Source of the DNA: a virus
Taxonomy: Duplodnaviria; Caudoviricetes
Length of the DNA: 49,753 nt
Reading direction: 5' to 3' (one strand)
IMG/VR virus record: IMGVR_UViG_3300020042_004316
Location: 1-49,753 of that record
Part shown: piece by piece, positions 1 to 49,753 of the stretch
Numbering within the stretch: the stretch's first letter is position 1
How the letters are laid out: the number at the start of each line of letters is the position of its first letter
Program-made: the position numbers and the translations under genes
Notes under the pieces: generated by a model
What the model was told of the DNA's origin: nothing
The model's input: the letters and a program-made list of their open reading frames with translations, nothing else
The model's database searches: none

Positions 1-2
1 GG

Positions 3-785
3 GCAAATCGTGGCATCAACATGTGGACGTTCGAGCAGGGCACAATTACCTTTGAGCAGGGGTTAAATACCTACGCCATCCCTAACGATACGGTGGATTT
101 GTTGGATCATGTGATCCGAACCAACGCAAACGTGGCTTCCACCCAGTCAGATTTGACAATCACACGCATCAGCGTGTCCACCTACGCGACCATCCCCAAT
201 AAATTGACCCAAGCCAGACCAATTCAGGTCTGGTATCAGCGTCTGGACGGCCAGAACGCCCCTGCGGGCGTAACTTTGGCAACCACCATAACGTCAACAG
301 CCACCACAATTACTCTCTCCAGCACCGTTGGTCTGGCCACATCAGGCTACATCACGCTGGACAGCGAGACGATCTACTACACATTCGTAAACGGCAACGA
401 CTTGGGTGACTGTTTCCGTGCCCAGAACTACACGACTGCCGCAGCCCACACCAGTGGTACTGCTGTCTACGTCCCCAACCTACCCCGAATCACTGTCTGG
501 CCAACGCCTGATGGCTCCCAGACCTATCAGTTCGTGTACTGGCGCATGCGTCGGGTGCAGGATGCTGGCAGTGGTGTGAACGTCATGGATGTACCATTCC
601 GTTTTATTCCCTGTATGGTGGCTGGATTGGCCTACTACATAGCTTTAAAAGTTCCGGGTGGCATGGATAGGCTGGTGGTGCTGAAAGCGCAGTATGACGA
701 GGCGTGGATGACGGCGGCAGATGAGGATCAGGAACGCGCAGCCTTGCGGCTTGTGCCTCGCCAGATGTTCATTGGGGGTGGATAA
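3..785 (+). CDS. Phage head-tail adaptor / tail tubular-like protein, 5'-truncated by the window
   Basis: The frame is open from base 3 (ANRGINMWT...), so the true start lies upstream. It contains the WPTPD...Y-like segment typical of podovirus adaptor proteins and sits in the structural cluster. Confidence 0.6.
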   Translation, partial: ANRGINMWTFEQGTITFEQGLNTYAIPNDTVDLLDHVIRTNANVASTQSDLTITRISVSTYATIPNKLTQARPIQVWYQRLDGQNAPAGVTLATTITSTATTITLSSTVGLATSGYITLDSETIYYTFVNGNDLGDCFRAQNYTTAAAHTSGTAVYVPNLPRITVWPTPDGSQTYQFVYWRMRRVQDAGSGVNVMDVPFRFIPCMVAGLAYYIALKVPGGMDRLVVLKAQYDEAWMTAADEDQERAALRLVPRQMFIGGG

Positions 786-1174
786 TGGGCAACCGGTTTG
801 CCAGTGGCAAAAATTCAATTGCTATATGCGACCGATGTGGCTTTGGGTACAAACTGACGTTACTTAAAAAGCTCGTTGTCAAAACCAAGACATACGACTT
901 GAAAGTGTGCCCTCAGTGCTGGGATCCAGATCATCCTCAACTTCAACTGGGTATGTACCCAGTGGATGACCCACAAGGGGTGCGTGATCCGCGTCCTGAC
1001 CTGAGCTACACCGTCTCTGGCTTGCTGGCAGACGGGGAGTTAGGCGGTGGTAGCCGCGTGTTTCAGTGGGGGTGGAACCCAGTTGGGGGTGCAGCCGGTT
1101 TTGATGCTGTTCTGACCCCAAATAATTTGGCAATGGCAGTGGAAATTGGTACAGTTACGGTAGCAACGACATAA
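785..1174 (+). CDS. Conserved phage protein with CxxC...CxxC zinc-ribbon motif
   Basis: CDRC and CPQC motifs; start overlaps the previous stop (TAATG). Confidence 0.75.
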   Translation: MGNRFASGKNSIAICDRCGFGYKLTLLKKLVVKTKTYDLKVCPQCWDPDHPQLQLGMYPVDDPQGVRDPRPDLSYTVSGLLADGELGGGSRVFQWGWNPVGGAAGFDAVLTPNNLAMAVEIGTVTVATT

Positions 1175-1184
1175 GGAGTCGATC

Positions 1185-1364
1185 ATGGACAAAGCGGACT
1201 TAAAACAGGACAAAAAGATGGTTGCTGGCGCAGTGCATAAGCACGAAAAGAAGCTGCATCCCGGCAAGCCAATGACTAAGTTGGCCAAAGGTGGCAAGAC
1301 CAATGAGATGATGATGAGCATGGGTCGTGGTATGGCTAAAGTTGCAAATCAGCGAGGCAAATAA
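1185..1364 (+). CDS. Small basic virion-associated protein (59 aa, not in ORF track) with LAKGG motif
   Basis: AAGGAG RBS at 1173-1178, ATG 1185, MDKADLKQDKKMVAGAVHKHEKKLHPGKPMTKLAKGG...RGK*; stop overlaps the next ATG. Confidence 0.7.
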   Translation: MDKADLKQDKKMVAGAVHKHEKKLHPGKPMTKLAKGGKTNEMMMSMGRGMAKVANQRGK

Positions 1365-1630
1365 TGGCTAAATTCAGCATGAAACGAGACGGCAAAGAAG
1401 TTGGCGGTGCCAGCGTCTATGCACAACCACACAATATGTCTGGTAAGGCTGTGGGCATTGAGTCTACCCCCGGCAAAGAGCCAAACCGCAGCAAAGCCGA
1501 CACGGTCAACATGAGCGTTGGCAACATCAGCAAAAATGCTGGTGACAAGCAAGTCAAAACCGACGGTATCAAAATGCGTGGCACAGGAGCGGCTACCAAG
1601 GGCTTGATGAGTAGAGGCCCGATGGCATGA
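1364..1630 (+). CDS. Small basic phage protein
   Basis: Coupled to both neighbours; ends ...RGTGAATKGLMSRGPMA. Confidence 0.7.
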   Translation: MAKFSMKRDGKEVGGASVYAQPHNMSGKAVGIESTPGKEPNRSKADTVNMSVGNISKNAGDKQVKTDGIKMRGTGAATKGLMSRGPMA

Positions 1631-2328
1631 ACTACACGACGTTGTATAACACTATTCAGACATACACGGAGAATCAGTTCCCTGATGTATACCTTGCGAG
1701 TGGGGGTACGGTTAATGCGACTACGCAGATCAATACTTTCATTACGCAGGCTGAGCAGCGCATATACAACTCAGTTCAGTTCCCATCATTGCGTAAGAAT
1801 GTAACCGGCACAACAACTAGCAGCAACAAGTATTTGTCGTGCCCATCTGACTTCTTAGCTACCTATTCAATGGCCGTAGTCGATGCTACGGGCGCTTACG
1901 AGTACTTGTTGAACAAAGATGTAAATTTTATCCGGCAAGCATATCCAACCCCAACAGATACAGCCATCCCTAAGTATTACGCGTTGTTTGGCCCAACAGT
2001 AAGCGGAGTAACTATCTCAAACGAGTTGTCGTTTATTCTTGGCCCAACACCGGATACTGTCTACACAATTGAGCTTCACTATTACTACTACCCTGAGTCA
2101 ATCACCACTGTAGCGTCTGGTCAAACATGGCTGGGCGACAACTTTGACTCTGTGTTGCTCTATGGTTCTTTGGTAGAGGCTTACAGCTTTATGAAGGGCG
2201 AAGTCGATATCATTGCTGGGTATGACGCGAAGTACAAAGAGGCGCTTGCGTTGGCTAAACGTCTGGGCGATGGTATGGAGCGTCAGGATGCGTACCGTTC
2301 TGGTCAGTATAGACAGGCGGTGACATAA
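1627..2328 (+). CDS. Phage adaptor / tail tubular protein A-like
   Basis: FITQAEQRI, PKYYA, LGPTPD..Y.IELHYYY and LLYGSLVEA pattern of podovirus adaptor proteins; ATGA coupling. Confidence 0.65.
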   Translation: MNYTTLYNTIQTYTENQFPDVYLASGGTVNATTQINTFITQAEQRIYNSVQFPSLRKNVTGTTTSSNKYLSCPSDFLATYSMAVVDATGAYEYLLNKDVNFIRQAYPTPTDTAIPKYYALFGPTVSGVTISNELSFILGPTPDTVYTIELHYYYYPESITTVASGQTWLGDNFDSVLLYGSLVEAYSFMKGEVDIIAGYDAKYKEALALAKRLGDGMERQDAYRSGQYRQAVT

Positions 2329-2753
2329 TGGCTTTTCAAGGCAACTTCTCCTGCAACGTGTTTAAGACTGGGTTGATGAACGGCACATTCAACTTCACTT
2401 CGGGGACGTTCTATATTGCACTCTATACCAATGACGCCACACTTAATGCCTCTACCACGGCTTATACGGCTACGGGTCAGGTTGTGGCTTCTGGGTACGC
2501 GGCTGGCGGCTTGGCACTCACGATTGCGCAAACTCCCACGGTAGGCAACTCCGGTAATACGGCCTACATCTCTTTTAACAACGCAGTCTGGACTTCGGCT
2601 CTTACTGCGCGTGGCGCTTTGATTTATCAAAGTGGTGGTGGAAACCCAGCAGTTTGCGTGCTAGACTTTGGCGCAGACAAGACTTCAACCACAACATTCA
2701 CGGTACAGTTTCCCGCTGTATCAAACACGTCAGCAATTATTCGCATCGCATAA
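2328..2753 (+). CDS. Putative virion structural (tail-associated) protein
   Basis: FYIALYT...GYAAGG...ARGALIY...VLDFGADK; beta-rich; coupled start. Confidence 0.6.
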   Translation: MAFQGNFSCNVFKTGLMNGTFNFTSGTFYIALYTNDATLNASTTAYTATGQVVASGYAAGGLALTIAQTPTVGNSGNTAYISFNNAVWTSALTARGALIYQSGGGNPAVCVLDFGADKTSTTTFTVQFPAVSNTSAIIRIA

Positions 2754-2764
2754 GGAGCACTCTC

Positions 2765-3343
2765 ATGTCTAACGAAAAAGTAAAAAGCACCGACACTGTT
2801 ACAAGCGGTTTAGTTGCAGGAACACGTTCTGGCGATAACGCACTCGCGCTTGGCAGATTTAAAATGGAGTGCTATGACAAAGATGGCGCGTTAAAGTGGG
2901 AAGCAGAAGAAGACAATCTTGTGGTCAACGTAGGTCTGCAATACATGTGCGGCACGGCGTTAACCAGCGTTACTCAAGTCACTTCTTGGTTCATTGGGCT
3001 GTATGGTTCTGGGGCAACTAACAGCCCTGCGGCTGGCGACACCATGTCTTCCCATGCTGGTTGGACTGAAGTTACAGCGTACAGCAATGCCACGCGCCCT
3101 GCCTGTACGTTTGCCACGGCTACGACGGCTAACCCTTCTGTTGCAACAAACTCTGCTTCAGTGGCGGCATTTACCATTAACGGAACTGCAACTGTTGGCG
3201 GCGCGTTCTTGGTAAGTAACAGTACCAAGGGTGGTACTACCGGAACTTTGTTTTCGGCTGCTGACTTCAGTGCTCCGGGCGACCGTGTTGTTGAATCTGG
3301 CGACACGCTGAACGTGACTTATACCTTGAACCTTGCGGGTTAA
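2765..3343 (+). CDS. Putative virion structural (tail-associated) protein
   Basis: AAGGAG RBS before ATG 2765 (preferred over 2654); NLVVNVG...GDTLNVTYT pattern. Confidence 0.65.
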   Translation: MSNEKVKSTDTVTSGLVAGTRSGDNALALGRFKMECYDKDGALKWEAEEDNLVVNVGLQYMCGTALTSVTQVTSWFIGLYGSGATNSPAAGDTMSSHAGWTEVTAYSNATRPACTFATATTANPSVATNSASVAAFTINGTATVGGAFLVSNSTKGGTTGTLFSAADFSAPGDRVVESGDTLNVTYTLNLAG

Positions 3344-3366
3344 TAGTCACCTACGGGTATCACTGT

Positions 3367-3395
3367 GTACCCGCCGTAGCGGGTACTTTTGTTTT
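3367..3395 (+). terminator. Rho-independent terminator
   Basis: GTACCCGC-cgta-GCGGGTAC perfect 8-bp stem followed by TTTTGTTTT. Confidence 0.75.
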
Positions 3396-3405
3396 GGAGA
3401 ACATA

Positions 3406-3699
3406 ATGATTAAGATTGACTTTGAGTTTGACTCATCATACGGCGTATTCCGTGATGCTTTGCATTTGCCAGAAGATCACGCTTTCACAGACGTTGAAAT
3501 TCAAGCAATGAAGCAAGAACGCTATGACAACTGGTGGGCTATTGTGAACGCACCCCCTGCCGAAACTGTTGAAGAAACACCCACTCCACCTGCTCAAACA
3601 ATCAATATTGCTGGCGAAGACTATGTCTTATTAGAAGGCACTCCAGCATCTGGCGCAAAGCTGATTGAAGTAAACAGCACTTGGTACGTTAAAGCGTAA
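3406..3699 (+). CDS. Small hypothetical protein preceding the large tail protein (possible chaperone)
   Basis: GGAGA RBS before ATG 3406; acidic, 97 aa. Confidence 0.6.
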   Translation: MIKIDFEFDSSYGVFRDALHLPEDHAFTDVEIQAMKQERYDNWWAIVNAPPAETVEETPTPPAQTINIAGEDYVLLEGTPASGAKLIEVNSTWYVKA

Positions 3700-3709
3700 G
3701 GGGCCATAG

Positions 3710-6700
3710 ATGGCTGACAGATATTGGGTAGGTGGTACAGGTACTTGGGGTAGCAGCCAAACTACAAACTGGTCTGCGGCCACTGGTTTATCTTTTACCG
3801 CTAGTTGTACAGGTACTACATTAACGACTGTTGGATCACCAGCACTTGTAGCTGGCATGACTGTATTCTCAAGTACTCATGTTTCACTTGGAACAATTGT
3901 TAGTGGTTCTGTAAATACGTGGGTTGTAACTATTGGGGGAACTTACGGTTCTCAAAGCATGAGTGCGGCTACTGTTGGCGCATCTGTGCCTACTGCGGCA
4001 GATAACGTATTTTTTGATGCTAACTCAAATAGTGGAACAACGGCATTTACCTGCACTATGGCAAACACGCCAAGGGTCTGTAATGACTTTACAGCGTCAG
4101 GTTTAGATGGAACGATGACCCTTGCAGGGTCAAGTATTGGATTAACAGTATCAGGCAGTCTTACATTTCAAGCCACAAACTTTACTCGCACATATACAGG
4201 CACAACCACATTTAACGCTACGACAACAGGTAAAACAGTAACAACTAATGGCGTTTCTCTTGGTGCGCCTATTACGTTTAATGGTGTTGGTGGCGGCTGG
4301 ACACTTGGTAGTGCTTTAACTGTTACTAATGCACTTACAGTAACAAATGGAACGTTTGATACTTCGTCATCAGGAAATTATGCTGTAACTGCCACTTCTT
4401 TATCTTCCGTCAATTCAAACATAAGAACAATAAATTTAAATGCTTCAACTGTTAATTTATCTGCCATTGGCGCAGTCGATTTTACTACGCAAACTAATCT
4501 TACATTTAATGCAGGTACATCACAAATCAACTGTGCATCAGGAAGTTCTTCATTAAACTCTGCAACTAGCATTACCTTTTACAACGTAGCGTTTACTTCA
4601 ACAACAGCCGGTACAAGAACGATCACGGGCGTAAACACATTTAACAACTTATCTGTTACCGCCCCCGCAGCCGCTGGTGTAACAAACTTAACCTTCGCCG
4701 CCAACCAAACAATCAACGGCACACTGTCTACAACAGGCACCGCAGGTAACCGCCGTGTATTCTTTGCTTCTGCCACATACGGTATTGGCTTCACACTCAC
4801 AGTCAACAGCGCTCCAAGCCTAACAGATGCAGACTTCCGTGATATCTACGTCATAGGCACAGCCGCACCTATCAGCGGTACTCGTATAGGTAACCGTGGT
4901 AACAACTCAGGCATTACGTTTGATGCGGCTAAGACTGTGTATTGGAACTTAGCTGGCTCACAAAACTGGTCTGCAGACGCATGGGCAACCACTTCAACAG
5001 GAACGCCATCTACTGATAACTTTCCATTACCTCAAGATACAGCTACGTTTACAGACGCAGGAAGCGTAACTGGAACTATCACATTTGATTCGGCAATTAC
5101 TTTTAAGTCTTCAGTAGATATGTCTGCGCGTACAACTGCAATGACATTAGCTTTTACTAACGCAACAACATGGTACGGCAATTGGACAAATGGAAGCGGA
5201 ACAACATTAAGTGGAACAGCAATCCAAACATTATCTGGCGGAAGTACACAAACCATCACTAGTGCAGGTAAGACATTCTTATGCCCAATCACTGTAGACA
5301 CATACGGTGGCACTGTTCAACTTGCTGATGCGCTTAGTGCTTCTGGAATAATTATAACTGTTACTAACGGTACATTTGATACTGAAGGATATGCTGTAAC
5401 CACTGGTTCAATTTATTCAACTAATACAAACGTAAGAACAATTAATTTAAATGCTTCTACCCTCACTTTAGGTGGTTCTATTATTTTTACCACATCAACT
5501 AATCTTACATTTAACGCAGGAACATCAACAATAAGTAGTTCTTCTATTGCTCCTACTTTTGCTGGTGGAGGTCAAACATTTTACAACGTATCCTTTACAT
5601 CTACTGCAATACTTACTTCATCAATATCAGGCACAAATACATTTAATAACCTATCCATAGCTGGTAGAACAACTATTGGTATTGCTCCAATTGGTATTGA
5701 GGGAAACCAAACAATTAACGGCACATTTACAGTTAATGCTGGTACTGCTTCAGCATATCGCACGTTTTTTTATTCTTCTGTATTTGGCACTCAAAGCACA
5801 TTAACTGTTAATTCTTTTGCGGCTGGCGCGTCTGATATAGATTTTTCCGACATATCTATTGCAGGAACTGCCTCTCCTATTTCTGGTACAAGATTTGGTG
5901 ATACTGGCGGTAATAGCGGAATAACATTTCCTGCGGCTAAGACTGTTTACTATAGGCAAACAGGCTCTTCGGCTTGGGGAACGGCAAGCCCCGGCTCATG
6001 GTCGCTGACTTCTGGTGGCGCATTTGATGACGCTGCATTCCCCTTAGCACAAGATACTGCCGTATTTCCTGCGGCAACATATCCCGCATCAGGTTCAACG
6101 ACCTCTCTCAACGCCAACTACCAAATTGGCACGATAGATATGTCGTTGCGAACGGGAAATAATATGACGTTTGACACTACTGTTGCAGGATTTGCTAGTG
6201 TTTTTGGAAACTGGATAAATGGAACTGGAATAACATTAACTCCTAAATCCCTTGGTGTTATTAATACCGTATATTTTAATGGTCGTACTACTCAAACCAT
6301 TACAAGTGCAGGCAGAGATTTTTTTGATGTTTACGTTGATAATTTAACAGGAACCGTACAACTTGCAGACGCTTTATCAACAGGAATTACAACTGGAGCA
6401 GATGGATTAATTTTATTTTCTGGAACATTTGATGCTGTAAGCTATAACGTAACCACCAACGCTGTTAGTTCAACAACTGGCGGAACCTTAAAAATGGGTT
6501 CTGGTACGTGGACATTAAGTGGCAGTACAACAACTCCGTGGAAAGCTTCAGGAACTTTAATTGCAGGAACAGCAACAATTGTTTTAAACACTAGTAGTTC
6601 ATCAAGGACATTTGCAGGTGGCGGTCTTTATTACAGTAAATTAACACTTGGCAGTACAACAACTTCGCAAACAACAGCCTTTACGGGAGCTAATACATTT

Positions 6701-9700
6701 GCAGAATTGGCTTCTACCAAGACAGTAGCTCATACTATTGCTTTTGGTGCAAATACTCATACTTTTGGGGAGTGGTCGGTGACAGGAACCGTAGGCAACG
6801 TAGTTACTCTTACAGGCACAAGGACTGATAACTTAATTGCTGGCCCCGCTGTCACAGGTATTGATTACCTTGCAATGGGAACGTGGGGTATCAGCACCTC
6901 GTCACCCGGTGAGTTTTACGCTGGCGCTAATAGTACAGGTACAGCAGCAGCCCCCGTATTTAGAACAGCCGCGCCTGCGCCAAGAACTTTGTATTGGGTA
7001 GGTGGTACAGGCAACTGGTCATCAACAACTAAGTGGTCTACATCATCTGGTGGCGCGTCTGGTGCGGCTATTCCTACTTCTTTAGATACTGTTAACTTTG
7101 ATTCCTTGTCAAACGCTACAGCCTATACAGCAACGATTGACGCTGGCGTAACGATTGCCCGATGTGCGGCATTCTCAATGGCTGGGCCTGCGTCTGGTAA
7201 CGTAACTTTTGCTGGGTCTGTGCAGATTGCATTCCACGGTAGCGTATTGTTTGCCGCTACAGGTATTACTGGAACATACACAGGTGCAATGAACTGGGCA
7301 GGTAACGCTAGTTACACGTTTACCACCAATGGAGTGGCAGTATCAAACACCACAACAATAAACGGAATTGGTGCTACTTGGACACTTGGAAGTGCTGTAA
7401 CTTTCGGGTCTAGCCTTATTGTTACAAGAGGAACTTTGGATACTTCGTCAGTAGGGAATTATGCTCTTACGGTGGGTAACCAATTTTCTTCTAACAACTC
7501 AAACGTAAGAACAATTAATTTAAATGCTTCTACTGTAGCAGTCGCGTCGAGCGCTACTGTTGCATTTACTACAGCTACCAATCTTACTTTTAATGCTGGC
7601 ACTTCCCAGATTAATTTTAGTAGTTTTGGTAATCTTTCATTTAATGGCGGAAGTCAAACTTTTTACAACGTATCATTTACAAATTATGCTATAGATTCAT
7701 TACCTATAAATGGCGCAAATACATTCAATAATTTATCTTTTCCGAGCAAGACTAATCTTGGCATTTACACTATTACTATAAATGCAAATCAAACAATTAA
7801 TGGAACATTAACAGTACCTGCTGGCAGTGGTGCCGCATACCGCACACAGATTTCCTCTGATACTGTTGGAACTGCACGCACATTAACGTGTGCGGCAGTA
7901 TCTTTAACTGATACAGACTTTAAAGATATAACTATTGCAGGTGCGGCTTCCCCTGCATCAGGGACAAGACTTGGGAATTGCAAAGGCAACAGCGGCATTA
8001 CTTTTGGTGCGGCTAAAACTGTTTACTATAGGACATCTTCTTCTACTTGGGCTGGGCCTTGGTCGGCCACATCAGGTGGTGCGGCTGACGCAACCATGTT
8101 CCCATTAGCACAAGATACAGCTGTAATTCCTACCGCATATCCTTCATTTGCTGCATCGATAACTATTAGTGCCAACTACAACATTGGCACAATAGACATG
8201 TCGTTGAGAACGACTTCATTTTCTATGACGTTGGCAACAGGAACGACTGCACCAGCAATTTATGGTAACTGGATAAATGGCACAGGAACTAATATTACTG
8301 GTACTTCAGTAATAGTATTTGAAGGGCGTACAGCACAAACAATCACAAGTGCTGGCAAATCATTTACTCAATCTATCCTAATCAGAAGTCCAAGTGGTTC
8401 GGTCACTCTGCAAGATAATTTAACAACAGGCACAACAGCAGGGACTACATTAACCAGCGGCACACTAGACCTTAACAACTTTACGTTATCCACGGGTACA
8501 TTTTCTTCATCGGGTTCTAGTACTAGAACCCTTACTTTTGGCGCTAGTACTATTGCTTTAGCAGGTACAGGTACTGTGTGGGACATGGCAACGTCCACAA
8601 ACGCCACAATAAATAAAGGCACAGGAACCATATCTCTTACAGATACGTCAACCACAGCCAGAACATTTGCTGGGGGTGGTCTTTCCTACCAAAAACTTTC
8701 TATTGGTGGTACGACAGGGGTTTCAACACTTACATTCAGCGGTAACAACACATTTGCAGAAATAGCCAGTACAAAAACCGTTGCAAACACTATTTCTCTT
8801 GCCGCAACAACGCAAACAGTTGGAGCATGGACTCCAACAGGCACCGCCGGTAACTTACTGACCCTTACAGGAACATCTGCCGCTTCTCCTGCTACGTTAA
8901 TTTATACAGGGGTGGGGGATATCACTGGCCTTGACTACCTTACTGTAAATTCTATTCGTGCATATCCAACAACATCTACTTGGTTTGCTGGAGCAAACTC
9001 TACCAACGGCGGGTCATTAGGCTGGATTTTTTCTGTTGGTGGTGGTGTTATATACGCCGTCTATATCGATGAAAATAACACAGTATCTGATGCAATAAGC
9101 GGCGGATTCTTGTATGTATCAGCCGTAGCTGATTCGGCTACCGCCACAGATAACTTCTTAGTTGCCCCTTCAACATTTAACGCCCCCGTAGCTGAAACTG
9201 CTACAGCCACCGACTCCCCCAGCGTAGCCGCATCCACGTTCAACGCTCCTGTAGCCGAGACTGCTACTGCTACGGATTCAGTCTTGAGTTTTGCAGATTT
9301 CTACGCCGCCCTGTCCGAGGCAGCAACAGCCACAGATTCCGTTATAAGTTTTGCGGATTTCTACGCTGCTCTGGCTGAAACCGCTACAGCCACGGATGCA
9401 ATTTTAGGGTTAGCTGCTTTTAGTTCTGCTCTAGCAGAAACCGCCACAGCTACGGATGCAATTTTAGGGTTAGCTGCTTTTAGTTCTGCTCTAGCAGAAA
9501 CCGCCACAGCCACAGACTCCCCCAGCGTAGCTGCATCTACGTTCAACGCTCCTGTAACTGATACGGCTACCGCTACGGATTCTGTTTTAGGGTTAGCTGC
9601 CTTTAGTTCTGCTTTGGCTGAGACTGCTACAGCTACGGATTCAGACGTGGGATTTATATTGTTCCCTGTGTCAATAACTGAAACCGCTACAGCCACAGAT

Positions 9701-10894
9701 GCAATTTTAGGGGGTTTGTTGTTTGTATCAGCCGTAACTAATACAGCTACCGCCACAGATAACTTCTTAGTTGCCCCTTCAACATTTAACGCTCCTGTAA
9801 CTAATACAGCTACCGCCACCGATGCGTACTCGGTTGCCGCGACTTTTAACGCGCTTGTTTTCTCTGGCACCTATGATTTTTCAGAGTCAACGTACATCTT
9901 ACCCACTGGCACATCATTTGCTGGCTCGGCGATTTGGTCAACAACAGCTTTGTCCCGCGTACAAGTTAACGCTGACGGACCCGGTACTGGTACAGCCGGA
10001 TTTAGCGCAGGTGGTAACTACATTGCATTTGGTATAGGCACTTTTGGTTCCATGCGATTGCAAACTCAAACAATTAGCTTGGTGGGTGCCTCTCTGATAA
10101 CCCTAAACTACATTAACGGAACAGGCAGTAATGGCGGTGTTGTTCCCGGTTCAGTTCTACAGATCGCTGCTTACGACAGCAATGTTTTTACAAATACTTT
10201 AGGTTCAATCCCAACTTCTGGACAGTCTACGTTTGGTGATATTTCATTTGCCATCCCTTTGTCATCGCGTGTTGTCAACGGATCGATTCGGTTAGTGTCC
10301 GTTGTTCAAGCTGGAGGCGCTAACTATGGCTTGCGCAATATCACAATTACTTACGATGGTACGAAGGTAACGGATAGCTTTTCTGCTGCACAGTTTTTTA
10401 GCACCCAGATTGTCGATGCCACCACAGCCACAGATACGTTTTTGATAGCCCCGTCTACGTTCAACGCGCCATTTGTAGACACTACTTCGATCACAGATGC
10501 AATAACCAGTACCGCAGTCTTTATAAGTGCTATAACTGATACGGCTACCATTACAGATGTGTTTTTGGTTGCGCCGTCCACGTTTAACGCCCCTGTAGCA
10601 GAAACAGCTACCATTACAGATGTGTTTTTGGTTGCCCCTTCAACATTTAATGCACCCTTTGTTGATACTGCCACAATCACCGACGTCATTACAAATGCAG
10701 GCTCCATATACAACGTTCCTGTATTTAACACTGCGACGGCGACCGATGTTTTTATTGGGTCTTTTTTGTGGAATTTGATCGACGACAGCCAGACAATAAT
10801 TTGGACCCCTATTTCAACGGACACTCCAACTACGTGGAATTTGGTTGATGACACAACCCCCACAACGTGGCAAAATATAAATAACGTGAATTAA
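3710..10894 (+). CDS. 2394-aa repetitive tail fibre / adhesin-like virion protein
   Basis: T/G/S/A/N-rich beta-solenoid-type repeats (YWVGGTG.W x2, FPL[AP]QDTA x3, RTINLNAST x3); C-terminal [DE]TATATD repeats; tail-gene context. Confidence 0.75.
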   Translation: MADRYWVGGTGTWGSSQTTNWSAATGLSFTASCTGTTLTTVGSPALVAGMTVFSSTHVSLGTIVSGSVNTWVVTIGGTYGSQSMSAATVGASVPTAADNVFFDANSNSGTTAFTCTMANTPRVCNDFTASGLDGTMTLAGSSIGLTVSGSLTFQATNFTRTYTGTTTFNATTTGKTVTTNGVSLGAPITFNGVGGGWTLGSALTVTNALTVTNGTFDTSSSGNYAVTATSLSSVNSNIRTINLNASTVNLSAIGAVDFTTQTNLTFNAGTSQINCASGSSSLNSATSITFYNVAFTSTTAGTRTITGVNTFNNLSVTAPAAAGVTNLTFAANQTINGTLSTTGTAGNRRVFFASATYGIGFTLTVNSAPSLTDADFRDIYVIGTAAPISGTRIGNRGNNSGITFDAAKTVYWNLAGSQNWSADAWATTSTGTPSTDNFPLPQDTATFTDAGSVTGTITFDSAITFKSSVDMSARTTAMTLAFTNATTWYGNWTNGSGTTLSGTAIQTLSGGSTQTITSAGKTFLCPITVDTYGGTVQLADALSASGIIITVTNGTFDTEGYAVTTGSIYSTNTNVRTINLNASTLTLGGSIIFTTSTNLTFNAGTSTISSSSIAPTFAGGGQTFYNVSFTSTAILTSSISGTNTFNNLSIAGRTTIGIAPIGIEGNQTINGTFTVNAGTASAYRTFFYSSVFGTQSTLTVNSFAAGASDIDFSDISIAGTASPISGTRFGDTGGNSGITFPAAKTVYYRQTGSSAWGTASPGSWSLTSGGAFDDAAFPLAQDTAVFPAATYPASGSTTSLNANYQIGTIDMSLRTGNNMTFDTTVAGFASVFGNWINGTGITLTPKSLGVINTVYFNGRTTQTITSAGRDFFDVYVDNLTGTVQLADALSTGITTGADGLILFSGTFDAVSYNVTTNAVSSTTGGTLKMGSGTWTLSGSTTTPWKASGTLIAGTATIVLNTSSSSRTFAGGGLYYSKLTLGSTTTSQTTAFTGANTFAELASTKTVAHTIAFGANTHTFGEWSVTGTVGNVVTLTGTRTDNLIAGPAVTGIDYLAMGTWGISTSSPGEFYAGANSTGTAAAPVFRTAAPAPRTLYWVGGTGNWSSTTKWSTSSGGASGAAIPTSLDTVNFDSLSNATAYTATIDAGVTIARCAAFSMAGPASGNVTFAGSVQIAFHGSVLFAATGITGTYTGAMNWAGNASYTFTTNGVAVSNTTTINGIGATWTLGSAVTFGSSLIVTRGTLDTSSVGNYALTVGNQFSSNNSNVRTINLNASTVAVASSATVAFTTATNLTFNAGTSQINFSSFGNLSFNGGSQTFYNVSFTNYAIDSLPINGANTFNNLSFPSKTNLGIYTITINANQTINGTLTVPAGSGAAYRTQISSDTVGTARTLTCAAVSLTDTDFKDITIAGAASPASGTRLGNCKGNSGITFGAAKTVYYRTSSSTWAGPWSATSGGAADATMFPLAQDTAVIPTAYPSFAASITISANYNIGTIDMSLRTTSFSMTLATGTTAPAIYGNWINGTGTNITGTSVIVFEGRTAQTITSAGKSFTQSILIRSPSGSVTLQDNLTTGTTAGTTLTSGTLDLNNFTLSTGTFSSSGSSTRTLTFGASTIALAGTGTVWDMATSTNATINKGTGTISLTDTSTTARTFAGGGLSYQKLSIGGTTGVSTLTFSGNNTFAEIASTKTVANTISLAATTQTVGAWTPTGTAGNLLTLTGTSAASPATLIYTGVGDITGLDYLTVNSIRAYPTTSTWFAGANSTNGGSLGWIFSVGGGVIYAVYIDENNTVSDAISGGFLYVSAVADSATATDNFLVAPSTFNAPVAETATATDSPSVAASTFNAPVAETATATDSVLSFADFYAALSEAATATDSVISFADFYAALAETATATDAILGLAAFSSALAETATATDAILGLAAFSSALAETATATDSPSVAASTFNAPVTDTATATDSVLGLAAFSSALAETATATDSDVGFILFPVSITETATATDAILGGLLFVSAVTNTATATDNFLVAPSTFNAPVTNTATATDAYSVAATFNALVFSGTYDFSESTYILPTGTSFAGSAIWSTTALSRVQVNADGPGTGTAGFSAGGNYIAFGIGTFGSMRLQTQTISLVGASLITLNYINGTGSNGGVVPGSVLQIAAYDSNVFTNTLGSIPTSGQSTFGDISFAIPLSSRVVNGSIRLVSVVQAGGANYGLRNITITYDGTKVTDSFSAAQFFSTQIVDATTATDTFLIAPSTFNAPFVDTTSITDAITSTAVFISAITDTATITDVFLVAPSTFNAPVAETATITDVFLVAPSTFNAPFVDTATITDVITNAGSIYNVPVFNTATATDVFIGSFLWNLIDDSQTIIWTPISTDTPTTWNLVDDTTPTTWQNINNVN
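9100..10770 (+). repeat. Coding tandem repeats ([DE]TATATD units of ~20-22 aa) interrupted by a non-repetitive insert at ~9860-10370
   Basis: Near-identical 60-bp DNA units, e.g. GCAATTTTAGGGTTAGCTGCTTTTAGTTCTGCTCTAGCAGAAACCGCCACAGC at 9398 and 9458; many APSTFNAPV copies. Confidence 0.85.
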
Positions 10895-10903
10895 GGAAAA
10901 TAA

Positions 10904-12496
10904 ATGTCAAGTACCTATTCAACCAACCTAGCCCTTGAACTTATAACCGCTGGCGAACAGGCTGGTAACTGGGGTTCCACGACCAACACCAACCTCGGCA
11001 CTCTGATTGAGCAGGCTATCTCAGGTTATACAACTCAACTCTGTACGGGCGGCACCGACGCACTCACTATGAACAGCGGTGCATCAGCTACAGCTAGGAA
11101 TATGTCCATAGAGTTGACGGGTACGGGCGGGGGCACACTGGTTGTGCCGGGAACATCTCCTAACGCCAATAAGAAGCTGTACATTATTTACAACAATACC
11201 ACAACTACACCCAGTGCAGTAACTGTCAAAGTCTCTGGGCAAACAGGTGTATCTGTCCCCGCAGGTAAGAAGATGTTCTTAGTTTGTAACGGTACAGATG
11301 TTGTGGCAGCCGTTGATTACTTTGCTTCTTTATCCGCTGGTAGTTTGTCGCTCACTACGCCGCTATCCGTAGCTTCTGGCGGTACAGGGAGTTCAACTCT
11401 AGCTTCTGCTACCGCGTCCATAGGCGCAATCCCTGCGGCAGACTTGCCAACTGTTGGAGATTTTCTTGTTGGTGTAAACACATCTCTTGCTGTCACTGGA
11501 GCTTCTGGTGCTGCTGGTACAGCCACTATAACTTTTGCAGCACAGACTTACGCGCCGTTCCTTCTCGGACAGGCAATTACCGTAGCAGGGATGAACCCCG
11601 CTGGATATAACGCCACGGCTAACGTAACCGGAACTACTACGTCAAGTGTCTCTTATGAAAACGCTACTACTGCCGCATTTGTTTCTGGTGGTACGGTATC
11701 CGCAACTGTGGGTAATATCGCAGCAGGGGCGTCTGTAGTTGCAAATGCCACAACGTCCGACATTTGGCGGGCTAGGTATAACGTCCTGTCTGGTGGCGCA
11801 GTCACATTCACCGACATAGCTGATGCTCCGTATGTTGGCGCGGTCTCTATTGTTGTTTCTAACGCAGCGCATGTGATTACCAATAATGCTACGTTAGTTG
11901 TACAAGGCGGCGCTAATTACACCTGCGTGTCTGGCGACATACTGATATTTACGGCTACAACCACTTCAACCTTCCGAGTATCAATTTTTAAAGCAGACGG
12001 TGCACCTGTCCTACCTGCGGGAACGGCTGGCAACCTGCTAACTTCAAACGGCACAACTTGGACGTCCACTGCACCATCCGCAGGTGGGGTTACTTCTGTT
12101 GCAACAGGAAATGGTTTGTCTGGTGGAACTATTACATCAACTGGAACACTAACTATTGCCGCACCTTCACTCCACTCTATTGGTAGCTACGCTGTTCTTT
12201 ATAAAAGCACAAATTCTAGGTTGTTTGTTAATAGCACAATTTCTGGGTCAAACTTATTTTATATTTCTGCTTGTGGCGTTAACAGAACTATAAACTCACC
12301 TTTTATTAACACTAATCCCGATGGAAATGTTCTTAACGCCTCGGCATCATTCACAGCGGGTACCGGTAGTCAATCAATAACTTTGACGAACGTGGCGGGT
12401 ACTTGGATGGCCTTGGGTTCAACTGATGCTGCATATTATGATGGTTGTAACAACAATACAACTTTCCTTGCTGCACTATTCGTTCGTCAAAGTTAA
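10904..12496 (+). CDS. Tail fibre protein
   Basis: MSSTYSTNL.LEL...GE..G.WG..TN.N N-terminus typical of these fibres; GNLLTSNGTTW and GVTSVATGNGLSGGTIT fibre repeats. Confidence 0.75.
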   Translation: MSSTYSTNLALELITAGEQAGNWGSTTNTNLGTLIEQAISGYTTQLCTGGTDALTMNSGASATARNMSIELTGTGGGTLVVPGTSPNANKKLYIIYNNTTTTPSAVTVKVSGQTGVSVPAGKKMFLVCNGTDVVAAVDYFASLSAGSLSLTTPLSVASGGTGSSTLASATASIGAIPAADLPTVGDFLVGVNTSLAVTGASGAAGTATITFAAQTYAPFLLGQAITVAGMNPAGYNATANVTGTTTSSVSYENATTAAFVSGGTVSATVGNIAAGASVVANATTSDIWRARYNVLSGGAVTFTDIADAPYVGAVSIVVSNAAHVITNNATLVVQGGANYTCVSGDILIFTATTTSTFRVSIFKADGAPVLPAGTAGNLLTSNGTTWTSTAPSAGGVTSVATGNGLSGGTITSTGTLTIAAPSLHSIGSYAVLYKSTNSRLFVNSTISGSNLFYISACGVNRTINSPFINTNPDGNVLNASASFTAGTGSQSITLTNVAGTWMALGSTDAAYYDGCNNNTTFLAALFVRQS

Positions 12497-12507
12497 GGAA
12501 AAAAATT

Positions 12508-12756
12508 ATGATTACATATACAACAGTCCGCGATTTAGTTTGGTGCAACGCAGAACACACACAATTTAATTGCTATGTTTTTTTTGAACACACCAATAAA
12601 GAAGCGCCTTTTGGTTGCGCTCAAAGCGAAGTCGGTGTTTATCCGCACGTAGCTTCAATTTGGGGAAGAGCAATGGCTGGTGAGTTTGGCGTCATTGCTG
12701 AATATGTACCGCCGCCCTTTCACGAAGCTGGAGTCGCGGCAGAAGACCAACCATAG
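12508..12756 (+). CDS. Tail fibre assembly chaperone-like protein
   Basis: Directly follows the fibre gene; W.NAEHT...GEFG.IAEY.PP pattern. Confidence 0.55.
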   Translation: MITYTTVRDLVWCNAEHTQFNCYVFFEHTNKEAPFGCAQSEVGVYPHVASIWGRAMAGEFGVIAEYVPPPFHEAGVAAEDQP

Positions 12757-12776
12757 ACCCAAGGCGCTCAAACGCT

Positions 12777-13058
12777 ATGACCATTGCGGTAACCTCCGCT
12801 TATCAAGTCACGTATGACGGGGCAAGCATAAACGTGTATCACACAAACAAGGGTGAGGGATTACCGCGCCATGAGCACGCCTACGCACACTTAACGATTT
12901 GCCATGCCGGAAGTTGTGTCATTCGCAAAGAAGGAATTGAGAAAGTGATTGACAAGTACACGCAACCTATAAATCTCAAGGCCGCTGAGTGGCATGAGAT
13001 TGAAGCGCTAGAAGATGGGACTGTGTTTGTAAACGTCTTCTCTGAGGGTAAGTACTAA
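12777..13058 (+). CDS. Cupin-fold protein
   Basis: HEHAYAH motif 1 and WHEIEALEDGTVFVNVF motif 2 of RmlC-like cupins. Confidence 0.75.
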   Translation: MTIAVTSAYQVTYDGASINVYHTNKGEGLPRHEHAYAHLTICHAGSCVIRKEGIEKVIDKYTQPINLKAAEWHEIEALEDGTVFVNVFSEGKY

Positions 13059-13059
13059 T

Positions 13060-13773
13060 GTGGACCCCTTCTCTCTCCTCCTCGCTGCTCAAGCAGCCGT
13101 TGGCTTTATTAAAGCAGGATGCAACATGCTCCACGATGGACGCATGGAGTTGGAAGGAGCCAAGAAAACTGTCGAGGGAGTCATTAGCGATGTTAAGGCT
13201 ATCAAAGGCATATTTGACTGGTTCATTGGACTGTTTAAACGAGCAGAGCCAGCAGCCGAAGCAAAGCCTGTGGCAAAAGCGAAAGCCAAAGCCGCAGCAA
13301 AGAAGCAGTCTTACGAAGAACTTGAACTCAAACTCATCAGCGAGATTGGGGCAAACCTCGGCGTTCTCTTTGACACACAGCAACAGATTAACGACCATTA
13401 CATTGAGTTAGAAGAAACAAGTAAAACCAACTACGACCCAACGCAAAACACCAGTCAAAAGGCGATTGAGCGGGCATTGATTGAGTTGCAGATGGAGAAG
13501 GTGATGGAGCAGACCAGAGAGGCAATGGTCTATGCCCCGCCTGAGTTAAAAGATTTGTATAGCAGGTTTCTCAAGATGCACGCCAAAATAGAACAAGAAC
13601 AAGCGTGGGCAAGGTCTGAGATGATTCGCAGGGCAAGGTTGGCAAGGTGGAAAAAAGAGCAAGACGAGATTCGGGTCATTGAATTAACAAGTGGGGTGAT
13701 TGCCGTGGCATTCATATCTTTAATCTTTGGGTGGCTCATGTGGGAACTACGAAGCTGGTCTGGTGGATTTTGA
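13060..13773 (+). CDS. Coiled-coil protein with C-terminal transmembrane helix (lysis-module accessory)
   Basis: Helical heptads; GVIAVAFISLIFGWLMW hydrophobic segment; lies upstream of the holin. Confidence 0.65.
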   Translation: MDPFSLLLAAQAAVGFIKAGCNMLHDGRMELEGAKKTVEGVISDVKAIKGIFDWFIGLFKRAEPAAEAKPVAKAKAKAAAKKQSYEELELKLISEIGANLGVLFDTQQQINDHYIELEETSKTNYDPTQNTSQKAIERALIELQMEKVMEQTREAMVYAPPELKDLYSRFLKMHAKIEQEQAWARSEMIRRARLARWKKEQDEIRVIELTSGVIAVAFISLIFGWLMWELRSWSGGF

Positions 13774-13907
13774 TAGGGGTTGCGATATGTATTGTTGTGG
13801 GCGTTACCTCGATGGCATACGTGGAAACCCTATACATGCGGGCGCAGTTAAAACAAGAGATGAAAGAACTTCGTAAACTCAAACGCGAACTAAAGGAACA
13901 GAAATGA
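13740..13907 (+). CDS. Small membrane protein with coiled-coil tail (55 aa, not in ORF track)
   Basis: GTG start, MGTTKLVWWILIGVAICIVVGVTSMAYVETLYMRAQLKQEMKELRKLKRELKEQK*; ATGA overlap with the holin. Confidence 0.55.
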   Translation: MGTTKLVWWILIGVAICIVVGVTSMAYVETLYMRAQLKQEMKELRKLKRELKEQK

Positions 13908-14305
13908 TACCTATCGGCGCACTTTTAGATATTGGTGGAAAAATCTTAGATAAGGTGTTTCCTGACCCAGCACAGGCAGAGCAAGCAAAACTCAAACTGC
14001 TTGAGATGCAACAAAACGGTGAGTTGGCAAAACTCAATGCTGATGTGTCTGAGCAACATGAGTTAACTGAGCGGCTCAAAGCAGATATGGGTAGCGACTC
14101 TTGGCTGTCAAAGAACATCCGTCCCATGACCTTGGTGTTTATCCTAGTTACCTACACAACCTTTGCCATGATGAGCGCATGGGATGTTGAAGTCAATAAC
14201 AACTATGTGGAGTTGCTTGGTCAGTGGGGCATGTTAATTATGTCGTTTTACTTTGGCGGCAGAACGCTAGAGAAAATCATAGATATGCAGAAGGGTAAGA
14301 AATGA
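13904..14305 (+). CDS. 3TM-type holin
   Basis: KILDKVFPDP...DSWLSKNIRP...FYFGGRTLEK signature; hydrophobic helices; adjacent to the endolysin. Confidence 0.8.
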   Translation: MIPIGALLDIGGKILDKVFPDPAQAEQAKLKLLEMQQNGELAKLNADVSEQHELTERLKADMGSDSWLSKNIRPMTLVFILVTYTTFAMMSAWDVEVNNNYVELLGQWGMLIMSFYFGGRTLEKIIDMQKGKK

Positions 14306-14730
14306 ACCTAACAGAACACTTCACTCTTGACGAGTTAACTCATACTGACCATCGGGAACTAGAGAACACACCAAATGAACAAGAACTTGCAAATCTTCAA
14401 AGATTGGCTGAATTCCTTGAAACAGTCAAAGGCGTACTTGGCGGTAAACCAATCATGGTTAACTCTGCGTTCCGCTCTAAAATGGTTAATGACGCGGTAG
14501 GCTCAAAGGATACCTCTCAGCACCGAATAGGGTGTGCTGCCGATTTGAGAGTTCCGGGGGTTACCCCTGACGAAGTAGTTAAAGCCATTATTGCATCGGG
14601 CATAGGGTATGACCAAGTAATTAGAGAGTTTGACCGCTGGACGCATATCTCTATACCTAACACCCCTGCTGGCATTCCACGCAAGCAAGCATTGATAATT
14701 GACAAATCTGGTACTAGACCTTACGCTTAA
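14302..14730 (+). CDS. Endolysin, peptidase M15A family
   Basis: HFTLDEL, SAFRS..VN.AVG, SQH..G.AAD and W.HIS zinc-peptidase motifs. Confidence 0.88.
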   Translation: MNLTEHFTLDELTHTDHRELENTPNEQELANLQRLAEFLETVKGVLGGKPIMVNSAFRSKMVNDAVGSKDTSQHRIGCAADLRVPGVTPDEVVKAIIASGIGYDQVIREFDRWTHISIPNTPAGIPRKQALIIDKSGTRPYA

Positions 14731-14732
14731 TC

Positions 14733-17066
14733 ATGCCATTACAAAAACTACAATTCCGTCCCGGTGTTAACCGCGAAGGCACTACTCTCTCAAACGAGGG
14801 CGGCTATTTTGACGGCGACAAGATTCGTTTCCGTTCTGGCTACCCTGAGAAGATTGGTGGCTGGCAAGCTGATAGCGGGGCTTATTTCACTACGGTTCCT
14901 ACAGCTACGTTCTCATCAAGTGGCACATCGACAGCCGCTACACCTACTAGCGCATCGTTTTGGGGTATTGCTAAGGGGCTGTGGAACTGGATTAACTTAA
15001 CAGGCTACAACTTACTTGGCGTTGGTACTGACTTAAAGTACTACATACAGAACTCTTCGGGCGGTGCGTATAACGACGTTACCCCTATGCGTGTTACCAC
15101 TTCTGCTGGCGCAGTCACTTTTGCCGCAACATCTGGCTCTACCACTCTTGTAGTTACTAACGCTTCACATGGAGCGCAGGTGGCAGATTTTGTTTGTTTT
15201 ACTGGCGCTGTAACTCTTGGTGGTGTAATTACTGCAACCGTGCTAAATAGAGAGTATCAGGTTCAAACCGTTACAAGTAACAACACATACACAATTACTT
15301 CTTCTGTTGCCGCTAACGCTAGTGATATAGGTAATGGCGGCGGTTCTGTTATAGGCAACTATCAACTAACAACGGGCTACACCACATTTACGCTTGGTAC
15401 AGGTTGGGGCGCTGGTGGTTGGGGTGGCTCGGTTGGACCTAGTGCTACGACTGCGTTGACTGCAAGTATTAATAGTAGTTCTACTGCGGCTATTGCGGTT
15501 ACTTCTACAACAGGTTTTGCGGCGAGTGGATTAATCTACATTGGTTCTGAGGGTATCTCTTACCCATCAACAACGGGAACTACATTTGCCTCGCCTGTAA
15601 TCCGTGGATTTAACACTACAGCGGCGGCACACACTAATGGCGATGCTGTCTTTCAATACCCATCAACTGCAACTGGCTGGGGTTCTCCTGCTACCACTGG
15701 TATCGGCATTCAACTGCGCTTGTGGAGCCAATCTAACTACGGTGAAGATTTAATTATTAACCCACGCGGTGCGGCTATGTATTACTGGGCTAATAACGCA
15801 AGCCCTAATATTTATGACCGCTGTCAAATTATTAAAGCATCGACTAACGTAGTCACAAAATCAGGCACGTTTACACCAGACTCCACCTGTCCATCTGTTA
15901 CCAACTTTGTGTTGGTGTCTGATGCTTCGCGCTTTACTTTTGCTTTTGGCACAAACGACCCGACAGGTGTATACGCCACGGTAGCCCAAGACCCAATGCA
16001 GGTTCGCTGGTCAGACCAAAACACTGTGGCTGTATGGACACCTGCTATTACTAACCAAGCGGGCGGTATTCGTCTAAGCCACGGTTCTCAAATTATTACT
16101 GCCATTCAGACTAGGCAAGAGATTTTGGTGCTCACCGACTCAGCCATCTATTCGTTCCAGTATCTTGGTGCGCCGTATGTGTGGGGTAGCCAACTCTTAG
16201 CTGACAACATTTCTATCATCGGCCCCAACGCAATGATTGTTGTGAATAACGTCACCTACTGGATGGGAACGGACAAGTTCTATATGTACTCTGGTCGGGT
16301 AGAAACCCTGCCTTGCGCTTTGCGTCAGTACATCTATAACAACATTAACCTGACAGAAGCGTTCCAGTTTTTTGCTGGCACAAACGAGGGCTACAACGAG
16401 ATATGGTGGTTCTACTGTTCTATTACTGGGACTACATCTGCGGGTGAAAACGGAACGGGCACACCGGCTTCGCCTAATCGTTTAGTTGACCGCTACGTAA
16501 TTTACAACCATCTTGAGCGCACTTGGTACTACGGTACTTGGAACGGTACAACTGTTCGCCCGCGCACGGCTTGGTTAGATAGCCCATTAAGAGCAGAACC
16601 TATAGCGGGTATTGGGTATAACTCTGGCGGGGTGTACACCAACGGTGCAGTTGTATACCATGAGACTACCGTAGACAATAACGAGACTACAACCCCAGTT
16701 GCTATTGATGCCTATGTTCAATCGTCGGACTTTGATATAGGGGACGGTCATAATTTTGGTTTTGTTTGGAGGCTTATTCCCGACATCACTTTTGATGGCT
16801 CCAGTGCAGCAACGCCTTCCGTTAACTTTACGGTAAGACCGCGTGCTTTCCCCGGCTCAAACTACGGCAACTCAAACAGCCCAGACGTAGATAGCACTCA
16901 GTCCTATGTCAGCACAACAACCTACAACGTACAGCAATTTACTCAACAGGTCTATGTGCGGATACGGGGTAGACAGATGGCGTTTAAGATTTCTTCATCA
17001 GACCTTGGTACGCAGTGGCAGTTAGGCGTTCCGCGTATTGACGTCAGACCTGACGGTAGGAGATAA
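14733..17066 (+). CDS. Tail nozzle / tubular protein B-like (P22 gp10-like beta-propeller)
   Basis: MPL.KLQF.PG...RFR.G.PEKIGGW start, VRWSDQ, RTAW.D, R.RGRQ...DGRR end; position just before the ejection proteins. Confidence 0.65.
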   Translation: MPLQKLQFRPGVNREGTTLSNEGGYFDGDKIRFRSGYPEKIGGWQADSGAYFTTVPTATFSSSGTSTAATPTSASFWGIAKGLWNWINLTGYNLLGVGTDLKYYIQNSSGGAYNDVTPMRVTTSAGAVTFAATSGSTTLVVTNASHGAQVADFVCFTGAVTLGGVITATVLNREYQVQTVTSNNTYTITSSVAANASDIGNGGGSVIGNYQLTTGYTTFTLGTGWGAGGWGGSVGPSATTALTASINSSSTAAIAVTSTTGFAASGLIYIGSEGISYPSTTGTTFASPVIRGFNTTAAAHTNGDAVFQYPSTATGWGSPATTGIGIQLRLWSQSNYGEDLIINPRGAAMYYWANNASPNIYDRCQIIKASTNVVTKSGTFTPDSTCPSVTNFVLVSDASRFTFAFGTNDPTGVYATVAQDPMQVRWSDQNTVAVWTPAITNQAGGIRLSHGSQIITAIQTRQEILVLTDSAIYSFQYLGAPYVWGSQLLADNISIIGPNAMIVVNNVTYWMGTDKFYMYSGRVETLPCALRQYIYNNINLTEAFQFFAGTNEGYNEIWWFYCSITGTTSAGENGTGTPASPNRLVDRYVIYNHLERTWYYGTWNGTTVRPRTAWLDSPLRAEPIAGIGYNSGGVYTNGAVVYHETTVDNNETTTPVAIDAYVQSSDFDIGDGHNFGFVWRLIPDITFDGSSAATPSVNFTVRPRAFPGSNYGNSNSPDVDSTQSYVSTTTYNVQQFTQQVYVRIRGRQMAFKISSSDLGTQWQLGVPRIDVRPDGRR

Positions 17067-17068
17067 GC

Positions 17069-17410
17069 ATGGCAGCAAAAGGTGTAATAGCCCCAAGATT
17101 ACCAGCCGCGCCAGTTGAGTATGACCGCCTCTATATAGATACGATGCTAGGTATCTTGCGTCAGTACTTTGACCAACTAGACAACGCAGGCCCTGTATTG
17201 GTATCAACGCAGAGAAAGCCTGCACAGGGTTCTATTCCGGCAGAGGTAATCTCAGCTTTAAGTTGTGCTCAACCAAATCCAACTTCGCCTGCCGTATACG
17301 TTATTAGTCTTCCAACACAAGCTGATTTTGCTCTTTTGCGCTCTGGCGATATTTACTACGATACGTCTGGTGGGGCTGCATCTAGTTACCCATTAAGGAT
17401 TAAGGCGTGA
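17069..17410 (+). CDS. Hypothetical virion-associated protein
   Basis: APRLPAAPVEYD...LRQYFDQLDN; tightly packed in the operon. Confidence 0.65.
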   Translation: MAAKGVIAPRLPAAPVEYDRLYIDTMLGILRQYFDQLDNAGPVLVSTQRKPAQGSIPAEVISALSCAQPNPTSPAVYVISLPTQADFALLRSGDIYYDTSGGAASSYPLRIKA

Positions 17411-17441
17411 TAAACTCGTTTAAACAACTTACGAGGCAAAT

Positions 17442-18824
17442 ATGAGCCTACATAATGCTGCCAAACACCTAGCTGCCCACGGGCGTGGTGACGACAAAGT
17501 CCTTGTTCACATGACAAAAGGCGAAGTCAATAGTTTAAACAACATAGCAATGGCTCATGGTGGGCAATTAACTATTAATCCTCACACAGGACTGCCTGAA
17601 GCAGGCTTTCTGTCGAGTTTGCTTCCTATGATTGCTGGTGCAGGTCTAATGGCTGTTTCAGGCGGTGCTATAAACCCAATGACGGCTGGACTTTTGGTTG
17701 GTGGTTTAAGGACTGCGCAGTCTGGTAGTTTGAGCAAAGGCTTAATGGCTGGTCTTGGTGCTTATGGTGGCGCTGGTTTGTCTGGTGGACTAATGAGTTC
17801 CGGAGCATCTGCCATGAATACTCAAGCAGCAAATGCCGTACAAGCGGCAAATCCCGGATTAACTGCGGGTGAGATTGGCAGGGAAATGGGGACCGCAGGA
17901 TTTACTCAGCCAACAATTGCTGCAACGTCTAATCCCGCTTTAGCGTCCGGCATAGATAAATTTTCAGCCGGAGTTACAGGACTTGGAACAGAGGCTGGAC
18001 GGAGCGCCGCTTTAAGTTCAATGGGTGGTGGAATGGGTGCCGCAAAAATAGGTGCGGCGGCTGTCCTTCCTTCATTAATTGGAGAACCAAAAACCCCAGA
18101 AATGACACCTTCTGACAAAGATATGGGACAGCGCTATTCCTACACAGGGCAAGCGACTCAGCCAACTCCAGCGCCGGATGTAATGAGTTACGAAGATATG
18201 CTTACAAAGCAAGGAAACTTTGGACGTCAACAGAACTACTACCCAAATCCTAAGACTTACACAGCCATAGGACCAACCGAGGCTAAAGACTTATACCATT
18301 TTGCAAATGGTGGCCCAGTTGAGCAGATGTCTAACAACGCGGCTATGGGTTTAAACACCATGTACCCAATGGCTAATACGGCAACGTCATCTTTTGCTAC
18401 GCCTTATCAGGCTCCTCAGTCTACGAACATGTTGGCTAACATGGCTCCATCTGGCGGTGGCGCAGTGAATGCTATGTCTGGCGAACCTAGTATGCAAGGC
18501 ACCCGTATGGCTACAGGAGGCATCTCTGATGCCCACTACAACCTAGGTGGTTACTCTGATGGTGGTCGCCTTCTTCGCGGCCCCGGAGATGGTGTGTCTG
18601 ATGACATCCCTGCAATGATTGGAGAGAAACAGCCAGCCCGTCTAGCAGATGGAGAGTTTGTTGTTCCCGCCCGTATTGTTTCTGAGTTGGGCAACGGCTC
18701 AACTGAGGCAGGCGCACGTAAGCTCTATGCCATGATGGACAGAGTGCAGGCGGCACGTAAAAAGACAGTTGGTAAAAACAAGGTTGCACATAACAGCCGC
18801 GCAGAAAAGCATTTACCTGCATGA
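17442..18824 (+). CDS. Putative internal virion (ejection) protein
   Basis: GRGDD..LVH, TINP.TGLPE, Gly/Ala-rich amphipathic core, GPGDGVSDDIPA...RLADGEFVVPA C-terminus; several xA.GG motifs. Confidence 0.6.
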   Translation: MSLHNAAKHLAAHGRGDDKVLVHMTKGEVNSLNNIAMAHGGQLTINPHTGLPEAGFLSSLLPMIAGAGLMAVSGGAINPMTAGLLVGGLRTAQSGSLSKGLMAGLGAYGGAGLSGGLMSSGASAMNTQAANAVQAANPGLTAGEIGREMGTAGFTQPTIAATSNPALASGIDKFSAGVTGLGTEAGRSAALSSMGGGMGAAKIGAAAVLPSLIGEPKTPEMTPSDKDMGQRYSYTGQATQPTPAPDVMSYEDMLTKQGNFGRQQNYYPNPKTYTAIGPTEAKDLYHFANGGPVEQMSNNAAMGLNTMYPMANTATSSFATPYQAPQSTNMLANMAPSGGGAVNAMSGEPSMQGTRMATGGISDAHYNLGGYSDGGRLLRGPGDGVSDDIPAMIGEKQPARLADGEFVVPARIVSELGNGSTEAGARKLYAMMDRVQAARKKTVGKNKVAHNSRAEKHLPA

Positions 18825-19279
18825 AAAACAGTCACGGAAAACTGGAGTGGTTTGGGGGCAACCAAGATGCTTTAAACGTTTACCATGCGTTTGTTGATTT
18901 GGCACACATTTGGGATGACCTCGTAGACAAAGACAAGCCTGTTTCTGCAGATGAGATCAATCTCGCCTTCTTGACATGCTTGGTTTATCTGCCAGCTAAT
19001 CCGTTTTACCGCAGTATTCAAGAACAAATCTTACCCATGTGGCTTGTTGTGGTTTCTGCTTATGAAACTGCAAACTCTTTTGAGAAAAACAAAGACCCGC
19101 ATGGTATTGAGATTGCCCACGGTTTAAGATATTCTGTTGGAAATATCTTGGCGTATGCGGTTCATCTGTGTGTCGGTCCAGAGAAAGCAAAAGAATTCTT
19201 GCCAGACATGTGGAAAACAATTTTTCACGAGCGGTTTGATGATTACCGCAAGGAGCATTTAGATGTTGATTCCAAATAA
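18821..19279 (+). CDS. Class I isoprenoid synthase / prenyltransferase-like protein (DDxxD)
   Basis: Helical protein with HIWDDLVDKD motif; coupled to both neighbours. Confidence 0.5.
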   Translation: MKNSHGKLEWFGGNQDALNVYHAFVDLAHIWDDLVDKDKPVSADEINLAFLTCLVYLPANPFYRSIQEQILPMWLVVVSAYETANSFEKNKDPHGIEIAHGLRYSVGNILAYAVHLCVGPEKAKEFLPDMWKTIFHERFDDYRKEHLDVDSK

Positions 19280-21428
19280 ACACAACGGTTATTCTCGTGA
19301 CGGTATCCGTCTTTATCACATGGATCAGGGAAGTCCAGCGCCAGCGGCAGAACAAAAGGCCACTACAGAACTGCCTGATTGGGCAAAGCCGTATGCCAAA
19401 GACATACTGGCTAAGGGTCAGGCGTTAACTGACGTTAACCAGAACCCATATCAGATTTACAACCAAGACCGCATTGCAGGGTTTTCCCCAATGCAACAAC
19501 AGGCTATGCAAAACGCACAAGGCATGTCTGTTGCTCCTCAAGTTGGTGCCGGTACTGCAAGCGCAATAGGCGCTGGTCTTGGTGGGTTAGACGTTGCCAA
19601 TCAGGCGACCACTGGAGGATTCCAGAGCCAAGTAGGCGGGTACATGAATCCGTACCTACAGATGTCTTTGGCTCCTCAGTTGGCAGAGGCTAACCGCGCA
19701 TATGATGCTGGTGCAACCAAGCAACAAAGTGCCGCTACACAGGCTGGTGCGTTTGGAGGCTCTCGTGAAGCCATCATGGCGGCTGAAAATGAGCGTAACC
19801 GCAACATGGGGTTACAAAATATTATTGGTCAGGGCTATAACCAAGCCTTTGGTCAGGCCCAAAACCAATACAACCAAAACCTTAGCAATCAACTCCAAGG
19901 GTACGGTATGCTGGGAAACACTGCCAATACTCTTGGGCAGTTAGGGCAAAACCAATACACCCAAAACATGGGCATCAACGCACTGCAGTCGCAGTACGGT
20001 GGTCAACAACAAGCCCAGATGCAAAGAGGTTTAGATACTGCGTATCAGGACTTCCAGAACCAACAGAACTACCCATACAAACAGTTGGGTTTCATGTCTG
20101 ACATGATCCGTGGTTTACCACTGGGTCAGCAGTCTACATCTCAGATGTATCAGTCTCCCGGAAGTGTCGCTGGTCAGATCGCCGGTCTGGGCATGGGTGC
20201 TTATGGCATGAGTAGAGCCTTTGCCGCCGAGGGTGGCTTAATGGATTCTTACGCTGGTGGCGGAGAGATTGACAGCGCTGGCAACATTGCAGGCATCCTG
20301 TCTAAACTTAGTGACCAACAACTCCAGCAAGCAAAGCAAGCCGCACTAGGCCGCCGTGACGTGGAGCAGGCAACCCTAATTGATCAAGAGATAGCTGACA
20401 GGGTGGCTATGCGCACTGGTGTAAACGCATCTCCTATAAACGCAGATGCTATGGCTTCGGATGAAAACCCAGATAGCATCACAGGATACGCCGCTGGTGG
20501 CTCTGCTGTTCAAGCATTAATGAACAAACCAAGAGACCCAGAAACTCCTGTGGATCAGCAGGCTCTTGACATACTTGACAAATTGTCTGCCCGTAGCAAA
20601 CCTGCAATGGATGCTTTAAACGCACAAGTTGAAAGTATTAAAGGACGTCCTGAAGAGATCAAGGAGCGTGGTTTGGGTGAGGCAATTGCAAAATACGGTT
20701 TTGATTTTGCAGCAAAATCAGCTAAACCCGGTGCCAAATTCTTTGGTGCCGCCTCTGAAGCATCTCCTGTCCTTGCTGAATCCATGATGAACACTAAGAA
20801 GTCTGTTCAAGCGGCGCAAGACAATTACATCAACCTCAAGATGAATCAGACCAAGTATCAGATTGCTCTTGACAAGGGTGATATGCAAACTGCCGCAACC
20901 TTGGCTGGTCAGTTGCGTCAAGAGAAACAAAGCCAGAAAGTGCTGGAGTTGACTGCCGCCCACTACGTTGATGACTACGGAATCAAGAAGGAGCAAGTTG
21001 CCGCAACATTACGTGCGCAGGGCGCTCCGATCATGCAGGTTTATAACGAACTTAAATCTGATCCTGCCAACAAAAACAAGAGCCGTGAAGAACTCATGGG
21101 CTTGGCAAGCAGAGCCATGTACGGTGCGCAATATGCCGGCACAGAACAGCGCGGACTTTCTAATTACCTTAAAGAAAAGAATGAGATTGAGAAAGATTTC
21201 AAGACCTTACCGCTCCTACCGCCTAACAGCCCAATGCGTAAGCAAATGGAAGGTGCACGCCAACAAAGACTTGATGATTTAAACAAGATGTATCCGGGGG
21301 CATCAGGTCAAGAGGGCGCTCCATCTGGCAGCATTTCGTCTGCGGTGCCACAAGGTGGTCAGAGGACGGCGGCCTCATCTATGCAACAAAGTGATGTTGA
21401 TTTAGTCAATAAATATTACAGGCAATAA
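19263..21428 (+). CDS. Putative DNA ejection protein
   Basis: Q/G/A-rich; YMNPY, AGAFGGSR and GGQQQ...DFQNQQNYPY patterns; three xA.GG motifs. Confidence 0.6.
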   Translation: MLIPNKHNGYSRDGIRLYHMDQGSPAPAAEQKATTELPDWAKPYAKDILAKGQALTDVNQNPYQIYNQDRIAGFSPMQQQAMQNAQGMSVAPQVGAGTASAIGAGLGGLDVANQATTGGFQSQVGGYMNPYLQMSLAPQLAEANRAYDAGATKQQSAATQAGAFGGSREAIMAAENERNRNMGLQNIIGQGYNQAFGQAQNQYNQNLSNQLQGYGMLGNTANTLGQLGQNQYTQNMGINALQSQYGGQQQAQMQRGLDTAYQDFQNQQNYPYKQLGFMSDMIRGLPLGQQSTSQMYQSPGSVAGQIAGLGMGAYGMSRAFAAEGGLMDSYAGGGEIDSAGNIAGILSKLSDQQLQQAKQAALGRRDVEQATLIDQEIADRVAMRTGVNASPINADAMASDENPDSITGYAAGGSAVQALMNKPRDPETPVDQQALDILDKLSARSKPAMDALNAQVESIKGRPEEIKERGLGEAIAKYGFDFAAKSAKPGAKFFGAASEASPVLAESMMNTKKSVQAAQDNYINLKMNQTKYQIALDKGDMQTAATLAGQLRQEKQSQKVLELTAAHYVDDYGIKKEQVAATLRAQGAPIMQVYNELKSDPANKNKSREELMGLASRAMYGAQYAGTEQRGLSNYLKEKNEIEKDFKTLPLLPPNSPMRKQMEGARQQRLDDLNKMYPGASGQEGAPSGSISSAVPQGGQRTAASSMQQSDVDLVNKYYRQ

Positions 21429-24400
21429 ATGGAACTAAATCAAGTTCTTGGCGCACTGCGCAATGCTGATGCGGCAGGCGATGTTGAAGCCGCAAAAAGA
21501 TTGGCTGTAATAGCGAAATCTTTGACTGGGCAAATAGGCCCAGAGGCCATCATGTCCACGGAGGATTTACAGAATGCTAAGTCCGCACCTACCTCTATTA
21601 GCGATATTGCCCGCTCATTTGGTTCTGGCGTTGTTGGTGCAGGCAAGTCCTTGGTTGATGTATTTGGTGCTGGCTCTGGAGTCTCGCAGTATCTTGGAGA
21701 AGTTTCGCAAGGTCTTCAACAGGGCCTAACTCCTGAGCGCCAAGCAGAGATGGCTCGCCGTGCCGAGTTGTCTAAACGTGCTGAGAAAGAAGGAACCTTT
21801 GCCGAGATTAAGAGCGGCTTGGCTGGTATTCTTGAAGCCCCTCTACAGAGTATTGCGCAAGGTGTTGGCTCCTCCCTCCCGACTATCGCTGCTGGCTTAG
21901 TTGCCTTACCCGCCTCCGCCCCCGCCGCTCTAGCCGTGGGTGTTCAACGTGCTAGTCAGATTCTGATCTCTGCCGCACAGGGAACTGGTGAAGTTAAGGG
22001 CGACATCCATGAGTCCATTAAGCAAGCATACAAAGAAAAAAACCCCAACATGCCGCCCGAAGAGGTGGAAAGATTGGCAACCGAAGCACAGGCTTACACA
22101 CTAAAGAACGCACCCCTATTGATTGGCGGTGCAGCATTTGGCGCACTAGACGCCGTTACAGGATTTGAGAAGTCAGCATCCAGAGCCTTGAGAGGCGCGT
22201 TGACTCCAGAGAAGACATTCACCAAAGAAGGTTTGGATGCCGCTGTTGCTAACCTACCTAAGAAGGCTGTGGAAGCACCAACCTACTTGGGACAAGCGGC
22301 TAAGGTTGGTATTGGTGAGTCTATCCCTGAGGGCTTACAAGGTGGCTACGGTCAGTTAGCCCAGAACGTGGCAATGACTCAGGCTGGATTTGAGACGCCA
22401 ACATTCCAAGGCGTGGCAGGTGCGGCGGCTAGAGATGCTCTAGTTGGTGCGTTGACCGGAACGGCAATGTCTCCTTTGGGCTATTCTGTTGCAAATGCTG
22501 ACTTCCAAGCGGACAAGTTCTTGCGGGGCGTTCAGTCCCAACAACAGTTTGACAAAGAACGCGAAGAGTTCACTAAGACTCAAGAGCAGACCAAAGAGAA
22601 CCTTGGTGTAAACAAGACATTGATGTTGGGCTATGAGCCTCCAGCAGAGGAAGAGAAGTTCACCAACCCGCTTGCAACCATCAAGAGAAGTGAGTTACCC
22701 CCTGAGAAGAGTGGCGACATAATTCTTAAAGAGTTGAAGTTTGTGGACAGTTACCGCAAACAAAACGGTCTTCCTCCCATTAAGTCGTATTCTATTGAAG
22801 ACATCAAAGATGCGATGCCCGGTGTTGATCCGGAAGGAGAACAGGGTCGCATTGATGCCATCTTAGCCTCTAAGTACGGCTATAAGCCTGTGGACGACAA
22901 CACAGGTAAGCCAGTGAACTACACCGTTGATGACGTTATCTCTGCCGCAGAGGACGAGAAGAACGTTGCTACAGGCACCAAAGGGTTTAACGACTTCCTA
23001 ACACGCACTACAGGTTCTAGTGATTTAAACACTATGACCCAGCCTCAGTTGTTTGCCGCGTATTCTGCAATTAAGCAGATGCCTGAGTCCAAAGAGAAGG
23101 TGATCCTTCCTGAGGGTACAGGTGCGTCTAGATTTACCGACAAGCAATACAAGAAGGCTGTCAGTTGGTTTGGTCAGACATTTGAAGGTGTTGACAACAA
23201 GCCTTTGTCACGGGACACCATCATTGGAGATATTCAAGAAGCTACAGGGCTAGGGCAGAAGCAAGATGCTGAGGCTCTATTAGATACAGCAGTCAGAAAC
23301 GGTGACTTGGCTGAGACCGAAGAAAGAGTTTTCAGAACCTACGACGATAACGATAAACTTGTTGCAACGTACCGGGATAAGGAAAAGGCCGCCGCAGCGG
23401 CTAAAAAACAAGGTTTAAACGTTAGAGAAGAGACGCTTAGACAGATGATGCCGCCACCAGCGGCAGAGCCAGCCAAACGTACCACCCTCCCACAGGGTTA
23501 CGCCATGAGCAAGGAGACCATCAAAGAAGGTGAAGTCCCCGTTGGTTTTGACATCTTCCCAGAAGGTAAAGGTAAGTCTCTATTTACCGTCCCCACATCA
23601 GAGGCGGTACAGGAAAAGATTGACCAACTCATCCCTGCCCGTAAGAAGGAAGCCGCCCGTTACTTGGGTTACATGGACAGAGACAAGGCAACCTTGCAAA
23701 AGGCAAGAGACGGTTTGGTCTCTATGGAAGCCCGTGGTGAAGTTGGTTCACAGGCTTATGAGCTTGCCAAGACTAAGTTAGCCAAGCAAGAGAGAGTTCT
23801 GGGCAACCGCATCCTCAAGAGCATGGAGCGTATTACGGATTACGAGCAACCGCTCATATCACGCCCATCTGAGAAGAAGAAGCAAATTACCCGTGAGAAG
23901 ATCACGGTAACTAAACAAGGTAAGTTCTTAGGCAGTTTCCCTGATAACGTCAAGGCACAGGAGGCTATCCTTGTCCAGATGTCGGATCAGGAACTGGCTG
24001 ACACAGCGTCTGACGGTCGTCTTGGTGCGATTGCTGACCGTGCCGCCAAAGAGATTGAGCGCCGTAAGAGTCCCGCTGGCATCATGGTCAGACGCACTCC
24101 TAAAGCCAAGGAAGAGTTGCCACCTCTATCTCCAGAACTCACAGCAGTTGCTGATGAGATTTCCAAGAAGTTAGTCCCCATCCTTCAGCGCATGGGGCTA
24201 GGAGATGTTGGGTTAAAGATTGTTCAGTCTATTAAGAACGGTGGAGAAGGCTCTTACACCAAAAACCTGATTCAATTGGCTATTGATGCAGAGAAACCGT
24301 TAGAGGTTATGCATCATGAGTCGTTGCATGCGTTGAAGGACTTAGGGTTCTTTACACCACAACAATGGTCTACCCTAGAGAACCAAGCACAGAAGTCTTG

Positions 24401-27400
24401 GATCACTAAGTACTTAAAGAACGTACAAGTTGAAGTTGAGATTGAAGGCAAGAAGCAGACTATGTCTCGCTATGACGCCTATGTAGCACTGAAGTACACA
24501 CCAGATGACATTGTGGAAGAAGCAATTGCCGATGCGTTTGCTGACTTTGCTACCTCCAAGCCGCCGGGCGGAATGATCGCTTCCATAATGAAGCGTTTAA
24601 ACGACCTATTCAAGGCAATTAAGAATGCGTTTAACCGCAGCGGCTTTGAGTCCGCTGAGGACATCTTTGCCAAAGCACAGCGCGGTGAGTTGAAACAGTC
24701 TCAAGCAAATGCTTGGGCAGCCACCCCACAAGATGTAGAGAAGGCTGATAAGTATGCAGAAAAGAACGGCATCCTTCCCTATGTATCTGCTGGTAACTTA
24801 GAGCTTCCTTTACAGACTCCTAAGTTCTCTTTAAAGAAAGTAGATAAATATGGCATTGACCCAGCGTTCAACATCCCTTTAAACAAGGATGGAACGATAA
24901 CGGTCTACTACCACACCACCAAAGAAGGCGCACAAAAAGCCAACAACGAAAAATCTATCCAAACTAATGGCAAGCGTATCTATCTAACCAATGAATCTAG
25001 CGGTGCGTTGGTCTTGGAGAACAAGGGAAACTTTGACCAAGAGGTGGACGGTGCGGTGGTCATAATGAGATTGCCACCAAGCATGCTTCAGTTGGATAAG
25101 GCGTATGCAGACGGTCGTAAAGACTTTTATGTGCCAGTTAAACAGGGCGCTTTCTTTGACGAGAAGATGCGCATGTCTGCCATCCAAGTCTCTAAGAATA
25201 CGCCAATCCTCAAGAAGGGCGAAGTATTTAGTTACTCTGAGTACTCCAACCGTATTACAGATGCGATAACTGAATACGACAAGTTATCACCCAAAGAGCA
25301 AAAGTTGCGGATGGATGAAATCCGTGACTTTATGAAGGAGCAACACAACATTGGCACGTTGCTTACTGAGAACGGTAAGTTGGAAAAGACACGGGAAGTT
25401 GGACTCAAGAACCAAGAGACAGACGTTGCGTCTATGGGTCTTGGACTTGCCGCCGCTCAAAAGATTTCTGACAAATTAAGCACATGCCCCAACTCCGCTA
25501 TCTGTATGGACTTGTGTCTTGGAGATACCGCAGGCGGTAACCAACAGTACGGTGGCGTAGCGGCTAAGGATGTAAACGGTATTGAGAAGAGCGCCTTCCG
25601 TGCCGGACCGCGCATGGCGCAGTACTTGAAGACAGAGGGTTTGGTCATACACCCAGAAGAACTTGCCCTGATGCTCCATGACGAGATCACCAAGTTTGAG
25701 AAGTGGGCGAAGAAAAATGAGTATGAGCCATCTATACGTTTAAACGTTACTTCCGACATCAAGCCAGAGTTTTGGTCCGGTCTCATGGCTGCACATCCAG
25801 ATGTAGTATTTTATGACTACACTAAATTGAATGGTGACGCTGTTGCTCCTAACCATCACCTGACCTATAGCTCAACAGGCTTTGGTCAGATTATTGACGG
25901 TGAGTACGTTGCCCACAAGACCAACAACTGGCCTGCCATGCGTGGTCGTTTGGATCGCGGGTTTAACGTGGCTATGGCGTTTACTAGTAAGAGCGCACTC
26001 CCTGATCAGGTCATTGATAACGAGACCGGAAAAGTCTATAAGGTATGGGATGGCGACAACTACGACGCACGTTACTTAGACCCCAAGCAAGAGAATGGCG
26101 TTGGCATGGTTGTCGGCTTGAGAAACAAAGCCGGAACTATGAAGGAAGCCACTTCCACCATAGATACAGATGGATTCTTTGTTGACTACGATCCAAAGCG
26201 GGACGGTAACTTTGTCTTGGTTGCCAATCAAGGGCAGTTTAAAAACAGGGTCATCCCTATTGCTCAGGAGAAGTTAAGCCTACGTAGCGCAAGAGGAATG
26301 TTTGAAGATGGTTTGATTCAAGAAGTTCCAAATTACAAGGGCAGAGAAAAAATCATTGAGTTGCCTATCAAAGACTTCTTAAAACTTGCGCAAGAAGGCG
26401 AGGTCAGGAGTAAACAAAGTGATATTGAAGACCTATTCAAAGCTGGCACTAAATTAAATTCACTGCCGTTGTTGATGGCTTACAACAACCAAAAGGGCGA
26501 CCTAAAGGTTCAAGGACATGAAGGACGCCACAGGGCTAGGGCTTTGTTGGCTGAAGGGTATGACACCATGCCCGTCAGATTCCTGACTAGCATTCGCTGG
26601 TCTGAGCAAGAAGACCCGTCAAAATTTGACTATGAAAAGAATTGGCCTTCAAAAGTTCTGTCCGAGGACAGCGATGACATAAGCATTCCCATGCCTGTAT
26701 CCCGTGAGCAATCAATGGAGCCGTACAGCAGTGAGAAGTTAAGTCTTCGTAGCACAAAGGCAGCCCCAACTACGCCTGCGTTTAAACGTTGGTTTGGTGA
26801 TAGCAAGATTGTTAACCCAGATGGCACGCCAAAGGTTATGTACCACGGTACAGGTAAAGACATTACATCGTTTGAGCGCAAGACATCACGTGGCTCGCCC
26901 ATCTTCTTGACTGATGATCCGGCAGTTGCGGCATCGTTCTCAAGAGACAGCCAAGACTATGTGTTGGAACAATTTGTAAAAAATGCCCCGCTAGAACTTC
27001 GCACACAAAAGGCTGCCGAGTTATTGGATAAACTGAAGAAGGACGAGTTCAAAGGTTCTGAGTTCAAGGATAGAGTAAAGAAACTTGAGCAGTCGCTTAG
27101 TGAAGGCAAATTAAACGACATTATTTTGCTGGATGAAGAACGCTATCAACGCCTGTTTGCCGGTGAACTTGCCACCTATGGCAACGTTATGCCTGTCTAT
27201 GTCAAGGCAGAGAATCCGTTTGACTATGACAACGAAAGCCATCAAGAAGAAATTAAACAGTTTTATCCAAAAGACGAGCCGTCTTACGAACTTGATGATC
27301 TTTCACTCAAAATCAGGACGGGCGCTTGGTCAACGATAGAAAGCGCTGCTGTCCAAAATGCAATTAAAGAGGCTGGCTTTGATTCTTTCTATGTCAAAGA

Positions 27401-30400
27401 AGATGGCAAGAAGAACTTAGCCGTCTATGATTCATCCCAAGTCAAGTCTGCTATTGGTAATCAAGGCACATACGACATCAATGAGCCTGACATTCGTCTA
27501 AGCCTTAAAAAGGTAGATCAACTGTTTGATAAAGCCGATGACATCCCTGAGTCAGAAGGTGTGGAGATCATCCGTAGCAACTGGGTTGGTGGCGTGTCTG
27601 GTTTGGGCGAGCGTGGCTCGGCCTATGACTTGTACCGTGTAAACGGTGGCAGGAAGTACATGAGCGCCGTTCAAGACTTAGTGCGTAAAGAACTTGGAGA
27701 TAACTTCAAGGGCTACCGCCTAATGCATACCGACGAGTTGGAAGAGATACAGGCTGGCGCTATGGGTAGCCAACTGGCATCCTTCACCTTGCGTCCTGAC
27801 ATTGCACAGTCTTTTGCTAACCTTGCCACCTACAGAAAAGTTCCTAAAGACAAACTTAAAGTTGTTGAGATGGACTTGACTCCTGAGCATGTGTGGATGA
27901 TTGGTCACCCCGCAGAGAAAGAGTTGGTCATTGACTATGGTCAAGGATATAACCCTGAGGCTGTGGTTGAGTACAAGGAGAAGTTAAGCCTCCGTGCGTT
28001 GATGCCTGACCTGCGCAGCCAGCGCCAGCCGCCAGAATCTAAAGAGTTTAAACAGTGGTTCACTGGTAGTTACTTCACGTCCGGTGGTGAGCCATTGATC
28101 ATGTACCACGGCACTGCCCGTGATATAACCATCTTTAAAGGCAAACAGGCTAGTGCGATCTTCATTACCACCAACCCTGTGGTGGCTGAGAACTACACAG
28201 GCATGGGTGAGGACTACATGCGTGCTGAAGCCTATAAGGCTTTGACCCGTGACGAGAAGGCCGAACTCATTTCTGTTGTGGCTGAACAGGCCGAGCGGGA
28301 CGGAAAGATCAATGCCAATGAACTCATAGAGATTCAGAAGAACCTCAAGAAGCGCGTCCCTGATCTCAAGAACCTGCCATTTCAAATTGATGGCGAGATC
28401 ATTGAGAGTTTAAACAACTTGCTGCCTACACGCGGCAACATCATGCCGGTGTATGTCAGCGCCAAGAACGTCTTTGACTACGCCAATCCTAGTGATGTGA
28501 ATTTGGTCATGGACAAACTCACCAACTACAGCAAGACCTTAGGTAAAAAGGAAAACCCTGAGCAGTACCTAGCCGCTGTTAAGGGAATGATCTCCCGTGG
28601 TAACTGGCCTCGCATTGAAAGCCCTGAGGTGCAAGAAGCCATCAAACGCGCTGGCTTTGACGGGTTCTCTGTCCTAGAAGCCGGCACTAAGAACTATGCC
28701 ATCTACAACCCGACCGCCATCAAGTCCGTTACAGGAAACATTGGAACGTTTGGATTAGGCGAAGTAAGCACTGAACAAGCCGCACAGTTTGGCATGACAG
28801 CCGAGCAAGCCCGTCAGGCACAGGCAGAAGGCGATATCCGTTTAAGTCTGCGTAAAGCCCCAGACACACCTGAGTTTAAACGCTTCTTTGCAGGCAGCAA
28901 GGTCGTCAACGAAGATGGTGAGCCTTTGGTCATGTATCACGGAACTGGAAAAGACTTTTCAGAATTTAAGTACAACCCAACTAAGGCAATTGGTATTTGG
29001 ACGGCGCGAAATCCCGAAATCGCATCTCAATATGCCGACATTTCTTCAAGAGGTGGAGATTCTCCATCCGTATACCCTGTTTATCTATCAATAAAAAATC
29101 CTGCGTCTAGAAAAGATTATTTGCGAACAAGAAAAATTGCAGAAGAGACAAGTGTCAAGGAAGGCAGATGGAGAGACCATGACGCAAGACATCGTCAATT
29201 GCTTATAAATGAGGGGTTTGATGGGATATATTTACAAAACATAACCAAAGACCCGGAAGAAGATGTTTATATAGCCTTTGAACCAACACAGATTAAGTCT
29301 GCTATTGGCAACCAAGGCACTTACGACCCAACTAATCCTGACATCCGTCTAAGTTTGAAGCGCGTTCCTATTGGTGTACCGGATAACGTTTGGCATTTAC
29401 ACAACAGATATCAGGAAGCACAAGGAAACGTTGCTGAAGGCGAGATGGTTTCCCAGCGCAAGACTTCTGCAACCAAAGCGTTTAAACAGCTAAGCAATGC
29501 TGCCGAGAAATTTGCTGGCAACGAAAGCGACGCACTGAAACTCATGCAAGAGATGAACACCATCAGCGGTATTCGTCAGGCTATGGCTGAGGACGATAAG
29601 AGTGCGTTGGATGCATACAAGGTTATGTCTCCCGCCCTGTGGCGTCAGGAGACTCGTGAGAAGTTAAGTCTACGTGCCGTTACTCCAGCCGCTATCAATG
29701 ATGCGATTGACAGAACCACTTCCGTAAGAGAACAGAAAGGTTTTATTGAGAGGATGATGGAAGCCATCTCTCCTCAGTCATGGTCTGACTTCCGTGCCAA
29801 GGCTTTGAACCGTTACAACGCCATGAGCGTGGCAGACAAGAGGCGTGCTAAGAAGATGGGTGGAGCCGTCCTCCTTGCTGACCAAAGCGCTGAATCAGCC
29901 GCACTCATGTCTGATCTGTCGGCGGGTGTAACAGCCTCTGTCCTAGGTGTACATGACCGCAACGGCGGTGCTCCAGTGTTCCGTAACGGTATAACCACAA
30001 TTGATGGAAGCATCAAAGGTCCCGTGGCTATCTTTTCTCCGTTGGCAAGATATGGCGACCCCCGTGTTTATCAGATGTGGCAGTTCTATGCCGGTGCTAA
30101 ACGTGCCCGTAGATACTTCAAGGACGGTAAAGAGCAGAACTACACGCCAACCGACATGGCATACGCCGACCAGTTGGGCAAGCAGTATCCTGAGTTTAAA
30201 CAGATATTTGAAGAGTGGAACAAGTTCAACAACGCACTAGTCCAGTACCAAGTAGACACAGGTGTACTGAGTAAAGAGCGTGCAGATGAGTACCGCAAGT
30301 TTTCAGACTACCTACCGTTCTACCGCCAGTTGGAAGATGAGGCAACCCTCGGTCCCAAGGTGTTCCAAAGCATCTCTGGTGTCAGGGGTCCTAAGAAACT

Positions 30401-32216
30401 CAAAGGCTCAGATGCTCCCATCGCTGACCTGATGGAGACTATCGTCCGTAACGTTCAGTCTGGCATCCAAGCCGGTATGAAGAACACAGCGGCTCAACGT
30501 GCTATTAAAGTGTTTGAGGACATTGGTGAGGCTGTGCCAACCCATCCAACAGATACTGGACCCTCTACCGTGTACGCTTTGGTGAATGGTGAGAAGAAAG
30601 CCTACATCGTTGCAGACCATGCGTTGTACAACTCCATGCAGAGTTTAAACTTGCCTGACTTGCCGTTCCTCGGTTTCTTTGCAGGTCCAGCTAACCTCTT
30701 GCGTAACCTAGTTACCAAAGACCCCGGATTCATGTTAGCCAACATGGTGCGTGACTCTATGTCTGCATGGGTAACTAGCGGTGTCAGCATGACGCCCGTG
30801 GCGTCCGCAGTCAAGAACTTCACTGGTGCGTTGCGTGGCACTGCTCCAGAATACCAAGCGCTTTTAAACGCTGGTATCTTGGGTGGCTATGAGTTCTCAC
30901 AGAATGTGGAAGCAAGCGGTAAGCAACTCAGTAAAGAGTTAGCCAAGTACGGTCCAAGCACAACCTTTGGCAAGATCACCAAGCCGTTTACATCCTTGTG
31001 GGGAGCGTTAGAGAAAGGCACTACAGCCTCTGACGCCGCTACCCGTATGGAGGTTTACAAGAATGTACTGGCTGAGACAGGCAACGAGGCAGAAGCCCTG
31101 TACCGTGCGCTTGAGGTGATGAACTTCAACCGTAAGGGTAACTCAGCCGTCGTGCGGATTTTGACTGCAGCCGTTCCATTCTTGAACGCACGCATGCAAG
31201 GTCTAGATGTTCTTTACCGTGCGTCCTTTGGTGAGATGGCTACGCAAGACGCAAAAGCAATTCAGAAGTCGTTCTTCATTAGAGGGGCAACTATCATGGC
31301 TATGTCCATGATGTATTGGGCGCTGACCCATGATGAAGAAGACTACATGAAACAGGAACAGGAAACCCGTGACAACTACTGGTTAATACCTAGTCTCGGC
31401 ATCAAGATTCCTATTCCGTTTGAGGTTGGCGTTATCTTCAAGGTAATCCCTGAGCGTATCGCTGAGTATGCCTTTGGCAACGACACAGGCAAGGACTTTG
31501 CCGATGCCATGAAGCGTAACTTCACAAACACCTTCGCGTTCAATCCTATCCCTCAGACCATCCTCCCGTTGGTTGAGGCTAAGGCTGACTACTCCTTCTT
31601 CACCGGACGAGCCATCCTCAGTAAGGGTCTAGAGGGCGTGGCTCCGGAGTTCCAAATGGGACCCAACACCTCGCGCATGGCTCAGTTCTTTGCTAGTTTG
31701 ACAAGCGGTATGACGGTGTTGCCTGAGTTCCTCCGCTCTCCTGTAATGATTGATCACATCATCGGTGGATACACAGGAACGTTTGGCATGTATGCCGTGG
31801 ACGCTATAGATGCGGTGGTTAGTGCTAACAGTGATGTACCCAAGGCATCTAAGCGCTTTGAACAGATGCCAGTGTTGCGTAGGTTCTTGCTTGACCCTGA
31901 GGCACGTGGCAACGTGACTGCGTACTACGACCTCAAGAACGCCACAGATGAGGTGGTCAGGACATCTAACTTCCTTGAACGCACCATGAACTTTGAGAAC
32001 TTTGCTGACTACAGTGAGGACACTATAAAGATGTTAGCAAGCGCTGACTTCGTTAAGGCTCTAGACAAGGACATGAAGGAGTTAAACGACGTAATTGGTG
32101 TCGTAAGAAACTCTGGCATGAGTTCTGATGAGAAGAGAGATGCCCTGTTGTCCCTCAATCAGGCACAGAACAACCTGACTGCCAACGTTAAGTTGATTAA
32201 GAAGTCACTGGACTGA
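21429..32216 (+). CDS. 3595-aa large polyvalent virion protein (metallopeptidase, ART-like, Gp88-like, ParB-like, LPD38-like domains)
   Basis: HESLH+EEAIAD zincin motif; three F..WF..S.....G.P..MYHGT modules; CPNSAICMDLC...RLNVTSD...FYDYTK; HEGRHR; C-terminal PFLNARMQG...RDNYW...KIPIPFEVG. Confidence 0.85.
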   Translation: MELNQVLGALRNADAAGDVEAAKRLAVIAKSLTGQIGPEAIMSTEDLQNAKSAPTSISDIARSFGSGVVGAGKSLVDVFGAGSGVSQYLGEVSQGLQQGLTPERQAEMARRAELSKRAEKEGTFAEIKSGLAGILEAPLQSIAQGVGSSLPTIAAGLVALPASAPAALAVGVQRASQILISAAQGTGEVKGDIHESIKQAYKEKNPNMPPEEVERLATEAQAYTLKNAPLLIGGAAFGALDAVTGFEKSASRALRGALTPEKTFTKEGLDAAVANLPKKAVEAPTYLGQAAKVGIGESIPEGLQGGYGQLAQNVAMTQAGFETPTFQGVAGAAARDALVGALTGTAMSPLGYSVANADFQADKFLRGVQSQQQFDKEREEFTKTQEQTKENLGVNKTLMLGYEPPAEEEKFTNPLATIKRSELPPEKSGDIILKELKFVDSYRKQNGLPPIKSYSIEDIKDAMPGVDPEGEQGRIDAILASKYGYKPVDDNTGKPVNYTVDDVISAAEDEKNVATGTKGFNDFLTRTTGSSDLNTMTQPQLFAAYSAIKQMPESKEKVILPEGTGASRFTDKQYKKAVSWFGQTFEGVDNKPLSRDTIIGDIQEATGLGQKQDAEALLDTAVRNGDLAETEERVFRTYDDNDKLVATYRDKEKAAAAAKKQGLNVREETLRQMMPPPAAEPAKRTTLPQGYAMSKETIKEGEVPVGFDIFPEGKGKSLFTVPTSEAVQEKIDQLIPARKKEAARYLGYMDRDKATLQKARDGLVSMEARGEVGSQAYELAKTKLAKQERVLGNRILKSMERITDYEQPLISRPSEKKKQITREKITVTKQGKFLGSFPDNVKAQEAILVQMSDQELADTASDGRLGAIADRAAKEIERRKSPAGIMVRRTPKAKEELPPLSPELTAVADEISKKLVPILQRMGLGDVGLKIVQSIKNGGEGSYTKNLIQLAIDAEKPLEVMHHESLHALKDLGFFTPQQWSTLENQAQKSWITKYLKNVQVEVEIEGKKQTMSRYDAYVALKYTPDDIVEEAIADAFADFATSKPPGGMIASIMKRLNDLFKAIKNAFNRSGFESAEDIFAKAQRGELKQSQANAWAATPQDVEKADKYAEKNGILPYVSAGNLELPLQTPKFSLKKVDKYGIDPAFNIPLNKDGTITVYYHTTKEGAQKANNEKSIQTNGKRIYLTNESSGALVLENKGNFDQEVDGAVVIMRLPPSMLQLDKAYADGRKDFYVPVKQGAFFDEKMRMSAIQVSKNTPILKKGEVFSYSEYSNRITDAITEYDKLSPKEQKLRMDEIRDFMKEQHNIGTLLTENGKLEKTREVGLKNQETDVASMGLGLAAAQKISDKLSTCPNSAICMDLCLGDTAGGNQQYGGVAAKDVNGIEKSAFRAGPRMAQYLKTEGLVIHPEELALMLHDEITKFEKWAKKNEYEPSIRLNVTSDIKPEFWSGLMAAHPDVVFYDYTKLNGDAVAPNHHLTYSSTGFGQIIDGEYVAHKTNNWPAMRGRLDRGFNVAMAFTSKSALPDQVIDNETGKVYKVWDGDNYDARYLDPKQENGVGMVVGLRNKAGTMKEATSTIDTDGFFVDYDPKRDGNFVLVANQGQFKNRVIPIAQEKLSLRSARGMFEDGLIQEVPNYKGREKIIELPIKDFLKLAQEGEVRSKQSDIEDLFKAGTKLNSLPLLMAYNNQKGDLKVQGHEGRHRARALLAEGYDTMPVRFLTSIRWSEQEDPSKFDYEKNWPSKVLSEDSDDISIPMPVSREQSMEPYSSEKLSLRSTKAAPTTPAFKRWFGDSKIVNPDGTPKVMYHGTGKDITSFERKTSRGSPIFLTDDPAVAASFSRDSQDYVLEQFVKNAPLELRTQKAAELLDKLKKDEFKGSEFKDRVKKLEQSLSEGKLNDIILLDEERYQRLFAGELATYGNVMPVYVKAENPFDYDNESHQEEIKQFYPKDEPSYELDDLSLKIRTGAWSTIESAAVQNAIKEAGFDSFYVKEDGKKNLAVYDSSQVKSAIGNQGTYDINEPDIRLSLKKVDQLFDKADDIPESEGVEIIRSNWVGGVSGLGERGSAYDLYRVNGGRKYMSAVQDLVRKELGDNFKGYRLMHTDELEEIQAGAMGSQLASFTLRPDIAQSFANLATYRKVPKDKLKVVEMDLTPEHVWMIGHPAEKELVIDYGQGYNPEAVVEYKEKLSLRALMPDLRSQRQPPESKEFKQWFTGSYFTSGGEPLIMYHGTARDITIFKGKQASAIFITTNPVVAENYTGMGEDYMRAEAYKALTRDEKAELISVVAEQAERDGKINANELIEIQKNLKKRVPDLKNLPFQIDGEIIESLNNLLPTRGNIMPVYVSAKNVFDYANPSDVNLVMDKLTNYSKTLGKKENPEQYLAAVKGMISRGNWPRIESPEVQEAIKRAGFDGFSVLEAGTKNYAIYNPTAIKSVTGNIGTFGLGEVSTEQAAQFGMTAEQARQAQAEGDIRLSLRKAPDTPEFKRFFAGSKVVNEDGEPLVMYHGTGKDFSEFKYNPTKAIGIWTARNPEIASQYADISSRGGDSPSVYPVYLSIKNPASRKDYLRTRKIAEETSVKEGRWRDHDARHRQLLINEGFDGIYLQNITKDPEEDVYIAFEPTQIKSAIGNQGTYDPTNPDIRLSLKRVPIGVPDNVWHLHNRYQEAQGNVAEGEMVSQRKTSATKAFKQLSNAAEKFAGNESDALKLMQEMNTISGIRQAMAEDDKSALDAYKVMSPALWRQETREKLSLRAVTPAAINDAIDRTTSVREQKGFIERMMEAISPQSWSDFRAKALNRYNAMSVADKRRAKKMGGAVLLADQSAESAALMSDLSAGVTASVLGVHDRNGGAPVFRNGITTIDGSIKGPVAIFSPLARYGDPRVYQMWQFYAGAKRARRYFKDGKEQNYTPTDMAYADQLGKQYPEFKQIFEEWNKFNNALVQYQVDTGVLSKERADEYRKFSDYLPFYRQLEDEATLGPKVFQSISGVRGPKKLKGSDAPIADLMETIVRNVQSGIQAGMKNTAAQRAIKVFEDIGEAVPTHPTDTGPSTVYALVNGEKKAYIVADHALYNSMQSLNLPDLPFLGFFAGPANLLRNLVTKDPGFMLANMVRDSMSAWVTSGVSMTPVASAVKNFTGALRGTAPEYQALLNAGILGGYEFSQNVEASGKQLSKELAKYGPSTTFGKITKPFTSLWGALEKGTTASDAATRMEVYKNVLAETGNEAEALYRALEVMNFNRKGNSAVVRILTAAVPFLNARMQGLDVLYRASFGEMATQDAKAIQKSFFIRGATIMAMSMMYWALTHDEEDYMKQEQETRDNYWLIPSLGIKIPIPFEVGVIFKVIPERIAEYAFGNDTGKDFADAMKRNFTNTFAFNPIPQTILPLVEAKADYSFFTGRAILSKGLEGVAPEFQMGPNTSRMAQFFASLTSGMTVLPEFLRSPVMIDHIIGGYTGTFGMYAVDAIDAVVSANSDVPKASKRFEQMPVLRRFLLDPEARGNVTAYYDLKNATDEVVRTSNFLERTMNFENFADYSEDTIKMLASADFVKALDKDMKELNDVIGVVRNSGMSSDEKRDALLSLNQAQNNLTANVKLIKKSLD

Positions 32217-32492
32217 TAGGCGGTCTGTTTCAAACAGCCAGCCTATTGTCCTTCGGTGCGCTTCGTCCCATGCGTTTAAACGCTCTTGTTTAGACATCTT
32301 GTTGCCTTGGTCAATCTCGGCGTGGCAGGTATAACAAAGGGCGGCTATGCGGTAGTCAGGGGCTTTGATGCCTCGTCCCTTACCGTCTTTAAGTTGATTA
32401 GAGTGGGCGGCTACTATAGTGCCATCTTGTTTACTGCATATCTGACAGGGTGACTCTCTGACTATCTCTAAGAGTTTCTTATTCCTGTACAT
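32205..32492 (-). CDS. DUF1364/YbcO-like zinc-binding putative nuclease
   Basis: MYRNKKLL...CQIC...VAAHSNQ..DGKGRGIKA.D...CYTCH; start chosen at 32492. Confidence 0.7.
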   Translation of the reverse strand: MYRNKKLLEIVRESPCQICSKQDGTIVAAHSNQLKDGKGRGIKAPDYRIAALCYTCHAEIDQGNKMSKQERLNAWDEAHRRTIGWLFETDRLSVQ

Positions 32493-32664
32493 CTTGGAGA
32501 GTTTTAATAGCGGTCTTGAGTGCTGAGTTCCATCCTGTTCGCCATACTTCGTATGACCATCCCCCGTCGTTCTCAAAAGACCGCTGCCCAGCAAACTCAC
32601 AGAAAGCCTGTTTACACGCAGATTCCAACAGCGGCAGCGTTACGTCGTCATGGGGGTCTGTCAT
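32479..32664 (-). CDS. Small hypothetical protein
   Basis: GGAG RBS; ATGA coupling with the upstream gene. Confidence 0.55.
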   Translation of the reverse strand: MTDPHDDVTLPLLESACKQAFCEFAGQRSFENDGGWSYEVWRTGWNSALKTAIKTLQDVQE

Positions 32665-32900
32665 TCCATCTCCTTTAGTTTTTTCATGGCTTTCCAGAAG
32701 TCGCCAGTAGGCGGGTCTTCGCCATCATCTATGCGTTTACACACATCTGCGGCCTGCTCTACGGCATCTGTTAAAAAAACATAGGCACGTGACCCATGTT
32801 CAAACCCCATCTCATACGCATTAATCATGGCGGTAACGGTATTCTCATCACACCCAACACTGCGTAAGAGAGTGATCATTTCATCTTTTTTCATCGTCAC
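32661..32900 (-). CDS. Small hypothetical protein
   Basis: Packed in the leftward operon. Confidence 0.55.
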   Translation of the reverse strand: MTMKKDEMITLLRSVGCDENTVTAMINAYEMGFEHGSRAYVFLTDAVEQAADVCKRIDDGEDPPTGDFWKAMKKLKEME

Positions 32901-32983
32901 TTCCCAGCATAAAAATGGATACAGCGACTATTACCACTACTACCCCGCCAAGGCACATCAACAAGACTGCCCATGCAATTGTT

Positions 32984-34144
32984 TCAAGCATATTTTTTCT
33001 CCTTGTTACTTTTTTCCTCTGCATCAGCCAGCAACTTACCGACCTTGCTTAGATAAACAATGTTCTCAATCTTCTCTTCGTCATCAGATGCAAACGTGAA
33101 TGTGGCTGATGTTTGTGATTCAAGTTTTGGTGAAACCACCTTACACTGATACCCAGTCCACTCAAACTCTTGCAGTCCACGAATGTGCTCTTTGATGGTG
33201 GTTGTTTTGTCCGCATATTGTCTCTCATGCTCTTTGACATAGTGAACAATCTTTTTAGCCTGACCAGTTGGAGTCCTGATTGTTTTTTCCCTGTCTTTGA
33301 AATAGTAGGGTGTCTTATCGTTATCCACACCAAACGTAACTCGCTCTCCGTTCTTCTTAACAATAACATTCCAACGACTGTCTCTGTCAGCCCACCATTT
33401 ATGCATCGTTACAAATAGATTTGCCATGTATAGTCTGCTCTCTTGGAGGCTCCTACGGTCATCTTCCAAAAACTGTGCGTGTACCCACTGTTTTGTAAAA
33501 TATGTATGGGAGCGACCGCTTGACTTACGTGCCGTTGATTTCTTTACTGGGACAGTATGCTGATTGACGCGCAACTCATCACAGAACTTAATTTCCCCAG
33601 TCTTTCTATTAACTGTGATGTACATATGCAACCAAAATAACTTACCCTCTAGATCAAATGCCATGCCAAACTGGTAGGGTGCGCCTGCCTGATATGCAAC
33701 GTGCCACGGTAACTTCTTGTGTTTGATGGCAAATATTACTTTTGGATAAAACTTATCTTCAGTATTTACTGAGTGCTGTGATGCGCTAGAAACGCACATA
33801 ATCGCTGGTAATGGCTTGCTTATATCAACAACCGCTCCTTCTTTGTACCATTCAACAAACCAAGAATTTGGCACATGGGCACCCAGCTTCTTTAAACCTA
33901 CAACAGAATCTTTGTGTAACCAAGATTCATTTAATGTTGGCAGCTTCACCGCCTCAAATGTATGTTCAAGCTGGTCTAGCAGTTCCGAGAAATTTTGTGA
34001 CTTCTCTTTGTTGTACTTGCGTGGCTTCCTAGGTTCAGCTACAACCTCTTGCGTCATCACGGGTTGCGTGCTTCGTAAATTAGCAAACAGTTTGTTTACA
34101 AAGATTACAACCTTAACAAAAAATGATTGTGCTATCGCAATCAT
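32984..34144 (-). CDS. Hypothetical protein (386 aa)
   Basis: Long ORF with ATGA coupling and GGAGA RBS; basic HYVKEHER...KEHIRG C-terminal motif; no family recognised. Confidence 0.7.
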   Translation of the reverse strand: MIAIAQSFFVKVVIFVNKLFANLRSTQPVMTQEVVAEPRKPRKYNKEKSQNFSELLDQLEHTFEAVKLPTLNESWLHKDSVVGLKKLGAHVPNSWFVEWYKEGAVVDISKPLPAIMCVSSASQHSVNTEDKFYPKVIFAIKHKKLPWHVAYQAGAPYQFGMAFDLEGKLFWLHMYITVNRKTGEIKFCDELRVNQHTVPVKKSTARKSSGRSHTYFTKQWVHAQFLEDDRRSLQESRLYMANLFVTMHKWWADRDSRWNVIVKKNGERVTFGVDNDKTPYYFKDREKTIRTPTGQAKKIVHYVKEHERQYADKTTTIKEHIRGLQEFEWTGYQCKVVSPKLESQTSATFTFASDDEEKIENIVYLSKVGKLLADAEEKSNKEKKYA

Positions 34145-34353
34145 TTGTCTTCTCCCAGTTCTAAAAGTTTCTCTTCCAGTCTACGAATGCGTTGGCGGTT
34201 GTAGTCAACAACGCTCATTGCGTACTCAAGCGACTTCTCCGCTTGCATCTTGCATATAGTTGCATCACGCATCTCTATGTCAATGATTTCTTTTAGCGTC
34301 CTTGGTCGCAACATATCTTTGATAAATGCCACTATGGTTTCTCGTTTAGTCAT
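34141..34353 (-). CDS. Small coiled-coil hypothetical protein
   Basis: MTKRETI...; AAGGAG RBS; coupled. Confidence 0.6.
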   Translation of the reverse strand: MTKRETIVAFIKDMLRPRTLKEIIDIEMRDATICKMQAEKSLEYAMSVVDYNRQRIRRLEEKLLELGEDK

Positions 34354-34508
34354 GCGTTCTTCTCCTTTAGTTTGGCTTCTATGGCATTGCACAATTGTCT
34401 AAACCCGCCACCAAGCACCCATGCTGTATGTAACTGTTCTATCTCTTCATCCGTCAGCCCAACCCAAGGTTTCTTGTAGTCTTGGATGTCATCGTCATCT
34501 TCAATCAT
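34350..34508 (-). CDS. Small protein with WVGLTDEEI...AIEAKLKEKN motif (52 aa, not in ORF track)
   Basis: Translates MIEDDDIQDYKKPWVGLTDEEI...AIEAKLKEKNA*; ATGA overlaps on both sides. Confidence 0.6.
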   Translation of the reverse strand: MIEDDDDIQDYKKPWVGLTDEEIEQLHTAWVLGGGFRQLCNAIEAKLKEKNA

Positions 34509-34753
34509 GCTTGTCCCCTTGCTCTGATTACTTTGGCAACGTATTCCAATTCTGGAAACGGTGTAATGTCTAGGCGTCTGTTTGGCGTCCTAGAAAAAGC
34601 CATCCAAGAATCTTCAACTAACTTTGCACACGCCTCACGCTCTTCCAACACAGGGTCTCTCTCAGGCAACGGATGCCCCGCTAGTCTGTATGCTTCATCA
34701 CGCCATATCTGTGCGCGTTGTTTGTGGTACTCGCAGTTAGGGCAGTCAGCCAT
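34505..34753 (-). CDS. Small protein with CPNC and EREACA...IRARG motifs
   Basis: MADCPNCEYHK start after GGAG; coupled. Confidence 0.6.
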   Translation of the reverse strand: MADCPNCEYHKQRAQIWRDEAYRLAGHPLPERDPVLEEREACAKLVEDSWMAFSRTPNRRLDITPFPELEYVAKVIRARGQA

Positions 34754-34925
34754 TGTTCTTCTCCAACTCAGCAACTCTGCCAGACAAGACACGCACTAAC
34801 TCAGTTAGCACAGCGACCTCTGCCATTAGTTGCTCTCTTGATGGTTGCTTCATGTCTCGGATGTATTCTTGTTTGATGCGAGACTCCATCTCAATCCTGT
34901 TGAACTCTTCGTCTTCTGCGGTCAT
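34746..34925 (-). CDS. Small coiled-coil protein (59 aa, not in ORF track)
   Basis: MTAEDEEFNRIEMESR...; AAGGAG RBS; fills the gap between neighbours. Confidence 0.55.
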   Translation of the reverse strand: MTAEDEEFNRIEMESRIKQEYIRDMKQPSREQLMAEVAVLTELVRVLSGRVAELEKNNG

Positions 34926-35104
34926 GCTCTTCTCCTTGTTATCGGAAATGACTTGATATCCTTGATCCCCTTAACCGATTCCCGCGTATGCCTAGCCTTC
35001 TTGCCATTGATCTTGCCTTGCTCTATCTGATATGACAAAAATCTAAAATCAGATAAGAATTGCGGGTGGAAAGTCCTGATGTAATCCGGATGAAATGCGT
35101 TCAT
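34922..35104 (-). CDS. Small hypothetical protein
   Basis: MNAFHPDYIR start after AAGGAG; ATGA coupling. Confidence 0.55.
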   Translation of the reverse strand: MNAFHPDYIRTFHPQFLSDFRFLSYQIEQGKINGKKARHTRESVKGIKDIKSFPITRRRA

Positions 35105-35328
35105 GCTAACTCCTTGTTTTTTCTTGCAGCCGATTGCTCTTTGGTTTCTGAAATCCAAAAACCAGCTTTGTTTAAACTCATACCCTTGAGCAGCATCTCT
35201 TCCGGGGTACGACATCTCCTGTTTAAACTGCCGGGTTTTCCAAATCTATGCATGTCAAACACGTAGTTACTGTTGAAGTACTCCGCACATGTTGGACATT
35301 GGTTTCTAGACCCGCTCAGTATCTTCAT
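35101..35328 (-). CDS. FDxHR-type zinc-binding phage protein
   Basis: CPTC...F.S...FDMHR...RRC motif. Confidence 0.7.
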   Translation of the reverse strand: MKILSGSRNQCPTCAEYFNSNYVFDMHRFGKPGSLNRRCRTPEEMLLKGMSLNKAGFWISETKEQSAARKNKELA

Positions 35329-35624
35329 GCGATCTCCAGTATCTTGGCTTTCATAAGGTCAACTTCCATCAACTCAGCAAAAGAACTCCCTGACGGGAAT
35401 CTCATCTGGGATGCTTTGTTCGCCTTGATTAACTTAATACTCTCATCCACCCCCGCATTGAACCCAGCGTTGTATGGATCACCCTCAGACATACGTGCGC
35501 TCAATCCCTCACGTATAACCTGAGACATGGTTATCTTCTTCTTCTTTGCAAACTTCTTCAACCTATCTATGTCCTTCTCCTCAAGATAGGTCATAAACGG
35601 CTTTACCTTAAAAGGGGTCATCAT
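35325..35624 (-). CDS. Ribbon-helix-helix (CopG-like) DNA-binding protein
   Basis: FMTYL....DRLKKFAKKKKITMSQVIREGL. Confidence 0.65.
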   Translation of the reverse strand: MMTPFKVKPFMTYLEEKDIDRLKKFAKKKKITMSQVIREGLSARMSEGDPYNAGFNAGVDESIKLIKANKASQMRFPSGSSFAELMEVDLMKAKILEIA

Positions 35625-36000
35625 CGGTGCTCCAGTTCTTATATTCTTTTACTAGATCATCAAAGGCTATCTGTGCTTGTGTGTTTCCATGCAACTCCGT
35701 TCGGGACGTTATGCCCAAGCGTTTACATAGGACTGACGCAACTTCTTCCTCTGAATTGGTCTCAAGGAAATCTTGAAACCTAGGTAGCCGGCACAGCATG
35801 CCCGCTTGGGACACTCTGTTGGTGTAGGGCGTAGGTGATTCATCGTCTTGTATGCGGACGAGGGCACAACCGTAACGCGCACCGACAAAATCTCTAAGTA
35901 ACTCCTCAGGGATTTCATCGGGGTGAAGGGATAGAGTGAGGATATACCCCGTCCTATCCTGTTTCAGTGCTACCTTTCTAGCCTCAAATTGAAGTGGCAT
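35608..36000 (-). CDS. Hypothetical protein
   Basis: MPLQFEARKV...AGMLC...FQ.FL...GITSR.EL; start chosen at 36000. Confidence 0.6.
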   Translation of the reverse strand: MPLQFEARKVALKQDRTGYILTLSLHPDEIPEELLRDFVGARYGCALVRIQDDESPTPYTNRVSQAGMLCRLPRFQDFLETNSEEEVASVLCKRLGITSRTELHGNTQAQIAFDDLVKEYKNWSTDDDPF

Positions 36001-36352
36001 TAGATTTCTCAAACGTTTCGTAAAGAGTCTCTTTAAGCGCCTCACGCACCTTGTCCTCTAAGTACTTAATTACGCCATCCATGCGGATGATTACACTTCT
36101 TAGTTCTTCGTTTTCTTCACGCAGTTCATTAACCTGCTTTACCAAAATTGGTGCAAAGTCTTGTTTAAACACAAACTCTGGCGTCGCTGCTGGTTTAGAT
36201 TTCTTAGGCTTCTTCACCCCATCATTGCGTCTAATAAAAGATGAGTAGGTGGGATGCACGCCACAGGCTTTAGCCACCTCTGCGTTCTTAGCGGTGGGAT
36301 TGTTCTTCACATACTCAAGAATTGCTTCTTTTTTGTTTGGTTTCTTACTCAT
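35984..36352 (-). CDS. HTH + coiled-coil protein (putative regulator)
   Basis: ILEYVKNNPTAKNAEVAKACGVHPTY HTH; AAGGAG RBS. Confidence 0.65.
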   Translation of the reverse strand: MSKKPNKKEAILEYVKNNPTAKNAEVAKACGVHPTYSSFIRRNDGVKKPKKSKPAATPEFVFKQDFAPILVKQVNELREENEELRSVIIRMDGVIKYLEDKVREALKETLYETFEKSNATSI

Positions 36353-36361
36353 ATCTGCTCC

Positions 36362-36652
36362 TTAAAATGGAATATCGTCATCGGAAAGTTCAGCCTTTGG
36401 TGCTGTCGGTGCGGAGGCTGGCTCCTCAAACTCCTTGCGCTTGACACCTAGTGAGAGGTAGGTCTTACCGCTCTTAGCCACCCTTTTCCAACCGCTTAAC
36501 TTAACAATGTGCAGTCCATTCTCAACACGGATGTTGGTCATGTCGCTCATGTTGAGTGCAATCTCTCCAAAATAATCAGGAGACTTCTCGTTGTACTTGC
36601 TTTGGGTTGCGTTGAGGCTTCCGCCGTCTGGGTAGGGTTTAAACTGATCCAT
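36362..36652 (-). CDS. Single-stranded DNA-binding protein-like
   Basis: SPDY.G, LSGW.R....GK.YLSL and acidic DDIPF C-terminus; follows the annealase. Confidence 0.7.
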   Translation of the reverse strand: MDQFKPYPDGGSLNATQSKYNEKSPDYFGEIALNMSDMTNIRVENGLHIVKLSGWKRVAKSGKTYLSLGVKRKEFEEPASAPTAPKAELSDDDIPF

Positions 36653-37292
36653 CTTCTTTTCCTTTGTTTACAAAATTAGCCTTAGCCTCTGTGAACCGTG
36701 CAAGCACAGTTGTGTAGAGGGTCTTATCAAACGCCTTCAATCCCTCTAACTGGGTATGGTTGGCTTTCCAATATGATTTCAGTGCGCCTTCATCTTCACA
36801 GATACCAACGAACTGAATCATTGAGTCAGCAAACAGTTGCATGTTTGCCGTTTTCACCTCAACTTCTACGGTTGCTGTGGGTGTCGTTACCTCTATTACC
36901 TTGGTCTCTTTAGGCTCATCATCTGATGGCAAGTCTTGACCACCGTATATGTACAGACCAAGTCCGTGCATGGCTATGGCTTTAACCAAACAACGCATGA
37001 TGGATGTGTTTACATCAAAGGAGTTCGGTGTAGCCACTGGCTTATTCCTATAGTCCAACACAGGCAACATACAGGTGACAGGCTTATCAAACATGGTGAC
37101 GGTTACCCATACCATGAACGTCCCGCCTACTGGCATTAGGGGAGTGCCATCAAACATCTCCACCTTGAAGTTAACCTTTGGATCAGCCTTTAGTGCCTCT
37201 GCCCACGCCCACGCCCAAGACAAATACGTTAGTCCGTTCTTGGACTCCGTATGATCATTGACGTTTATCTTTAGTAGATCAAGCGGGGACAT
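36639..37292 (-). CDS. Sak3/DUF1071-like single-strand annealing protein
   Basis: GLTYLSWAWAW, LPVLDYRNK, NTSIMRCLVKAIAMHGLGLYIY; AAGGAG RBS before ATG 37292. Confidence 0.8.
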   Translation of the reverse strand: MSPLDLLKINVNDHTESKNGLTYLSWAWAWAEALKADPKVNFKVEMFDGTPLMPVGGTFMVWVTVTMFDKPVTCMLPVLDYRNKPVATPNSFDVNTSIMRCLVKAIAMHGLGLYIYGGQDLPSDDEPKETKVIEVTTPTATVEVEVKTANMQLFADSMIQFVGICEDEGALKSYWKANHTQLEGLKAFDKTLYTTVLARFTEAKANFVNKGKEDGSV

Positions 37293-38148
37293 TGATTTCT
37301 CCTTGATATTGATCACACCACTCTGCGACTCTGCAGTAGTTTCCGGTGCACCTGATGGGTTCACCGAGTCTTGTTTCAACATAGCCCTTCTCCTTCTCAG
37401 CCAGTTCATTGGCTTCTTCAATTGTTTTAAATAGTCGGATCGCAGACTTGCGTCCTTCGCGCTTTACAGCGTAGATGGTCTCTGATTGCCATCTTTCTAC
37501 ATCGGAGCATGGGGCAAGTTCATCCCCAAAATCTACCGACACCTTCGCATCTCTGTGCATGTTTAAACGCTCCCTTATGTAGGCTTCGGTGGTAACCGAG
37601 TCCCACATTGGAATGTCAATCATTGTTATTGAGGCGGGTGGGTAGCCCTCTCTCTTGTCATATCGGCTAAAGTCACGCACCATAGCGCATATCTTTAAGC
37701 CAACCACTTTCTTCCTCTTCACTGTCTCCACCAACCATTTGTATATGTTGAGTTGCTGTTGCCACTCCACCTTTGATTTCATAACAGCCCATGCCGATGT
37801 GAGTTTGTAGTCATGGATGATGATCCCCTCAGGCGTCTCCTCTTGTATGTCAATCTGCCCGCTGACGGTGACCCCATCCACATCTTTAAATAGACGCTCT
37901 TCCATCGCCCACCCCTCAGTCACACCACGCTCCATAACCACATGTAAGGCTGACCCCACTAGGCTCCACAACATATCAGACACATCCATTTTTATCTGAT
38001 CTTTGTACTGTTCTCGCAACCTATTGATCTTTGGAGGTGACATTATTTCCGTAGTGCTGTAGTCAGATTCCCCCTTGCTGTAGTACTCTTTACTCGCTAG
38101 AGTCACCAGTGGCTGAGGAACTCCGTATTTGTTTGTTATGATCATCAC
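37279..38148 (-). CDS. PD-(D/E)xK (Cas4/RecB-like) exonuclease
   Basis: GSALH...E, SGQID, DYK, QLNIY motifs; C-terminal C..YC....C cluster; adjacent to annealase and SSB. Confidence 0.8.
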   Translation of the reverse strand: MMIITNKYGVPQPLVTLASKEYYSKGESDYSTTEIMSPPKINRLREQYKDQIKMDVSDMLWSLVGSALHVVMERGVTEGWAMEERLFKDVDGVTVSGQIDIQEETPEGIIIHDYKLTSAWAVMKSKVEWQQQLNIYKWLVETVKRKKVVGLKICAMVRDFSRYDKREGYPPASITMIDIPMWDSVTTEAYIRERLNMHRDAKVSVDFGDELAPCSDVERWQSETIYAVKREGRKSAIRLFKTIEEANELAEKEKGYVETRLGEPIRCTGNYCRVAEWCDQYQGEINVPA

Positions 38149-38169
38149 TACTCCTTTAAATGAATGTGG

Positions 38170-38200
38170 ATTATATTATGGATGATATCACTATTGTCAA
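38170..38200 (-). promoter_or_regulatory. Putative leftward sigma70 promoter for the recombination operon
   Basis: TTGACA (38200-38195), then TATAAT (38175-38170) at 19-bp spacing or TAATAT at 16 bp; ~20 nt upstream of the exonuclease RBS/start. Confidence 0.55.
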
Positions 38201-38600
38201 TAGCTTGCCATCAATATCTTTATTTATTTTAGGTGAGCCGGCAAGTAAGGCTAATTCCAGACGTGTAGTTAAGTTTGGCAACATGTCCCGCCTGATCAAA
38301 TCAAAGAAGGCGCTTAACTATTCAGAGGAGTTCCGTGCCCAGTGCCCACGGTTGGGACGGTTAATGGACGGTGACCTTAGGGTAACCATGCGTATCTATT
38401 ACGCAACAAGGCGTCCCGACTTAGACGAGAGCCTGATCCTTGACCTTATGCAAGGTCTTATATATGAGAACGACCGTCAGGTAAAAGAACGCCATACCTA
38501 CTGGGGACTTGACCCAGCTAGTCCTAGGGCAGAAATCATTGTTGACCAGTTACCAACAGAGCAAAAAAAACCCCGCACGAAGCGGGGAAAGAAGGAGTAG
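38179..38600 (+). CDS. rusA: RusA-like Holliday junction resolvase
   Basis: GEPASKANS, RPDLDE, D...G..YENDRQV catalytic aspartates; start uncertain (38160 or 38179). Confidence 0.7.
38563..38587 (-). terminator. Leftward Rho-independent terminator overlapping the rusA 3' end
   Basis: Minus strand reads CCCCGC-ttcgt-GCGGGG followed by T8. Confidence 0.6.
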
Positions 38601-38802
38601 ACAACTGCGCTCCTGAAAGCCCAGCGGTTGTAGTTTAAACCATTTTCCTATTGCTGTGTTGTCGCTGCCTGTAGTTTTTCTGGCAAGCTCACCAGATGAG
38701 CTATACCCCGTTTAAACGCTACGGCCTCCCGCTTTTCCCGCTCGCTGCAATCCGGGACGACTGGAAAATCCGGGAAAAGCCTGTTTAAACGCATAAAAAT
38801 AG

Positions 38803-38942
38803 CCGCCGCGTAGCAATCGTAGCCCGCCGCGTAGCAATCGTAGCAAAACCGGCAATAAGTACTTATTCATGTCCTTCATGTCCTGCATGTCCTAAACAGG
38901 CCGTTTAAACGCCTAAGATGTCTAAGATGACTAAGATGTCTA
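38803..38942. repeat. Short tandem repeat cluster (candidate replication origin)
   Basis: CCGCCGCGTAGCAATCGTAGC x2 (38803, 38824); palindrome AATAAGTACTTATT (38854-38867); CATGTCCT x3 (38868, 38877, 38886); CTAAGATG x3 (38913, 38922, 38931). Confidence 0.8.
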
Positions 38943-38994
38943 TAGAGTTCACCCCCTCGATGGAGACACTACTGAAAATATATTTTGGTACCGC

Positions 38995-39025
38995 TTGACA
39001 CGGATTGAAATAATGTGCTTATAAT
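38995..39025 (+). promoter_or_regulatory. Putative rightward sigma70 promoter
   Basis: TTGACA 38995-39000, 19-bp spacer, TATAAT 39020-39025, immediately before a structured RNA. Confidence 0.55.
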
Positions 39026-39030
39026 AAAAA

Positions 39031-39135
39031 CTGTTGCCGTAGGAAGCGACCGTTATTGAAGCCGTTTACTCATGCCCTTGCCCTTGGTTTAATCCGTAGG
39101 GTTCCTACCGAGGGCAGTAGTAAACGGCTTTTTTA
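39031..39135 (+). ncRNA. Structured RNA / leader with loop-loop pseudoknot and terminator-like end
   Basis: Hairpin GTTGC/GCGAC with loop CGTAGGAA; long stem AAGCCGTTTACT/AGTAAACGGCTT plus TGCCCT/AGGGCA; internal TTCCTAC complementary to GTAGGAA; T-run after the stem. Confidence 0.6.
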
Positions 39136-39417
39136 TTGTCCCTACACAACCGTACTCCGCACGTTAGTAAGACTTCATCCTGAGGGCGCGGAAGAAAAGG
39201 GTACACGGTACGTCTATGACTAGGGGGCAGTTCCCGAACAATCCGTGCGACTGGTCTTATCATCAAGTCGAGGGGCATACGGTTAAAACCCGTAGCATGA
39301 TGATGCCGTTAGGCGGTGAAACACCTTCTCCTTCTTGCTCCACGCCGTGGGGTAGGGGGGTCTTTGGGTGAAAAACAATGAAAAGCCCCGCAAAGGGGCG
39401 TTTAACGAAGGAGTGAC

Positions 39418-39888
39418 ATGGACGTTCATAACAAAGAGAATTTCAAGAGGTTCGTTGAGCATTTAGACGCAAGCCATAACGGTGTATGGAACGTGGCTAG
39501 TTGGCTTAACAGTAAGGGTTATTCAGTGACTATCCCGCCCACCACGGTGGCAAAATCCTACGAAGATAGGATGAACCATGTAGACGGTGGCGATTTATTT
39601 ATCCAACAACGCATTGAGGTTAAGACCCTAGGGATTAACTTTACATGTAGAGAAGATTGGAAATTTGGTGACAAGTTCATAGTCTGCGCAAAGCATTCCT
39701 ATGACAACGCAACACCAAAGCCATACGGCTACATCATCCAAAGTGCAGACATGAAACACATTGCTGTTGTTCACTCATCGACATTTAAACAATGGAACGT
39801 TGAGAAGCGGAATGATTCCCGCTACGTTGAATATGCGCAAGAGTTTTATCTGTGCCCAATCGATCTCGTTAAGTTTTTTAAAGTCTAA
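39418..39888 (+). CDS. PD-(D/E)xK-like hypothetical protein
   Basis: DGGDL....RIEVK motif; AAGGAG RBS. Confidence 0.6.
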   Translation: MDVHNKENFKRFVEHLDASHNGVWNVASWLNSKGYSVTIPPTTVAKSYEDRMNHVDGGDLFIQQRIEVKTLGINFTCREDWKFGDKFIVCAKHSYDNATPKPYGYIIQSADMKHIAVVHSSTFKQWNVEKRNDSRYVEYAQEFYLCPIDLVKFFKV

Positions 39889-39903
39889 AGGGGGAGAACT
39901 ATC

Positions 39904-40146
39904 ATGCCAAGAGATTACCGTAAAGAATATGACAACTACCAAGGAAAACCGGAGCAACTAAAGAATCGGGCTGAGCGAAACAAGGCACGATCCGACCTAG
40001 TGAAGAAAGGTGTAAACGTTGCCGGCAAAGATGTAGCGCACGTCAAGGCGCTGTCCAAAGGAGGAAGCAACAAGACCGGCGTGCGTGTTGAGCCGGCCTC
40101 CAAGAACCGATCATTTAAACGCAAGTCTGACGGGAGCATGAAATGA
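39904..40146 (+). CDS. Small HNH-like protein
   Basis: RDY.KEY...R..RN.AR...GKDVAH.KALSKGGSN...NRS pattern. Confidence 0.6.
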   Translation: MPRDYRKEYDNYQGKPEQLKNRAERNKARSDLVKKGVNVAGKDVAHVKALSKGGSNKTGVRVEPASKNRSFKRKSDGSMK

Positions 40147-40397
40147 CCCGACAAGACATAGCAGATATGTACGGTGATGAACTGCTCTTCATCGACCCTG
40201 AGAAGTTTGACAAATGCATCATAGGTGTTGCCACTCGTTGTGGCATACCGTCCTCCGTTGTGTATGACAAGGATGAACTCATCAAGGTTTACATGGACGA
40301 AGGCATGACAATGGAAGACGCACTTGAATTCATTTCATACAACGTTGAAGGTGCGTATGTTGGAGAAACGACCCCGCTAATCATGGAGCGGATATGA
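40143..40397 (+). CDS. Conserved small phage protein
   Basis: FD.CIIG...VVYD...GMT.EDA.EF..YN..GAYVGE.TP; ATGA coupling on both sides. Confidence 0.7.
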   Translation: MTRQDIADMYGDELLFIDPEKFDKCIIGVATRCGIPSSVVYDKDELIKVYMDEGMTMEDALEFISYNVEGAYVGETTPLIMERI

Positions 40398-42073
40398 ACT
40401 TAGATCATGTAGATTTCAACGAACACGCACGCATAGCCTGTCCCGAATGCTCGGACGATAGGAAGAAGTCAACATCAAAAGACATGACCCTGACCCGTAA
40501 GCCTAACGGGGCAATCATGTATCACTGCCACCATTGCCTCACTAGCGGGCTTGTCAGTCCAACAACACAACCTAGGGAGAATAAATTGTCCGCTGTACCC
40601 AACGTAGCAATCACAAATAATAAATTGCAGGAACATCACTATGCGTGGTTGTTTAAACGAGGGATATCCCAGCAGACCGCAGACAAAATGAAGTTGTTCG
40701 CTGCCGATAAGTTTTTCAGCAAACTGGGCAAGACATCTGAAGCGATTGGTTTTCCGTACTACAGGAATGGCGCACTCGTAGCCGTGAAGTACCGCTCGTT
40801 CCCTGAGAAAGACTTTACACAGGACTCAGGCGGGGCACATGATTTCTTTGGCATAGACCTCGTTGAGAAGGGTAAGCCCATCATCATTGTTGAGGGTGAG
40901 ATAGACGCACTAACAGTTATGGAATGTGGAATAGAGAATGTGGTGTCCGTGCCTAGCGGTGCTCCCATCAAAGTTGCTGACGGTAAGGTTCTACCAAGCG
41001 AAGACAAGAAGTTTGCTTATGTATGGAACGCAAGAGAGGTCATTGAGTCAGCACCATACATCGTATTAGCCACCGACCAAGACTCAGCGGGTCAGGCACT
41101 AGCCGAAGAGTTAGCCCGAAGGATTGGTAAAGACAAGTGCCGTATTGCGAAGTTCAGCAAGAAGGATTTAAATGAGGTTTTACTTGATGACCCCACTCGG
41201 CATAGTGTCAGGGATATCATAGACAAGGCAACCCCGTACCCCATAGCGGGACTCTCGGATGCTGGCATTTACTTTGACCGTTTAAACGACCTCTTCAACA
41301 AGGGTACGGGAAAGGGATTCTCAACAGGTTATACCTCCGTAGATAGCGTTTACACGGTAGCACCAAGCCAACTCACAGTCGTCACGGGGTATCCGTCGTC
41401 AGGCAAATCAAACTTCATCGATCAGATCATGGTCAACCTAGCCAAAGCATCGGATTGGAAGTTCGCTGTGTGCTCGTTTGAGAATCAACCGGAGATTCAT
41501 ATCTCTAGGCTCATGGAGATTTACACCAAGAAAAGATTCTTTGACGGCAAAGATCGTATGTCAGAGTGGGAGAAACAGGATGCGTTTAAATGGGTACAGG
41601 AGCACTTCTTATTCATCGACACCAACGGTGAAGAACCTTCAACACTGGACTCAATCCTAGACCGTGCACGTATTGCAGTTAAACGTATGGGGGTGCGTGG
41701 GTTGGTCATCGATCCCTACAACTACATAGAGTTAGACAAGAGCAACTCCACAGAGACCGAAGCCATTAGTCAAATGCTGACCAAGGTGCAGAAGTTTGTA
41801 AAAACCAACGACGTGCATTGTTGGTTCATTGCTCACCCATCTAAGATTAATCGATCAGGGGTTGAACAGCCCCGACCCGATGGCATGTCAATCAGTGGAT
41901 CGATGGCATGGTGGGCAAAGACCGACTGCGGTATCACCGTGCACCGTCAGGATCAGTGCGTTGAAATCGCTGTGTGGAAATGCCGGCACCGGTGGATTGG
42001 TACGCAAGGGGAAACGACCCTTCTCTACAACAAGACATCGGGTACGTACTCAGAGAACCTAGACCAGTTCTAA
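40394..42073 (+). CDS. Bifunctional DNA primase-helicase (Zn finger + Toprim + SF4 helicase; T7 gp4/Twinkle-like)
   Basis: CPEC...CHHC; IIVEGEIDAL and D.D Toprim motifs; Walker A GYPSSGKS; VIDPYN; AHP. Confidence 0.92.
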   Translation: MNLDHVDFNEHARIACPECSDDRKKSTSKDMTLTRKPNGAIMYHCHHCLTSGLVSPTTQPRENKLSAVPNVAITNNKLQEHHYAWLFKRGISQQTADKMKLFAADKFFSKLGKTSEAIGFPYYRNGALVAVKYRSFPEKDFTQDSGGAHDFFGIDLVEKGKPIIIVEGEIDALTVMECGIENVVSVPSGAPIKVADGKVLPSEDKKFAYVWNAREVIESAPYIVLATDQDSAGQALAEELARRIGKDKCRIAKFSKKDLNEVLLDDPTRHSVRDIIDKATPYPIAGLSDAGIYFDRLNDLFNKGTGKGFSTGYTSVDSVYTVAPSQLTVVTGYPSSGKSNFIDQIMVNLAKASDWKFAVCSFENQPEIHISRLMEIYTKKRFFDGKDRMSEWEKQDAFKWVQEHFLFIDTNGEEPSTLDSILDRARIAVKRMGVRGLVIDPYNYIELDKSNSTETEAISQMLTKVQKFVKTNDVHCWFIAHPSKINRSGVEQPRPDGMSISGSMAWWAKTDCGITVHRQDQCVEIAVWKCRHRWIGTQGETTLLYNKTSGTYSENLDQF

Positions 42074-42095
42074 AAAAAGGGGGCATCAAGCCCCC
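42072..42095 (-). terminator. Rho-independent terminator at the convergence of early genes and primase-helicase
   Basis: GGGGGC/GCCCCC stem with A7 on the left, giving a U-tail for the leftward transcript. Confidence 0.65.
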
Positions 42096-42363
42096 GTAAA
42101 TTTATTTACCCAAACATAAAATTTCTTATGTACCTGCTGTGCGTTTAAACAGGGGTGGGAGGGGGTGGGAAGGGGGGTGGGGGGTTGGGTGATTCGTAGT
42201 ATGCCCCCCTTCATACCTCTCAAAAGTCCCCTTGTCAATGAGTAAACCCAAGGGGGTTAGAGGTCAGTCACATCACCCACGCTAGACCTCCAACTCATAC
42301 CTGCTGTGCGTTTAAACGGTACTGCGGGCCGCTGCTCGATGCTGCTGGTGCGGCCTACTATGT

Positions 42364-42600
42364 TTAAACACTCAATCTGGCACGGTACACGGCTCGGTGC
42401 AATGAATCAAAGCGACCACAAAGTCGGGGCAACCGACCCTTGGTCATCTTGTAAACATCCCATGTGCCGTTGTAGGAAATGTACTTCTCACCCACGCTGA
42501 TAAACCGCTCGTCATTCTGTAGATTGACAAGGTTGTCGTATTTGTATGCGGTCTTTAAAAACATGGGGTCTCTGTTGGTGATGGTCTTAATCGGATGCAT
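42364..42600 (-). CDS. Small early hypothetical protein
   Basis: ORF overlapping its upstream neighbour; last gene of the leftward array. Confidence 0.55.
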   Translation of the reverse strand: MHPIKTITNRDPMFLKTAYKYDNLVNLQNDERFISVGEKYISYNGTWDVYKMTKGRLPRLCGRFDSLHRAVYRARLSV

Positions 42601-42778
42601 CTTCTAGTTCTTCAATATCGTTTTTAACATCGCAATCAAACGAACCATATTCAAAGTCAGTAGAACTTGCCATGACGATTGCCCTTTCGTACGCATGTTC
42701 TTTTGACTCAGCAACCACGGTGTAATGGTGATGGGCGGTGTAGGTTAAGTGAACGTCATATGCTTTCATTTTCTTCAT
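42587..42778 (-). CDS. Small acidic early protein (V.AES.E.A motif)
   Basis: YTVVAESKEHAYERA motif common in phage early proteins. Confidence 0.6.
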   Translation of the reverse strand: MKKMKAYDVHLTYTAHHHYTVVAESKEHAYERAIVMASSTDFEYGSFDCDVKNDIEELEDASD

Positions 42779-42917
42779 CCTTAGTTAGGTTTACCCCGAT
42801 CCTTTTTTGTTCATCCTCAGGCATGTACTGCAAGATTAATTGAACTAGGTACGGTACTTCTGATTCAAACAAGTAGTTAACCAGTGCGTCTCGCTCACGG
42901 TCAGTAAGGTTGGTCAT
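42756..42917 (-). CDS. Small early protein (53 aa, not in ORF track)
   Basis: MTNLTDRERDALVNYLFE...; GGAGG RBS; ATGA coupling. Confidence 0.5.
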   Translation of the reverse strand: MTNLTDRERDALVNYLFESEVPYLVQLILQYMPEDEQKRIGVNLTKDEENESI

Positions 42918-43258
42918 GCGCCCTCCCATTCTGCAAGTACACCCTGCAATGCGTTTAAACGGTCAGTGAAGTTCTCATCGTCGATCATGTCGGGTGCGTT
43001 TTCATGCGCCAACTTAATCGCATCACGCAAGGCAAAGATCAACGCACCGTTAACACTTTCAAAATGCATGCGTGTGTTCTCAATCATGTCTGCTACTTGG
43101 TCTAGGGTATGGTTCTCTACCACTTCCCAAACGTCTATGTCAGGGTGCGTCCATTCCGACTCATCACCCCTCAACATCAAAATAATTTCATCATAGGTTT
43201 TGTCATCAGGAAATTCTGACAACCACTCCATCAAAGCAAATCTTTCAGACTGTTTCAT
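42914..43258 (-). CDS. Acidic early hypothetical protein
   Basis: MKQSERF start after AGGAG. Confidence 0.6.
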   Translation of the reverse strand: MKQSERFALMEWLSEFPDDKTYDEIILMLRGDESEWTHPDIDVWEVVENHTLDQVADMIENTRMHFESVNGALIFALRDAIKLAHENAPDMIDDENFTDRLNALQGVLAEWEGA

Positions 43259-43763
43259 TTTTACTCTCCTTTTGTGCAATTGCCCATAAGTCATCGGCAA
43301 AGTTAATTAAATTTGTACTTAGCAATAGGTCGTTTTTTTCTGCAAGTGACTCCAACATGGCAATCACCTCGCTGTATGGCTTGTCGTTCAAATCACTAAT
43401 CATTTTGTTACTCCTTCTTGAACATAAACATCATCGACCCAACATGCCGTTGCACCGTAGTTACCACGCATTTCCTCACAATCTTTTGTGATGACGTTGG
43501 TGATAATGTCGGACATCGCACTGTCGGGATCATCGATCCCTTCAAACTCAAACACAACTACAACTCTTAACATATCTACTCCTTTAATTAACTATGAAAT
43601 CACGTTGAAATTTTTCAATCAATTGGTTGGCTTGAATTACCAACTCGTCTTTTTCTTTTTGTGTCCTAAGCACTTCACCCCAGACTACCCACGCTAACTC
43701 TTGCATTGTGTTAACAATGAGTCGTTGCATTTCAGTACCACTGACAGAATCTAAATTGTTCAT
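43245..43763 (-). CDS. Three consecutive small early ORFs (43584-43763, 59 aa; 43400-43573, 57 aa; 43245-43403, 52 aa)
   Basis: Hand translation; each has an AGGAG RBS; the first two share an identical AAAGGAGTAGATATG start context. Confidence 0.55.
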
Positions 43764-43784
43764 ATCTACTCCTTTGTTTAAACG

Positions 43785-44003
43785 TTAATGCATCTCATCG
43801 GATTCAGGGTGAAAAAACTTTTCGTAATTCCACGCATATCCAACATGGTCTAAAAATTCCTGACGGTCAAGACGGTTCACAGCATGCAAAACCGCCAACT
43901 TAATCAGGACAGCACCGACTTGGTCACTACCCAACTCCGCATCGGCAATATGCGTTGCTAATTGTTCAAACAACCGCAACATCTTTTTTTCCTCATCATC
44001 CAT
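43785..44003 (-). CDS. Small early hypothetical protein
   Basis: ORF in the leftward array. Confidence 0.55.
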   Translation of the reverse strand: MDDEEKKMLRLFEQLATHIADAELGSDQVGAVLIKLAVLHAVNRLDRQEFLDHVGYAWNYEKFFHPESDEMH

Positions 44004-44071
44004 ACAACCGCCACACGTACAAATCCAACATGATCACCAATACAGCGACCGCATAGACAATACAAATTAAT

Positions 44072-44347
44072 TTAGTCATGGCTCATCCTTTGCATTAGAA
44101 ATTTCATACTCTTACGTGCGTGATCGTCATAACCACGCTTGGCGATATCTTCAAGCACTAGCAACATATCAGGCGCAAAGGATATTAATTTTGCGTGGGC
44201 ACGTTGCGTGGCGATGGGTGTTGATCGACTACTGCAGTCAGCAACTATCATGCTTCCACCAGTAGGGTCTTGCGTCCATACCGTATTTCCCTTTGACCCG
44301 ACAGTCGATGGGACAAACCAGTGCCCCCCTGCTATGTGTTTAAACAT
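44072..44347 (-). CDS. Small early protein (A.LI..AP.ML..L motif)
   Basis: HAKLISFAPDMLLVLE motif common in phage early proteins; start chosen at 44347. Confidence 0.6.
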   Translation of the reverse strand: MFKHIAGGHWFVPSTVGSKGNTVWTQDPTGGSMIVADCSSRSTPIATQRAHAKLISFAPDMLLVLEDIAKRGYDDHARKSMKFLMQRMSHD

Positions 44348-44531
44348 GGGTACGCTCCAGCACACGTATTCCAAAACATGCGCACAAGTATTGATTGGCG
44401 CAGTCTTCCTCATCGATAAACTTATATTCCTCTACCAAGTCCCAATCGTCTTCTTCAGCGTTGTATTCGTAAACTTCCCATGCACCGTTAAGGTCATAGG
44501 GACGTGCTCTATATTCTTTTAATTTATACAT
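44340..44531 (-). CDS. Small acidic early protein
   Basis: MYKLKEYRARP...; overlaps both neighbours by 8 bp. Confidence 0.5.
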   Translation of the reverse strand: MYKLKEYRARPYDLNGAWEVYEYNAEEDDWDLVEEYKFIDEEDCANQYLCACFGIRVLERTHV

Positions 44532-44754
44532 GTGCACCCCCTGTGAAGTCATTCTCGTGGAGCACTGGTTGTTGCATTGCTGTATGAAGGCGCATGAGTA
44601 ACTCTTGCACCTCGCCAATGTCATCACCGCCCATGTATGGATCGCTGTAGCCCTCAGGCTTACCATCCTCGCTGTAGTACACCTCTTTAAAGGTGAAGTA
44701 ATCGTCCCCACCGTTTTCCGATGGGCAATTGATTAGCCTGTGATTCCAATTCAT
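44524..44754 (-). CDS. Conserved small phage protein
   Basis: MNWNHR...EVYY..DG.P pattern. Confidence 0.65.
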   Translation of the reverse strand: MNWNHRLINCPSENGGDDYFTFKEVYYSEDGKPEGYSDPYMGGDDIGEVQELLMRLHTAMQQPVLHENDFTGGAHV

Positions 44755-44764
44755 ATGATTCCCC

Positions 44765-46402
44765 TTATGCTACTAATTTGATTTTGTTGAATGCCATCGC
44801 ACCGATGCTGTGAACATTACGCACGGTAACGTTGTGCTTGTATACGTTGGATACATCCAACTGGATACCTAGACCTATCGTTGTGATACCTAGACGTTCG
44901 CCTGATTCCACTTGCAGTCTTGTATCTACACCGTTGCCCTGACCATCAGTCAATACAAAGCAAACCTTGCGTTGTGCGTTGTGACCGTGCAGTAACTCGT
45001 GTGCATAGCGCACTGCAAAGTAATCGTTGGTACATCCGCCTGACCCGATGTTGCTCAATGCTTTGATGGTCTTCTTAGCGTTGTCTTTAAAACCCTTAGC
45101 CACGCCCACGCTGTCACCAAATGTGAGCAGTGCTGTATCTACACCGGCTCTGTTCAATGCGTCTAACAGGGATGCTGTCGCATTGATGGCGCACTGGATG
45201 GGGCTGTTAGGTATATCGCTGTGGAACATAGAAGATGAAACGTCCAACACGATCACCACTGCTGAATCGATACCTTCAATTTCTAACCTACGTTTAAACA
45301 GGCGATCGTTACCCTGTGCGATTGTGTGCAGTGCACGTGTGTTGATCGATCCGGCTTTGCGGTTGCGTTGGAAGTCATCAGTGCCGGTGTTCTCAAACAT
45401 TTTGCGCACTTCGTAACGTAACTTGGCACCCACGTTTATGTCGGTTCTAAAACCATTACGTGATTCCATGTGCCCACGCTTGGTAATGCCTGATGACGTG
45501 CTGTATGTACCCTCAGCACCAGTACCCTCAGGGGCTTCATTCTTAGGCTCGACTTCACGTGCCTTGCATGGTGTACCGTCTTTTTTCACTGGTGAACATG
45601 CCTTGCCTGTGGGCTTAGGAGCGGGGTTAGTACCCTCACCCTCACCCTTGCCCTGATCGTCGCTTGTAGACCCCTTCTCGTCGGTCTCAGCACCATTGCC
45701 TTGACCCTCACCCTTGCGTGGGAAACCATCAGCACCTTTGCCATCAGGGTTGCCATCCGATGGTTTGTCGCTGTCACGCTGTGGGTTTTGCTTGTCAAGG
45801 TTTTGCAGTTGGTCATACACCCACACTGCGATTGCCAATGTGTCAAATGAATTTTGGACAGTGGTAAGACGTGCACATGCACCGTCAAACACTGGTTGCA
45901 ATCCCTCAGCCAAGGGTAACTTCACGGTTGCGTGTTTACGTGCATAGACAGCCAAAAGGAAAGGGTAACGTGCGGGGTGATGCCACTTGTTGTCCCATCC
46001 GGCTAGTGCATCAGTGCTCATGTTGTCGATCACGCTAGACAAGAGACCTTGCGCATTACCGACTAAACCCTGTGCAATGCATGTGTTCTCGATCCATGCG
46101 TCTTCAATGGCATTGTGCAGTTGATCGATGTACTGGTTGTCACCACGTGCGTCAAAGTCGGTGTACTTTCGGTGCAGTAACTCGTGCAAGATAAAGCCAA
46201 CGTATTTGTCAAAGGTTTTGCGATCAATGATGGCATCGTCAGCCACGTTAGCCAACTCAATGTCACCTCGTGCGTTGATACGTGCTGTGCTGATATCGCC
46301 CCATGACACCGTCACTTGTGGCAAAGCCAACTCAGAACATAACTTGTGGCATGCACCGACAATTGCGATGCGGAATTCATAACCGTTTAAACGTGCTTTC
46401 AT
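44765..46402 (-). CDS. CobT-like protein: N-terminal HExxH peptidase-like domain, charged linker, C-terminal VWA (MIDAS)
   Basis: LHELLH..YT, N..EDA.IE; DVSSSM, GGCT, LTDG MIDAS residues. Confidence 0.85.
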   Translation of the reverse strand: MKARLNGYEFRIAIVGACHKLCSELALPQVTVSWGDISTARINARGDIELANVADDAIIDRKTFDKYVGFILHELLHRKYTDFDARGDNQYIDQLHNAIEDAWIENTCIAQGLVGNAQGLLSSVIDNMSTDALAGWDNKWHHPARYPFLLAVYARKHATVKLPLAEGLQPVFDGACARLTTVQNSFDTLAIAVWVYDQLQNLDKQNPQRDSDKPSDGNPDGKGADGFPRKGEGQGNGAETDEKGSTSDDQGKGEGEGTNPAPKPTGKACSPVKKDGTPCKAREVEPKNEAPEGTGAEGTYSTSSGITKRGHMESRNGFRTDINVGAKLRYEVRKMFENTGTDDFQRNRKAGSINTRALHTIAQGNDRLFKRRLEIEGIDSAVVIVLDVSSSMFHSDIPNSPIQCAINATASLLDALNRAGVDTALLTFGDSVGVAKGFKDNAKKTIKALSNIGSGGCTNDYFAVRYAHELLHGHNAQRKVCFVLTDGQGNGVDTRLQVESGERLGITTIGLGIQLDVSNVYKHNVTVRNVHSIGAMAFNKIKLVA

Positions 46403-46415
46403 TTTCTTACTCCGA

Positions 46416-47897
46416 TTAGATGTTGTTGTTGATCAAGGTTTCGTCAATGGTTGCCACACGGATCGCTTCCAATGCTGTGGCTGACTCACTAGGCTGACGG
46501 TTTGCTATGGTTGTGTCCCATGCGTCTTTTACATTCAAGACTTTTAGCGATTTGATAAAGGCGATCACACTGCGGATCGATGGTGCGTCCACGATATCGG
46601 ACGTTTGCACCTTGGCACGTGCCACACGTATCGACTTCATCACGTGGGTTGCCAACTCTTTTGTGCACCCAGTGTGGCGCATAACAGCGTCCACTTCATC
46701 TTTCAAGGGTAGGTACTCCATGCGCACCACTTGTGCAAAGCGATCCATCAGTGCTGAATTCATATCCTTTGTGCCGGCATAGCGTCCGGTCTCATCACCA
46801 TTACCAAGGGTGTTATCGGCACCGAATACCAGTACACCGTTGGCACGTCTGCGGACAGCACCACCGTAGGAAACATTACTATCAGGCTCTAGGAATCCAT
46901 TCAAGATCGCCAAAATCGCAGGGTCTAGGTTGCTTGGCTCATCTAACAAAACGCATGTAGAGGGGTGAGTAAAACCCATGAGGAAATCTTTTTGTTCAAA
47001 GTATGTGCCCTTGACAGGGTCATAGCCGGTTGATCCGATGAAGTCTTCCAGTTGGGTTTGCTTGGTGAAGTTGATACGTTTAAACGCACGTCCGGTGCGG
47101 GCACAGAACTGCTCCACTGATGTTGATTTGCCGGTTGCTTTTTCACCGCCAAGCCACACGTTGTCACCGTTGATATCGGCTAACAGGAAGTGACGCAATA
47201 CCTTTTCAGTCCACACGTGGAAAGGGTTAACAGCGGGTGCAGTTGGGTCATTCCAAATGGAGACCATAAGGGGGTTGCCCTTAGGATCACGCACGTCTAC
47301 ACCGAAAACGTCCAATGCTGACTTGGTATCGATGGGGTAGACCGATGCAAGGTCAGCCACTACAGCCTGTGCCCCGACAGCGTCAACAGCCTGTTTAAAC
47401 GGTGCAAACGCATCAGCCACAACGGTGTTCACCGCACGTGCGATAGCGTCATCGTCAAGGTTGACAGCCCCGATGCTGTGCTCTGCCTTGTCCAAGCGGG
47501 ATGTAATCTTACTCAGTACCTTGCTGTTTTGGATCAGTGAATCAGACAATGCACTGATGCGTCCTAGTGCGTCCTGATGCGCATCGTTGACCTTTTGCAG
47601 TGCGTCCAAGGCTGTGCTTTCGGCACGTGATGCGACAGCGGACGTGGCTTGTACCGTGGCGGACAGTGCGTTGTCCACAGTGGTAGTGGTAGCGGGTTTG
47701 TGGGGGTTGGCCTGTCTGATTAATGCTATGCCCTGATCGTTATTGCCATTGCCATAGTGAGCGAGTACCCAGTCAGTCAGGGTGTCAATGTCCTGTATCG
47801 GACTAGCCCCATGCGGTAGACCAAGGGTTGACAGTGCCCCTGTGCGAATGGGCATGGGGATGCGAGAAATTTCGGTGCGGATTTCGTTGCGGTTCAT
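46416..47897 (-). CDS. MoxR/CbbQ/CobS-like AAA+ ATPase
   Basis: Walker A GEKATGKS, Walker B LLDE, ADNT.GNG, ALMDRF, SIRS; GGAG RBS before ATG 47897; adjacent to the VWA gene. Confidence 0.88.
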   Translation of the reverse strand: MNRNEIRTEISRIPMPIRTGALSTLGLPHGASPIQDIDTLTDWVLAHYGNGNNDQGIALIRQANPHKPATTTTVDNALSATVQATSAVASRAESTALDALQKVNDAHQDALGRISALSDSLIQNSKVLSKITSRLDKAEHSIGAVNLDDDAIARAVNTVVADAFAPFKQAVDAVGAQAVVADLASVYPIDTKSALDVFGVDVRDPKGNPLMVSIWNDPTAPAVNPFHVWTEKVLRHFLLADINGDNVWLGGEKATGKSTSVEQFCARTGRAFKRINFTKQTQLEDFIGSTGYDPVKGTYFEQKDFLMGFTHPSTCVLLDEPSNLDPAILAILNGFLEPDSNVSYGGAVRRRANGVLVFGADNTLGNGDETGRYAGTKDMNSALMDRFAQVVRMEYLPLKDEVDAVMRHTGCTKELATHVMKSIRVARAKVQTSDIVDAPSIRSVIAFIKSLKVLNVKDAWDTTIANRQPSESATALEAIRVATIDETLINNNI

Positions 47898-47911
47898 TTG
47901 TATTACTCCAA

Positions 47912-48511
47912 TTAAACTAAGGTGAGCACGTCTTGATCGACAGGGCATGAGGGGAGACCGTAGGATGCCCATTTGGAAGACAGGCGCACGGTATAGCCAC
48001 AGGATGGGCACTCTGCTTTCAGCATGCGTGTGCCTTGTTTTTTCTTACCGTTGGCAAATGCCAACTCAGCATGTGGGTACGCACCCAGTGAGTCGATGAT
48101 CGCACCGTAGGCTTGGTCAAAACCGTTAGCCCCTTGCGTATAGCCCCATGCGTTTTTACGTGTGGGGTTGACAGGCTCTAACAGCATGGCTGATGCGATC
48201 TTTTGGAAGTTGACACCGTGGTTGAATCCGCCCTTGGCGGTATGGCATAACTCATGCACCAGTACTTCAAACACTTGTTTTGGCTTGGCGATGACAGGGC
48301 TAATTAATATTTCATAGTGCTTGTCGGCACTAGCAGTGTCGATCCAGCATTCGCCAATAGCGTTGTTACGCTTGGCATGTAGGGGAAAGCCACAAGTAAG
48401 GCGCACCTTGTCGGGAAGTATTGACCCTGCGATTTCAAATGCGGGGCGCAGTTCATTGAATGCAACGGTGAGCCACTCTTCACGTGTGGCGTGGACGGTA
48501 GGTAAGGTCAT
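47912..48511 (-). CDS. SprT-like zinc metalloprotease with C-terminal Zn ribbon
   Basis: IGECW, VLVHELCH...H...F, CPSCGY...PSCP. Confidence 0.8.
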   Translation of the reverse strand: MTLPTVHATREEWLTVAFNELRPAFEIAGSILPDKVRLTCGFPLHAKRNNAIGECWIDTASADKHYEILISPVIAKPKQVFEVLVHELCHTAKGGFNHGVNFQKIASAMLLEPVNPTRKNAWGYTQGANGFDQAYGAIIDSLGAYPHAELAFANGKKKQGTRMLKAECPSCGYTVRLSSKWASYGLPSCPVDQDVLTLV

Positions 48512-48529
48512 GTGATGATCTCCAAATAA

Positions 48530-48930
48530 GTAGCAAAATTACTACTGCAATGCCCACAGCATGGGCATCACGGTGTTAACTTATGGTGCGATGCAATCCT
48601 CTTCATTCAATTCACCGACTTCACAAATTACATCAGCCCATTTATCCAGTGGCTTGTCTGTCAGGGCATCGATCAACTGATAACCCTCAGCGACACCGCC
48701 ACGCTCAAACAACCAGTGAACGTATTGATAGACGCTCATTGCTCTAGTGCAAGCATTCCAGTTGTAGGCACTGGGGTTTTTTACGAAAGACTTCTGTACT
48801 GTCTGCAATTCAAACTTAGCCCATTTGGTAACTGCAAGTGGTGTTATTAGTTGTTCCATTCTCATACTCCAATTACGTGGCGAAATTACCACTCCAATGC
48901 CCCCGCAAGGGGCATCAGGGTATTAACTTA
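48530..48930 (-). repeat. Two homologous intergenic double-hairpin elements (48530-48583 and 48877-48930)
   Basis: Minus strand TAAGTTAA.ACC.TGATGCCC-loop-GGGCATTG.AGT[AG]GTAATTT[TC]GC[TC]AC in both copies, each just before an RBS. Confidence 0.75.
48581..48865 (-). CDS. Early hypothetical protein
   Basis: GGAG RBS before ATG 48865; bracketed by the two hairpin elements. Confidence 0.6.
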   Translation of the reverse strand: MRMEQLITPLAVTKWAKFELQTVQKSFVKNPSAYNWNACTRAMSVYQYVHWLFERGGVAEGYQLIDALTDKPLDKWADVICEVGELNEEDCIAP

Positions 48931-49108
48931 CGGTGACGTTTTTCTCTAGGATGGTGTACTCAAGAGACTGATAGGGATCGTCCCTATCGTCACCATTGAT
49001 GCAGTTGAGGAACGCTAGTTCCGCTTCACCTTTGTAGAGATGTACGCTGACTACCTTTTCAATGATGCCTTTGTTGAACGCCACTACTGCATACTTTGTA
49101 ATCTTCAT
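48923..49108 (-). CDS. First early hypothetical protein
   Basis: MKITKYAVV start after AAGGA; non-coding region upstream. Confidence 0.55.
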   Translation of the reverse strand: MKITKYAVVAFNKGIIEKVVSVHLYKGEAELAFLNCINGDDRDDPYQSLEYTILEKNVTVS

Positions 49109-49436
49109 TTTGCTAATCCTTTTTCTGTCTGGCGATGTTGCCAATGCATATTGGATCACATTAATATTGTTATGTCAAACACTGGGATATTTACCTGAGT
49201 AAACCGTAGGGTTATTAGATTGGGTGATCAGTTAGTGGGCACTCATGTACTTATATATAGGTGCTGACAGACAACCTGTGGATATATACAGGCTGTGATT
49301 AACATCAGTAATACATTTGAGGGACAGACCGATTTAAAGGGGCTAGAAGAGGGGTCAAGTGGTTTAGGCGGGGTAGGTATGGGTTGGGAAAATTAGGGGG
49401 CTTCCTGACAATGTGTAAGCATTTCGTTTAACAAAG

Positions 49437-49498
49437 TTATCCACACTGATGTGGGTAAGTCTGTGGACAGTTCAAGTTATTCACATGCCTGTGGACAA
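49437..49498. promoter_or_regulatory. Cluster of DnaA-box-like 9-mers
   Basis: TTATCCACA (49437), TGTGGGTAA (49450), TGTGGACAG (49462), TTATTCACA (49477), TGTGGACAA (49490); also TGTGGATAT at 49277. Confidence 0.7.
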
Positions 49499-49753
49499 GT
49501 GATATAGTGCTGGACATACGAACAGTGCTGTACGTTTAAACAGCATGTGTTTATTTACATAAGACATTTGGGTGAAAGGGTAAGTACTATGGAGAAAATG
49601 ACCAAGGGTGACTACATGCGAGCACTGGAACAGGCGAATGAACCTGATCAAATTGATAACAGTGAAAACCCTGTTCTGAGCGAAGCAGAACGGTTGGCGC
49701 ATATGGCAGACGCACCTAAACGTAGAGTGGATGGAGAAGTGATAACCAGTGAA

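Follow-up and report, generated by a model that had tools for sequence, protein, structure and literature searches.

The locus examined here raises the question of why a phage would carry 37 copies of one eight-letter palindrome, GTTTAAAC, and which protein, if any, reads that word. The window, a stretch of 49,753 nucleotides from a virus of the Caudoviricetes that was analyzed over its whole length, is a fragment of a group of podoviruses with genomes of ~64 kb. Near-complete relatives carry 39–54 copies of the word in 10 of 12 cases. A megablast search with the giant gene of the window gave no match to a named relative, the closest named primase match is 33% identical, and the phages MinM2 and DSL-LC04 have no sites and no SprT match.

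Counts and conservation of the word

The first-pass annotation listed at least 37 copies of GTTTAAAC; all 37 positions are exact and none was overlooked in the window, where the word is the most frequent 8-mer. Expected counts are 0.9, 1.2, 1.3, and 2.4 for Markov orders 0 to 3, and 5.7 for order 4, a null to which GTTTAAAC itself contributes. Each one-mismatch variant is present in 0–5 copies on the + strand of the window, and the palindromes GGCC, AGCT, CGCG, and GATC are depleted there. A pyrimidine is favored before the word and a purine after it. The variant GTGTAAAC/GTTTACAC is ~7–10-fold above codon shuffling in clade core genes.

The genic sites fall in different frames and in genes on both strands, as had been claimed, with 14 in the x-L-N frame and 14 in the x-F-K-x frame. 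After synonymous codon shuffling, 2.2 ± 1.4 genic copies are found (maximum 7 in 1000 shuffles) as against the observed 28, and 28 of the 35 peptide contexts able to encode the word do so. The enrichment thus survives both the Markov and the codon-shuffled nulls, a check that had been proposed and was run here. Among relatives, the site is retained in 662 of 705 same-peptide comparisons (ordered, non-independent pairs), where 86.5 are expected, and site 41280 in the primase/helicase gene is retained in 13 of 18 aligned genomes. Codon shuffling and same-peptide conservation agree that selection acts on the DNA word itself, and by these comparisons the copies in relatives are under purifying selection.

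An origin of the word in composition, in codon or peptide bias, or in a neutral site-generating process is scarcely credible. It would fit the observations that part of the regional bias tracks the variable tail-fiber module and that many giant-gene sites are lineage-specific, with 26 of 44 site positions seen once. It is contradicted by the shuffling and same-peptide results, by the enrichment of the peptide contexts themselves (21 vs 9), and by core late genes that are site-poor as well (MCP 2 and nozzle 3, vs 18 in the primase).

The regional bias described in the first-pass annotation is genuine: its gradient is repeated in 12 genomes, with density highest at the primase, and the site-free left end of the window contains three coding opportunities for the word in the genes tested, none of which is used (Table 1). 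Clusters of four sites at 38633–38910 and of three at 42143–42369 are as claimed. Over 23000–32300 the sites are spaced more evenly than at random (CV 0.46, p = 0.009). The gap upstream of the primase operon is a possible origin or control region. The convergent gap after the primase gene needs no promoter. A promoter scan of 32000–49753 found no more candidates than in shuffled sequence (20 vs 25.8).

Table 1. Features of the window, with coordinates, strand, and distinguishing details.
Feature	Position	Strand	Details
Exact GTTTAAAC sites (37), predicted binding sites	13233..49541	.	28 genic, 9 intergenic
Variant GTGTAAAC/GTTTACAC, 9 copies, tolerated	11472..41355	.	11472, 15869, 20419, 22606, 27637, 32610, 32735, 40010, 41348
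SprT-like protein P0001, 199 aa, predicted reader	47912..48511	-	Present in 49/49 relative loci long enough
N-terminal zincin domain	48062..48511	-	H86-E87-x-x-H90 and H98; predicted fold near Wss1/SPRTN/abylysin
C-terminal zinc ribbon, predicted DNA-reading module	47915..48058	-	Q159, T161, R162, C168, C189 invariant (alignments A2/A3)
Adaptor and tail-fiber region	1..13232	+	Zero GTTTAAAC; lowest density in relatives also
Giant polyvalent protein gene (ART-PolyVal x5, GP88, LPD38)	21429..32216	+	10 sites
Non-coding gap upstream of primase operon	38601..39055	.	4 sites and short tandem repeats
Primase/helicase	40394..42073	+	2 sites; marks density peak
Convergent gap after primase gene	42074..42369	.	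3 sites, two inside a repeated 20-mer

A SprT-like gene that accompanies the word

When relatives and hosts were surveyed for a co-occurring gene, as had been proposed, the word was found to track the SprT-like gene at 47912–48511. Sixteen unrelated named carriers of this gene were examined (13 phages and 3 plasmids, chosen for diversity from 164 + 74 matches), and 12 of them are enriched in the word or in GTGTAAAC, with 20 sites vs 0.02 expected in R26L, 20 vs 0.08 in Yang, 40 vs 0.04 in Intolerant, and 18 vs 0.4 in a Magnetospira plasmid; ep3 is weak (4 vs 0.9). Among bacterial loci with the gene, 71 of 73 contain a site, and together they hold 268 sites vs 10.5 expected, while control words give 22 vs 26.8. 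In the converse direction, the gene is found in 26 of 36 motif-dense, 2 of 39 sparse, and 0 of 80 control loci, and three long dense contigs with no gene match nearby carry it elsewhere on the contig. It is absent from all 23 sparse, control, or outgroup records, and four AZ-like phages that lack it have 1, 0, 0, and 0 sites, compared with 33, 17, and 17 in carriers. These locus counts overstate independence because many loci are related, and 8 of the 15 positives outside the clade apparently belong to one other phage family. Elements with both gene and word include phages, prophages, plasmids, and mobilizable elements from several phyla. The finding that the word or its one-letter variant accompanies the gene in unrelated elements makes it likely that GTTTAAAC, with tolerated GTGTAAAC, is bound by the SprT-like protein that the phage itself encodes.

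The earlier interpretation is supported in two respects, selection on the word and its reading as a protein-binding site, and is not supported in its choice of partners or in its HIP1-like and modification readings. The HTH (35984–36352) and RHH (35325–35624) proteins named as candidate partners are not supported because both are absent from 12 motif-rich elements outside the clade. The SprT-like gene is present in 12/12 of the same elements, but only the zero counts are informative because these elements were chosen as SprT carriers. The candidates MoxR, vWA, HNH, primase, and giant protein were each rejected with 0/12. The ORF at 35984 has no family match, and the clade RHH gene weakly resembles that of a plasmid copy-control protein, below the cut-off.

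That the word is instead read by a host protein or modifying enzyme (HIP1-like, methylation, or nick site), the SprT-like gene being a bystander, is very improbable. The HIP1 octamer of cyanobacteria is likewise a selected, strongly over-represented palindrome written into genes, as described in the available portions of PMC5861425 and PMC4390886, and actinophages favor GTGTAAAC where proteobacterial elements favor GTTTAAAC, indicating that host background shapes the variant. According to the same texts, however, HIP1 is abundant throughout the chromosomes of its hosts and is associated with methyltransferases, unlike GTTTAAAC, which is restricted to mobile elements and goes with a single gene of theirs. 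A HIP1-like host word is not supported because few copies of the word occur in the tested host chromosomes and they concentrate around the SprT-like gene: in two bacterial hosts one ~40-kb stretch around it accounts for 22 of 28 and 14 of 23 sites, and GTKTAAAC is not abundant genome-wide in eight bacterial genomes carrying the gene. A host reader is also difficult to reconcile with a word found in elements from several phyla, with close relatives that lack both gene and word, and with an upstream site at the gene far above chance. A modification target is not supported because neither of the two methyltransferase families searched, PF01555 and PF02086, was found in five complete relatives.

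The predicted protein comprises two domains. Its match to the Pfam SprT-like family (E = 4e-5) falls narrowly below the cut-off, and the predicted zincin fold is a middling match (Z about 7), with SPRTN and Wss1 (PDB 6MDW/6MDX, 5XBN) at Foldseek ranks 1–2 (E 0.006–0.014) and VIA Z values of 7.1–7.3 (rmsd 3.4–4.0 over 100–103 residues). Both zincin hallmarks, HExxH and the third His, are present in P0001. HExxH is missing in 9 of 18 clade sequences and in 22 of 49 GTTTAAAC-type clade loci, yet site density is 1.30 per kb in the 27 loci with the motif vs 1.36 in the 22 without. The zinc ribbon is also found as stand-alone genes of ~50 residues in other phages, at loci with 1.8–2.8 sites/kb, and four carriers without the word have divergent C-terminal tails. 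Because sites persist where HExxH is gone, some genes encode a ribbon alone, and sites are missing where the ribbon has diverged, the ribbon is the likely reader, and direct binding of the word by it is, on sequence grounds, highly probable. The ribbon itself gives weak, scattered matches to Pfam zinc-ribbon families (with an Atlas lead of 0.77 to PF17283) and, in fold searches, generic zinc ribbons alone (Z at most 3.6). Searched against PDB sequences, the family profile yielded nothing significant and no ArdC, and no longer fusions of the ribbon were found, which is weak evidence. A residue code for the word variants was rejected: Q-P-T-R accompanies ATTTAAAC in two lineages, but locus L053 pairs Q-G-T-R with ATTTAAAC. 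Three carriers with a changed Q-x-T-R (Magnetospira plasmid, Caulobacter plasmid, and G018) nevertheless show the word or a variant.

Possible functions of the protein-site pair

In the favored reading, the scattered sites would serve as operators through which the element damps transcription of its DNA, a dispersed, stoperator-like repression to which a probability of about 0.5 is assigned. The SprT-like protein would repress transcription from its own and from some early promoters and, sitting at intervals of 1–5 kb inside transcription units, would block elongation, with the outcome that the element would be held dormant or the shut-off of early genes would be timed. The protease domain could, speculatively, be an off-switch acting by self-cleavage, and would be dispensable where lineages have lost HExxH. 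In favor of repression, the 100 bp preceding the gene contain a site in 6 of 11 named records, against an expected 0.37, and in 18 of 56 overall, against 5.5, and by eye such sites often coincide with −35/−10 hexamers; short tandem gaps, by crude in-house gene calling, are enriched in sites within the clade (98 vs 28) and outside it (76 vs 17); and searches for HTH_3 and S24 repressors were negative in Alexa, Persinger, and ep3. The Arthrobacter Cluster AZ phages, in which the SprT-like protease also occurs, form lysogens and have no known repressor, and their member Liebe has a frameshift in the SprT-like gene and forms clear plaques, although three further positions distinguish it from Maureen (bioRxiv 2025.05.26.655371, available text). 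The Liebe/Maureen plaque difference suggests a link between the SprT-like gene and lysogeny in AZ phages. That text names no binding site for the protease; the candidate site identified here, present in 17–20 copies in Yang, Maureen, and Emotion, goes beyond it, as does the extension of the word-gene pairing to other phyla and element types.

Counted against repression is that about two thirds of clade sites are genic (280/415), and that, with the same crude gene caller, convergent gaps of the clade are enriched (27 vs 5.2 expected) but promoter-rich divergent gaps are not (7 vs 7.2). The orientation of GTGTAAAC is mixed (Intolerant 21:19, Yang 6:14, clade 38:28), and the gene and word also occur on plasmids and on a small mobilizable element. 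Within the clade there is no sign of autoregulation, because the nearest site usually lies 0.5–1.3 kb away from where the SprT-like gene starts (1022 bp for the window), with relative G011 an exception. No tyrosine or large-serine integrase was detected in five complete relatives; a dormant state in this clade would have to be non-integrated.

The main alternative, possible if doubtful, is that the same protein-site pair is instead a position-independent self-mark. The sites would then tether a protein of the SPRTN/Wss1 type all along the element, which it would rid of or guard against host proteins (restriction or SMC-type defense complexes, silencers, protein-DNA crosslinks). Sites are spread more evenly than chance would give in R26L (CV 0.36), Yang (CV 0.44), and Intolerant (CV 0.54), with p = 0.0002 for each, and in Pan1 (p = 0.004), sites occupy cheap positions that include convergent gaps, and copy number runs from 2 in a ~9-kb mobilizable element to as many as 54 in phages. 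The predicted fold near SPRTN/Wss1 and the retention of HExxH in 64 of 69 bacterial-genome loci fit this proposal, and 21 of 67 contigs (two by flank limit) end 400–950 bp after the terS start, ends that would put the gene and the densest sites at the likely first-entering end. A precedent is ArdC of plasmid R388, described in the accessible part of PMC7213743 as a mobile-element anti-restriction protein with SPRTN-like protease and DNA-binding domains that functions without protease activity; unlike the SprT-like protein, ArdC binds ssDNA through its N-terminal domain, the domain order being reversed, and that part makes no mention of dispersed sites. Against a self-mark, the clear plaques of Liebe and the missing repressors would be left unexplained, HExxH loss in the clade leaves density unchanged, there is no known target protein, and spacing is not even in whole clade genomes (CV 1.1–1.5 for GTTTAAAC) or in Zeta1847, pUT1, Persinger, ep3, or G033. 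A broader form is put forward tentatively: phages, plasmids, and mobilizable elements would write a host-rare octamer every 1–5 kb, even at amino-acid cost, and a 45-residue zinc ribbon would park a SPRTN-like protease on their own DNA alone, the protease either stripping host proteins or being a self-cleaving repressor. If true, such self-marking would be a widespread, undescribed system, with a repressor class unrelated to CI/LexA.

A role like that of a dispersed centromere or of a nucleoid-type protein, in which binding to the sites would bridge, compact, or segregate an element that is not integrated, is improbable. In both pUT1 and the Caulobacter plasmid the gene has parA, an RHH gene, and rep as neighbors, site density in the clade peaks near replication genes, and the clade combines the lack of a detected integrase with the RHH gene noted above. 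However, phages that integrate and an element with a relaxase carry the gene-word pair as well, the two plasmids already own ParA/RHH, and the sites are dispersed where those of a centromere would cluster.

Known systems and significance

The KorA and KorB regulators of IncP plasmids are encoded by the element, and their operators are scattered across the replicon, in some cases well away from promoters; they are HTH/ParB proteins, and their operators are longer than GTTTAAAC. SPRTN/Spartan and Wss1, which are DNA-dependent metalloproteases, resemble the protein described here in predicted N-terminal fold, HExxH, and a small C-terminal zinc domain. The gene described here differs in its link to a single word of DNA, and its product has in many cases lost the catalytic motif or lacks the whole zincin domain. 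Dispersed repression is known from Cluster A mycobacteriophages (L5, TipsytheTRex), whose stoperators comprise >20 dispersed repressor sites in promoters and short intergenic spaces (PMC9283540, as far as available). The present system resembles these in part, with one element-encoded protein probably paired with at least 20 scattered sites, a number of them apparently at promoters and many in short spaces between genes, and with a suggested link to lysogeny in AZ phages. Unlike the 13-bp asymmetric, transcription-oriented site described there, the present site is an 8-bp palindrome or near-palindrome of no strict orientation and mostly genic; the protein has a predicted zincin and zinc ribbon in place of an N-terminal HTH and Stoperator domain, and is found also on plasmids and in integrase-less phages. 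A literature search that covered few subscription papers, and in part the best 30 of 310 matches, gave no description of GTTTAAAC in phages or of a site for the SprT-like protein.

The pairing provides a candidate DNA target for a common, uncharacterized family of mobile-element proteins, and the word marks the extent of such elements inside bacterial genomes. Selection on the word is strong enough to alter protein sequence, and a module of ~45 residues reading 8 bp would, if true, be an unusually small sequence-specific binder. Should repression be correct, the pair would account for the repressor so far missing from some cultured temperate phages; it bears on the lack of a known immunity repressor in Arthrobacter Cluster AZ, and perhaps in other integrase-bearing phages without a CI-like gene.

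Occurrence of the word and selection on it

The 37 copies of the eight-letter palindrome GTTTAAAC reported by the first-pass annotation all lie exactly at their reported positions, with none overlooked, against 0.9–2.4 expected under Markov models of orders 0–3. Nine sites are intergenic, and the 28 genic sites are spread over reading frames as had been described, with 14 in each possible frame. The enrichment persists under synonymous codon shuffling, which yields 2.2 ± 1.4 genic sites, and 28 of the 35 peptide contexts in window genes able to hold GTTTAAAC are filled.

The window is a 49.8-kb virus record of a podovirus-like phage for which no close named phage was found. It encodes adaptor, tail, lysis and ejection proteins, a very large polyvalent protein, Sak, an exonuclease, RusA, a primase/helicase, vWA, MoxR, and a SprT-like protein; no DNA polymerase was matched among the scanned proteins of the window and of genome G002. 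Primases 67–96% identical to that of the window identify 79 IMG/VR loci. Complete relatives are 60–65 kb, and no integrase was found in the five searched. The sole hint of a host comes from a Burkholderiales MAG whose bin includes a clade fragment (TerL 85% identical), binning being weak evidence. Three "cyanophage" records with different hosts in their names (OQ594354.1, OL906435.1, PP438419.1) have the same length, 65014, and identical match scores, and the GC content of MinM2 is 69%, so their host labels may be doubtful.

At least 0.9 GTTTAAAC per kb is found in 63 of the 79 loci, and most of the remaining 16 are led by a variant word (GTGTAAAC, ATTTAAAC/T, or ATGTAAAC). Records at least 90% complete contain 39–54 copies in 10 of 12 cases, and 5 and 2 in the remaining two. 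In an average over 12 genomes, which omits seven of variant type or low count, density reaches its maximum, 5.5 per 2.5 kb, over the primase. It is 2–4 per 2.5 kb across the stretch that begins ∼17 kb before the primase and extends to 12 kb beyond it, and only 0.2–0.3 per 2.5 kb in the tail-fibre region; core late genes are likewise site-poor. Where diverged relatives encode the same peptide, 662 of 705 comparisons (ordered and non-independent) retain the site, against an expectation of 86.5. In the window's core genes even the peptide contexts are in excess (21 vs 9), and at one vWA position in a variant lineage K is replaced by T alongside that lineage's variant word. These results show selection on the DNA word, as had been proposed.

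Features of the window and of other elements
Feature	Position	Remarks
2394-aa ORF	3710-10894	lower GC; homologues in only 5/20 compared genomes; no Pfam or PHROG match; probably an exchanged tail-fibre or adhesin module
3595-aa polyvalent protein gene	21429-32216	five ART-PolyVal repeats, GP88, LPD38; size differs widely between relatives
Short tandem repeats	38790-38950	20-mer x2, 7-9-mers x3, between four clustered sites; possible origin
SprT-like, MoxR, vWA	44765-48511	one early operon across the whole clade
TATCCACA words, which we take to be DnaA-box-like	49250-49480	near terS end; over-represented in several relatives (L029, L035, L036, L072 among them)
Window end	49590-49753	here and in ∼20 relative contigs, ends commonly 0.4-0.95 kb past terS start; suggests a pac site or physical end
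Alphaproteobacteria multi-copy mobilisable element	L478:5200-15400	relaxase and coupling protein; SprT-like gene and two sites, one within the gene itself
Further copies: L474, L476, L479, L482, L483, L485, L488, L490		
Second phage family	L261:5782-5961; L265:2211-2393; L276:2892-3188	graded series from protease-dead to ribbon-only genes; 1.7-3 sites per kb
Further members: L281, L264, L221, L248		

Co-occurrence with the SprT-like gene

The SprT-like gene is present in all 49 clade loci of sufficient length. A diverse set of 16 named carriers was taken from 164 phage and 74 plasmid matches, and 12 of them, whose hosts belong to Actinomycetota and Pseudomonadota, are enriched for GTTTAAAC or GTGTAAAC; the case of ep3 is weak. 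The carriers lacking enrichment (Dismas, Armstrong, LK3, and Epa5) all have divergent C-terminal tails. Other repeated words, possibly promoter motifs or shifted sites, occur in Armstrong (six copies of an AT-rich ∼12-mer), LK3 (TAGATAGA), and R26L and Pan1 (GAGTTATA). In 73 bacterial-genome loci picked via the peptide pattern, several of them copies of one element, 268 sites were counted against 10.5 expected (control words, 22 vs 26.8); 71 contain a site, and both misses are shorter than 2 kb.

The reverse test began from 78 viral loci of at least 3 kb chosen by two close sites, less three duplicates. The gene was found in 26 of 36 dense, 2 of 39 sparse, and 0 of 80 control loci; outside the clade it is in 15 of 20 dense loci, eight of these 15 apparently being one family. 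Of the ten dense loci lacking a match, three are contigs longer than 40 kb that have the gene elsewhere and seven are fragments no longer than 13.5 kb. Among 23 sparse, control or outgroup records no SprT-like gene was found, and locus G010 also lacks it, its sequence stopping inside the primase. Among relatives of the Arthrobacter Cluster AZ phages, four that lack the gene have 1, 0, 0, and 0 sites; the carriers Honk, Emotion, and Maureen have 33, 17, and 17. In two bacterial genomes that carry the gene, it is surrounded by a single ∼40-kb stretch that contains 22 of the 28 and 14 of the 23 sites, respectively. The HTH and RHH proteins put forward as partners are each found in none of 12 motif-rich elements outside the clade, in which neither MoxR nor vWA was found.

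Predicted recognition by the zinc ribbon and possible use of the sites

In the predicted structure of the SprT-like protein P0001 (pLDDT 94), a flexible basic linker joins a zincin domain, whose similarity to abylysin, Wss1, and SPRTN is of middling score, to a small zinc ribbon that matches only generic ribbons. The invariant residues all lie within the ribbon. HExxH is missing in 9 of 18 clade sequences with no drop in site density (1.30 per kb with it, 1.36 without), and ribbon-only genes of ∼50 aa occur in loci with 1.8–2.8 sites per kb. The 100 bp upstream of the gene contain a site in 6 of 11 named records (0.37 expected), and in 18 of 56 when all records are counted (5.5 expected). As judged by eye, these sites often sit at the −35/−10 region; most of the window's clade has no such upstream site. 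A site just upstream of a protein's own gene is the usual mark of autoregulation. Direct binding of the word by the ribbon is predicted, with a probability of roughly 0.85.

For the role of the scattered sites, our leading reading, at about even odds, is dispersed repression, in which the SprT-like protein would repress from them. Several observations favour it: no repressor is known for the AZ phages, which do form lysogens; Liebe, which has a frameshift in the SprT-like gene and three other changes, forms clear plaques and Maureen turbid ones (bioRxiv 2025.05.26.655371); no HTH_3 or S24 repressor was matched in Alexa, Persinger or ep3; and short tandem gaps are enriched for sites, some of which fall between a start codon and its ribosome-binding site. 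The AZ gene adjoins the integrase (same preprint), and in Alexa and Persinger it is two genes away. The predominance of sites within genes counts against repression and would suit a position-independent, protective self-mark, which we rate as the less probable alternative. The same applies to the lack of strict orientation and to the gap counts, with an excess of sites in convergent gaps (27 vs 5.2) and none in divergent ones (7 vs 7.2; genes called with our own caller). It also applies to the very even spacing of sites in R26L, Yang, and Intolerant, which the clade taken as a whole does not show. A protective role would also accord with the presence of gene and word on plasmids and a relaxase-bearing element, and with ArdC, whose anti-restriction function does not need its SPRTN-like protease (PMC7213743). 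Contig ends cluster 400–950 bp past the terS start in 21 of 67 cases, two of them by flank limit; if packaging is headful, the gene and densest sites would lie at the first-entering end.

Relation to known systems

P0001 is related by fold to SprT/SPRTN, and the AZ SprT-like protease is a member of its family. The suggested likeness to HIP1 does not hold, because the word is specific to mobile elements. KorA/KorB is a known system for comparison. Stoperators, the dispersed repressor sites of Cluster A mycobacteriophages, are enriched in short intergenic spaces (PMC9283540), as the word is in short tandem gaps; the present system differs in site symmetry, orientation, and protein family, and does not fall among them. 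The literature covered, which excludes most subscription journals, yielded no account of the word, nor of a binding site for the SprT-like family. The word and its predicted protein partner probably work like stoperators, and the word is a real, selected feature linked to a single gene in mobile elements of many kinds.

Follow-up and report, generated by a model that had tools for sequence, protein, structure and literature searches.

A short junction motif divides a giant phage polyvalent protein with a predicted zincin-like peptidase into exchangeable cassettes

Why should a phage thread the same five-residue peptide eight times through a single chain of 3,595 residues? In the 49,753-nucleotide stretch of viral DNA analysed here (the window), and in the homologues of its giant protein, this motif marks the joints between modules, is confined to a variable zone, is constrained as a peptide and is the point at which cassettes are exchanged, and the HExxH...E residues of the same chain are invariant. 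The best explanation, to which we give a probability of about 0.6, is that this is an ejected polyvalent protein whose own predicted zincin cleaves it at the motif and so sets free ART and other effectors. Both the self-cutting by a zincin in cis and an anti-defence role of the cassettes had been proposed in the initial annotation, and we likewise infer them from sequence.

The giant protein and its joints

The giant ORF lies after a DNA ejection protein gene and virion structural genes, the position of an ejection protein, and the complete relative G001 has the same gene order around it. Domains of unrelated function (three ART-PolyVal, GP88 and LPD38) share one chain; in its multi-domain composition, LPD38 marker and virion-gene setting it is a polyvalent protein in the sense of Iyer et al. 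2017. A host search by genome matches returned only short binned contigs from unrelated taxa. The features, all on the plus strand, are as follows.

14733..17066, +: 777-aa virion structural protein (phrog_3287), context
19263..21428, +: 721-aa gene upstream of the giant ORF, matching the PHROG 'DNA ejection protein' (E 1.8e-21), ejection context
21429..32216, +: 3,595-aa polyvalent protein, the final gene of the virion operon
21429..24143, +: N-terminal region, aa 1-905, without family match or motif
24144..24698, +: predicted zincin-like metallopeptidase, about aa 906-1090
24315..24329, +: HESLH (H963, E964, H967), invariant in 65/65
24516..24533, +: EEAIAD (E1030, E1031), candidate third zinc ligand, both Glu invariant in 65/65
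24822..24836, +: motif 1, KFSLK, Ser codon TCT
24822..26270, +: cassette 1, 483 aa, unconfirmed ART-like front and GP88 with conserved cysteines; family of 21 copies
26271..26735, +: motif 2 (KLSLR) and cassette 2, 155 aa, ParB-like lead; family of 22 copies
26736..27494, +: motif 3 (KLSLR) and cassette 3, 253 aa, ART-PolyVal with an insert
27495..27980, +: motif 4 (RLSLK) and cassette 4, 162 aa, R / S-x-T / E-x-E pattern; 6 copies
27981..28838, +: motif 5 (KLSLR) and cassette 5, 286 aa, ART-PolyVal with an insert
28839..29345, +: motif 6 (RLSLR) and cassette 6, 169 aa, ART-PolyVal; missing from motif to motif in relative L003
29346..29660, +: motif 7 (RLSLK) and cassette 7, 105 aa, without family match; 5 copies
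29661..32213, +: conserved C-module, 851 aa, starting with motif 8 (KLSLR); no later motifs

The eight [KR][LF]SL[KR] motifs start at aa 1132, 1615, 1770, 2023, 2185, 2471, 2640 and 2745 of ORF 21429-32216, at the codons and with the letters that the initial annotation had given; HESLH and EEAIAD were also confirmed, starting at aa 963 and aa 1030. Composition alone predicts 0.034 motifs, and 20,000 shuffles of the protein gave none in 19,360 cases, one in 632, two in 8 and more than two in no case. A six-frame scan of the window found only two further matches, both on the minus strand. No Pfam domain in the window spans a motif, and the motifs fall at module boundaries, as had been proposed.

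The labels first attached to the seven cassettes survive in part. ART-PolyVal (PF18760, curated cut-off 31.2 bits) is found above the cut-off in cassettes 3 (E 3.5e-25, 89.8 bits), 5 (E 8.9e-15, 56.1 bits) and 6 (E 5.8e-28, 98.9 bits), and GP88 lies inside cassette 1 (Pfam E 8.1e-19). Two labels found no independent support: for the 'ART-like' beginning of cassette 1 and for cassette 4 as an 'R-S-E ART', hhalign against a local ART alignment gave probabilities of 6% and 1%, respectively, and PDB profile searches had no hit. Cassette 4 has no match in Pfam, in NCBIfam above cutoff or in the PDB, and only its R, S-x-T and E-x-E residues are invariant (5/5 aligned copies). The ParB-like assignment of cassette 2 is a lead, based on an Atlas score of 0.93, ParB_N on 26-36% of the members of its look-alikes and a conserved GHEGRHR; Pfam and PDB searches gave 0 matches. 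Profile searches with three cassette alignments against PDB sequences yielded nothing useful. LPD38 lies at aa 3303-3483, within the C-module (E 1.7e-32).

The peptidase has no name in Pfam or NCBIfam, and a profile search against PDB sequences gave nothing useful. Its HExxH is present in 83/83 held-out homologues, an intact predicted zincin lies in cis in every full-length clade member examined, and no peptidase-dead clade member was found. A first AlphaFold model, built from 63 sequences, had no beta sheet, and its Foldseek and VIA searches gave no match. The second model shows alpha-beta-beta-beta followed by the HExxH helix, which is zincin topology; pLDDT is about 57 at the residues of the junction motif. 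Its best VIA-align match is lethal factor (Z 5.5, rmsd 4.9, 127 aligned), followed by PPEP-3 (Z 4.8) and PPEP-2 (Z 4.6), zincin folds filling the top rows at Z scores rated middling; Foldseek against the PDB gave no match at E<=0.001. The fold is predicted to be zincin-like, with modest scores.

The motif and its cassettes across homologues

The motif is a family trait, kept at the same joints in hundreds of related phage proteins. The family-wide form, [KR]-x-S-[LIV]-[RK] with Y, L, F, A, P or K at position 2, is broader than the first pattern. Of 77 distinct proteins, 67 have both flanking modules; these 67 carry 196 strict matches in 78,273 aa of middle zone, from the HExxH domain to the LPD38 C-module, against 0 in 67,206 aa upstream and 0 in 55,595 aa downstream. 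A held-out set of 83 of the 120 proteins gave 362 middle, 6 upstream and 0 downstream sites, with at least one site in 82/83 and a site at the C-module junction in 79/83. In 112 cluster representatives, 345 sites lie in the middle, 2 inside the peptidase and 1 in the C-module; 13 others fall within 70 aa upstream of the peptidase, which is thus bracketed in some homologues, and 4 further upstream. Proteins devoid of sites number 5/112 representatives and 1/83 held-out.

What is conserved is the peptide. A hydrophobic residue always follows Ser (L 263, I 11, V 5, F 3 and M 1 in 283 sites), the residue before Ser varies, tolerating K, A and P, and sites selected by PWM have K/R at 99%, S at 98% and L at 92%, with flanks at or below 33%. 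A PWM-free alignment of 113 C-junctions gives K/R 89% and S 81%, both above their neighbours. Sites within a protein agree more than sites between proteins, unrelated flanks included (at +4, 53% versus 42%, p 3e-6). In one peptidase subclade (P0215, P0220, P0235, P0245) Gln or Lys replaces Ser at 8 junctions and the next residue is still hydrophobic. This change belongs to a single lineage, P0215 retains one Ser site, and the change tracks the whole protein as much as the peptidase; no peptidase residue was found tied to it beyond lineage-wide differences.

Distant peptidase relatives (Ruegeria phage 45A6, L125-L129 and P0121) have no motif at the PWM threshold, indicating that the peptidase can exist without it. 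A de novo search for other repeated motifs, covering these relatives and six proteins with ART domains from five annotated phages, gave none. In distant LPD38 proteins a looser form is suggestive: [FY]S stands at the C-module junction in 18/44 proteins with an HE motif (null 16%, post hoc windows) and in 2/7 without one, a group too small to judge, and after the peptidase in 14/34 (null 19%, windows again post hoc). A whole-protein count of relaxed [FY]S[RKLIVQ] was discarded: with 109 in 71,852 aa where a peptidase was scored and 55 in 27,795 aa where it was not, it did not separate the two groups, and the peptidase pattern used missed real HE motifs. No relatives of a peptidase-less LPD38 protein were found by search.

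Homologues gain, lose and swap whole cassettes at the motif, the conservation of boundaries and the cassette turnover for which comparison of homologues had been suggested as a check both being found. The 254 segments of 65 proteins fall into 41 families and 54 architectures, and most families are without a Pfam match (representatives scanned). A motif is found no more than 6 aa from the alignment end in 40% of 5,125 cases, versus 4.5% for shifted controls, and in 28% of 2,558 when the last joint is excluded; about 60% of ends lie away from motifs. The close relative L003 has cleanly lost cassette 6, with the crossover inside the DIRLSL codons, and L005 lacks two cassettes; one exchange between the window and L003 falls inside an ART cassette.

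The coding DNA of the motif provides microhomology for this shuffling. Window motifs share stretches of 15-25 bases, and at 283 sites the motif Ser codon is AGY in 240 cases (background share 33%), TCN in 36 and replaced by Asn in 7. This bias and the shared stretches show that motif copies descend from each other, and descent explains the codon bias, because the C-module has the same all-or-none lock on AGY or TCN in its invariant Ser columns. Use of both codon families argues for constraint on the peptide, the TCN sites lying mostly at the first joint (24/42); 265 distinct sites comprise 220 different 15-mers, and third codon positions vary.

Cleavage at the joints and its alternatives

How might such a protein work? 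It is probably carried in the phage head and leaves it together with the DNA, as suggested by gene position and by the presence of LPD38 relatives in virions; the N-terminal region and the C-module with LPD38 may form a constant delivery frame. Its own predicted zinc protease would cut each [KR]-x-S-L-[RK] joint, most likely during or after ejection, freeing the cassettes as separate enzymes. Thermolysin-like HExxH+E peptidases prefer a hydrophobic P1', and the scissile bond is probably that between Ser and Leu, since the hydrophobic residue after Ser fits this preference and the position before Ser is permissive. Released ART-PolyVal and other modules may then modify host targets. Recombination between 15-20 bases of two motifs could add, delete or swap a cassette in frame, and as it would leave an intact site on each side, a new module would be releasable at once.

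It is unlikely, though conceivable, that the motif is bound and not cut, serving as a docking or threading signal for a partner on the phage side, whether C-module, ejection conduit, capsid interior or chaperone, and spacing the modules for folding or translocation, with the substrate of the zincin elsewhere. Peptide-level constraint and one site per module would suit binding equally well, the distant relatives have the peptidase without the motif, and the text available of PMC5512222 describes N4 vRNAP, ArdC and TraC1 as carrying MPTases yet being packaged or transferred uncut. However, a narrow four-position consensus in variable linkers, with a hydrophobic residue after Ser, resembles protease subsites, the sites bracket the peptidase in some homologues, and the head and tail proteins of five complete relatives are free of the motif except for two small ORFs and two weak tail-protein matches.

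Cutting by another protease, either a distinct maturation enzyme of the phage or one of the host encountered during ejection, seems improbable. Prohead proteases of giant phages do cut ejected head proteins at short motifs (PMC10052503, in the part available), and several head-region ORFs of G001 are unnamed, but no motif occurs in the relatives' capsid and portal ORFs or in the head ORFs next to them, the 25 ORFs scanned gave 'protease' PHROG matches only on the 303-aa major head protein (profile positions 413-614), and a predicted zincin is at hand in cis in every full-length clade member examined. We also see little chance that the motif lacks a protein function and is the footprint of shuffling, a linker spread by recombination whose copies gene conversion keeps alike. 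The AGY excess, the shared stretches and the L003 crossover inside motif codons do speak for common descent of the copies; against this, the diverse 15-mers encode a peptide whose K/R, S and L stand far above its flanks in the PWM-chosen sites, K/R and S also stand out in the PWM-free junctions, and the TCN sites write the same peptide in different DNA.

GTTRRRY is the integron core, and four window sites contain GTTAAGY and Leu before Ser is coded YTA at 43/58 sites versus 97/258 in background, but a DNA site for an integron- or shufflon-like recombinase is very improbable, most family sites being [KR]-Y/F-S with other DNA, the AGY/TCN lock being explained by descent and no stand-alone donor cassettes lying outside the giant gene in the window or the stretches of five relatives. 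An integron or shufflon cassette array was rejected on the variety of 15-mers, the use of both Ser codon families and the absence of donor copies.

If cleavage at the joints is accepted, the clade can tentatively, and at less than even odds, be viewed as a large group of uncultured podoviruses with a programmable effector magazine: a constant delivery frame, a built-in zincin and a five-residue code, at once cut site and recombination handle, with code and protease rewritten together in each lineage (S to Q/K, or, among distant LPD38 proteins, a less strict [FY]S). Whatever enzyme has the code on both sides could be loaded, injected and released. N-terminal Leu-Arg is a bacterial N-degron, and a cut between Ser and Leu would leave this terminus, a built-in timer on the effectors. 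On this view some 40 cassette families, most of them unnamed, would amount to a ready-made list of proteins for taking over the host and countering its defences in the first minutes. Provided that the joints are indeed cut, the peptidase would be small and sequence-specific, and the frame a natural means of delivering several proteins at once into bacteria. The motif also splits giant phage proteins that lack annotation into separate, interchangeable candidate effectors (41 families, 65 proteins) and accounts for module gain and loss without breaking them.

Relation to known systems

One close likeness is to the phage-type polyvalent proteins, large proteins of virion operons with MPTase, ART-PolyVal and LPD38, for which Iyer et al. 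2017 proposed that the MPTase processes them into functional units (PMC5512222, available text). That proposal has been without a site since 2017, and the motif makes it testable with one small construct, because it pinpoints where cutting should occur, which bond is predicted to break and which catalytic residue to mutate. The available text names no recognition motif or cleavage site; here a specific repeated motif stands at every joint, and cassettes are exchanged at it. Our literature search, in the texts available, found no paper on the motif and no published recognition site, and the supplements of PMC5512222 and of two bioRxiv preprints could bear on novelty.

Cultured podoviruses have proteins that share the LPD38 C-module. 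In the available texts, phi24B gp47 (bioRxiv 10.64898/2026.04.10.717836) and the Bcep22-like JC1 gp69 (PMC9144972) are found in virions by mass spectrometry, PTXU04_00025 is required for efficient infection (bioRxiv 10.1101/2023.09.18.558157), the phi24B paper tentatively links the peptidase to peptidoglycan, and no processing of the three is reported. The cultured relatives found by search have C-module identities of only 22-31%, and unlike the window protein those examined either lack a peptidase or have one of another type, in several cases HExxxH. At the PWM threshold, 0/11 carried two or more sites.

Prohead proteases process ejected head proteins in T4 (gp21 and Alt), and SPN3US gp245 is a further case in the text available of PMC10052503. 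As proposed here, packaged and ejected proteins are cut at a short motif, but the prohead protease is a separate enzyme that also cuts capsid proteins, whereas the motif described here is confined to the peptidase's own chain.

The proposed arrangement is also reminiscent of the MARTX toxins. These toxins are secreted by bacteria, are aimed at eukaryotic cells and have a cysteine protease, whereas the giant protein belongs to a phage, would act in bacterial cells and has a predicted zinc protease; homology is not expected. The likeness is one of working logic: constant N- and C-terminal delivery regions, exchangeable central effectors and processing after entry, as described in the available parts of PMC4453568, PMC5218395, PMC6731672 and PMC6315884. 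The giant phage protein likewise has a repeated junction motif between exchangeable modules.

A junction motif confined to the variable zone

What marks the joints of a giant phage protein assembled from exchangeable parts? The window spans the whole virus record (49,753 bases) and carries podovirus-type adaptor, tail and lysis genes. Its gene order is common to the complete relatives, which are 63-65 kb long, have terminal repeats in two of five cases, and contain the head genes absent from the window. Two features frame the analysis:

19263-21428, + strand: match to the PHROG 'DNA ejection protein', preceding the giant ORF
21429-32216, + strand: giant ORF of 3,595 aa, the last gene of a rightward operon

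Elsewhere in the window, a second giant ORF (3710-10894; 2,394 aa) contains the repeat TIDMSLRT twice and has no Pfam, PHROG or NCBIfam match, and a MoxR-type AAA ATPase and vWA gene pair (CobS/CobT-like) lies on the minus strand at 44765-48011.

The initial annotation described the giant protein as seven cassettes delimited by eight [KR][LF]SL[KR] motifs. All eight are present at the codons it named, with 0.034 expected by chance and at most two found per shuffle in 20,000 shuffles. Pfam assigns ART-PolyVal to cassettes 3, 5 and 6, GP88 to cassette 1, as had been proposed, and LPD38 to the conserved C-terminal module (C-module), and each of these domains lies within a single motif-bounded segment. 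The ParB-like label of cassette 2 stands as a lead, weaker than the Pfam-backed labels. For the 'ART-like' label at the front of cassette 1 and the 'R-S-E ART' label on cassette 4, the backing consists of residue patterns only. Three cysteines spaced C-x5-C-x3-C in the GP88 part of cassette 1 (window 24822-26270) are invariant across all 20 aligned copies, which suggests a possible metal or iron-sulphur site. Ahead of the first motif, a 40-aa stretch (window 24699-24821, aa ~1091-1131) constitutes a mini-module, which recurs in relatives, in 16 copies, as a 41-44 aa segment preceding the GP88 cassette; at the homologous loci L034, L063 and L066 a further motif, lacking in the window, stands upstream of this segment.

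Eighty loci fetched through the C-module gave 77 distinct proteins, including that of the window, of which 67 possess both the HExxH peptidase domain and the C-module; the other 10, peptidase-less fragments, were excluded. Among the 67, the strict pattern occurs 196 times in the 78,273 aa of the middle zone between the two modules and never in the 122,801 aa outside it. Training a weight matrix on 65 of these proteins, with two partial ones left out, gave the consensus K/R (99%), then Y/L/F/A/P/K, S (98%), L (92%) and R/K (85%), while no flanking position exceeds 33%; at a score of at least 8 the matrix detects 283 middle sites and 9 outside in the training proteins, two to eight per protein. 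The held-out set consisted of those 83, from 120 further proteins, that contain both modules and share less than 90% identity with the training set; they have 362 middle sites, 6 upstream and none downstream, with at least one site in 82 of 83 and a site at the C-module junction in 79. From 145 new 50%-identity cluster representatives, 142 passed the peptidase score and 112 of these had the C-module: 345 sites fall in the middle zone and 13 in the 70 aa that precede the peptidase, with 4 more lying farther upstream; the peptidase itself contains 2 and the C-module 1, and 107 of the 112 proteins have a site. When 113 C-module junctions were aligned without the matrix, the motif was still apparent (K/R 89%, S 81%). 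The motif is a family trait restricted to the variable zone. In some homologues with extra sequence upstream of the peptidase (loci L076, L082, L039 and L026; proteins P0180, P0164 and P0155), the peptidase is flanked by motifs on either side and can thus itself be a cassette.

The peptidase and its possible association with the motif

We favor the reading that the giant protein processes itself at the motif, with a probability of about 0.6. All 65 homologues share H963, E964, H967, E1030 and E1031 unchanged, and HExxH is present in all 83 held-out proteins. A first predicted model contained no sheet and its structure searches gave no match. The second, built from 84 sequences, exhibits a helix, three strands and the HExxH helix. 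Foldseek against the PDB returned nothing at E<=0.001 for this model, with zinc peptidases recurrent among the weak rows, and the top VIA-align rows were of zincin fold, with Z scores that are middling by the tool's scale: lethal factor (5.5, rmsd 4.9, 127 aligned), PPEP-3 (4.8), PPEP-2 (4.6) and PprI (4.3). The metallopeptidase of N4-like proteins has also been linked to lethal factor (PMC5512222). Two residues of the motif adopt a short strand in the second model (pLDDT ~57), with no pairing partner reported; this carries no weight either way.

Several comparisons bear on whether motif and peptidase are coupled. In four neighbors in the peptidase tree (P0215, P0220, P0235, P0245), Gln or Lys replaces Ser at 8 junctions and the next residue is still hydrophobic; one of the four keeps one Ser site. 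Where flanks are unrelated, sites agree more within one protein than between proteins. Against such coupling, the peptidase also occurs without the motif, in Ruegeria phage 45A6, at loci L125-L129 and in P0121, a 4,460-aa protein with four peptidase-domain copies, and no catalytically dead peptidase was found among the clade members examined. A count of peptidase relatives gave 2,475. Bryobacterales genome bins (L127-L135) encode several copies of a distant peptidase relative, in proteins of 1,200-4,500 aa on large contigs, and those examined have no motif. Cleavage by some other protease is quite improbable; no separate maturation protease was named in the 25 ORFs scanned, several of them nameless. 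A count over 107,380 aa, from ORFs of the window and of stretches fetched from five complete relatives, gave 14 sites, 10 of them within giant proteins and none in capsid or portal; the remaining four comprise two weak matches in the window's 2,394-aa gene and two in small ORFs. These two small ORFs, in complete relatives (L110:11527-11979 and L098:3479-3925), carry strong matches (DVKFSLRV, KTKWSLRE) and have no PHROG match; they may be chance or extra substrates.

Also against such coupling, 51 distant LPD38 proteins show only a looser [FY]S signal, in windows picked post hoc. The HExxxH domain of Aeromonas phage phiARM81mr is preceded by RIRFSK and followed by KKFSQ, and that of coliphage Pondi is followed by VRKSLP; these motif-like peptides hint at an older, wider code. 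Pondi and PTXU04, likewise a coliphage, each have just one such looser site behind the HExxxH domain. HExxxH-type motifs, nameless in Pfam, occur in the cultured LPD38 phage proteins of phiARM81mr, Pondi, Vibrio 1.232.O and CF418P1 (L084, L085, L083 and L088).

Cassette exchange and the level of constraint

In an all-against-all comparison, whose pairs are non-independent, 40% of 5,125 alignment ends fall within 6 aa of a motif, versus 4.5% (maximum 6.9%) in 300 shifted controls; with the last joint excluded, the figure is 28% of 2,558. Cut at their sites, the 65 proteins yield 254 segments, which fall into 41 families, and display 54 architectures. Movement of a cassette at the motif is illustrated by homologous locus L003 (C-module 94% identical), where cassette 6, of 169 aa, is precisely missing and DNA identity switches from left flank to right flank inside the DIRLSL codons; locus L005 lacks cassettes 6 and 7. 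The rule is not strict: about 60% of alignment ends are away from motifs, one exchange between the window and L003 took place within an ART cassette, and some long segments probably contain either multiple domains or an undetected site. A GNAT acetyltransferase, a methyltransferase and DUF7178 are among the further families of cassettes (L017:5708-6244, L073:6878-8560, L038, L074, L079), most of which have no Pfam match. The motif as a junction code is well supported; as a cut site it is an unproven proposal.

That the motif is simply the footprint of cassette shuffling would fit these exchange points, and we give it little chance: 265 distinct sites correspond to 220 different 15-mers, and we conclude from such comparisons that the peptide is under selection, its coding DNA doubling as microhomology. 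The Ser codon is AGY at 240 of the 283 sites and TCN at 36, with Asn instead at 7, and TCN is used in 24 of 42 first joints after the peptidase. The AGY bias can be ascribed to descent, because invariant Ser columns of the C-module exhibit an identical all-or-none AGY/TCN lock. YTA Leu codons before Ser are in excess (43/58 versus 97/258), which is not fully explained. A search of the window and of the stretches fetched from five relatives found no donor cassettes beyond the giant gene itself; a site-specific recombination system is unlikely, and motif DNA as a recombinase site is hardly credible.

Proposed processing and known systems

Thermolysin-like peptidases favor a hydrophobic P1' residue. 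At all 283 sites a hydrophobic residue follows Ser, partly by matrix construction, and because this position fits that preference the zincin would likely cut the Ser|Leu bond. The giant protein is likely packaged and ejected, given its gene position and the presence in virions of phi24B gp47 (bioRxiv 10.64898/2026.04.10.717836) and JC1 gp69 (PMC9144972); PTXU04_00025 is required for efficient infection (bioRxiv 10.1101/2023.09.18.558157). Its constant ends likely form a delivery frame. Since N4 vRNAP is packaged uncut (PMC5512222), cutting during or after ejection seems somewhat likelier than in the head. A motif that is bound without being cut is an unlikely alternative. Freed ART-PolyVal modules would then modify host macromolecules, an activity discussed in PMC9503650, and the giant protein could be viewed as the self-processing effector magazine of the initial annotation.

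By architecture, the giant ORF is a phage-type polyvalent protein. In the literature searched, we found no publication on the junction motif. The observation of the motif is real. Iyer et al. 2017 (PMC5512222) proposed that a metallopeptidase frees the units of polyvalent proteins; the proposal, in the part of the paper cited, names no site, whereas here the junction motif marks a candidate. The giant protein is reminiscent in its logic of the MARTX toxins, which combine constant ends, exchangeable central effectors and post-entry processing (PMC4453568, PMC5218395, PMC6731672).
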